This document shows, piece after piece, positions 1 through 34,482 of a stretch of DNA of 34,482 nt. Below the pieces are notes generated by a model that made no database searches, was not told where the DNA came from, and saw nothing but the letters and a program-made list of their open reading frames with translations. The stretch is taken from the sequence record DRR723986_5559; one strand, given 5' to 3'. Position numbers and translations under genes: made by a program. How positions within the stretch are numbered: the stretch's first letter is position 1; each line of letters opens with the position of its first letter.

Positions 1-560
1 CGAGACGAGGGCCACGGCGCGGTGCATGGCATGCGTTCCGGGGACGGGCACGATGTAGGCTTCGGCTCGCCATTGGCTTTCCAGCGCTGGATCGTGCGAG
101 CCAGGCATTTGGCGCGGCGGTTGGCATGTTTCAGCGTGTCCGGCATGGCCTGCCAGCGGACGATTGGGGCCGCAGCGAGGGCGGGCCCGCGCTCCGGGAC
201 CGTGACCGGCCCGCGCAGGAAGTCCGGCGTTTCGTTTGCCTGTGTTGGGACAAGCGAGAAGGTGTACTTCGACTGCGTCTCGCCCAGCGTTTTCTCGAAA
301 TAGTTCGTCCCAGGCCGCGGTGTCACTGGTGCCATCTCCACCCGCAACGCTATCAGGAAGATCAGACGGCGGAGCAGCACGCCGAGCCGCTTCGGCTCCG
401 CCGAGACGTGCCGCCTCACCGTTTTCGGAACCGCTTCCAGCCTCTTGAACAGGTCCGCATTCGCGCCGGTTTCGGCGATGGCGCGGGCAAGGGTCTTCCA
501 GGCATGGGTGAGGGATAAGCCCTTGCCTGTCCACGCGGAGCCTGATGCCCGCGGGGGCAC
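1..560 (-). CDS. Hypothetical protein, partial (runs off the left edge; start uncertain, possibly degraded)
   Basis: Minus-strand frame with no stop from a GTG at 560 to the window edge (…HAWKTLARAIAETGANADLFKRLEAVPK…LLRRLIFLIALRVE…). Absent from the ORF track because no stop codon lies in the window. No recognisable motif. Confidence 0.4.
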   Translation of the reverse strand, partial: MPPRASGSAWTGKGLSLTHAWKTLARAIAETGANADLFKRLEAVPKTVRRHVSAEPKRLGVLLRRLIFLIALRVEMAPVTPRPGTNYFEKTLGETQSKYTFSLVPTQANETPDFLRGPVTVPERGPALAAAPIVRWQAMPDTLKHANRRAKCLARTIQRWKANGEPKPTSCPSPERMPCTAPWPSS

Positions 561-600
561 ACCCGCTGAACGCTCCGGTATGTCTTTCTGCCGGAGAGGA

Positions 601-1887
601 TCAGGGTAGCAGAGCGAGTTGCTGTTCCAGGTCAGAGGACAGGGACAGCAGGCGCGCTTCGGCGACCTGCAGCTGGGTGGCTGCGCGGTAACGGGCGATC
701 TGGGCATCGCGGAATTCATTCTCCGCATCCAGAGCATCGACCAACGTGCGGATGCCGGCCTCCTGTTCCTTCTGGGCCCCTTCAGCGGCAAGTTCAGCCG
801 CCTTCTCGGCCCGTTCCGCTGCCGCGAGCGACAGGCGGCGGGCTTCGATGTCGCCCCAGAGGCCGGCCACAGCTTCGTGCAGTTGCAGCTCTGCCGCGCG
901 GACATTGGCCGTTGCGGCGCTGCGCCCAGCAATGGCTTCGCGCTTGGAGGCATTGCGCAGGCCGCTGGTCAGCAGCGGCACTTCCACACGCACAAAGGCA
1001 CCGACATCGCTGATCTGGTCTTCAAAGAAGAAGTAGACGTCTTCCCCGGTCGTGGCGCGGGCGCGGACCGAAACCTTCGGACCGAACCGGCCTTTTACCT
1101 CTGTCACGCGGTGTCCGGCAGAGATTTCCGCAGCACGGGCAGCGGCAAGATCGGGGTTCTTTGACATGACGCGCGACAGGGCGGCCTGCATGTCGCCGCC
1201 GACGACTTCACCGAGTTCCGGTGTTTCCTGCGTCACGGCATGGTCGACCCCGGTCAGCCGAGCGAGGCGCGCCCACGCCCCGGACAAGGCTGCCCGGGCC
1301 GCTTCGCGCTGGGCCTGCGCCGAGGCGAGACGCGCTTCGGTGAGGGCAATGTCTGTGCGGGTGACCTGGCCCTGATCGAACCGAGCCTGTGTTTCGTCGA
1401 GGCGTATGCGGAAGGTGGCGACGCGGGCTTCGGCCACTTCGACCGTCCGCTCGGCCAGCCAGGCATTGGCGTAGGCTTCGAATGTATCGAGGACCAGTTT
1501 CTCGCGTGCACCAAGCATCTGGTAGCTGGCGGCGTCACGCTGGGCTTTGGCCGCATCGACTGCCGCCCCGAGCGCGCCGGACTGAAAGACCGTCCATTCG
1601 GCCTGAAGGCCGGCAGAACGAGGAACCTGCGAAATACGATCCTGCGTGAAGTCTGTCTCGACGGCGCCGACTTCGGCCTGCAGCCCGGCCTGAAGTCCGC
1701 GGCCAGCACGGGCTGCATCGACCCCGGCGCGGCTGCGCTCGACGTCGGCTTCGGCCCGTTCGAGCGACGGATCATGGCTGAGCGCCTGCTGCACGGCATC
1801 GCGCAGCGAGATCGGCTGGGCCAGCGCAACCGGTGCGGTAAGCGCCAGCAAGCTGACAGAGAACCGGCGAGCGAATTTCATGCTCAT
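601..1887 (-). CDS. TolC-family outer membrane efflux protein
   Basis: Signal peptide (MSMKFARRFSVSLLALTAPVALA) and two OEP-like helical repeats (ISLRDAVQQAL; RFDQGQVTRTD; QEAGIRTLVDALDAE). Start moved to ATG 1887, which overlaps the upstream stop as ATGA. Confidence 0.9.
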   Translation of the reverse strand: MSMKFARRFSVSLLALTAPVALAQPISLRDAVQQALSHDPSLERAEADVERSRAGVDAARAGRGLQAGLQAEVGAVETDFTQDRISQVPRSAGLQAEWTVFQSGALGAAVDAAKAQRDAASYQMLGAREKLVLDTFEAYANAWLAERTVEVAEARVATFRIRLDETQARFDQGQVTRTDIALTEARLASAQAQREAARAALSGAWARLARLTGVDHAVTQETPELGEVVGGDMQAALSRVMSKNPDLAAARAAEISAGHRVTEVKGRFGPKVSVRARATTGEDVYFFFEDQISDVGAFVRVEVPLLTSGLRNASKREAIAGRSAATANVRAAELQLHEAVAGLWGDIEARRLSLAAAERAEKAAELAAEGAQKEQEAGIRTLVDALDAENEFRDAQIARYRAATQLQVAEARLLSLSSDLEQQLALLP

Positions 1888-2087
1888 TTGAACGCATTGC
1901 CCGGCTTCAGGCCGATGGCCTTGAAGATCATGGCCGCCGGACAGATGCCCGTGAACGCAGCCTGGAACATGTTCAGCCCGGCAAAGGCCGTCAGCAGGAA
2001 CCAGTATGGCGAGACAAAATAGCCAAGCACGAGGCTCAGCGAAACGACAACGCCAGCAAAAGCGAAGACAGCACGATCGACATTCAT
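1884..2087 (-). CDS. DUF2892 (YgaP-like) small membrane protein
   Basis: MNVDRAVFAFAG…GLNMFQAAFTGICPAAMIF; two hydrophobic segments and the typical TGxCP motif. AAGGA lies upstream of ATG 2087 (alternative start 2096). Confidence 0.85.
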   Translation of the reverse strand: MNVDRAVFAFAGVVVSLSLVLGYFVSPYWFLLTAFAGLNMFQAAFTGICPAAMIFKAIGLKPGNAFK

Positions 2088-2110
2088 CTTGAACATCCTT
2101 TTGGTTGGTT

Positions 2111-2569
2111 TCAGGCACTCAGCCCGAAGGTTGACTGGATCCACCGGGACAGGCCTTCGCCGGTCTGAGCCCCGGCCTGGTTGGCGATGAGCGCTCCATC
2201 TTTCCATGCAATCAGGGTCGGGATGCCCCGGATGCCGAGCTTGCCGGCGGCTTCCTGGTTCTGGTCGGAGTTGAGCTTGAAGAAGCGGACCCGATCGGCG
2301 AACCGGCCAGCTGCCGCCTCATAGGCGGGGGCCATCATGCGGCACGGGCCGCACCAGGGCGCCCACACGTCCAGCACGAAGGCACCGGTGTCGCGGGCGA
2401 CAAGGCGTTCCAGCATGGCGCCATCAATCTCCACCGGCTTCTGCGTCGCCAGTGGCTGGCTGCACTTGCCACATTTGCCAGCCGACAGGGGCTTGCCGGC
2501 CGCGACGCGGTTCGGGGCGCCGCAGCTGGTGCAGATGGCAATGCTGTCTCTGACAGTTGTGTCCACCAT
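2111..2569 (-). CDS. trxC: Thioredoxin 2 (Zn-binding N-terminus)
   Basis: N-terminal CTSC…CGKC plus WAPWCGPC active site and GIPTL cis-Pro loop. Confidence 0.92.
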   Translation of the reverse strand: MVDTTVRDSIAICTSCGAPNRVAAGKPLSAGKCGKCSQPLATQKPVEIDGAMLERLVARDTGAFVLDVWAPWCGPCRMMAPAYEAAAGRFADRVRFFKLNSDQNQEAAGKLGIRGIPTLIAWKDGALIANQAGAQTGEGLSRWIQSTFGLSA

Positions 2570-2587
2570 GACGGGCTCCTCTGCGGG

Positions 2588-3856
2588 TTACTTCAGCTTG
2601 TAGGTTTTCAGCAGGTTGAGCGCGGCGTTCTCATAGAAGGTTTCGGAACGGCCGGCCTTGATCTTGCCCAGGAAGTATTTCTCGAAGCCGATCTTCGCCG
2701 TGTGCACCCAGCCGCCGGAGACGGACCAGTTCACATTACGCGGCGGGATCTGAGGCTGTGCGATGAAGGCCACGCCGCCATCGCCGAAATCGGCGATACA
2801 GATGGCATTCCAGGTCGCCTCATGGGTCGGTTCCTTGCCGCGCACGATCTGGCCGAGGTTTTCGGCAATCGCGGTGACCATGGATTCGATCATGAAGCCC
2901 GTCTTCGGCACGCCCACCGGCACGGGTGTCTTGCCAACCGGCGGAATGGCAATGCACACGCCGAGGCCCATGATTTCCGGATACTTCGGATTGCGCTGGT
3001 GCTTGTCGGTGATGACGAAGCCGCGCGGATTGACGAGGCCTTCAATGTCGCGCACCGCAGGCACGCCGCGGAAGGGCGGCAGCATCATGGAAAACTTCAT
3101 CGGAAGCTCGTGGATCTGCTTGGTGGAGCCATCCTCGTTCACTTCCTCGACGATCATCTTGTCGGCTTCGACCTTCTGGACCTTTGCATTGCAGATCCAC
3201 TTGATGTGGCGGTCGCGCATTTCGCTTTCGAGCAGGCCTTTTGTGTCGCCGACGCCATCAAGGCCGAGATGGCCAATATAGGGCTCGGAGGTCACGAAGG
3301 TCATCGGCACCTTGTCGCGGATCTTCCGCTTGCGCAGCTCGGTCTCGATGATCATGGCGGTTTCATAGGCCGGGCCATAGCAGGAGGCGCCCTGAACGGC
3401 GCCAACGATCACCGGGCCGGGATCGGCGCAGAGGTCTTCGAACGCCTTGTAGCCGGCCTCGGCATGATCGATGTGGCAAACGGATTGGGTATGGCCATTC
3501 GGGCCAAGGCCTTCGATTTCGTCAAAGGCGAGTTCCGGACCGGTCGCGATGACGAGATAATCGTAATCGACAAAGGAGCCATCCGCCATGCGCAGGCGCT
3601 TGTTGTCCGCCTCGACCTTTTCGGCAGCGCCCACGACCAGCTGGACGCGGCGCTTTTTCATCGGCTTTTCAAGGTCGACGACAATATCCTCCCGGTCTCG
3701 CCAGCCGACCAGAACCCAAGGGTTTGATGGAACGAATTGATAGAAGTCCGTCTCGTTGACCGCGATCACTTCATCCTGCCGTCGCACTTTCTTGCGAATC
3801 TCATAGGCGGCAATGACACCGCCCAAACCTGCACCCAACACTACGATCTTAGCCAT
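2588..3856 (-). CDS. sqr: Sulfide:quinone oxidoreductase (type I / SqrA-like)
   Basis: GAGLGG FAD motif, FVPSNPW, the three conserved Cys (SVCH, GASCYGPAYE, NAICIADFG), GVPKTGFMIE and C-terminal AKIGFEKYFL. Confidence 0.92.
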   Translation of the reverse strand: MAKIVVLGAGLGGVIAAYEIRKKVRRQDEVIAVNETDFYQFVPSNPWVLVGWRDREDIVVDLEKPMKKRRVQLVVGAAEKVEADNKRLRMADGSFVDYDYLVIATGPELAFDEIEGLGPNGHTQSVCHIDHAEAGYKAFEDLCADPGPVIVGAVQGASCYGPAYETAMIIETELRKRKIRDKVPMTFVTSEPYIGHLGLDGVGDTKGLLESEMRDRHIKWICNAKVQKVEADKMIVEEVNEDGSTKQIHELPMKFSMMLPPFRGVPAVRDIEGLVNPRGFVITDKHQRNPKYPEIMGLGVCIAIPPVGKTPVPVGVPKTGFMIESMVTAIAENLGQIVRGKEPTHEATWNAICIADFGDGGVAFIAQPQIPPRNVNWSVSGGWVHTAKIGFEKYFLGKIKAGRSETFYENAALNLLKTYKLK

Positions 3857-3899
3857 GGCTCTCTCCCTGGGGGATTAATTCTTTGTCTGCGTTATCCCT

Positions 3900-3945
3900 T
3901 ATATTCGTGTTTTATAAAATGCGCATTATGTCGCATGTTTAATCT
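3900..3945. promoter_or_regulatory. AT-rich divergent promoter region with imperfect inverted repeat (candidate ArsR/SqrR operator)
   Basis: Between sqr (minus) and rhodanese (plus): TTTTATAAAA palindrome at 3910-3919 and ATGCG-N8-CGCAT at 3919-3936 flanked by TAAA/TTTA. Confidence 0.45.
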
Positions 3946-4015
3946 GACCGGCCACATGTATCCCCGTTTTCAAATTACATGACGTGCGCCTGCGCGCACA
4001 TAAGAGGAGTCCCTT

Positions 4016-4375
4016 ATGGCTGATCCCCGCGACCTTTCTCCCGCCACCGTTTGTGAAGGCCTCAAAGCCAATGAGATCCTGCTCGTCGATGTGCGGGAAC
4101 CGAACGAATTTGCGTTCGAGCGCATTCATGGCGCCCTGCTCCATCCGCTCTCGACCTTCGAACCGAAAGCCATCCCGACCGACCCTGGCCGCAAGATCGT
4201 GTTCCAGTGCGGGTCTGGCAAACGCTCCCGCGCGGCGCTCGATGCCTTCATGGCCGCAACCGGCGCCGAGGCGGCGCATATGGCTGGCGGCATCATGAAG
4301 TGGAAAGCGGACGGCTTTCCTTGTGTCCAGATCAATCCCGCAACCGGCAAGGTGGAAGACCATGGCCGCTACTAG
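4016..4375 (+). CDS. Single-domain rhodanese (sulfurtransferase)
   Basis: LVDVREPNEF…IHGA, active loop CGSGKRS, AGGIMKW; AGGAG RBS. Confidence 0.9.
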   Translation: MADPRDLSPATVCEGLKANEILLVDVREPNEFAFERIHGALLHPLSTFEPKAIPTDPGRKIVFQCGSGKRSRAALDAFMAATGAEAAHMAGGIMKWKADGFPCVQINPATGKVEDHGRY

Positions 4376-5345
4376 ATCGCTCCTGCTTGGCGCCGCTTTC
4401 GCGGCCCTCTCCCTTTCAGCCTCCGCTGAGGTCATGACCGTCGAGGAATCGGTGGTCATGGATTACCGCCCGGCTGTCGCCCGGATCGAGGCGGCAGACT
4501 CCGCCACGGCCCGTTCGCGGCTGCAGGGCGTCGTCTCGCGCCTGTCGATCGATGAGGGCGATGTGGTGGACGCTGGTGATGTCGTTGCCATCGTGACGGA
4601 TGCAACCATCGCACCGAACCTTGCCGCACTCGCCTCCCGTATCCAGGGTCTGCAAGCCCAGATCCGTCAGGCCGAGGAAGATTTGACACGGAATGAAGCC
4701 CTGTTCGAACAAGGCTTCTTCCCGAAGGCGCGTCTCGATGAGCAGCGCACCAATCTCGACGTGCTGAAACGCAACCTGTCGTCAGCCCAGTCGGAACGGA
4801 ACGCGCTTGGCGCCCGTCAGGCTGAAGGCCGCATCCTCTCGCCAGCTGATGCCAAGGTGACCGGGGTGAACGTAGTCGAAGGCTCCGTCGTTTCGCCTGG
4901 CGAAGTGATCGCAACCTTCGCCACTGTGACCGGTGTCGTGCGTCTCTCCCTGCCGGAACGCCATGCCGCCCAGATCAGCGAAGGCGAAACCTTTGCGTTG
5001 CGCCTGCCGACGCGCGGCGGCGACCTGCGCACCGCCACGATCGTCAAGGTCTATCCGGAACTGCGCAATGGCGAACTGATCGCCGACGCCACAGTGCCCG
5101 GCGGACTCGACGCCCTTGTCGGTGAACGGGTCGACGTGCTGGCCCCGGTCGGTGAACGCCGTGCCATCCTGGTGCCGAAGGACTATGTCTCCACCCGTTA
5201 CGGCGTGGACTTCGTCCGTGTGCAGGTGGGTGACCGGTTTGTCGATGCGCCGATCGCGCTCGCTGCGCCGCTTGCTGACACCGAAGGCAAATATGAAGTG
5301 CTCACCGGCCTGAAGCCCGGGGACAAGATCGAAAAGCCGGAGTGA
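4362..5345 (+). CDS. RND efflux periplasmic adaptor (MFP)
   Basis: Signal peptide from ATG 4362, lipoyl halves (GVVSRLSIDEGDVV; SPADAKVTGVNVVEGSVV), coiled-coil hairpin, C-terminal GLKPGDKI. Confidence 0.88.
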   Translation: MAATRSLLLGAAFAALSLSASAEVMTVEESVVMDYRPAVARIEAADSATARSRLQGVVSRLSIDEGDVVDAGDVVAIVTDATIAPNLAALASRIQGLQAQIRQAEEDLTRNEALFEQGFFPKARLDEQRTNLDVLKRNLSSAQSERNALGARQAEGRILSPADAKVTGVNVVEGSVVSPGEVIATFATVTGVVRLSLPERHAAQISEGETFALRLPTRGGDLRTATIVKVYPELRNGELIADATVPGGLDALVGERVDVLAPVGERRAILVPKDYVSTRYGVDFVRVQVGDRFVDAPIALAAPLADTEGKYEVLTGLKPGDKIEKPE

Positions 5346-5349
5346 TCGA

Positions 5350-8300
5350 ATGAAACCGGACGTCTCGGGTTCCATTACGCGGTCGACCATCCGGTCACCG
5401 CTGACCCCGCTCTTCCTGCTGACGGCACTGGCCGTCGGCCTCGTGGCGCTGCTCTCCATCCCGCGTGAGGAAGAGCCGCAGATCTCCGTGCCGATGGTCG
5501 ACCTGATCGTCCAGGCGCCGGGCCTGAAAGCGCCGGACGTGGTCGAACAGGTCACCGAGCCGCTGGAAAACATCATCAAGGCCATTCCGGACGTCGAGCA
5601 TGTCTATTCGCAAAGCCGCGATGACGGCGCGATGGTCACGGCCCGTTTCGAAGTAGGCACCGATGCCGACGACGCCATCCTGCGCGTGCACGAAAAGATC
5701 CGTGCAAACATGGACCGCATCCCGCCGGACGTGCCCATGCCGCTGGTCGTGGGCCGCGGCATCAATGACGTGTCGATCGTCACGTTGACCCTCTCGCCGG
5801 AAGAATGGACCGGGGATGTCTGGACCGACACGACCCTGCGCATGCTGGCTGAGGAACTTCAGTCCGAACTCATCAAGATCGACGATGCCGGCCTGACGAC
5901 AATCATCGGCGGACGCCCGCTGGAGCTGCGCGTTGAGCCCGACATCCAGGCGATGGCCGCCTATGGCGTGCCGCTGCAGACACTGGTGCAGTCTGTCGGA
6001 CAGGCCGCTGCCGCCATGCCGGTCGGCTCAGCCCGTCAGGACGGCAACACGCTGCTCGTCCAGGCCGGTGACCGAATCGATGCCGTCGGCGAACTTGAGC
6101 GGCTTGAAGTTCCGGGCGCTGATGGGCGCACGGTTTATCTCTCCGACGTCGCCACCATCCGCGTGGCGGGCGAGGAAAGCGACTCCCGCGTCTGGACGCT
6201 GGACCGGCGTGCGGATGGAGATGGCTTTGCCGCCCGCCCGGCCGTGACGCTGTCGCTGGCAAAACGTCCCGGCGCCAATGCCGTGAACGTGGCCGAAGCG
6301 ATCCTGCACCGGGTGGACCTGCTGAAGGGCGGCCTGATCCCGGAAGGCGTGCGCGTCGAAGTCACCCGCGACTATGGCGAGACGGCAAACCACAAGGCCA
6401 ACGAACTCCTGTTCCACCTCGGCCTTGCCACGATTTCCATCGTGATCCTGATCGCCTTCGCCATCGGCTGGCGCGAGGCACTGGTGACGCTGATTGTCAT
6501 TCCGACGACCATCCTGCTGACGCTCTTTGCGTCGCTGATGATGGGCTACACGATCAACCGCGTCTCGCTGTTCGCGCTGATCTTCTCCATCGGCATCCTC
6601 GTGGACGATGCCATCGTCATCATCGAGAACATCGCTCGCCACTGGGCCATGAAGGATGGCCGCTCGCGCGTGGCGGCCGCCATCGATGCGGTCTCCGAAG
6701 TCGGTAACCCGACCATCATCGCCACGCTGACCGTGATCGCAGCCCTGCTGCCGATGATGTTCGTATCCGGACTGATGGGCCCCTACATGGCGCCGATTCC
6801 GGCGAACGCTTCGGCGGCTATGCTGTTCTCTTTCTTCGTCGCCGTCGGCGTTGCGCCGTGGCTGATGATGAAGATTGCCGGCAAGGCCCCGCTGCACGGC
6901 CATGGCGCCAGCGGTGAGGAGGATCATCCCGAAGGCGCAGAAGCGACGCGCCTTGCGGCCTTCTACACGACAGTGGCCGGGCCGATCGTGGCTTCGCGCA
7001 AGAACTCGTGGATCTTCCTGATCGCCGTCGGCGTCGCCACGCTCGCTTCGCTCAGCCTGTTCTACTTCAAGGTTGTGCCGGTGAAGCTGCTGCCGTTCGA
7101 CAACAAGTCGGAAATCCAGGTCGTGGTCGACCTGCCGGAAGGCGCTTCAGTCGAAGACACCGAACGCGCCCTGTTCGCGCTGGCCGATGCCATCCGCGAT
7201 GTGGAAGAGGTCGAGACTATCCAGGCCTATGCCGGGACGGCAGCGCCGTTCAATTTCAATGGCCTCGTGCGCCACTACTTCTTGCGCCGCTCGCCGGAAC
7301 TGGGCGACCTGCAGGTGAACCTCTCCGAGAAATCCCACCGCAAGCGGGCGAGCCACCCGATTGCGCTCGACATCCGCGAACGCCTGCTGGCCCTGCCGAT
7401 GCCGGAAGGGACAAGCGTGAAAGTGGTGGAAGTGCCGCCCGGCCCGCCCGTCCTCTCCACGCTGCTCGCGGAGATCTATGGCCCGACACCGGAAGCCCGC
7501 CGCAAGACCGCCGCCATCGTCGAGCAGTTCTTCAAGGACACCGACTTCATCGTCGACGTGGACAATTCCATCGGCGATCCGGCCCCGCGCCTGACCGTCT
7601 CCGTGGATGAGCCGCGCGCCGCTGACTATGGCGTCCAGCAACAGGACATTCTCGACACGATTGCGCTCGCCTTTGCGGGCCAGACGGTCGGTGTCAGCCC
7701 CCGCAGTGAAGGCCGCGACCCGCTCGACATCCGCATCCGCCTGCCGAAATCGGAACGCCACTGGTCTCAGGAGATCGCCACCATTCCGGTGCCCGCCCGC
7801 CTCGCTGGCCCGAACGCGCCGCCGGTCGAACTGGGCGCCCTGGTCGATGTGTCGGAAGAAAACGGCTCGCCGGTCATCTTCCGCCGTGACGGTTATTTCG
7901 CCGACATGGTTATGGGAGAACTCGCCGGCCGGTTCGAAGCGCCGATCTATGGCATGTTCGAAATCCAGGACAAGGTGAAGGCCTTCGACTGGGCTGCTGC
8001 GGGCCTCACCGCTCCGGCTGTGCGCATGTATGGCCAACCGGCCGATGACACCCAGCCAACCCTGCTGTGGGACGGCGAATGGGAGATCACCTATGTCACC
8101 TTCCGCGACATGGGCGCTGCCTTCGCCGTGGCCCTTCTGGCGATCTACATTCTTGTGGTCGGCCAGTTCGGCACGTTCCGCGTCCCGCTGATCATCCTGA
8201 CGCCGGTTCCGCTGACGCTGATCGGCATCATGATCGGCCACTGGCTGTTCGGGGCGCCATTCACCGCCACGTCGATGATCGGCTTCATCGCGCTTGCCGG

Positions 8301-8643
8301 GATTATTGTGCGCAACTCGATCCTGCTGGTGGACTTTGTCCGCCACCTCGAAGACGGCAAGACACCGCTAAAAGAAGTGCTGCTTCACGCAGGTGCTATC
8401 CGCTTCAAACCGATCCTGCTGACCGCCCTGGCGGCCATGATTGGGGCCGCGGTGATCCTGACGGACCCAATCTTCCAGGGTCTGGCCATCTCACTGCTGT
8501 TCGGGCTGGCCTCTTCAACGGCGCTAACAGTACTGGTGATCCCCGCAATTTATGTCGCCCTGCGCGGTCCGGACTGGCTGCCAGAGCAAAGAGGCACGGA
8601 ACCTGCTGACACCGCAGGAACCGGACAGGAGGTACACAGCTGA
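5350..8643 (+). CDS. RND efflux permease (AcrB/AcrD/AcrF family)
   Basis: 1097 aa; PREEEPQI, GILVDDAIVIIENI, VRNSILLVDF, RFKPILLT; two transmembrane clusters. Confidence 0.95.
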   Translation: MKPDVSGSITRSTIRSPLTPLFLLTALAVGLVALLSIPREEEPQISVPMVDLIVQAPGLKAPDVVEQVTEPLENIIKAIPDVEHVYSQSRDDGAMVTARFEVGTDADDAILRVHEKIRANMDRIPPDVPMPLVVGRGINDVSIVTLTLSPEEWTGDVWTDTTLRMLAEELQSELIKIDDAGLTTIIGGRPLELRVEPDIQAMAAYGVPLQTLVQSVGQAAAAMPVGSARQDGNTLLVQAGDRIDAVGELERLEVPGADGRTVYLSDVATIRVAGEESDSRVWTLDRRADGDGFAARPAVTLSLAKRPGANAVNVAEAILHRVDLLKGGLIPEGVRVEVTRDYGETANHKANELLFHLGLATISIVILIAFAIGWREALVTLIVIPTTILLTLFASLMMGYTINRVSLFALIFSIGILVDDAIVIIENIARHWAMKDGRSRVAAAIDAVSEVGNPTIIATLTVIAALLPMMFVSGLMGPYMAPIPANASAAMLFSFFVAVGVAPWLMMKIAGKAPLHGHGASGEEDHPEGAEATRLAAFYTTVAGPIVASRKNSWIFLIAVGVATLASLSLFYFKVVPVKLLPFDNKSEIQVVVDLPEGASVEDTERALFALADAIRDVEEVETIQAYAGTAAPFNFNGLVRHYFLRRSPELGDLQVNLSEKSHRKRASHPIALDIRERLLALPMPEGTSVKVVEVPPGPPVLSTLLAEIYGPTPEARRKTAAIVEQFFKDTDFIVDVDNSIGDPAPRLTVSVDEPRAADYGVQQQDILDTIALAFAGQTVGVSPRSEGRDPLDIRIRLPKSERHWSQEIATIPVPARLAGPNAPPVELGALVDVSEENGSPVIFRRDGYFADMVMGELAGRFEAPIYGMFEIQDKVKAFDWAAAGLTAPAVRMYGQPADDTQPTLLWDGEWEITYVTFRDMGAAFAVALLAIYILVVGQFGTFRVPLIILTPVPLTLIGIMIGHWLFGAPFTATSMIGFIALAGIIVRNSILLVDFVRHLEDGKTPLKEVLLHAGAIRFKPILLTALAAMIGAAVILTDPIFQGLAISLLFGLASSTALTVLVIPAIYVALRGPDWLPEQRGTEPADTAGTGQEVHS

Positions 8644-8963
8644 TGGCCGCGAGAAAGAAAGCCGCCAACGACGCCTATGAAGTGGTTTCGGACAGCATTC
8701 ACGAAGCATCCGAAGTGATGAAGGCGATGTCGAGCGAAACCCGCCTGAAGATCCTGTGCGCCCTCAGTGAAGGCGGCGAGATGCCTGTGGGCGAACTGGC
8801 CGGCCTGACCGAACAATCGCACTCGGCAGTCTCCCAGCACCTGGCCAAGCTGCGGGCGGCAAACCTTGTGGAATCACGCCGCGATGCGCAGACGATCTAC
8901 TATCGCTGCAGCGGAGGCGTCGGCCGCGCCCTGATCAACACGCTGTGCGATTACTACCGCTAG
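8643..8963 (+). CDS. ArsR/SmtB-family repressor, SqrR/BigR-like persulfide sensor
   Basis: RLKILC(39)…SAVSQHLAKLR…RRDAQTIYY…LC(102); Cys in helix 2 plus a C-terminal Cys as in BigR/SqrR. Coupled to the RND stop (TGATG). Confidence 0.85.
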   Translation: MAARKKAANDAYEVVSDSIHEASEVMKAMSSETRLKILCALSEGGEMPVGELAGLTEQSHSAVSQHLAKLRAANLVESRRDAQTIYYRCSGGVGRALINTLCDYYR

Positions 8964-8994
8964 ACTGATAAGGAAAATCCGGCCCTGAAATCAG

Positions 8995-9020
8995 AAAAGC
9001 CGCCCCGAGGGGCGGCTTTT
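8995..9020. terminator. Bidirectional rho-independent terminator
   Basis: AAAAGCCGCCCC-GA-GGGGCGGCTTTT: perfect inverted repeat with A/T tails on both sides. Confidence 0.9.
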
Positions 9021-9050
9021 ATGTGGCCTGCGGCCATGTTTTGGAGAAAA

Positions 9051-9064
9051 TGGCGCGAGTGACG
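9051..9064 (-). repeat. att core: duplicated 3' end of tRNA-Asp (not a complete tRNA)
   Basis: Minus strand reads CGTCACTCGCGCCA, the 3' end (with CCA) of alphaproteobacterial tRNA-Asp(GTC) as I recall it. It is followed by a terminator, and no T-loop or rest of the tRNA lies upstream. Confidence 0.75.
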
Positions 9065-9123
9065 TGCCACGATCCATATTACTTATCCAATATATTCAAA
9101 CACATACGTGCATGAAAGTCAAT

Positions 9124-9161
9124 TTTTGGTCCTCAGTTCGGTCGGATTTTGGTCCACAGTT
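9124..9161. repeat. Direct repeats, candidate integrase arm-type sites
   Basis: TTTTGGTCCTCAGTT (9124-9138) and TTTTGGTCCACAGTT (9147-9161): 14/15 identical, 23-bp period, 60 bp inside the att core. Confidence 0.6.
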
Positions 9162-9173
9162 TTGCGGACCTCA

Positions 9174-9205
9174 CTAGTTCGACGCGCGGTTAGGCGTCGA
9201 ACTAG
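9174..9205. repeat. Perfect 12-bp inverted repeat
   Basis: CTAGTTCGACGC-gcggttag-GCGTCGAACTAG; no U-tract. Confidence 0.8.
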
Positions 9206-9554
9206 CTGATAGCATAGAATTCCAAGATTAGGAGCCCAAACGAAAAGCCTTGCCTATTTCATAGTCTCAGATCAACCAGTTCTGTGTTTAGGTGGTGTCT
9301 CAGTTTGAATCTTCCGCTGCAGCTTGCGGCCGGAAAAGGCCTCAGGATTGCCGTTCGCAATGGGACCGGTGTGAGGCGGATATTCGCCGGAAGGTGCCGG
9401 TCACAACTGATTGCCGATTCCGGTCGTTCGATGTTCTGCGGTATCATTGTAAATCGGCGTCAAATTGGGACCCCTGCACCTCTAGCAAAATCAACTGGAT
9501 ATTGCGGCGATCGGCGTCGGTTCACCGCGCTGATTTACATGCATTCATACAGTG

Positions 9555-9732
9555 TGACCTGATATCCATTTGGTCCCGCATTTGAATGGAGAGCCTGTCG
9601 CAACGGAGACAGACAATGCGCAAAAGCAAATTCACCAGGGAACAGATCATCGCGACCCTGGCTGAAGAGGAAAGAGGCATGGCAGCCGCAGACGCGTGCC
9701 AGCGTCATGGTGTCAGCTCGGCTAACTTCTAT
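9555..9732 (+). mobile_element. IS3-family (IS407 group) remnant: left IR and first ~39 codons of orfA
   Basis: TGACCTG… end, GGAG RBS, ATG 9616: MRKSKFTREQIIATLAEEERGMAAADACQRHGVSSANFY. Similarity stops where KWK is expected. Confidence 0.8.
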
Positions 9733-9799
9733 ATCTATGGACGGCTCTCCCGGTGCAAGCGATTTGAGTCCTGATCGAACGGGTGTTCGATGCCAACAT

Positions 9800-10152
9800 C
9801 TACTGGCAACGCCCCGCAACGTGACAGCATCGCCTGGTGCCCAGACACATGCCCTTGCGGTTCTCCACCATCCGGACATGCTTGCGCCGGGCGGCATGGC
9901 GAAGGGCCTGGACGACCTTGAAGACGACCGAATTGCGCAGCGTGGCATCCGTCGCGTCAAGTCGGCGCTCGATCATCACCCGCTCAGCGAGATCCCGGGT
10001 TGTGAGTTCGCCATCGACCTCAAGATGGCGCACACAGATATCGGTGAACAGCCGGATCGACGCATTTATATGAGCCAGGTCTTGCTTCGCCTGCGCGATC
10101 TGAGCCTGGTACGCCGTGATCCGCCCGTGGATCTCGGCGCGCTTGTCCTTCA
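9800..10152 (-). pseudogene. Remnant of a conserved alphaproteobacterial hypothetical gene
   Basis: KDKRAEIHGRITAYQAQIAQAKQDLAHINASIRLF…ELTTRDLAERVM…VVQALR. The 5' end is replaced by the hydrolase 3' end, and there is an apparent frameshift at ATGTGTCTGG (~9845). Family recognition is from memory. Confidence 0.5.
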
Positions 10153-11142
10153 CGCACACCTTGGGTGTGCCTGCGCCTCCCAAAGGGAGAGAATGCTTCT
10201 GAGCGCAGTTAAAAAAGCTAATGGCTGATCGAGCATCAAATGGTGGCGCGCCTCAGGTACGGCGATTATCGGAATGTCACCGCCCCCTAGCTCGCGGATG
10301 TAGTCAGCCGAGTCCCTGGTGAAGAGCTGACTCTTTCCGCCATGAACGATGATCTTGCGGCCCGGCGCATTCACGAGTCGATGGCCGATTGTGAGCCATT
10401 CGTCGGACTTATTGCTTCGTCGGAATACCTCGGGTGAGAACTTCCATGTCCAACCGTCTCCGTCGCGTCGCATTGAATGATACGCCATGTAATCTAGGAG
10501 GAACGGCTCGCCGACTTGCTGGGGCGGGGAAAGGACGTATCTTTTGCGCGCCTCTTCATAGCTCGCATAGAGCCGGTTGGGCTTGTCAGGATCACCTGAT
10601 CCCGGGCTGGAGCGGCGATGGTTCCAGTATTGCTCTAGGAGCTCGGCTCGCATGACCATCAGATCGCAAATCACGACGCCGGAGAAAGCATCGGGCGACA
10701 GGGTCACGGCTGTCAGCGCTGCGCCCGCGCCGAAACTGTGCGCGATGATGGTGGGTTTGTGGCCATCTGTAAACAGATCGAGTGCCTCGGCAATCTCACC
10801 AAACTCGCCCCCCCTTGCCGCGGGATCGGCTTGCCCGCGCATCTCCGTGTCGCCCATGCCGGCGAGATCGAACGCCACCACGTCGTAATCTTCTGCGAGA
10901 AACGGAGCGATGAAGGCAAAGCAACGGGCGTGGGAGAGAAAGCCATGTGTCATAAGCACTTTCGGCTTTTTCCGGTCGCCCCAGCGGAAGTAGTGCGTCC
11001 TGGCACCGTCGATCTCAACATAACCTTCTTCGCGCGGCACCTTGAGGGCCGACACAAACCATTCCGGCAGATGCGAACCATCGCCGGCCCAGACAGGGTC
11101 GATGTCGTCGGGAAAATCTCCAATCTTGGACAATACGTTCAT
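10150..11142 (-). CDS. Alpha/beta-fold hydrolase (esterase/lactonase-like)
   Basis: HGF oxyanion motif, FDLAGMG, AHSFG nucleophile elbow, ARHHLMLDQP catalytic His region. Confidence 0.88.
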   Translation of the reverse strand: MNVLSKIGDFPDDIDPVWAGDGSHLPEWFVSALKVPREEGYVEIDGARTHYFRWGDRKKPKVLMTHGFLSHARCFAFIAPFLAEDYDVVAFDLAGMGDTEMRGQADPAARGGEFGEIAEALDLFTDGHKPTIIAHSFGAGAALTAVTLSPDAFSGVVICDLMVMRAELLEQYWNHRRSSPGSGDPDKPNRLYASYEEARKRYVLSPPQQVGEPFLLDYMAYHSMRRDGDGWTWKFSPEVFRRSNKSDEWLTIGHRLVNAPGRKIIVHGGKSQLFTRDSADYIRELGGGDIPIIAVPEARHHLMLDQPLAFLTALRSILSLWEAQAHPRCA

Positions 11143-12776
11143 TTCGTTAAGTGTTCCTTGCTAGTGGGTTTGTCGATCACGAAGCCGCGATACCCCTCGT
11201 TCGCTACATCTTCGCAGAGTGCGACATAGCCAGACACGCTTGGAAAATTGATCAGTTGACGCGTCTTGCCCGGGATGTTTGCGCCCATGTACCAAGAATC
11301 CGCTTCGGGAAAGAGCGTCATCGCGCCTGCTTGGGCAACCATTTCGGTCCAGCCCGTTTCAGCTGCCGGATCGGCTTCGAAAAGATCGACACCATTTTCC
11401 CGCATCCAGACCAGAAAGTCGCAGATCCAGTCACCCTGTATCTCTGCGCTGGTCGGGCCGTTTGAGAAACCCGACGGGCTGAGTGGCCCGTATGTGAACA
11501 GCATATTGGGAAAGCCAGACACCGCCATTCCCAGATAGGCGCGTACTCTGTCTTCCCACGCATGGGACAGTGATAGGCTGTTCGTCCCCCTGATGTTCAT
11601 ATCGATCAGCCCGCCGCGCCCGGCATCGAAGCCGGTGGCGAAAACGATGAGGTCGCATTCCATCTCGCCGTCTTTGGTCGTAATAGCGTGCGGTCCGATC
11701 CGGATGATCGGAGTTGCCTTGAGATCGACCAGCGCGACATTGTCTTGCGCGAAAATTTCGTAATATCCCTGTTCAAGCGAAGGCCGCTTCGTGCCGAATG
11801 GATGCGGCGGTTCGGATGGGGCGAGTTTCTCGGCCAGATTGGGATCGGCGATCCTTGCGCGAACCTTGCCGCGCCAGAAATCATAGGCGTGGCGGTTGGC
11901 TTCGCGGTTGGTAAGCAAGTCAGCGAAGTTGTGATACCAGAACCTGAGGCCGCCCTGTTGCCACAGATCTTCAAAGTGCGCGGTGCGCGCTTTCTCGTCA
12001 ACTTCGAGCGCCGATACGTCTAGCGATTGGCATTCGAACCCTCCGCTCGTCTGCTTGCGCGTTTCGAAGATCGCGGCATAGCCCTTCTTGTCCCGTTCCT
12101 GGTCTTCTGCCGAAAGCTTCTTCTGCTGCATAGGCAGCGCCAGGATGGGAGTTCTTTGAAAGAGGGTCAGCTTCGATACGGATTTGGCCGCTTCTTGCGC
12201 GACCTGCACACCACTTGCACCGGTGCCGATCAAGGCAACCTTACGTCCGCTGAGATCGACACCCTGCTGCGGCCAGCGCGCCGTGTGAAACCATTGGCCT
12301 TCGAAATCCTCAAGGCCGGGAAAATTGGGGACATACGGCTTTGATGCGAAACCAAGAGCGGGCAACAGGAACCGTGTCGAAACAGTTTTGTCGCTGTCGA
12401 GTTGCAGACGCCATTGCTTCGTCTCCTTCTCATAGTGCGCGCCTTTGACCCCAGACCCCATGCGCATCATGGGCCAAAGGTCGAGCGTATCGCAAACATG
12501 CCGGAAATACGCTCTGAGCTCTTCCCAACCGGGAAATCGCTCGCTCCAGGCCCATGACTTCCACACTTCAGGTATAGAGTACTCGTAAAGCGGAACCTGT
12601 GAATCCACTCGTGCACCTGGATAGCAATTCCAGTACCAGATGCCGCCGGGCTGGGCCGCAGCATCCACCAGCAACACGTTGAACCCGGCGTCACGCAACT
12701 TGTGGAGCAGGTATATCCCGCTGAAGCCGGCACCGACGATTACAACGTCGTAATCGGGAGACCCCCGATGGCTCAC
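11139..12776 (-). CDS. Type I Baeyer-Villiger monooxygenase
   Basis: GAGFSG, GGIWYWNCYPGARVD, BVMO fingerprint FEGQWFHTARWP, GTGASG, SWYMGANIPGK. True start is probably GTG 12776 (GTGA overlap with the upstream stop). Confidence 0.93.
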   Translation of the reverse strand: MSHRGSPDYDVVIVGAGFSGIYLLHKLRDAGFNVLLVDAAAQPGGIWYWNCYPGARVDSQVPLYEYSIPEVWKSWAWSERFPGWEELRAYFRHVCDTLDLWPMMRMGSGVKGAHYEKETKQWRLQLDSDKTVSTRFLLPALGFASKPYVPNFPGLEDFEGQWFHTARWPQQGVDLSGRKVALIGTGASGVQVAQEAAKSVSKLTLFQRTPILALPMQQKKLSAEDQERDKKGYAAIFETRKQTSGGFECQSLDVSALEVDEKARTAHFEDLWQQGGLRFWYHNFADLLTNREANRHAYDFWRGKVRARIADPNLAEKLAPSEPPHPFGTKRPSLEQGYYEIFAQDNVALVDLKATPIIRIGPHAITTKDGEMECDLIVFATGFDAGRGGLIDMNIRGTNSLSLSHAWEDRVRAYLGMAVSGFPNMLFTYGPLSPSGFSNGPTSAEIQGDWICDFLVWMRENGVDLFEADPAAETGWTEMVAQAGAMTLFPEADSWYMGANIPGKTRQLINFPSVSGYVALCEDVANEGYRGFVIDKPTSKEHLTK

Positions 12777-14386
12777 GATGCGACCGTCAAACGTTCGGCG
12801 ATTGCTTTCGCCGTTGCATAGTCGGCCTTGCCGTTGGATGCACGCAGGGGTTTTTCCGTCGGATGTATGGCCTTGGGCGTTTTGTATCCCGCCAGCTGAT
12901 CGCGCACATGGTCCTTGACAGCTTGCTCGTCGAACGGGACGCCGTGGTTGAGGTGGACGACGGCCGTGACGGCCTGGCCCCATTTTTCATCCGTTACACC
13001 TACGACCAGCGCGTCACCGATGGCAGGATGGGTCTTGAGCACTTCCTCGACTTCTTCTGGGTATACCTTCTCGCCAGCAGTGTTGATGCATACGCTGCCG
13101 CGGCCTAGCAGGGTAAGGCTTCCATCGGCCTCTACCCGGCACCAGTCACCCGGAATCGAATAACGCACGCCATCGATTGTGCGGAATGTCTTGGCGGATT
13201 TTTCGGGATCTTTGTAATATCCCATGGGGATGGCCCCCTTGCGGGCGATAAAGCCAGGCACGCCGCTTCCTGGTTCGACTTTCTGATCGTTTTCGTCGAA
13301 GACATCGCAGAATTCGCCAATCCCGAATTTCGCGGTGTTCGTACCGCCCTGTGCAGTCGTGACGGAGAGGCCGAAGCCGAGCCCTTCGGAGGCGCCGAAA
13401 CTATCCATCAGCACGACCTGGGGAATGTGCTTGCATAGACCGGCCTTAATCTCCTTGCTCCACATCACGCCGGACGAGATGATGGAGACGAGGCTCCTGG
13501 TATCCCAGCGGCCCGCGTTTTCTTCGAGCGCGCGAAGCATTGGCTTAGCAAAGGCGTCGCCCACAATTGCGATGCTTTCCACCTGGTGCTTTTCGACCGT
13601 TTCCCACAATTCTGACGCTTCGAAGGAAGGGGCCGTCAGCGTGATGATCGCGCCGCCCGACATTAGCGCACCTATCGCGGTGATGAAGCCCGTCCCGTGC
13701 ATGAGCGGGCAGGCGGAGAGAGTGCGCCTGCCGGGCCCCTCTTTCTCGATCAGCGCAACATTTTCTTCCAGCGTCCGCGGAACCGGGCCCAATAACTTCT
13801 GGGCGTCCAGCTGGGCCTTGCGCATGTCGTCGTGCCGCCACATCACGCCTTTCGGCATCCCGGTCGTGCCGCCGGTATAGATGAAGAGCAAATCGTCGGG
13901 TGAGCGTTCGATGCCGAGCGCCGATCCGTCCCCTTTTCCCGCCAGCGTCTCATAGGGACTCGCAAAAGACGCGATTTCGGAAGGGTCGCCAATTTCGACG
14001 AAAGTGTGAACCTTCTCGAGCCTATCCTTGAGTTCGACGATGCATTCGCGAAACTCCGAACTGTAAACAATCACTTCGCTGTCAGAATCTTGGAAAATGT
14101 AGAAAACTTCTTCGGCGCGATAGCGGTAATTGATGTTCACATGGGTCAAGCGCCCCTTAAAACAAGCCGCCATCAGCTCGCCATATTCGGGGCGGTTGCG
14201 CATGTAGAAGGCCACCTTGGCACCATCGCACGCTCCGCGTTGACGCAACGCGCGCGCGATATTATTCGAGCGCGCGGACATTTCGGGCCAAGTGACGATC
14301 CGGTCGCCGTGTATCAGCGCCGGAGCGTCCTGAGGCATGGCGGGCTCGACTGCATCGAGAATGTCACCGAGGTTCCAGTCGATCAT
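12773..14386 (-). CDS. Acyl-CoA synthetase (FadD19-like)
   Basis: YTGGTTGMPKG AMP-binding motif, PLMHGTG, GYYKDPEK, GEKVYPEEVE, LAGYKTPK. Confidence 0.92.
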   Translation of the reverse strand: MIDWNLGDILDAVEPAMPQDAPALIHGDRIVTWPEMSARSNNIARALRQRGACDGAKVAFYMRNRPEYGELMAACFKGRLTHVNINYRYRAEEVFYIFQDSDSEVIVYSSEFRECIVELKDRLEKVHTFVEIGDPSEIASFASPYETLAGKGDGSALGIERSPDDLLFIYTGGTTGMPKGVMWRHDDMRKAQLDAQKLLGPVPRTLEENVALIEKEGPGRRTLSACPLMHGTGFITAIGALMSGGAIITLTAPSFEASELWETVEKHQVESIAIVGDAFAKPMLRALEENAGRWDTRSLVSIISSGVMWSKEIKAGLCKHIPQVVLMDSFGASEGLGFGLSVTTAQGGTNTAKFGIGEFCDVFDENDQKVEPGSGVPGFIARKGAIPMGYYKDPEKSAKTFRTIDGVRYSIPGDWCRVEADGSLTLLGRGSVCINTAGEKVYPEEVEEVLKTHPAIGDALVVGVTDEKWGQAVTAVVHLNHGVPFDEQAVKDHVRDQLAGYKTPKAIHPTEKPLRASNGKADYATAKAIAERLTVAS

Positions 14387-14443
14387 TTTCCCTCTCCCTG
14401 CCGGACGGGGCAGCCAGTCTCGGACGCCCCCTCAACGAGTGTG

Positions 14444-15535
14444 TTACGCGGCCTTGATCCAGCCTTGCAGTGCTGCCGCCTCGGCCCGCACCGTTTCGGG
14501 TCCGCCAAGCACCTGCCGGTCGAATTCAATGCGTTTGAACCAGTAGTGCAGACCGATCAGGTCCGTGAATCCCATCCCGCCATGCACTTCGGTGGAAGTG
14601 CGGGCGACAAAGCGATGGACTTCGCCGGTGTGTGATTTCGCGTGGCAGGCGACGAGCGATGCCTCTGTCGGAACTGCGTCAAAGGCGTGGGCGGCGTACC
14701 AGACGAGCGAACGGCATGGTTCATGCCGCGCGGCCATCTCGGCGCACATGTGCTTTACGGCCTGGAAACTGCCGATAAGGCGACCAAACTGTTCGCGCTG
14801 GCCAGCATAATCGACAGCCTTTTCGATCATGGCCTGACCTGCGCCAAGACTGTCGGCGGCGAGGATCACACGCCCCGCAGCGCGCAGCCGGGCCACTGTA
14901 GCTCCCCCATCATCAGCCAGTGGTTCCGCTTCGGCCCCGTCAAACCGCAATTCCCCGACGCTGCGGGTCCGATCGATGGTCGTCAGCGCGATAGCCTTCA
15001 GGCCCGACGCCTTGGCACCGACAAGGTGCAGCCTGCCGCCGGAATCGGCGACGATGAAGGCATCGGCCCCTTCGAAATCGAGTGCGAACAGGGCGGTGCC
15101 GTTGAGCTTCCCGGCAGCAGAGGAAACCCCCGCGCCGTCGCGTACCTCGATTGTCTCGGAAATCGCGACACCGATACGCGCCTCGCCGCTCGCGATCTTT
15201 GGCAGCCAGTGGGCCTTTTGCTCCTCGCTGCCTGCCTCGCTCAGCGCGATAGGCGTCAGAACATGACTGGCGAGAAAAGGTACTGGCGCGACCGCATAGG
15301 CGAGCTGTTCCGCAACTATGGCAGCGTCGAGAAGGGTCATGCCGAGGCCGCCATGCTCTTCCGGTACCAGCATCCCGGGAATTCCCAGGTCCTGGACGGC
15401 GCGGAGCACTTTGTCGCTAAGCGGATTGTCACGCTCGGCACATTCGCGGACATGATCGAGCGGGCAGGTATCCGCAAGACACCGCGCAACGGCATCGCGC
15501 AGCATCCGCTGGTCCTGAGAAAGTCCGAAATCCAT
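14444..15535 (-). CDS. Acyl-CoA dehydrogenase, short (beta-type) subunit
   Basis: 363 aa; REQFGRLIGSFQAVKH, EVHGGMGF; adjacent to a longer ACAD. Confidence 0.9.
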   Translation of the reverse strand: MDFGLSQDQRMLRDAVARCLADTCPLDHVRECAERDNPLSDKVLRAVQDLGIPGMLVPEEHGGLGMTLLDAAIVAEQLAYAVAPVPFLASHVLTPIALSEAGSEEQKAHWLPKIASGEARIGVAISETIEVRDGAGVSSAAGKLNGTALFALDFEGADAFIVADSGGRLHLVGAKASGLKAIALTTIDRTRSVGELRFDGAEAEPLADDGGATVARLRAAGRVILAADSLGAGQAMIEKAVDYAGQREQFGRLIGSFQAVKHMCAEMAARHEPCRSLVWYAAHAFDAVPTEASLVACHAKSHTGEVHRFVARTSTEVHGGMGFTDLIGLHYWFKRIEFDRQVLGGPETVRAEAAALQGWIKAA

Positions 15536-16785
15536 TAGGCTGATCCCTGTTTGTGACGCGGCATGTCTGCGGTTGCTTTCGCCGCATCCGAAATCTTCGC
15601 CAGCTTCGGTTCGCGCGGCATTTCGAGGCCACGTTCAGCGATGATGTTCTTCTGGATCTGCGCGGTGCCGCCGCCAATGATGAGACCGAGCTGGAACATA
15701 TAGTTCCATTGCCACGCCCCCCCTTCCCGCTCACGCGGGCTGTGGTGATAGAGAATGCCCAGTTCGCCCATGGCGTCGATTGCCAGCGCGGATATCTGAT
15801 GAGCGAGTTCGCAGCTTTGCAACTTGACGATCAGTTTCGCCATGCCGCCCGGCTCACCCCTAAGGCTGTTCGAAAGGATCCGCATCCCATTGCATTTCAT
15901 CGCTGCCACTTCGGCCTGCAGTGCCACCAGCCGGTCGCGCAGTACCGGGTTGTCGATCGCGCGACCCTGGCCCAAACGCTCTTCCTGCATCAGCGCGATC
16001 AGTGCCTGCAGCCGGTTTTCAAGCGCGTCGGGATCGCCCAGCATTCCGCGCTCATGGCCAAGAGTTGCGTTCGCCACGAACCAGCCCTGGCCCCGCTGGC
16101 CGACGATCTGATGCATGGGGACCCGGACATCGGTAAAGAACACTTCGTTGAATTCGGCATGACCGGTCATCGTCTTCAAGGGGCGAACCTCGATGCCCGG
16201 CGTGTCCATCGAAAAGATCAGGTAGGAAATGCCGCCATGCTTGGGCGCGTCAGGTTCGGTCCTGACCAAGCAGAAGATCATGTCGGCCTGCTTGGCGGTG
16301 CTGGTCCAAATCTTCTGGCCATTGACAACAAATTCGTCGTTCTCGATGTGCGCGCTGGTCTTGAGATTGGCGAGGTCCGACCCGGCACCGGGTTCGGAAT
16401 AGCCCTGGCACCAGACAACATCGCCTTTCAACGTGGGTTCGATCCAGCGCCGTTTCTGTTCCTCGGTGCCGAGTTCGAGCAGAGTCGGCACGAACATCGA
16501 GATTCCCTGATTGGAAAGTCCGCCCGGCACCCTGGCCCGCGCAAATTCCTCTGCGATGATGCGCGATTGGAGAATGTCCGGCTCCGCTCCATAGCCGCCA
16601 TACGCCTGCGGGATCGTTCGAGCGGTATACCCATGCTCGATCAACAGCTTCTGCCATTCGACCGCCTTGGACGAAGGTCGGGCCGCCCGGTCAGAAGAAG
16701 GCGGAGCAAGATGGCTGTGCGCTTCGATAAAGGCCCGCACCTGCTTGCGGAAGACATCGTATTCGGGTCCATATTCGAGATCCAT
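15535..16785 (-). CDS. Acyl-CoA dehydrogenase, catalytic (alpha-type) subunit
   Basis: WCQGYSEPGAGSDLA, NGQKIWTS, FNEVFFTDV, LGHER, GGGTAQIQKNIIAER. Start at ATG 16785. Confidence 0.92.
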   Translation of the reverse strand: MDLEYGPEYDVFRKQVRAFIEAHSHLAPPSSDRAARPSSKAVEWQKLLIEHGYTARTIPQAYGGYGAEPDILQSRIIAEEFARARVPGGLSNQGISMFVPTLLELGTEEQKRRWIEPTLKGDVVWCQGYSEPGAGSDLANLKTSAHIENDEFVVNGQKIWTSTAKQADMIFCLVRTEPDAPKHGGISYLIFSMDTPGIEVRPLKTMTGHAEFNEVFFTDVRVPMHQIVGQRGQGWFVANATLGHERGMLGDPDALENRLQALIALMQEERLGQGRAIDNPVLRDRLVALQAEVAAMKCNGMRILSNSLRGEPGGMAKLIVKLQSCELAHQISALAIDAMGELGILYHHSPREREGGAWQWNYMFQLGLIIGGGTAQIQKNIIAERGLEMPREPKLAKISDAAKATADMPRHKQGSA

Positions 16786-16792
16786 GGCGCTT

Positions 16793-17254
16793 CTAACTTT
16801 CACTCAGGCGGAAAACAGGAAGGCGGAAGTCCTCACCGATCAGTTCGAACTCCACGACCACCGGAAGGTCGAGCGCAAGACGCTCGTGATCGCAACCAAC
16901 CAGCCGCGTGGCCATGCGCACCCCCTCTTCCAATTCAACCACCGCAGCCACGAAGGGGATGTCGGCGGCAAAAGCCGGGTGGAGGGCCTGGTGGGTTACG
17001 GTCCAGGAAAACAACGTGCCCCTGCCGCTGCTGCGTTCCCAGGAAAATTCCGGCGAGCCGCACTTTGCGCACATATAGCGCGGCAAGTGGCGGAAGCTGC
17101 CGCAATCGCCGCAGCGCTGGAAATAGAGATGGCCGTCCTGGCACCTCTTCCAGAATTCCTGCTCAACCGGGTCTTGTGGGCGCGGTCGCGGCTTGGGTGG
17201 CACCATCTGCGCGGAAGGCCGCATTTTGGGGGGCAGATCGCTTTCGCTGCTCAT
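16793..17254 (-). CDS. DUF35 Zn-ribbon/OB-fold protein (ChsH2 C-terminal-like)
   Basis: FW…QRCGDCG…[10 protein letters not shown]…GRGTLFSWT…VELEEG. ATG 17254 overlaps the thiolase-fold gene stop (ATGA). Confidence 0.9.
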
Positions 17255-18441
17255 GCAAACCTCCTGAGAATGGCGATGCTGCCGTCGCCGAGGTCGCCCC
17301 AACCGGTCACGAGGCCGGTCTGGGCTCCCGGCACCTGGCGCTCGCCGCAGTCGTGACGAAGCTGACGCACTGCCTCGACCACGTGGTTGAGGCCCCAGAC
17401 ATGCGCCTCACTGAGCAAGCCGCCATGGGTGTTGATCGGAAAGCGGCCACCCAGCTCAATCTGGCCGTTGGCGACGAATTCGGCCTGTCCGCCTGGTTCG
17501 CAATACCCCATCGCTTCCAGTTGCAGCAAGACGACATAGGTAAAGCAATCGTAGATCTGCAGGAAATCCATGTCCTCGCGCTTGACGCCAGCCATATCGA
17601 AAGCGCGCGGGGCGGCATAGCTAAGGCCGATCTTGAAGGGATCGGGCCGTGACGGGATGTCGTCGGCAGGATAGGGGTGGCCTTCCGCGGCACCGGCGAT
17701 GCTGACAGGCACATGGGGCATATCCCTGGCCCGATCCATTCGCGATATGACAACCGCGCAGGCCCCATCGGTTTCAAGGCAGCAATCGTAAAGGCGGAAG
17801 GGCTCGGATATCCAGCGCGCTGAATGATAGGCTTCCGCGTCGAGTGCGCGCCCATAGGTAAAGGCGCGCGGATTCAACTGCGCGTGACGACGGCAGGCCA
17901 GCGCGACGGCCGCCATCGCATCCGCGCCCACACCGTAAAGCTTCGAGTGGCGGGTCGCCAGCCAAGCATACATCTGCACCGGCAGGAACACACCATAGGG
18001 GATGTAATAGCCCTGGATGGTATTGGTCAGCGTGTTCATGTTCATCGCCCGAGTGGGCGGGGCACCCGGCTTGGACCTGAGGGCGGAGTAGCCGTTCCAA
18101 CCGAGCGTGACCAGCACGTGATCGCAAAGCCCGCTGGCAATCGCCATCGCAGCGTTCTGCAGCGCCGTCGTCGGGCTGGCGCCACCCATGTGAACGGTGG
18201 CCGCATAACGCAGCACATCAATGCCGAGATTGGCGGCCATTTCCTCCGAGGTCGTATAAATCGGCGGCGGCACCATGCCGTCGATATCGGAAGGTTTCAG
18301 GCCGGCATCCGCGATGGCGCGGCGCGAGGCTTCCAGCATCATGTCCACTGCAGTCCGTTCCGTGCCCTTCACGAATACGGTTTCGCCCACACCGGTTATG
18401 GCGGCCTTGTCGGCAAAGGCAAAGGTCTGTGAAGCGTTCAT
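17251..18441 (-). CDS. Thiolase-fold SCP-x/Ltp2-like protein (probable retro-aldolase)
   Basis: [13 protein letters not shown] in place of the thiolase nucleophilic Cys, [34 protein letters not shown]. Confidence 0.85.
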
Positions 18442-18465
18442 ACCGCGTCCCCGTCTTGCCGGAAT

Positions 18466-19608
18466 TCAGGAATAGAATCTGGCATCAGCCAGCGCCCTTT
18501 CGGCCCCGTCGACAAGATCGCGCATGACCTCTGCCGCTGGACGGATCGAATGGATCAGACCGATTCCCTGCCCCGCGAAGCCGGGCATGATATCCTTGCG
18601 CTGAGCCTTGATGCCCGAAGCCATGACCGGCCCTGAAATCATCGACTGGTAAGGCATGGGAAGCGGCTCCTTGCCCGCCGCAACCCAGGCATCGGCCCAT
18701 TTGCTGCGGATCATGCGCGCGGGCTTGCCGGTCATCGAGCGGCTGACGATGGTATCTGCATCGCCGCTTTCGGTGATTGCTTCCTTCTGAAACCGTTCGA
18801 TGCCGGCTTCATCGGTTGCCAGGAACGCCGTTCCGACCCACGCGCCCACAGCGCCCAGCATCATCGCCGCAGCGACTCCGCGGCCATCGGAGATTCCACC
18901 CGCTCCGATCACCGGAACCCGGTCCCCCACCGCATCGACCACTTGTGGAATCAGCGAGAAGGTTCCGATCGGGGAGTTGTGTCCGCCGCCATCGTGACCT
19001 TGCGCAACAATCATGTCGATACCGGAATCGACCACCTGTTGGGCATGTTTGACCTTGCCGATCACCGCCATGACCTTGGTGCCATTCGAATGAAGGCGGT
19101 CCATCCACGGTCCGGGATTGCCGAGGCCGGCGGCATAGACTGGCACCTTTTCCTCGATTACAACTTCCATCTGCGCCTCGAAAAACTCCCGCGAGAACAA
19201 CTGCGGCCCGCCCTTGCCCATTTCCGGCGCGCCAGCCGCGCGCATGGCCATTGCGGCATCCACTTCGGGCAGATCCTCGCGTTCCATGAAATCGCGGGTG
19301 AACTGCTGGTATTCGCCAAGCAATGCCATCGGGTTTTCGGGCACGGCGCCGCTTTGCGGGGCCGAACCGCGCCTGACGGAGGCAGGCAGAAGGGTATCGA
19401 CCCCAAACGGTTTGTCGGTCAGCTCGCGGGTCTGGCGGATCCAGCTACGCAACTGGTCCGGCGAGCAGGCCGCAGCGCCAAGAACGCCAAGCCCCCCCGC
19501 ATTCGATACTGCAGCCGCGAGCGCGGGGACACTGGCCCCGCCCATCCCGGCCAGAAGGATCGGGTACTCGATCCCGAGAATTTCGCAAATGTGGCTCTTG
19601 AGTGCCAT
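18466..19608 (-). CDS. Nitronate monooxygenase/FabK-like FMN-dependent oxidoreductase
   Basis: LGIEYPILLAGMG, AVSNAGGLG, AQGHDGGGH, AGGISDGRG, GTAFLAT. GGAGAAGG RBS precedes ATG 19608. Confidence 0.88.
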   Translation of the reverse strand: MALKSHICEILGIEYPILLAGMGGASVPALAAAVSNAGGLGVLGAAACSPDQLRSWIRQTRELTDKPFGVDTLLPASVRRGSAPQSGAVPENPMALLGEYQQFTRDFMEREDLPEVDAAMAMRAAGAPEMGKGGPQLFSREFFEAQMEVVIEEKVPVYAAGLGNPGPWMDRLHSNGTKVMAVIGKVKHAQQVVDSGIDMIVAQGHDGGGHNSPIGTFSLIPQVVDAVGDRVPVIGAGGISDGRGVAAAMMLGAVGAWVGTAFLATDEAGIERFQKEAITESGDADTIVSRSMTGKPARMIRSKWADAWVAAGKEPLPMPYQSMISGPVMASGIKAQRKDIMPGFAGQGIGLIHSIRPAAEVMRDLVDGAERALADARFYS

Positions 19609-19653
19609 CGTGTTACCTTCTCCAAATTGCGCCATCCACGGGCGCCTGTTATT

Positions 19654-20394
19654 TTACATCTGCCCCCACTTGACCTTCTGGGACACAAGCTCAGGGCTTC
19701 TTTCTGCGAGATAGGAGGCGGAGCCCGCCACGAGACGAGCCATCGCCTGCCGCGCTCCTTCGGCATCGCCCTTGCGCACAGCTTCAAGGACGCGGCGCAA
19801 GAAGCGCAACTGGACCGCACGCTCTTGCGCCGAATACCCCAGCGAGAGCGAAAATTCGCGGGTAAGCATGTGCAACGCGGAAGTCAGAAGGCCGAAAAGC
19901 GGATTGCCGCTGGCCCAGCCGAGCATATCGTGAAAACGGCGATTCAGTTCCTCGAACTGGCTACTGGCTTCGTTGCGCTCCAGCTCTTTGAGGCAATCGG
20001 CAAGTGCGCTCAGATCACCCGTGGTCGCGCGCTGGGCGGCATAGGCTGCAACATTCGGAGCTATGGCTTCGCGCAGTTCGAGCAGGCCTCTGAGGTCTGC
20101 TTCCATGAATTGCAGGATTAGAGAAAGATTATTCGCAAAATCACCGGTCTGCGGGCGGGCGACCACCGGGCCGCCACTACGGCCCAGTTGAAGATGGATT
20201 ACGCCCTGAAGCTCAAGGAAGCGGAGCGCTTCGCGCAAAGTCGCTCGAGCGACATCGTATCGCGCAAGCATTTCGTCCTCGCGCGCCAACCTGTCGCCCA
20301 CAACATGCGCCCCGGCTTCGATATCGCGTACGATGTCTTGCGCAAGCGTGAGCGCACGCTTGGCTTTCTTGGAATCATCGACCTTCGGTTGCAT
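19654..20394 (-). CDS. GntR/FadR-family transcriptional regulator
   Basis: wHTH (GDRLAREDEMLARYDVARATLREALRFLE) plus FCD domain (LLELREAI, NRRFHDML, ASGNPL). Confidence 0.92.
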   Translation of the reverse strand: MQPKVDDSKKAKRALTLAQDIVRDIEAGAHVVGDRLAREDEMLARYDVARATLREALRFLELQGVIHLQLGRSGGPVVARPQTGDFANNLSLILQFMEADLRGLLELREAIAPNVAAYAAQRATTGDLSALADCLKELERNEASSQFEELNRRFHDMLGWASGNPLFGLLTSALHMLTREFSLSLGYSAQERAVQLRFLRRVLEAVRKGDAEGARQAMARLVAGSASYLAERSPELVSQKVKWGQM

Positions 20395-20413
20395 CTCCAG
20401 GAATCGCTCCTCT

Positions 20414-20513
20414 GATAATTCCTTATAAGGGTTTATCGGCAGATATGTCTAGAGCGCTCATAAGCAATTCACAGTTTGACCGGATTTTACAATAATCCTT
20501 ATAAGCTTTATTG
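20414..20513. promoter_or_regulatory. Divergent promoter with two palindromic operator candidates
   Basis: GATAA-TTC-CTTATAAG-GGT-TTATC (20414-20437) and CAATAA-TC-CTTATAAG-CT-TTATTG (20490-20513). TTGACC(20476)-N18-TATAAG(20500) overlaps the second. Confidence 0.7.
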
Positions 20514-20584
20514 ACTACGGCCTGCAAATTCCCTACCTATCCGCAAACGAGGTGAGTCTGCTTGCTAGGCATGGAGGACAAGAC

Positions 20585-21847
20585 ATGAGCATCGACACGA
20601 TGGAGCTGGATACTGCCGAAAAAATCGCGGCCATGCCGATCGACGAAATCGATGTCTCTCGGCCGAGCCTTTTTCAGCAGGATACGATCGGCCTGTTCTT
20701 CGACCGGCTGCGCAAGGAGGAGCCAGTCCATTACTGCCGTGAAAGCCATGTCGGACCCTTCTGGTCGATCACCAAATTCGACGACATCATGGCCGTCGAT
20801 ACCAACCACAAAGTCTTTTCATCGGAGGCAAAGCTCGGCGGTATCGCCATCCAGGACATGCATAGTGCGGAAGGTGCGCTCGAACTTGAAATGTTCATCG
20901 CCATGGATCCTCCAAAGCACGACCAGCAACGCAAGGCCGTCACCCCCGCTGTGGCGCCGTCCAACTTGCTGTTGCTCGAACCGACAATCCGCGAACGAGC
21001 GTGTCAGATTCTCGATGATCTACCGATCGGCGAGGAATTTGATTGGGTTGACAAGGTCTCGATCGAATTGACCACGATGACCCTTGCCACCCTGTTCGAT
21101 TTTCCGTGGGAAGAACGCCGCAAGCTCACCCGCTGGTCCGATGTCACAACCGCTGCTCCTGAAACCGGCATCGTCGCATCGTACGAAGCGAGGCGCGAAG
21201 AGCTCATCGAGTGCGCGATGTATTTCAAGGGCCTGTGGGATCAGCGCGTCAATGAGCCGCCAAGGAACGACCTGATTTCCATAATGGCGCATGCCCCGGC
21301 GACAAAGGATATGCCTTTCCTCGAATTTCTGGGTAACCTCCTGCTGCTGATCGTGGGCGGCAACGACACCACGCGCAATTCAATCAGCGGCGGTGTGCTC
21401 GCCCTCAATCAGAACCCCGACGAATATCGCAAACTGAATGACGACCCATCGTTGATCACCAGCATGGTGCCGGAAATCATCCGCTGGCAGACGCCGCTGA
21501 CTCACATGCGCCGCACCGCGCTTCAGGAATGGGAGATCGGCGGCAAACAGATCAAGAAGGGCGACAAGGTCGTGATGTGGTACCTGTCGGGCAACCGCGA
21601 CGACACGGTTATCGACCAGGCCGACCGGTTCATCATTGACCGCAAGAATCCGCGCCATCACCTGTCATTCGGCTATGGCATCCATCGCTGCATGGGCAAC
21701 AGGCTGGCAGAACTGCAGTTGCGGATCATCTGGGAAGAGATTCACAAGCGCTTCGCCAAGGTCGAAGTGACCGGCCAACCCGAGCGCCTGTATTCAACCC
21801 TTGTGCGCGGGATCACCAAGCTGCCGGTGCGGCTGCACGCCCGCTGA
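20585..21847 (+). CDS. Cytochrome P450, CYP153 family (alkane terminal hydroxylase-like)
   Basis: MFIAMDPPKHDQQR, NLLLLIVGGNDTTRNS, EIIRWQTPL, HLSFGYGIHRCMGNRLAE. GGAGG RBS precedes ATG 20585. Confidence 0.93.
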   Translation: MSIDTMELDTAEKIAAMPIDEIDVSRPSLFQQDTIGLFFDRLRKEEPVHYCRESHVGPFWSITKFDDIMAVDTNHKVFSSEAKLGGIAIQDMHSAEGALELEMFIAMDPPKHDQQRKAVTPAVAPSNLLLLEPTIRERACQILDDLPIGEEFDWVDKVSIELTTMTLATLFDFPWEERRKLTRWSDVTTAAPETGIVASYEARREELIECAMYFKGLWDQRVNEPPRNDLISIMAHAPATKDMPFLEFLGNLLLLIVGGNDTTRNSISGGVLALNQNPDEYRKLNDDPSLITSMVPEIIRWQTPLTHMRRTALQEWEIGGKQIKKGDKVVMWYLSGNRDDTVIDQADRFIIDRKNPRHHLSFGYGIHRCMGNRLAELQLRIIWEEIHKRFAKVEVTGQPERLYSTLVRGITKLPVRLHAR

Positions 21848-21873
21848 TTTACCAAAGCAGAAATACGGAGTTT

Positions 21874-22203
21874 ATGATGGTCAAAGTGACGTTCGTATCC
21901 AGCGATGGAACGCGGCGGGAAGTCGAAATTGCTGAGGGCGAAACAGCGCGCGAAGCGGCGCTTTTCAACGGCGTGCCGGGCATCGACGGCGATTGCGGCG
22001 GGGCCTGCGCCTGTGCGACCTGTCATGTCCATGTCGACCCGACCTGGATCGACAAGGTGGGTCGTCTGAAGGAAGGCGAAGCGGAGGCCGAACTCCTCCA
22101 ATTTGCAGAAGGGGCCAGCGAATACAGTCGCCTCGCCTGCCAGATACCCATGGAAGCTGCGATGGAAGGTTTGGTTTTGCACGTTCCTGCGCAGCAGTAC
22201 TGA
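21874..22203 (+). CDS. [2Fe-2S] ferredoxin (putidaredoxin/adrenodoxin type)
   Basis: CGGACACATCHV…SRLACQI. Confidence 0.93.
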   Translation: MMVKVTFVSSDGTRREVEIAEGETAREAALFNGVPGIDGDCGGACACATCHVHVDPTWIDKVGRLKEGEAEAELLQFAEGASEYSRLACQIPMEAAMEGLVLHVPAQQY

Positions 22204-22270
22204 CCAGCCAGAGCGCGGCCTTGTCGTCCGAGTGGGGTGCCACGAATTTGATTTTTGAACGGAGGTTTCC

Positions 22271-23482
22271 ATGCCGACACAAGTAGAATCCGATGTCCAG
22301 ACGAGCGAAGACGCATTTCGCACCGAAGTGCGGCAATTCCTCGCCACCAATTTCCCTGACGAACTCAAGGGCACGGGCAATATGATGGCCGGGCTCGACG
22401 GTCCGACCGACGAGAACCCTGTCCAGAAGAAATGGCGAGAAGCCGTGGGCGGGCGTGGTTGGGGCACGCCAACCTGGCCCAAGGAATATGGCGGGGGCGG
22501 ACTGACCAAAGGCCAGGCCAGAATCATCGAGCATGAGTTCGCCAAGGTCGGCGCCTACAATCCGATCGGCGGAATGGGTGTGATGATGTTCGGCCCGACC
22601 CTGCTCGAATACGGCGACGAAAGGCAGAAGCTGGAGCATATCCCGCCAATCTGCCGTGGCGAAATTCGCTGGTGCCAGGGCTACTCGGAGCCGAATGCCG
22701 GATCAGACCTCGCAAACCTGCAGACCTTCGCGGTCGACAAGGGCGATCACTACCTCATTAACGGCCAGAAGACCTGGACCAGCGGTGGCCAGTGGGCTGA
22801 CAAGTGCTTTGCCATCGTCCGCACCGACCGGTCAGACAAACACAAAGGTATCAGCTTCATGCTGATCGACATGGACGCACCAGGCGTTGAAGTCCGCCCG
22901 ATCACAATGATCAGCGGAACCAGCCCGTTCTGCGAGACCTTCTTCACCGATGTGAAGGTGCCGAAGGAAAATCTCGTGGGCAAGGAAGGCCAGGGCTGGA
23001 CTATCGGCAAGCGCCTGCTTCAGCACGAGCGCACGAACATTTCGGGCGGAGGGCGCCTCGCCGGCATGATGGGCCAGAGCCTTGGCGATATCGCCAAGAA
23101 GTACTGCGAAACCGGCGGTGATGGCGCGCTCGTCAACAAGGTCCTGCGCGACAAGATCGCCGATCTTGAGATCCGCTGGAACAGCTTCCTGCTCACCGCG
23201 CGTCGTGCGGTCGAGGAAAGCAAAGCGCAAGGCGGCGTTTCGGAGATCAGTTCGGTTCTGAAAAAGGTCGGCACCAAGTTGGCCCAGGACCGCAGCGAGT
23301 TGCTGATCGAAATCCGCGGCTTTCAGGGCCTCGGCTGGGAAGGCGACGAGTTTGGCGATGACGAACTTGAGGATGTGCGCGGCTGGCTCTTCGGCAAGGC
23401 AGCGACGATCTATGGCGGTTCGACCGAAGTCCAGAACAACATCATTGCCAAGCGGGTGCTTGGCATGCTCGACCACCAGTAA
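22271..23482 (+). CDS. Acyl-CoA dehydrogenase, catalytic (alpha-type, PimC-like) subunit
   Basis: WCQGYSEPNAGSDLA, NGQKTWTS, LLQHER, IYGGSTEVQNNIIAKR. Confidence 0.92.
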   Translation: MPTQVESDVQTSEDAFRTEVRQFLATNFPDELKGTGNMMAGLDGPTDENPVQKKWREAVGGRGWGTPTWPKEYGGGGLTKGQARIIEHEFAKVGAYNPIGGMGVMMFGPTLLEYGDERQKLEHIPPICRGEIRWCQGYSEPNAGSDLANLQTFAVDKGDHYLINGQKTWTSGGQWADKCFAIVRTDRSDKHKGISFMLIDMDAPGVEVRPITMISGTSPFCETFFTDVKVPKENLVGKEGQGWTIGKRLLQHERTNISGGGRLAGMMGQSLGDIAKKYCETGGDGALVNKVLRDKIADLEIRWNSFLLTARRAVEESKAQGGVSEISSVLKKVGTKLAQDRSELLIEIRGFQGLGWEGDEFGDDELEDVRGWLFGKAATIYGGSTEVQNNIIAKRVLGMLDHQ

Positions 23483-23500
23483 GCGAGGGTAGCAAGGACA

Positions 23501-24571
23501 ATGGCAGTTCTCAGCGAAGAACAGGAAATGCTGCGCAACATGGCGCGCGACTGGGCGACCAAGGAAAGCCCGGTATCCGAGTTCCGCAAAGTCCGCGCAG
23601 CAGGCCAACCGCAGGCCTACAACGCTGACGCCTATGCCGCGATGGCCGAAATGGGCTGGGTCGGGATCATCATTCCCGAGGCCCATGGTGGATCAGATTT
23701 CGGTTTCTTGTCGGCCGGCCTCGTGATCGAGGAACTCGGCAAAACGCTGACCGCAAGTCCGCTGGTGGCCACAACCATCGCGGCGAGCGCAATCCTGCTC
23801 GGCGGAAGCGACGCGCAGAAGGCCAAATGGCTTCCCAGGCTCGCCAGCGGCGAAACCGTGGCAACGCTGGCTGTCGATGAAGGAGCGCATTGCGATCCCT
23901 CCGCAATCGAGACCAGCGTTTCGGGCGGCAAGCTGACCGGCAAAAAGGCATTCGTGCACGAGGCGCATGGCGCCAGCCTCTTCGTGGTCGCAGCCAAGGA
24001 CGGCCTATACCTGGTCGAAAAGGGCGATGGCGTTTCACTGACCACGCGCAAGCTCACCGATCAGCGCAGCCACGCCGATATCCAATTCGCTGGCGCTGCC
24101 GCCGAGAAGCTCGAGGGCGGAGGCGACAGTCTGCTTGGCGACGTGCTCGACCGGGCGCGCGTGCTTTCCGCTGCCGAAATGCTCGGCATGGCGCAAGCTG
24201 TGTTCGACACGACCCTCGACTATCTGAAGCAGCGTGTGCAGTTCAATCAGGTGCTTGCTACTTTCCAGGCGCTGCAACATCGCATGGCGGATCTGTTCGC
24301 CGACCTCACGCAGATGCGCTCCGCGGTCGAGGCGGGTTTACAGGCAGTCGACAGCGGTTTCGGAGTCGCGCGTGCAGCGACCATCGCCAAGGCCGAGGCA
24401 AATCGCGTACTGCACGCGATCAGCAATCAGGGTATCCAGCTGCATGGCGGCATCGGGATGACCGACGAATTCAATGTCGGCTTCTACCTCAAGCGTGCTC
24501 GCGTGCTCGAGGCGAGTTGGGGGTCGTCAAGCTACCTCAGGGACCGTTTTGCACGATTGTCCGGTTACTGA
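23501..24571 (+). CDS. Acyl-CoA dehydrogenase, short (beta-type, PimD-like) subunit
   Basis: 356 aa; RVQFNQVLATFQALQHR, IQLHGGIGMTDE. Confidence 0.9.
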   Translation: MAVLSEEQEMLRNMARDWATKESPVSEFRKVRAAGQPQAYNADAYAAMAEMGWVGIIIPEAHGGSDFGFLSAGLVIEELGKTLTASPLVATTIAASAILLGGSDAQKAKWLPRLASGETVATLAVDEGAHCDPSAIETSVSGGKLTGKKAFVHEAHGASLFVVAAKDGLYLVEKGDGVSLTTRKLTDQRSHADIQFAGAAAEKLEGGGDSLLGDVLDRARVLSAAEMLGMAQAVFDTTLDYLKQRVQFNQVLATFQALQHRMADLFADLTQMRSAVEAGLQAVDSGFGVARAATIAKAEANRVLHAISNQGIQLHGGIGMTDEFNVGFYLKRARVLEASWGSSSYLRDRFARLSGY

Positions 24572-24604
24572 CGACGAAGGTTTCTCGCCACTCACAGCTT
24601 GCCG

Positions 24605-25375
24605 TCAGCCCACAATTTCGTAGGCGGGGCCGTAACCCGCGTCTTCGGGAATAGTGAGGACATTCTTCCCGTCTCGCTGAATGATTTCAGGCAGAACTGT
24701 TACGATATCGCGGGTTTCAGCCTGCGCCACGCAATCCGCTGCGCTCGCAGATTTGGCCAGCAGTTGCAGGTTCAAGCGTGTAGGAAATATAATGGTTCGC
24801 TTGCCGCTGGCTTCCATTTCCAACGCCTTGTGCGGCGAAAGCCATTCCGCATCGACGGTTTCGTATCCATCGCATGCGGCAATCTGGCGTTCGGGCGCGC
24901 GAACAACGAAGAAATGTGTGTCGAAGCGCTTGTGCATGAAGGTGGGCGTTATCCACCTCGCGAAATTGCTTAACCGATCGAGGCGTAGGTGCACACCGGC
25001 CTCGCGAACGACGTCAAGAAATTCGCGCTCCCCTCGCTCCACCGCTTTGCGGCTTTCAAGATCACATGTATCCTCGAACGCGCCGCCGTCACGATAATCG
25101 CCTAGCAGGATGCCGGCTTCCTCGTACGCTTCGCGGATCGCGGCAATCCGCAAAGTGCGCTGCGTATCGTCGAAAGTGCTCCAGCCCTCGCAATGATTAG
25201 CCCATTCGAGAGCTTCATCACCGGCCGAAGGCTTTCCTCCGGGAAATACCAGCGCGCCGGAGGCAAAATCGATCTGGTGATGGCGTTTGACCATCAGGAC
25301 CTGAAACTCCGGCGCGTCGCGAAGTAGGAGCATGGTCGCCGCGGGGACGGGATCGACGGGCTTCTGCATGGTCAT
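24605..25375 (-). CDS. Nudix hydrolase (Nudt19-like, candidate acyl-CoA diphosphatase)
   Basis: PAATMLLLR, VFPGG, split Nudix box with AAIREAYEEAG, WITP…RFDTHFF, IFPT. GGAG RBS precedes ATG 25375. Confidence 0.85.
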   Translation of the reverse strand: MTMQKPVDPVPAATMLLLRDAPEFQVLMVKRHHQIDFASGALVFPGGKPSAGDEALEWANHCEGWSTFDDTQRTLRIAAIREAYEEAGILLGDYRDGGAFEDTCDLESRKAVERGEREFLDVVREAGVHLRLDRLSNFARWITPTFMHKRFDTHFFVVRAPERQIAACDGYETVDAEWLSPHKALEMEASGKRTIIFPTRLNLQLLAKSASAADCVAQAETRDIVTVLPEIIQRDGKNVLTIPEDAGYGPAYEIVG

Positions 25376-25705
25376 CAGTTTCTCCAGTAGTCTAGGTTCG
25401 GACCCAAACGATTTGTTGTAGCACAGGGCCATTTGCAGAGGCTACGCCGCTGGATTTGCATTCTCAAGGCCGTTTGCCCTGACACTGCCATCGGACGAAA
25501 TGAACTCGTCGATTCAGGTGAAAAAGTTCTAAACCGCAAAACATCGCCTCAGCCGTCCGAATGCAGACGCAACGCAGCATTGGTATCTCACAGTTTGCTA
25601 TTCGGCCTTCTCACTGAAATTGCGAACTTTGATTTGTTCAGCGCAATCCGCCAAGATTGACCAAATAAAATCCCACCCACAGTGACCGGCACCAATAATT
25701 CGCCA

Positions 25706-28700
25706 TCAAATGACGTCTTCTGTTGCCCCGCCGGTAAGGGCGGCCGATCGTGCAGCATCCTCGCCGCGTCTTAACCGCGTGAGCGGCCATAGGAACAGCC
25801 GCGTTAGCTTTCTGACGACGTTGGCAACATCACTAGGGATCATGAAGACCGCTGGAATGACGACAAGCGTCAGGATCGTTGAAGAGGTCAACCCTCCAAT
25901 GAGAAGCGCGCCGAGCGCGTTGCGCCACTCAGCTCCATCCGAGGTCGCCAATGCGACTGGCACCATGCCAAAGATTGCGGAAAAGGCAGTCATGAGAACG
26001 GGGCGAAGTCGTTCAGGACAAGCTTGAAGGATCGCGTTTCTTTCTGTCATTCCTTCCGCGATCAACTGGTTTGCGCGGTCGACGAGCAAGATGCCATTCT
26101 TCATCACGATCCCCATCAGTCCGATCAGGCCAATCTGTGCGAACAGGGAGGATTCTAGTCCAAAGTAATATAGCCCGGCGAATGCTCCAGAGAAGCTGAG
26201 CGGCGCCGTTACCATGATCAGAAGCGGCTGTACGAAGGAATTAAATTGGCTCGCAAGCACCATGTAGAGCGCCAGCAAGGCGAGCAGTAACGCGAAGCCG
26301 ATCGCGCCGGCGGTCTCCTGCATGCGTTCCGACATGCCGCCGACCGAGTAAGTGATGCCAGCCGGCGGTGGGTTGACTTCAAGCACCTCGATCAATGTGG
26401 TTGTCGCCTCACCCAGGGAAACACCGGTTGCAGAACTGGCAAGCACCGAGATCTTCCGGGCGCGGTCTGATCGATCAATTTGCGACGGGCCGGAAGCGAA
26501 CTCAACACGTGAAACCGCTCCAATATCTACCAGTCGCCCGTCTGCACCGCGCACTTGAATGCGATCAAAATCCCGCACGCTTTCCCTCTGGTCTTCCTCC
26601 AGACGCAGGCGCACATCATATCGCTTTCCGCCCTCTTCAAAGGTTCCTGCATCGAGTCCGCCCAGGGCAATCCGAGCTGTATCCGCCAAGGCACGAGCGG
26701 AAACGCTCTGGTCCCCGGCCCGCGTTCGGTCAAACAGAATCTGTGCTTCCGGTCGACCGCTCTCGAAGCTGGTTCTGACATCAGCAAAATCAGGTCGGGC
26801 ACGCATCTCACGCACGAGATGATCGCCATATTGCGCAAGGGAGTTGAGGTCAGATCCCTTTAACAACAAGTCGATGTCCGAGCTACCGGAGGTCGTCCCG
26901 CTGACCCACGGAACTTCAAGGACGGATATCTTAACCGCCTCAGGGGATGCAATGCGGATGGCTTTCCGCGCTTGGTCCATGATTTCAAACTGACCCGTTT
27001 GGCGCTCCTGTTTCGGTGTCAAGGAAGCGTATAGATCGATGACACGGGCGTCCGCTTGCGCGCCTGCCCCGATCGAGACGAACACTTCTTCAACGTGCTC
27101 GATCTTGCGGAGTTCAGCATCAATCTTTTGCGCGGCGTCGAGCGCAGAAACAACGCCAGTGCCCAGCGGCAGCTCGATCGAACCCTGAAACTCGCTCCTG
27201 TCGGCGCGCGAGGTAAAACCGGAAGGAACGCGAGCTGCATACCACGCACCGGCAAAAACCGAGGCACACGCAATAAGAATCACAACTATGCGAAATCGAA
27301 CGGCCAGCTTTACGAGACCTGCATAGGCCCGGTCAGTTGAGTCCCAGAAGGCTTCGAGCGGCCGAAAGACGGGTGAAACGCCACTGGATGTGAGGATGCG
27401 CGATGCAAGCATTGGCGTGAGTGTCAAAGCAACGAGCAAAGAGACCGACACCGAAAACACGATCGTCAGACCGTATTGGAAAAAGAAGCGTCCTACGATG
27501 CCATCCATGAAGGCAATCGGAACAAAAACGGCAAGTGTGGCTGCTGTGCCTGCAACCACGGCAAGTCCCACTTTACGTGTACCGTCCAGCGCGGCCTCAA
27601 GCGGTGGCTTCCCCTCTTCCAGCTCTTTCATGATCGCTTCAATAACGACGATGGCGTCGTCTACGAGCAGTCCGATGGCAACGGTGAGTGCAAGCAGCGT
27701 CAGGACGTTGATCGAAAACCCCAGAAGATAAAAGCCAAAAAAAGTGGCCACAAGGGATGTCGGGATCGCCAGGGCCACGATGATCGTCGCTCTGAAATTC
27801 AGGAGGAAAACAAAGGTCACGGCAACGACAAGCCCGATGGCAATCACGACGTCATGGGTGACGTCCTCGATTGAGCTCTCGATAAATTTCGACACATCTC
27901 TTGTCGCGACAATCGTCACCCCGGCGGGCGCAAGCGCGCGCAAGTCTTCTGCGGCGGCCTTGACCTTGTGCGAGACCTCGACAGTATTCTGACCTGATTG
28001 TTTCCTGATATCGAGCGAGATACCTCGTCTGCCATTCAGGAATGCCGCTGAGCGCTCATCCTCCAGGCCGTCCTCCACGCGGGCAACATCAGAAATTCGG
28101 ATTGTGACGCCATTTTCCCGATAGGCGACTGGCAAGTCTGCAAAGCCATTCGCACGGGTAACTTCAGCGACAGTTTTGACACCAAACTCCCGCGTGCGGG
28201 CATCAGTTTCCATCCGCCCGCCGGGAAGCTTTGCATGCTCACTCTGGATCGCACGCCTTACATCATCCGCAGTGACGCCAAACGCCCTCAGTCGTTCATT
28301 GTCGAGCCAGATGCGCACCGCGCGCTCACGACCCCCGACCAATTTCACGGCGCCCACACCGTCGAGGCGTTGAAGACGTTCCTTTGCCACATCGTCGGCG
28401 AACGCAGTCAACTCGGCGATTGGCAGATCGCCGGCGATCATGACGGAGATGATCGGCGCCGCGTCCGGATCGACCTTGTCCACGATGGGTGGATCCATAT
28501 CCGGAGGCAATTCTGCCAGGGCAACCTGCACCTTGTCCCGAACATCCTGGACCTTCTCGCGGGCATTGGAACTCAGATTGAACTCGATCAGAATTTGCGC
28601 GCGCCCTTCACTGGAAAAAGATTGCAGCGTTTCAATTCCGTCGATCGTGTTGATGTACTCTTCCAAGATGTCGGTGACTTCCGACTCCATGGTTTCCGCA

Positions 28701-28867
28701 GAGGCCCCGTCCAGCGTCGCCGTCACGTTGACATACGGAAATTCAACATCGGGAAACAAGTCGACGCCCAATCGTCCCATCGACATAAGGCCGAGGCCGA
28801 CCAAGGATGCGATGAGCATCACGGCAAATACGGCGCGGCGGATCGAAATATCGACGAGCCACATCAT
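25706..28867 (-). CDS. RND efflux permease (AcrB family)
   Basis: 1053 aa; VDLFPDVEFP, GLLVDDAIVV, MKNGILLVD, RLRPVLMT. Confidence 0.95.
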   Translation of the reverse strand: MMWLVDISIRRAVFAVMLIASLVGLGLMSMGRLGVDLFPDVEFPYVNVTATLDGASAETMESEVTDILEEYINTIDGIETLQSFSSEGRAQILIEFNLSSNAREKVQDVRDKVQVALAELPPDMDPPIVDKVDPDAAPIISVMIAGDLPIAELTAFADDVAKERLQRLDGVGAVKLVGGRERAVRIWLDNERLRAFGVTADDVRRAIQSEHAKLPGGRMETDARTREFGVKTVAEVTRANGFADLPVAYRENGVTIRISDVARVEDGLEDERSAAFLNGRRGISLDIRKQSGQNTVEVSHKVKAAAEDLRALAPAGVTIVATRDVSKFIESSIEDVTHDVVIAIGLVVAVTFVFLLNFRATIIVALAIPTSLVATFFGFYLLGFSINVLTLLALTVAIGLLVDDAIVVIEAIMKELEEGKPPLEAALDGTRKVGLAVVAGTAATLAVFVPIAFMDGIVGRFFFQYGLTIVFSVSVSLLVALTLTPMLASRILTSSGVSPVFRPLEAFWDSTDRAYAGLVKLAVRFRIVVILIACASVFAGAWYAARVPSGFTSRADRSEFQGSIELPLGTGVVSALDAAQKIDAELRKIEHVEEVFVSIGAGAQADARVIDLYASLTPKQERQTGQFEIMDQARKAIRIASPEAVKISVLEVPWVSGTTSGSSDIDLLLKGSDLNSLAQYGDHLVREMRARPDFADVRTSFESGRPEAQILFDRTRAGDQSVSARALADTARIALGGLDAGTFEEGGKRYDVRLRLEEDQRESVRDFDRIQVRGADGRLVDIGAVSRVEFASGPSQIDRSDRARKISVLASSATGVSLGEATTTLIEVLEVNPPPAGITYSVGGMSERMQETAGAIGFALLLALLALYMVLASQFNSFVQPLLIMVTAPLSFSGAFAGLYYFGLESSLFAQIGLIGLMGIVMKNGILLVDRANQLIAEGMTERNAILQACPERLRPVLMTAFSAIFGMVPVALATSDGAEWRNALGALLIGGLTSSTILTLVVIPAVFMIPSDVANVVRKLTRLFLWPLTRLRRGEDAARSAALTGGATEDVI

Positions 28868-29982
28868 GAGGGTGAGAGCTCAATCCTGGCGCCGTCATAC
28901 AGCGGCTCTGAGGCTGTCAGGACGACTGTTTCTCCGCTCGTCAACCCGTCAAGAATCTCTACACGATCAGCATCGATGTCTGTGATTTTTACGGGACGTC
29001 GCTCAGCTTGCGCGTTTGTGACAAGGTAGACGTAGCGATCTTCGCCCGTACCTTGAATTGCTCTGCGCGGCAGGACGGTGGCAGACCGGGGATCAACTTC
29101 GACCTCGGCGCGGACCGACTGCCCGGCTTTGACAGCGCAATCGGGGTTCGCAAATGCCATGCGAAATTCTACCATCCGAGAAGTCGGGTCAACTCGGTCG
29201 TTCAAGATGAGGATCTGTGATTGTATCGGATCACTGCGGCCATCGACGTAGAGATGACCTTTCAAGTCGAGCCGCAAACGCGCGAGCTCGGACTCAGGCG
29301 CAAACAAGATCGCTGCCGCAATCCCGCACTCCTGAACCTGAACAACGGCGGAGTTGCCCATTCCGGAGAAGCGGTTGGCCATGAACACGCCCTCATCGAT
29401 ATAGCGAGCTGTGATCGTGCCATCGAATGGCGCGCGGACGGTTGTATCCCCGAGCGCCTGCTTGGCGGTTTCCACTTTTGTCTCCCTGAGTCGCAGGTTG
29501 GCGTCGGCGACCTCAAGGGCGGTCTTGGCATCGTCAAGGACCACAGGGGACACGACGCCTTTGGTTTCCAGTATCGCGTAGCGATCCACGAGTTTCTGTG
29601 CGCGTGAAACTTCGGCCAGCGCAACGTCCCGCATAGCTTCGGCTTCGACGAGGCTGCGCTGATAATCGACCTGCCGGGTTCTAAAGAGCGGATCGCCCTT
29701 ACGAACCCTGTCACCCACCCGGACGAAAATCTGTTCAACGACCCCCTCCGCCAACGCGCCGATATTGCTGGTTTGCTTTGCGGCAATGGTCCCGGATGCA
29801 ATCAAATAGTCGTCCCGCATGACCGTTTCTGCGGATACCGTTTCAACCTGGACAACCCGGGTCTCGACTTCAGCGGTAACGCCGGCCGCCGCAGGGACGG
29901 CTTGCCCTTCAGGCTCTGCGTCCCGGCATCCCGAGACCAGAATCAAAATCACGCAGAGTGAGAGCGTCGTGCGAATCCTCAC
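28864..29982 (-). CDS. RND periplasmic adaptor (MFP), probable lipoprotein
   Basis: LVSGC lipobox, GVVEQIFVRVGDRVRKGD, VRAPFDGTI, GLTSGETVV. Confidence 0.9.
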   Translation of the reverse strand: MRIRTTLSLCVILILVSGCRDAEPEGQAVPAAAGVTAEVETRVVQVETVSAETVMRDDYLIASGTIAAKQTSNIGALAEGVVEQIFVRVGDRVRKGDPLFRTRQVDYQRSLVEAEAMRDVALAEVSRAQKLVDRYAILETKGVVSPVVLDDAKTALEVADANLRLRETKVETAKQALGDTTVRAPFDGTITARYIDEGVFMANRFSGMGNSAVVQVQECGIAAAILFAPESELARLRLDLKGHLYVDGRSDPIQSQILILNDRVDPTSRMVEFRMAFANPDCAVKAGQSVRAEVEVDPRSATVLPRRAIQGTGEDRYVYLVTNAQAERRPVKITDIDADRVEILDGLTSGETVVLTASEPLYDGARIELSPS

Positions 29983-30398
29983 GAACGCCCCTGCATCAGG
30001 TAGGCGCCGCGCCCGCTCGAAAGCAGGGCTCCGTCGGCGTTCATTACAGTTGCTTCGGCGACGGAGAGAGTTGCCCCCAGACGGACAATTCTTCCCGTTA
30101 CACTCAGCGTTCCTGGCGTGGCCGGTTTGTGATAGTCAACCCGCAAGTCCGCCGTCGCGGCAGGCATGTTACCCGAGGCGAGCAGTGCGTAAAATCCGGT
30201 AAGATCAATCAGCGCAGCGATGACACCGCCATGGGCGGATTGTATCCGCGGATTGGAAACCACTTCCTCTCTCCATGGCATTTCCAGCACCAGCTTTTCC
30301 GGGTCCGTACTGATCGCCTTCAACCCTAACCAACGATGGAAGGGTGCCGCTTCGAGTGCAGCCTGCACCTGTTCCAGACTGAGCATGGAATCACTCAT
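29979..30398 (-). CDS. PaaI-family thioesterase (hot-dog fold)
   Basis: PFHRWLG, N…HGGVIAALID, TADLRVDYHKPA. Confidence 0.9.
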   Translation of the reverse strand: MSDSMLSLEQVQAALEAAPFHRWLGLKAISTDPEKLVLEMPWREEVVSNPRIQSAHGGVIAALIDLTGFYALLASGNMPAATADLRVDYHKPATPGTLSVTGRIVRLGATLSVAEATVMNADGALLSSGRGAYLMQGRS

Positions 30399-31273
30399 AC
30401 AGGGGTCTGCTCTCGTATCGTTCGAAGAAAGGACACAACCGCTTCGATGAACACATCGTTGCGATCGCCGGCCACCATATGTCTTGCGCCTGCAACGTCA
30501 GTGTAATGTGCCTGTGGCGCGAGGGATCTAAACGCCGCGACGGAGTCTTCTGAAACCAGCTCGCTCATACGCCCACGGATCAGATGAAGCGGCACACGGA
30601 TGTCCCGAACCGCTTGCTCCAGATCACCGGTGTGAGCAACTCCGGAGCGGCGCATGACGCCGGTGATAAAAGCAGGGTCCCAGTGCCATCGCCAACGCCC
30701 ATCTTCGCCCTGCCGAAGGTTCTTGCGCAGCCCGTCAAGGTCTTTCGGTCTGGGACGGTGTGGTAGGTAGGTGGCAATCACATCAGCGGCCTGTTCCAGT
30801 GAGTCAAAGCCTTCGTGAACATGCGCGCCCATGAACCCGACAACCTTGGTGACACCCGCGGCGTCCATGTTCGGCGTAATGTCGACCAGCGTAACCGATT
30901 CAAACGCATCGCGTGACAACATGCCTGCGGCAACTATGGCTGCTAGTCCGCCAAGCGAAGCGCCGACCAAATGCGGTCGCGTACCACCACGCGCCACGTG
31001 TTCACCAACCTCAATAAGGTCCCGCGCGATAGCTTCCAGAGAGTAATCACCATCTGCAGCCCAATCACTTTCACCGTGTCCGCGAAGATCCAAGGCAATA
31101 GAGCGATAGCCTTCAAATGCCACCGTCTTTGCGGCGCCGCTCCAGGCGTGCCGGGTTTGCCCTCCGCCATGGGCAAAGATCACCGGCGGGGCAGCTGGAT
31201 CGCCAAAAGAACTGAGCGCCAGTTTCAACCCTTGCGCATGAAGATACCCGTCACGACTGCTCAAAATACCCAT
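30395..31273 (-). CDS. Alpha/beta-fold hydrolase
   Basis: HGGGQTRHAW, DLRGHGES, GASLGG, ARHMVAGD. Confidence 0.9.
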   Translation of the reverse strand: MGILSSRDGYLHAQGLKLALSSFGDPAAPPVIFAHGGGQTRHAWSGAAKTVAFEGYRSIALDLRGHGESDWAADGDYSLEAIARDLIEVGEHVARGGTRPHLVGASLGGLAAIVAAGMLSRDAFESVTLVDITPNMDAAGVTKVVGFMGAHVHEGFDSLEQAADVIATYLPHRPRPKDLDGLRKNLRQGEDGRWRWHWDPAFITGVMRRSGVAHTGDLEQAVRDIRVPLHLIRGRMSELVSEDSVAAFRSLAPQAHYTDVAGARHMVAGDRNDVFIEAVVSFLRTIREQTPV

Positions 31274-31286
31274 CCGCTTTGGCTAC

Positions 31287-31319
31287 TTGTAAGGATACTC
31301 TTATTAAGTTACCTTACAA
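31287..31319. promoter_or_regulatory. Inverted repeat in the hydrolase/marR divergent spacer (candidate MarR operator)
   Basis: TTGTAAGG-N17-CCTTACAA, containing the internal palindrome TAAG-TTAC-CTTA. Confidence 0.6.
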
Positions 31320-31340
31320 ATATCGTCAATGGAGAAACGT

Positions 31341-31802
31341 ATGACGTCGCCCACTCGGTCGCCCGCTGCCGTCCTTCAAGGAGATCCCAGAATAGATTTC
31401 AGCTTCCTTCTTGGTGACGTCACCCGCCTATTGCGCCGGGCATACGATCAGGAAATGGCAGCGATTGGCCTGACGCGATCACAGTGGCACCTGCTTGTTT
31501 ACGTGATCAGGCTGCAGAGCCCGACCCAGACGCAACTTGCGGAAGCACTCGATATTGCGCGTCCATCTGTCGGCACGCTGATCGATCATCTCGAAAACAC
31601 AGGTTACGTCTCACGTGTGCGCGATGCTGGCGACCGACGTGTCTGGCGGATTATTCCGACCCGTTTGGCGATCCAGCGCGCAGAAGAGTTTGCGCGAGCG
31701 GCCGAGCGTGTTGCATCGCAAGCCTTCGACTCGGTCGCGCGCAATGATCTGACCAAAGCAACGGCTTTGCTTTTGACAATTAGCGACAATCTGAAGTCCT
31801 GA
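31341..31802 (+). CDS. MarR-family (SlyA-like) transcriptional regulator
   Basis: GLTRSQW, TQTQLAEALDIARPSVGTLIDHLE…DAGDRR. GGAG RBS favours ATG 31341 over 31329. Confidence 0.9.
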   Translation: MTSPTRSPAAVLQGDPRIDFSFLLGDVTRLLRRAYDQEMAAIGLTRSQWHLLVYVIRLQSPTQTQLAEALDIARPSVGTLIDHLENTGYVSRVRDAGDRRVWRIIPTRLAIQRAEEFARAAERVASQAFDSVARNDLTKATALLLTISDNLKS

Positions 31803-31879
31803 CTCGTCTTTGGCCGGACTGAAATGAGGAACTCCCGCGAAAGTCGCGGATCGGCACACAAACGAAACATTGCGGCACC

Positions 31880-31903
31880 TGACCCGCCACTGAGTTTCTG
31901 TCC
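31880..31903. mobile_element. Possible isolated IS3-family (IS407 group) terminal inverted repeat
   Basis: TGACCCGCCACTGAGTTTCTGTCC resembles IS407-group ends (TGACCTGCCACTGAA…TCC, recalled). No transposase is recognisable next to it. Confidence 0.4.
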
Positions 31904-32305
31904 GTAGGGGAATTGCGTTTTTCGGCGCCAAACTCCAAGCAATTGCTGGTTCAATGTCGCTTTTGGGCCAATCCAGCTCTGATGGCCAGAACATTACGAC
32001 CGGCTGGTTCGCTCAACAAGCGCCGTTACGCCCAAGGGTGGAAGGCTGCTCGATTTCAAACTGAGGCACAACCGAACTGAGACCCACAAGGGCGGACATT
32101 CTCAGGAACAATTGGTTGAGGCAGCGACATGATCCTTCGGGAACATTCTTGGATGCGGCAATACGTCGGCCATCTCGGTTGTCGCTCATCACGACGTCGA
32201 CCGCTTTCGGATCTGCAGATGCCGATCCCTCGTTTCCAATTGCTCCCCCCCTTACCGCCGCGGCGGCGACTCGACTTTTCATGGGCGGTGTGAAGGCAAC
32301 CTGGC

Positions 32306-32695
32306 CTACCTATCGATATCCCGTGTATCGCGACCTCCAATCTTCCGCGCGACCTGACCGATGAAATGATCGAACCGCTTCTGGCCGAGGGCGTGGGCGA
32401 TATCGCGATCGCCTTCCGGGATCGGTTCGGTGCGGGTCAGCCAATAGTAGATGTAGTGGGCGAGCGTCTCGTAGGTGTAGGCGACATAGCGCTCGATCTC
32501 GGCTTGTCGTCGGTCGAAGGCATCCACCCGCGCCAGCAGCCGCTCTTCGAGGACCGAGCGCGCCTCTGGATCGAACCAGGCCCTGAGCGCGTCCTCAACG
32601 ATGGCGGTCTTGGTCGCGCCGGGTCTGTCGGCCGCCTCGCAGAGCTGGGCGTAAAGTTTTGTTGAAATTCGAATGTTCACACGTGGCTTTCCCAT
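32306..32695 (-). CDS. CopG/ribbon-helix-helix protein of Tn4371-like conjugative regions
   Basis: MGKPRVNIRIS…TKTAIVEDALRAWF…ETLAHYIYYWLTRTEPIP…GQKRFDHF, located directly after traG. Confidence 0.8.
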   Translation of the reverse strand: MGKPRVNIRISTKLYAQLCEAADRPGATKTAIVEDALRAWFDPEARSVLEERLLARVDAFDRRQAEIERYVAYTYETLAHYIYYWLTRTEPIPEGDRDIAHALGQKRFDHFIGQVARKIGGRDTRDIDR

Positions 32696-32699
32696 GGGA

Positions 32700-34481
32700 T
32701 CAGAACTCCGGCAGGAAATCAGGATCACCGCGATCGGCGGCGACAGCGCGTCGGACGGTTTCGAGGTTGCGGTCATCGGACGGATCGGCGCCGTCCTGCG
32801 GATCCGGTGACAATTCGTGCTCAGGTTCCGCACAATGAGCCTCAGCCGTGATCTCATGTTCCGGCTCCCGGGTGCGTTTCAGTGAGAGGCCGTCCGTCTC
32901 GCCGGGACGTGGCTCTGCTGCCTCGGCGGCAACCGGCGCGGCAACGCATGTCGTCCAGGCGGCGGCGGAGGCATCGCCGGTCCATTCGACGGACGCGGGC
33001 GGCAAGACCCGCCGCGTGAAATTCGCGTCCTCATAATAGCGCAGCTTCTTAGCGAGCACCGGCGGCGTGCCGGAGACCATGACGATCTCGTCGGTCGGCG
33101 CGAGTTGCATGACCTCGCCGGGCGTGACAAGGGCGCGCTGGGTTTCCTGACGCGAGACCATCATATGTGAGAGCCAGGGCGCGAGCCGGTGGCCGGTATA
33201 GTTCTTCTGGGACCGGAGTTCCGTCGTCGTACCGAGGGCATCGGAGACCCGCCTTGCGGTGCGCTCATCATTGGTCGCAAAACTGATCCGCACATGGCAG
33301 TTGTCGAGGATCGAATTGTTCGGCCCGTAAGCCTTCTCGGTCTGGTTCAGCGACTGGGCAATGAGATAGGCGCGGATGCCATAGCCCGCCATGAAGGCGA
33401 GCGCGCTCTCGAAGAAGTCGAGCCGCCCGAGCGCAGGAAACTCGTCCAGCATGAGCAGTAGCCTTCGCTGTCCCTTGACGGGAAGCTGCTCTGTCAGCCT
33501 GCGTCCGATCTGATTGAGGATGAGCCGGATCAGCGGCTTGGTGCGCGACAGGTCCGAAGGCGGAACAACGAGATAGAGCGACAGGGGTTCACCTGCCCCG
33601 ACCAGATCCTCGATGCGCCAGTCTGAATGGCCCGTCACTTCGGCGATGACCGGATCGCGATAAAGCGACAGGAAGCTCATCGCGGTGGAAAGAACACCGG
33701 AGCGTTCATTCTCTGACTTGTTCAGAAGCTCCCGCGCCGCCTGCGCCACGATGGGATGCACGCCGCGCGTCCCCAGGTGCGGTGTCGTCATCATGGCGCG
33801 CAGCGTGACGGCGAAAGAGCGCTTCGGATCGGACAGGAACCGCGCGCACCCCGACAAGGTCTTGTCGGTTTCGGCATAGAGCACATGCAGGATAACGCCG
33901 ACGAGCAAAGCGTGCCCGGTCTTTTCCCAATGATTGCGCCGCTCCAGCGAGCCTTCAGGATCAACGAGAATGTCAGCGATGTTCTGGACGTCGCGCACCT
34001 CGTGCTCGCCCCGCCTGACCGCCATCAGCGGATTGTAGCGGGGGCTGCGCCGGTCAGTCGGATCGAACCGTACGCAGCGCGAAAAGCCCGCGCGCCACCC
34101 CGAAGTCAGGTCCCAGTTCTCGCCCTTGATGTCATGAATGACCGCGCTGCCGGTCCAGGAGAGGAGCGTCGGCACGACCAGCCCAACGCCCTTGCCGGAT
34201 CGGGTTGGCGCAAAGGCCATCACATGCTCGGGTCCGGCATGGCGCAGATACCGCCCGCGCCAGCGCCCGAGGAAGACGCCATCCTCTCCCAGGAGTCCCG
34301 CGCGTTTGAGGTCTGCACCCTTAGCCCAGCGCGCCGATCCATAAGTGGTGACGTTGCGCTCATGGCGGCTGCGCAGGACCGAACCGACAATCGCCGCAAG
34401 AAATCCGAGCGCCGAACCGGATACGGCGATCAGCCCGCCGCGCGCGAAGACCTCCGGCGCATAGGCCTCATAGGCATACCA
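32700..34481 (-). CDS. traG: Type IV coupling protein TraG/VirD4, 5'-partial
   Basis: Frame is open to the window edge (WYAYEAYAP…TTYGSARWA). Walker A APTRSGKG, HDIKGEN, Walker B LMLDEF, IAQSLNQ. Confidence 0.95.
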   Translation of the reverse strand, partial: WYAYEAYAPEVFARGGLIAVSGSALGFLAAIVGSVLRSRHERNVTTYGSARWAKGADLKRAGLLGEDGVFLGRWRGRYLRHAGPEHVMAFAPTRSGKGVGLVVPTLLSWTGSAVIHDIKGENWDLTSGWRAGFSRCVRFDPTDRRSPRYNPLMAVRRGEHEVRDVQNIADILVDPEGSLERRNHWEKTGHALLVGVILHVLYAETDKTLSGCARFLSDPKRSFAVTLRAMMTTPHLGTRGVHPIVAQAARELLNKSENERSGVLSTAMSFLSLYRDPVIAEVTGHSDWRIEDLVGAGEPLSLYLVVPPSDLSRTKPLIRLILNQIGRRLTEQLPVKGQRRLLLMLDEFPALGRLDFFESALAFMAGYGIRAYLIAQSLNQTEKAYGPNNSILDNCHVRISFATNDERTARRVSDALGTTTELRSQKNYTGHRLAPWLSHMMVSRQETQRALVTPGEVMQLAPTDEIVMVSGTPPVLAKKLRYYEDANFTRRVLPPASVEWTGDASAAAWTTCVAAPVAAEAAEPRPGETDGLSLKRTREPEHEITAEAHCAEPEHELSPDPQDGADPSDDRNLETVRRAVAADRGDPDFLPEF

Positions 34482-34482
34482 C

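Follow-up and report, generated by a model that had tools for sequence, protein, structure and literature searches.

The window analysed here is a stretch of 34,482 nucleotides, and searches with Pfam, NCBIfam and PDB sequences recovered, between 10150 and 24571, every gene that the first-pass annotation had named (Table 1). As it had proposed, these genes form a single divergent locus, in which a GntR/FCD regulator gene starts the minus-strand arm and the genes for a CYP153A-type P450 and a ferredoxin lie opposite. Several junctions are indeed translationally coupled, with start/stop overlaps at four of them: GTGA between ligase and BVMO, ATGA between BVMO and hydrolase and again between the thiolase-fold and DUF35 genes, and TAATG between the large and small subunit genes of ACAD pair 1. 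The pair-1 large subunit starts at GTG 16803 or ATG 16785; a 614-residue reading frame considered for the BVMO was rejected, the real start being GTG 12776. The gene for a FabK/NMO-like enzyme was absent from the earlier gene list.

Table 1. Features of the locus, with their positions in the window and the basis of each assignment.
Feature	Position	Strand	Basis
Mobile block: whole cluster and NUDIX gene	9390..25693		Empty-site contig, megablast limits, GC
IS3-family transposase OrfA remnant, 62 aa	9586..9774	+	Pfam HTH_Tnp_1, E 9e-8
Serine hydrolase, alpha/beta fold	10150..11142	-	Pfam Abhydrolase_6/1
Type I BVMO, 545 aa	11139..12776	-	Best PDB match 6jdk; motifs
Acyl-CoA synthetase (AMP-forming)	12773..14386	-	Pfam AMP-binding and AMP-binding_C; NCBIfam PRK07798
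ACAD small subunit, pair 1	14444..15535	-	Pfam N- and C-terminal domains only
ACAD large subunit, pair 1	15535..16803	-	All three ACAD domains (Pfam)
Stand-alone DUF35 protein (zinc ribbon and OB fold)	16793..17254	-	Pfam zf-ChsH2 and OB_ChsH2_C
Thiolase-fold protein, aldolase-type active-site residues	17251..18441	-	Best PDB match 6ok1; Gly87, Y297-D-C299-F, His347
FabK/NMO-like FMN enzyme	18466..19635	-	Pfam NMO; PDB matches
GntR/FCD (FadR-type) regulator, first gene of minus-strand operon	19654..20394	-	Pfam GntR and FCD
Divergent control region, 157 bp	20395..20551		Two TCCTTATAAG copies
CYP153A-type cytochrome P450	20552..21847	+	3rwl match; motifs
2Fe-2S ferredoxin	21874..22203	+	Pfam Fer2
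ACAD large subunit, pair 2, accessory	22271..23482	+	Pfam
ACAD small subunit, pair 2, accessory	23501..24571	+	Pfam
NUDIX hydrolase, travelling with the block	24605..25432	-	Pfam NUDIX; inside near-identical block
TraG/VirD4	32700..34481		

Conservation of the gene set

A synteny search for co-occurrence of these genes was positive. Among the best 80 of 507 relatives found in species genomes, 68 loci span at least 15 kb, and 60 of these keep the complete set of 11 core genes in order, an arrangement far beyond chance (the loci are kin, and the counts are not independent). BVMO identity reaches down to 61% among these close relatives. Orthologues of the second ACAD pair (at least 70% identity) occur in only 27-28 of the 68 loci, the pair being accessory, and the NUDIX gene is present in 26.

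More distant relatives were sampled in metagenomes, as 43 loci no shorter than 14 kb whose thiolase-fold protein is 52-89% identical to ours. In 32 of these loci a hydratase (MaoC or ECH_1) lies no more than 8 kb from the thiolase-fold gene, and the same holds for a large ACAD in 25 and a ligase in 21; in one of the loci (L093), ACADs, ACADL, MaoC, thiolase-fold protein, DUF35 and BVMO follow one another on one strand. Rearranged forms thus occur in which a MaoC or crotonase hydratase, the heteromeric ACADs and a BVMO are immediate neighbours of the thiolase-fold/DUF35 pair. The best explanation is that our cluster represents one architecture within a broader family, at whose centre stands a putative thiolase-fold/DUF35 retro-aldolase. 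Two named plasmids bear the cluster, and a literature search found no paper describing it.

The window encodes no enoyl-CoA hydratase, 3-hydroxyacyl-CoA dehydrogenase, alcohol dehydrogenase or aldehyde dehydrogenase, and no ferredoxin reductase (a flavoprotein at 2588-3856, considered for the latter role, resembles sulfide:quinone reductase and was rejected). Likewise, homologues of MaoC, ECH, Zn-ADH or CMD were found within 10 kb in none of 80 window-type genome loci.

The thiolase-fold protein and the adjoining DUF35 protein

The thiolase-fold protein has the Ltp2 aldolase 6ok1 as its best PDB match (E 4e-71; 9myr, E 5e-48) and the DUF35 gene beside it, in agreement with the Ltp2-like/DUF35 pair described at first pass. 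Because Gly87 aligns with, and replaces, the nucleophilic Cys of the true thiolases 7yvy and 6hsj, a thiolase identity was ruled out; a Gly in this position precludes thiolysis, according to an excerpt of PMC12329534. The tetrapeptide YDCF lies at the HDCF position of SCP2 thiolases in the alignment, and the same excerpt gives the Tyr of YDHF/YDCY the part of catalytic base and the Cys of YDCY that of catalytic acid. All 121 family members compared (the query and its top 120 homologues, none below 64% identity) have Gly87 and Y297-D-C299-F, and 120 of them have His347. By these residues the active site is aldolase-type, not thiolase-type, which sustains the retro-aldolase reading of the first-pass annotation.

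The protein keeps the Tyr/Cys motif (YDCF) of Sal and Ltp2, both steroid aldolases, but Ltp2 combines YDHF with a catalytic acid, Tyr344, at whose position our protein has His347, whereas the Sal/SLP type has YDCF with Cys, as here; the chemistry is therefore predicted by analogy to Sal and not to Ltp2. Sal acts on a secondary alcohol and releases an aldehyde, and an aldolase-type site alone is therefore no proof of a ketone product. A Sal-like enzyme would turn a secondary 3-hydroxyacyl-CoA into an aldehyde, with BVMO and hydrolase acting on another intermediate, and the Zn-dependent alcohol dehydrogenases that adjoin the thiolase-fold/DUF35 pair in 18 of the 43 distant loci would, like the site type, fit such a scheme. 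However, no aldehyde dehydrogenase was found in the cluster or the scanned neighbours, the sole exception being an unrelated alkB region on one plasmid, and a ketone product best accounts for the recurrent direct adjacency of a BVMO (in 19 of the 43, no more than 8 kb from the thiolase-fold gene); we consider release of an aldehyde quite improbable.

The DUF35 protein has a Cys4 zinc ribbon (CxxC-x10-CxxC), and its gene adjoins the thiolase-fold gene in all 43 metagenome loci, which points to its being the partner of the thiolase-fold protein.

Enzymes of the minus-strand arm

The BVMO is closest to 6jdk in the PDB (E 3e-208), followed by PAMO, CHMO and STMO (1e-105 to 1e-131), and its sequence contains the fingerprint FEGQWFHTARWP as well as two Rossmann motifs; GAGFSG, GTGASG and GGIWYWNCYPGARVD are all present. 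The hydrolase has AHSFG as its nucleophile (serine) elbow; it matched no PDB sequence at E 1e-8, and its AF2 model (pLDDT 65) resembles generic esterases and thioesterases, making it a candidate esterase or lactonase acting after the BVMO. The acyl-CoA synthetase, possibly FadD19-like as the first pass had it, scores 692 bits against the NCBIfam subfamily PRK07798 (cut-off 543). Translational coupling of the ligase gene to those of BVMO and hydrolase appears to tie ketone oxidation to CoA chemistry.

The heteromeric ACADs named at first pass are present as two large/small pairs. In pair 1 the large subunit best matches ChsE4 (4x28_A, E 3e-46) and Tcur3483 (6wy8_B), while the small subunit, which shows no Pfam middle-domain match, has Tcur3481 (6wy8_A) and ChsE5 (4x28_D) within its four best PDB matches. 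Heteromeric ACADs of the ChsE type are specialised for bulky acyl-CoAs.

The FabK/NMO-like enzyme matches Pfam NMO (E 1e-71), but in the PDB it comes closest to enoyl-ACP reductases of the FabK type (2e-57 to 4e-44), with 1e-35 or weaker for nitronate monooxygenases. It is probably an enoyl-thioester reductase that reduces the C=C of a thioester intermediate, and it fills no necessary step of the route proposed below; 27 of the 43 metagenome loci have an NMO homologue no more than 8 kb away from the thiolase-fold gene.

The CYP153A arm and the control region

The P450 and ferredoxin are as claimed at first pass: the P450 best matches CYP153A7 (3rwl, E 4e-187), 13 CYP153-type chains outrank CYP125 and CYP124, and the I-helix (GGNDT) and haem-loop (FGYGIHRCMG) motifs are present. 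That CYP125 and CYP124 are the next families might suggest a side-chain module for sterols, bile acids or hopanoids, in which P450, ACADs and aldolase would behave like CYP125, ChsE and Ltp2, a 17-ketosteroid would be released and its ring D opened by BVMO and hydrolase; the closest solved relatives of other members (Ltp2, ChsE4/ChsE5 and Tcur3481/3483), a steroid monooxygenase among the BVMO matches and one locus (L076) with Rieske, KstD-like and OYE-like genes nearby are in line with this. Nevertheless, CYP125 matches reach only ~1e-50 to 1e-79, the DUF35 protein stands alone, whereas in ChsH2 and Shy it is fused to a MaoC hydratase, and steroid-like neighbours occur in 1 of 17 loci with mapped neighbours (16 Pfam-scanned). 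Three carrier genomes (99-100% complete) yielded no KshA_C domain, although the 14 control genomes of this search included no positive control. A steroid module appears, on balance, very unlikely.

Enzymes of the CYP153A family are alkane hydroxylases, and the cluster could serve ordinary n-alkane degradation, with terminal oxidation by CYP153, a sub-terminal route through BVMO and esterase, and the CoA genes as generic beta-oxidation helpers. Such a scheme would, however, have to accommodate a thiolase-fold protein without nucleophilic Cys and so without a thiolytic step, ChsE-type ACADs suited by family to bulky substrates, the ligase-BVMO-hydrolase coupling, and a BVMO directly beside the thiolase-fold/DUF35 pair in three loci that have no P450 (L093, L128 and L155). 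Although sub-terminal routes by BVMO and esterase are widely proposed, hexadecane induces BVMOs according to an excerpt of PMC13609444, and one plasmid carries alkB, rubredoxin and aldehyde dehydrogenase genes ~7 kb from the cluster, we find this account highly doubtful.

The P450 arm is replaceable. A close variant (L120-125, thiolase-fold protein 88-89% identical) keeps the whole minus arm and GntR, with an ECH_1 homologue, 4HBT and NUDIX in place of P450 and ferredoxin, and a CYP153-like gene is carried by only 9 of the 43 distant loci. Together with a ferredoxin gene missing from 6 of the 68 close loci and the accessory second ACAD pair, this would fit two arms that are functionally separate cargo and have only their island and control region in common, the P450 and ferredoxin being a plain alkane hydroxylase and the minus operon degrading an unrelated carboxylic acid or ketone. 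Yet CYP153 accompanies the BVMO operon in two unrelated arrangements. One is the divergent form seen here. In the other, found in L090 and in seven loci from metagenomes (L136, L139-142, L144 and L146), thiolase-fold, DUF35, ACAD, ligase and BVMO genes follow in this order on one strand, and in L090 and five of those seven (L136, L139-142) the P450 gene comes immediately after the BVMO gene in the same orientation. As 8 of the 9 P450-bearing loci also have a BVMO, and a single shared control region holds two conserved palindromic boxes, separate cargo seems unlikely. The boxes are copies of the palindrome-bearing word TCCTTATAAG at 20420-20429 and 20496-20505, the second abutting a TTGAC -35-like box; the word has 5 matches at no more than one mismatch, against 0.28 expected, and the boxes are kept across an alignment of 15 diverged loci.

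Mobility of the block

That the locus is island-borne, as first suggested, is borne out by several features. GC content falls from 0.65-0.66 to 0.55-0.63 across the block, and megablast gives 97-99% nucleotide identity to Henriciella- and Hyphomonas-titled records from 9040 or 9539, ending at 25430 or continuing to 28441; near-identical copies are found in different families. The IS3 remnant and TraG/VirD4 lie in the same window, and one metatranscriptome contig represents an empty site, joining 9389 to 25694 with 184 other letters between. Both arms are represented (28-30 of 30 bins) in contigs of four runs that come from four studies and are deposited as metatranscriptomes; this attests presence in the library and is no proof of transcription, level or co-induction. 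In the divergent control region the listed contigs break off at 20402/20404 and resume at 20527/20644.

Proposed route and substrate

We infer the reactions, their order and the substrate from the gene content. CYP153A and ferredoxin, with a reductase from the host, would hydroxylate a terminal methyl of a hydrophobic substrate, host dehydrogenases would make the carboxylic acid, and the synthetase its CoA thioester. The ChsE-like heteromeric ACAD would yield a 2-enoyl-CoA at a substituted carbon (methyl, ring or aryl), and a hydratase, encoded in sister variants and absent from the window, a tertiary 3-hydroxyacyl-CoA, from which retro-aldol cleavage by the Cys-less thiolase-fold/DUF35 complex would release acetyl- or propionyl-CoA and a ketone; the BVMO would turn this ketone into an ester or lactone, to be opened by the serine hydrolase. 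A biochemical precedent is given in an excerpt of PMC3746432, where C. testosteroni KF-1 converts 3-(4-sulfophenyl)butyrate to 4-sulfoacetophenone, a ketone that is followed by a BVMO and then an esterase from the next gene.

Omega-hydroxylation, CoA activation, retro-aldol ketone release, Baeyer-Villiger oxidation and ester hydrolysis is our best reading in view of the aldolase-type site and the co-occurrence elsewhere, and we put its chance of being right at about even. The mechanism of the first-pass annotation thus stands in part: the aldolase-type site and the co-occurrence, including rearranged forms, speak for it, whereas the hydratase is absent from the window, the P450 arm can be replaced and the pair-2 ACADs are accessory. 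Possible substrates include isoprenoid and other methyl-branched chains, alkyl-cycloalkanes and sec-alkylbenzenes, among others; accessory Coq4 and UbiB-like genes in relatives make us lean towards isoprenoid lipids, one of the options raised at first pass.

The cluster is best explained as a catabolic module that moves horizontally and is controlled by a GntR/FCD regulator, and the ~13-gene block is transferable and common to many marine and soil alphaproteobacteria. It looks suited to oily molecules whose branches or rings block ordinary fat-burning chemistry.

Gene content and layout

The gene list that the first-pass annotation had drawn from inspection of the sequence was borne out by Pfam and NCBIfam identities, which match 13 genes between 10150 and 24571, arranged as a minus-strand arm headed by a GntR/FCD regulator and a divergent plus-strand P450 arm; the gene for the FabK/NMO-like FMN enzyme had been missing from that list. 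The translational coupling noticed at the same time is seen as start-on-stop overlap at four junctions (ligase/BVMO, BVMO/hydrolase, thiolase-fold/DUF35 and ACAD large/small). Domain and homologue searches of the window revealed no hydratase, 3-hydroxyacyl-CoA dehydrogenase or alcohol/aldehyde dehydrogenase, and domain and model searches revealed no ferredoxin reductase.

Features of the window, with position and strand where recorded
Feature	Position	Strand	Remark
Left-flank genes	601-8963		Outer-membrane efflux protein, thioredoxin 2, SQR-like flavoprotein, HlyD adaptor, RND pump, ArsR
SQR-like flavoprotein	2588-3856		Sole Pyr_redox_2 protein in the window
ArsR gene	8643-8963
Terminator-like hairpin	8992-9023		After the ArsR gene
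IS3 OrfA remnant	9586-9774
127-aa ORF	9800-10183	-	Coiled-coil-like sequence, directly downstream of the hydrolase gene
Alpha/beta hydrolase	ends at 10150	-	Minus arm, gene 9
Type I BVMO	starts at 12776	-	Minus arm, gene 8
Acyl-CoA synthetase (ligase)		-	Minus arm, gene 7
ACAD, small		-	Minus arm, gene 6
ACAD, large		-	Minus arm, gene 5
DUF35 protein	16793-17254	-	Minus arm, gene 4
Thiolase-fold protein	17251-18441	-	Minus arm, gene 3
FabK/NMO-like FMN enzyme	18466-19635	-	Minus arm, gene 2
GntR/FCD regulator	starts at 20394	-	Minus arm, gene 1
Divergent control region	20395-20551
CYP153A	starts at 20552	+	P450 arm, gene 1
2Fe-2S ferredoxin		+	P450 arm, gene 2
Second ACAD pair, large and small		+	P450 arm, genes 3 and 4
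Right-flank genes	24605-31802		NUDIX, RND pump and adaptor, hotdog thioesterase, second alpha/beta hydrolase, MarR
TraG/VirD4 region	32306-34481		Coupling protein adjoining a weak ribbon-helix-helix protein
TraG/VirD4 gene	32700-34481		Truncated by the window end

The left-flank genes lie outside the mobile block and seem to form an independent locus for efflux and for sulfide or metal stress. The 127-aa ORF falls inside the near-identical block and had no family match in Pfam (best E 0.004, under the cut-off). To the right, the thioesterase, hydrolase and MarR genes and some efflux system adjoin the cluster in other genomes too, in varying order, and the right-flank genes may serve to dispose of dead-end acyl-CoAs or to pump out toxic intermediates.

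A thiolase-fold protein with a putative aldolase-type active site

The proposed Ltp2-like/DUF35 pair has withstood closer analysis: a thiolase fold, Gly in place of Cys, a catalytic-type Tyr and an adjacent zinc-ribbon/OB DUF35 protein are all present. The thiolase-fold protein carries Pfam Thiolase_C_1, and pairwise alignments to solved chains place Gly87 opposite the nucleophilic Cys of the true thiolases 7yvy and 6hsj, Y297-D-C299-F opposite HDCF of SCP2 thiolases and YDHF of Ltp2 (with Y297 aligned to Ltp2 Tyr294), and His347 opposite Ltp2 Tyr344, the counterpart of which in the bile-acid aldolase Sal is Gln352. According to the consulted portion of a study of such enzymes, Gly at the nucleophile position excludes thiolysis, the Tyr of YDHF serves Ltp2 as catalytic base and Tyr344 as catalytic acid, and in the YDCY motif of Sal the Tyr is the base and the Cys the acid (PMC12329534). 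Because of these residue roles and the residue alignment, in which the Ltp2-type acid Tyr344 is not matched (His347) and the Sal-type candidate acid Cys299 is present, the protein appears to carry a Sal/SLP-type catalytic set on a more Ltp2-like sequence (6ok1, an Ltp2 chain and the best PDB match, E 4e-71, versus 5e-48 for 9myr). When the query and its 120 top-ranking homologues, all at least 64% identical, were aligned, Gly87 and YDCF proved invariant (121/121) and His347 was retained in 120. The family is a large one: of 8,000 proteins scored, 7,747 reach E 1e-30 or better. Its members bear only generic or wrong names such as 'transporter' or 'acetyl-CoA acetyltransferase'.

The DUF35 protein consists of zf-ChsH2 and OB_ChsH2_C domains with a canonical Cys4 ribbon (CxxC-x10-CxxC), and its gene adjoins the thiolase-fold gene through an ATGA overlap. 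Akin to the steroid aldolases Ltp2-ChsH2(DUF35) of Thermomonospora and Mycobacterium and Sal-Shy(DUF35) of Comamonas, the pair combines a thiolase fold with Gly for the nucleophilic Cys, the Tyr of YDxF/Y, a presumably obligate DUF35 zinc-ribbon partner and neighbouring heteromeric ACADs, and it has the Cys of YDC as in Sal. It departs from these systems in that its DUF35 protein is free-standing (153 aa) and not, unlike ChsH2 and Shy, the C-terminus of a MaoC hydratase, in that His347 replaces Ltp2 Tyr344 or Sal Gln352, and in that its neighbours are CYP153, a BVMO and an esterase instead of a steroid regulon.

The nearest genome (G001), which has 33 acyl-CoA-synthetase-like matches, carries on one contig (C102, locus L004) the gene of a thiolase-fold paralogue (37% identical) together with a separate DUF35 gene and no fewer than five ligase genes, which make up a further CoA-dependent catabolic region distinct from the window's.

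The accompanying enzymes and the control region

P450s sharing more than 40% identity are placed in one family and those sharing more than 55% in one subfamily, and the CYP153-type I-helix motif is GGNDTTRN. The top PDB matches of the window's P450 are chains titled CYP153 or alkane hydroxylase, among them CYP153A7 (3rwl), which matches residues 25-430 at E 4e-187 and is about two-thirds identical as judged by eye. With this family-level identity, the haem-thiolate loop FGYGIHRCMG at 373 and the I-helix LLIVGGNDTTRNS around 269 (GGNDT), its assignment to CYP153 holds. The locus shares with the canonical CYP153 alkane-hydroxylase operon (AraC, ferredoxin, CYP153, ferredoxin reductase) a CYP153A gene with an adjacent 2Fe-2S ferredoxin gene; as the first-pass annotation had maintained, it differs from that operon in that AraC and reductase are both absent from the window, GntR/FCD control being found instead, and the P450 gene is physically joined to CoA-dependent and Baeyer-Villiger genes. 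The SQR-like flavoprotein was considered as a ferredoxin reductase and ruled out; its best model, that of sulfide:quinone reductase, scores 90 bits where the cut-off is 525.

The sequence motifs that mark a type I BVMO, namely FxGxxxHxxxW[P/D], two Rossmann motifs and GGxWxxxxYPGxxxD, are all seen in the BVMO, as fingerprint FEGQWFHTARWP (158), GAGFSG (15) and GTGASG (184), and GGIWYWNCYPGARVD (44), respectively. Its true start is a GTG, not the upstream ATG of a 614-aa ORF, and its best solved relative is 6jdk (E 3e-208), which we take to be from P. lavamentivorans. The consulted part of the P. lavamentivorans DS-1 genome paper records no growth on cyclohexanone, cycloalkanes and several terpenoids, an observation that was not weighed for the cluster. 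The hydrolase had no PDB sequence match at E 1e-8, and its AF2 model (10-sequence alignment, pLDDT 65) has only generic alpha/beta-hydrolase neighbours, which do not separate esterase from lactonase. The ligase, labelled FadD19-like in the first-pass annotation, had no PDB sequence match at E 1e-40; it belongs to NCBIfam subfamily PRK07798, of which FadD19 is presumably also a member, and scores 155 bits against a cut-off of 750 with the steroid-24-oyl-CoA synthetase model.

Heteromeric ACADs, as claimed, are predicted from the adjacent large and small genes, which match distinct subunits of solved heterotetramers: 4x28_A and 6wy8_B are the best matches of the large subunit, 6wy8_A and 4x28_D are among the four best of the small one, and these chains are two different subunits of the steroid enzymes ChsE4-ChsE5 and Tcur3483-Tcur3481. 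The small subunits have no middle-domain Pfam hit. The NMO-like protein (PF03060) is nearer to FabK enoyl reductases (2e-57 to 4e-44) than to nitronate monooxygenases (1e-35 or weaker); it scores 246 bits with TIGR03151, below the cut-off of 453, and an ESM Atlas look-up returned NMO-family clusters only.

In the divergent control region, TCCTTATAAG occurs twice, 76 bp apart, where chance alone would give 0.28 matches. Diverged loci conserve the boxes, the second of which lies directly against a TTGAC box, and the two form a plausible candidate operator pair for GntR.

Co-occurrence in other genomes and metagenomes

The cluster genes do co-occur elsewhere, in close genome loci as well as in distant metagenome loci. 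A scan of one genome per species gave 507 relatives of the thiolase-fold protein, and the best 80 of these (87-100% identical) yielded 68 loci of at least 15 kb. In 60 of the loci the set of 11 core genes is complete and colinear; of the others, six are short of the ferredoxin alone and two of edge genes alone. In these loci BVMO and hydrolase identity falls as low as 61-64%, and gene order has therefore outlasted considerable divergence. The record titles name Sphingomonadales, Hyphomonadaceae and single MAGs of other groups, and two named plasmids carry the cluster; Croceicoccus naphthovorans PQ-2, Sphingopyxis fribergensis Kp5.2 and Henriciella mobilis are examples of isolates that have it. 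Accessory to the core are the second ACAD pair (27-28 of the 68 loci), NUDIX (26/68), a Coq4-family gene between the thiolase-fold and NMO genes (35/68) and, nearby, a UbiB/ABC1-like gene (18/68). The Coq4 insert, which is absent from the window, is seen for example at L026:9201-10004, L043:8967-10004 and L067:9249-10004 and in 32 other loci (Pfam E 1e-20 to 1e-23).

For distant relatives, metagenome contigs were scanned with a gammaproteobacterial homologue (P0064), giving 43 loci of at least 14 kb with thiolase-fold proteins 52-89% identical to the window's; as related loci are kin, the following counts of homologues within 8 kb of the thiolase-fold gene are not independent. DUF35 is present in all 43 and a hydratase of either type in 32 (ECH_1 in 17; MaoC, a separate gene found in sister variants only, in 18), followed by the NMO-like gene (27), large ACAD (25), ligase (21), BVMO (19), Zn-dependent alcohol dehydrogenase (18) and a FadH-like OYE reductase (14). 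The order varies. L093 has ACADs-ACADL-MaoC-thiolase-fold-DUF35-BVMO on one strand, and L090 and seven metagenome loci (L136, L139-142, L144, L146) have IclR-OYE-MaoC-CMD divergent from ZnADH-thiolase-fold-DUF35-ACADL-ACADs-ligase-BVMO, with a CYP153-like P450 after the BVMO in L090 and in five of the seven. A form akin to this layout, with no BVMO hit, is seen in L135. In L109-118 the pair occurs with MaoC, Zn-ADH and an OYE-like reductase and no BVMO, an ACAD pair being present in 7/9, and L120-125 keep the window's whole minus arm, with an ECH_1 homologue, 4HBT and NUDIX in place of the P450 arm. A gene of the CMD/AhpD (carboxymuconolactone decarboxylase-like) family lies between the MaoC hydratase and Zn-ADH genes in 17/43 loci (e.g. 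L110:8091-8660, L128:8161-8736, L090:7657-8154).

The recurrence of the same partners in different orders fits the prediction of a functional link. The hydratase not found in the window is indeed present in sister variants, and a BVMO repeatedly adjoins the aldolase-type pair; the CYP153 link is narrower (9/43 distant loci, eight of them with BVMO) but is found in two architectures.

Mobility, distribution and RNA libraries

That the cluster is island-borne is upheld by several features. The left flank has a GC content of about 0.65, which declines to 0.55-0.63 within the cluster; loci from records titled Henriciella and Hyphomonas share 97-99% nucleotide identity with the window from 9040 or 9539 to 25430 or beyond; and an IS3 OrfA remnant and a TraG/VirD4 gene are present, the TraG/VirD4 region being part of a conjugative backbone. 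In addition, 9389 and 25694 are joined, across 184 unrelated letters, in a 450-nt contig from an RNA library (run X4), which suggests that in another organism the site of the same element is empty or has a different filling. In other loci, integrases, transposases, a TrwC relaxase and TraG flank the cluster. Its distribution is patchy, with matches at E 1e-80 or better in 5 of 401 genomes sampled across the phylum and in one of three in the genus of the nearest genome.

Near-identical sequence was found in 19 runs from 10 studies, 11 of the runs being recorded as RNA, and seawater, estuary and plastic-associated samples are among the sources of the matching RNA libraries. In four runs filed as metatranscriptomes, each from a different study, contigs span both arms (28-30 of 30 bins). 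Among the contigs listed, ends fall at 20402 (run X1, followed by adapter) and 20404 (run X8) and restarts at 20527 (X8) and 20644 (X1), that is, at the divergent control region; such breaks hint at two divergent transcripts, contigs not being proof of transcription, its level or co-induction. Contig depth in run X4 is higher on the P450 arm, but contig depth cannot rank genes, and we therefore draw no inference from it on relative expression or co-induction.

A possible route past a blocked beta-carbon

The first-pass annotation had read the cluster as a route for alkyl-cycloalkanes or beta-blocked hydrocarbons built on CYP153, a retro-aldolase and a BVMO. This interpretation is partly supported and better grounded now than when it was proposed: the aldolase-type active site and the co-occurrence with hydratases, ACADs and BVMO speak for it, whereas the window has no hydratase and the CYP153 link is the narrower one. 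In such a route, CYP153A with its ferredoxin and a host reductase would hydroxylate a terminal methyl, host dehydrogenases would make the acid and the synthetase its CoA ester. The heteromeric ACAD would desaturate beside the substituted carbon, and a hydratase, host-supplied here and encoded in sister variants, would give the tertiary alcohol. The thiolase-fold/DUF35 complex, to judge from its active-site type, would then release an acyl-CoA and a ketone by retro-aldol cleavage, and the BVMO followed by the serine hydrolase would convert the ketone to alcohol and acid, or to a ring-opened hydroxy acid. Three systems compared below, those of C. testosteroni KF-1 and Arthrobacter CA1 and the sphingomonad ipfDE pair, are precedents for chemistry of this kind.

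As for the substrate, the NMO-like and, in relatives, FadH-like reductases suggest compounds with C=C bonds, and the Coq4 and UbiB families are known from isoprenoid-quinone biosynthesis. The Coq4/UbiB-like accessory genes, the two reductase types and the efflux, MarR and thioesterase neighbours incline us to unsaturated isoprenoid lipids or hydrocarbons; the core genes are no less compatible with alkyl-cycloalkanes, sec-alkylbenzenes and cyclic terpenes. A role in sterol side-chain degradation is less likely, because the P450 is a CYP153 and not a CYP125, none of 3 carrier genomes has a hit to KshA_C, a marker of steroid-ring catabolism (weak evidence, since nothing passed the cut-off in the 14 control genomes either, which left no positive control), and steroid-like neighbours occur in only 1 of 17 neighbour-mapped loci, 16 of which were Pfam-scanned.

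Relation to known pathways

The igr-type cholesterol operon of Mycobacterium comprises cyp125, fadE28-fadE29, chsH1-chsH2 and ltp2. Like the cluster as read here, it unites at a single locus the genes of a P450 omega-hydroxylase, heteromeric ACAD and retro-aldolase, and it follows a dehydrogenate-hydrate-cleave logic; the cluster differs in having CYP153A, no hydratase and a GntR regulator, in adding a BVMO, hydrolase, ligase and NMO-like enzyme, and in lying on a mobile element in Alphaproteobacteria. Arthrobacter sp. CA1 reportedly, from work of Ougham and Trudgill in 1982, degrades cyclohexylacetate via (1-hydroxycyclohexan-1-yl)acetyl-CoA lyase, cyclohexanone and cyclohexanone monooxygenase, a sequence of CoA ester, tertiary hydroxyacyl-CoA, lyase, cyclic ketone, BVMO and lactone hydrolase that matches the apparent logic of the cluster. 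To our knowledge, the CA1 pathway is known biochemically only, with no genes assigned, and beyond the Atu pathway and steroid catabolism we know of few genes for passing a substituted beta-carbon. For cyclohexylacetate, our search and the consulted part of one review mention only an alpha/beta-oxidation route (PMC10710301).

In the LAS route of Comamonas testosteroni KF-1, as far as the excerpted source describes it, 3-(4-sulfophenyl)butyrate is converted to 4-sulfoacetophenone, which is then handled by a BVMO (SAPMO) and an esterase encoded by an adjacent gene, and the sulfophenylcarboxylate genes are on mobile DNA (PMC3746432). As proposed, the cluster would share with that route the passage from beta-substituted acid to methyl ketone, the BVMO, ester cleavage by an adjacent-gene hydrolase and the mobile setting; KF-1 uses no P450, and its substrate is xenobiotic and aromatic. 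In the sphingomonad ibuprofen genes ipfABDEF, by the portion of the account at hand, an 'ipfDE-encoded thiolase' frees propionyl-CoA from a CoA-activated branched acid, IpfD being thiolase-like and IpfF the CoA ligase (PMC9195938). Likened by that description, ipfDE is a plasmid-borne Sphingomonadaceae pair that removes an acyl-CoA unit; in contrast to the cluster, the ipf system as described there cleaves after ring dioxygenation and has no ACAD, BVMO or P450. We take IpfE to be a DUF35 protein.

Literature searches on CYP153, BVMO, DUF35, GntR, cyclohexylacetate and phytone themes found no description of the cluster, and PMC5408260 and PMC10710301 shed no further light on it. It is assembled from known enzyme kinds, is mobile and widespread, and potentially has a general role. 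Tentatively, and with less than even confidence, we propose that it may be a general 'beta-block bypass' (hydrate, retro-aldol, Baeyer-Villiger, hydrolyse) that would open isoprenoid hydrocarbons and lipids, or alkyl-cycloalkanes, to degradation by many marine and soil Alphaproteobacteria and their metagenome relatives with no need of the carboxylase-dependent Atu route. In that case, the thiolase-fold/DUF35 family, with more than 7,700 unnamed proteins, would supply genes for tertiary hydroxyacyl-CoA lyases, to which our literature searches found no gene assigned, and the whole route would spread ready-made on conjugative elements. Branched and alicyclic hydrocarbons such as pristane, phytane, alkylcyclohexanes and naphthenic acids, together with isoprenoid lipids, make up the part of oil and algal organic matter that is slow to degrade and persists. 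Here, a large unnamed family with a putative aldolase-type active site shows recurrent gene linkage to hydratases, heteromeric ACADs and BVMOs, and the window packages such a pair with CYP153 on mobile DNA that is near-identical across bacterial families. It thereby provides specific genes and isolates as candidates for a pathway that can be tested, and a possible marker of recalcitrant-hydrocarbon degradation.
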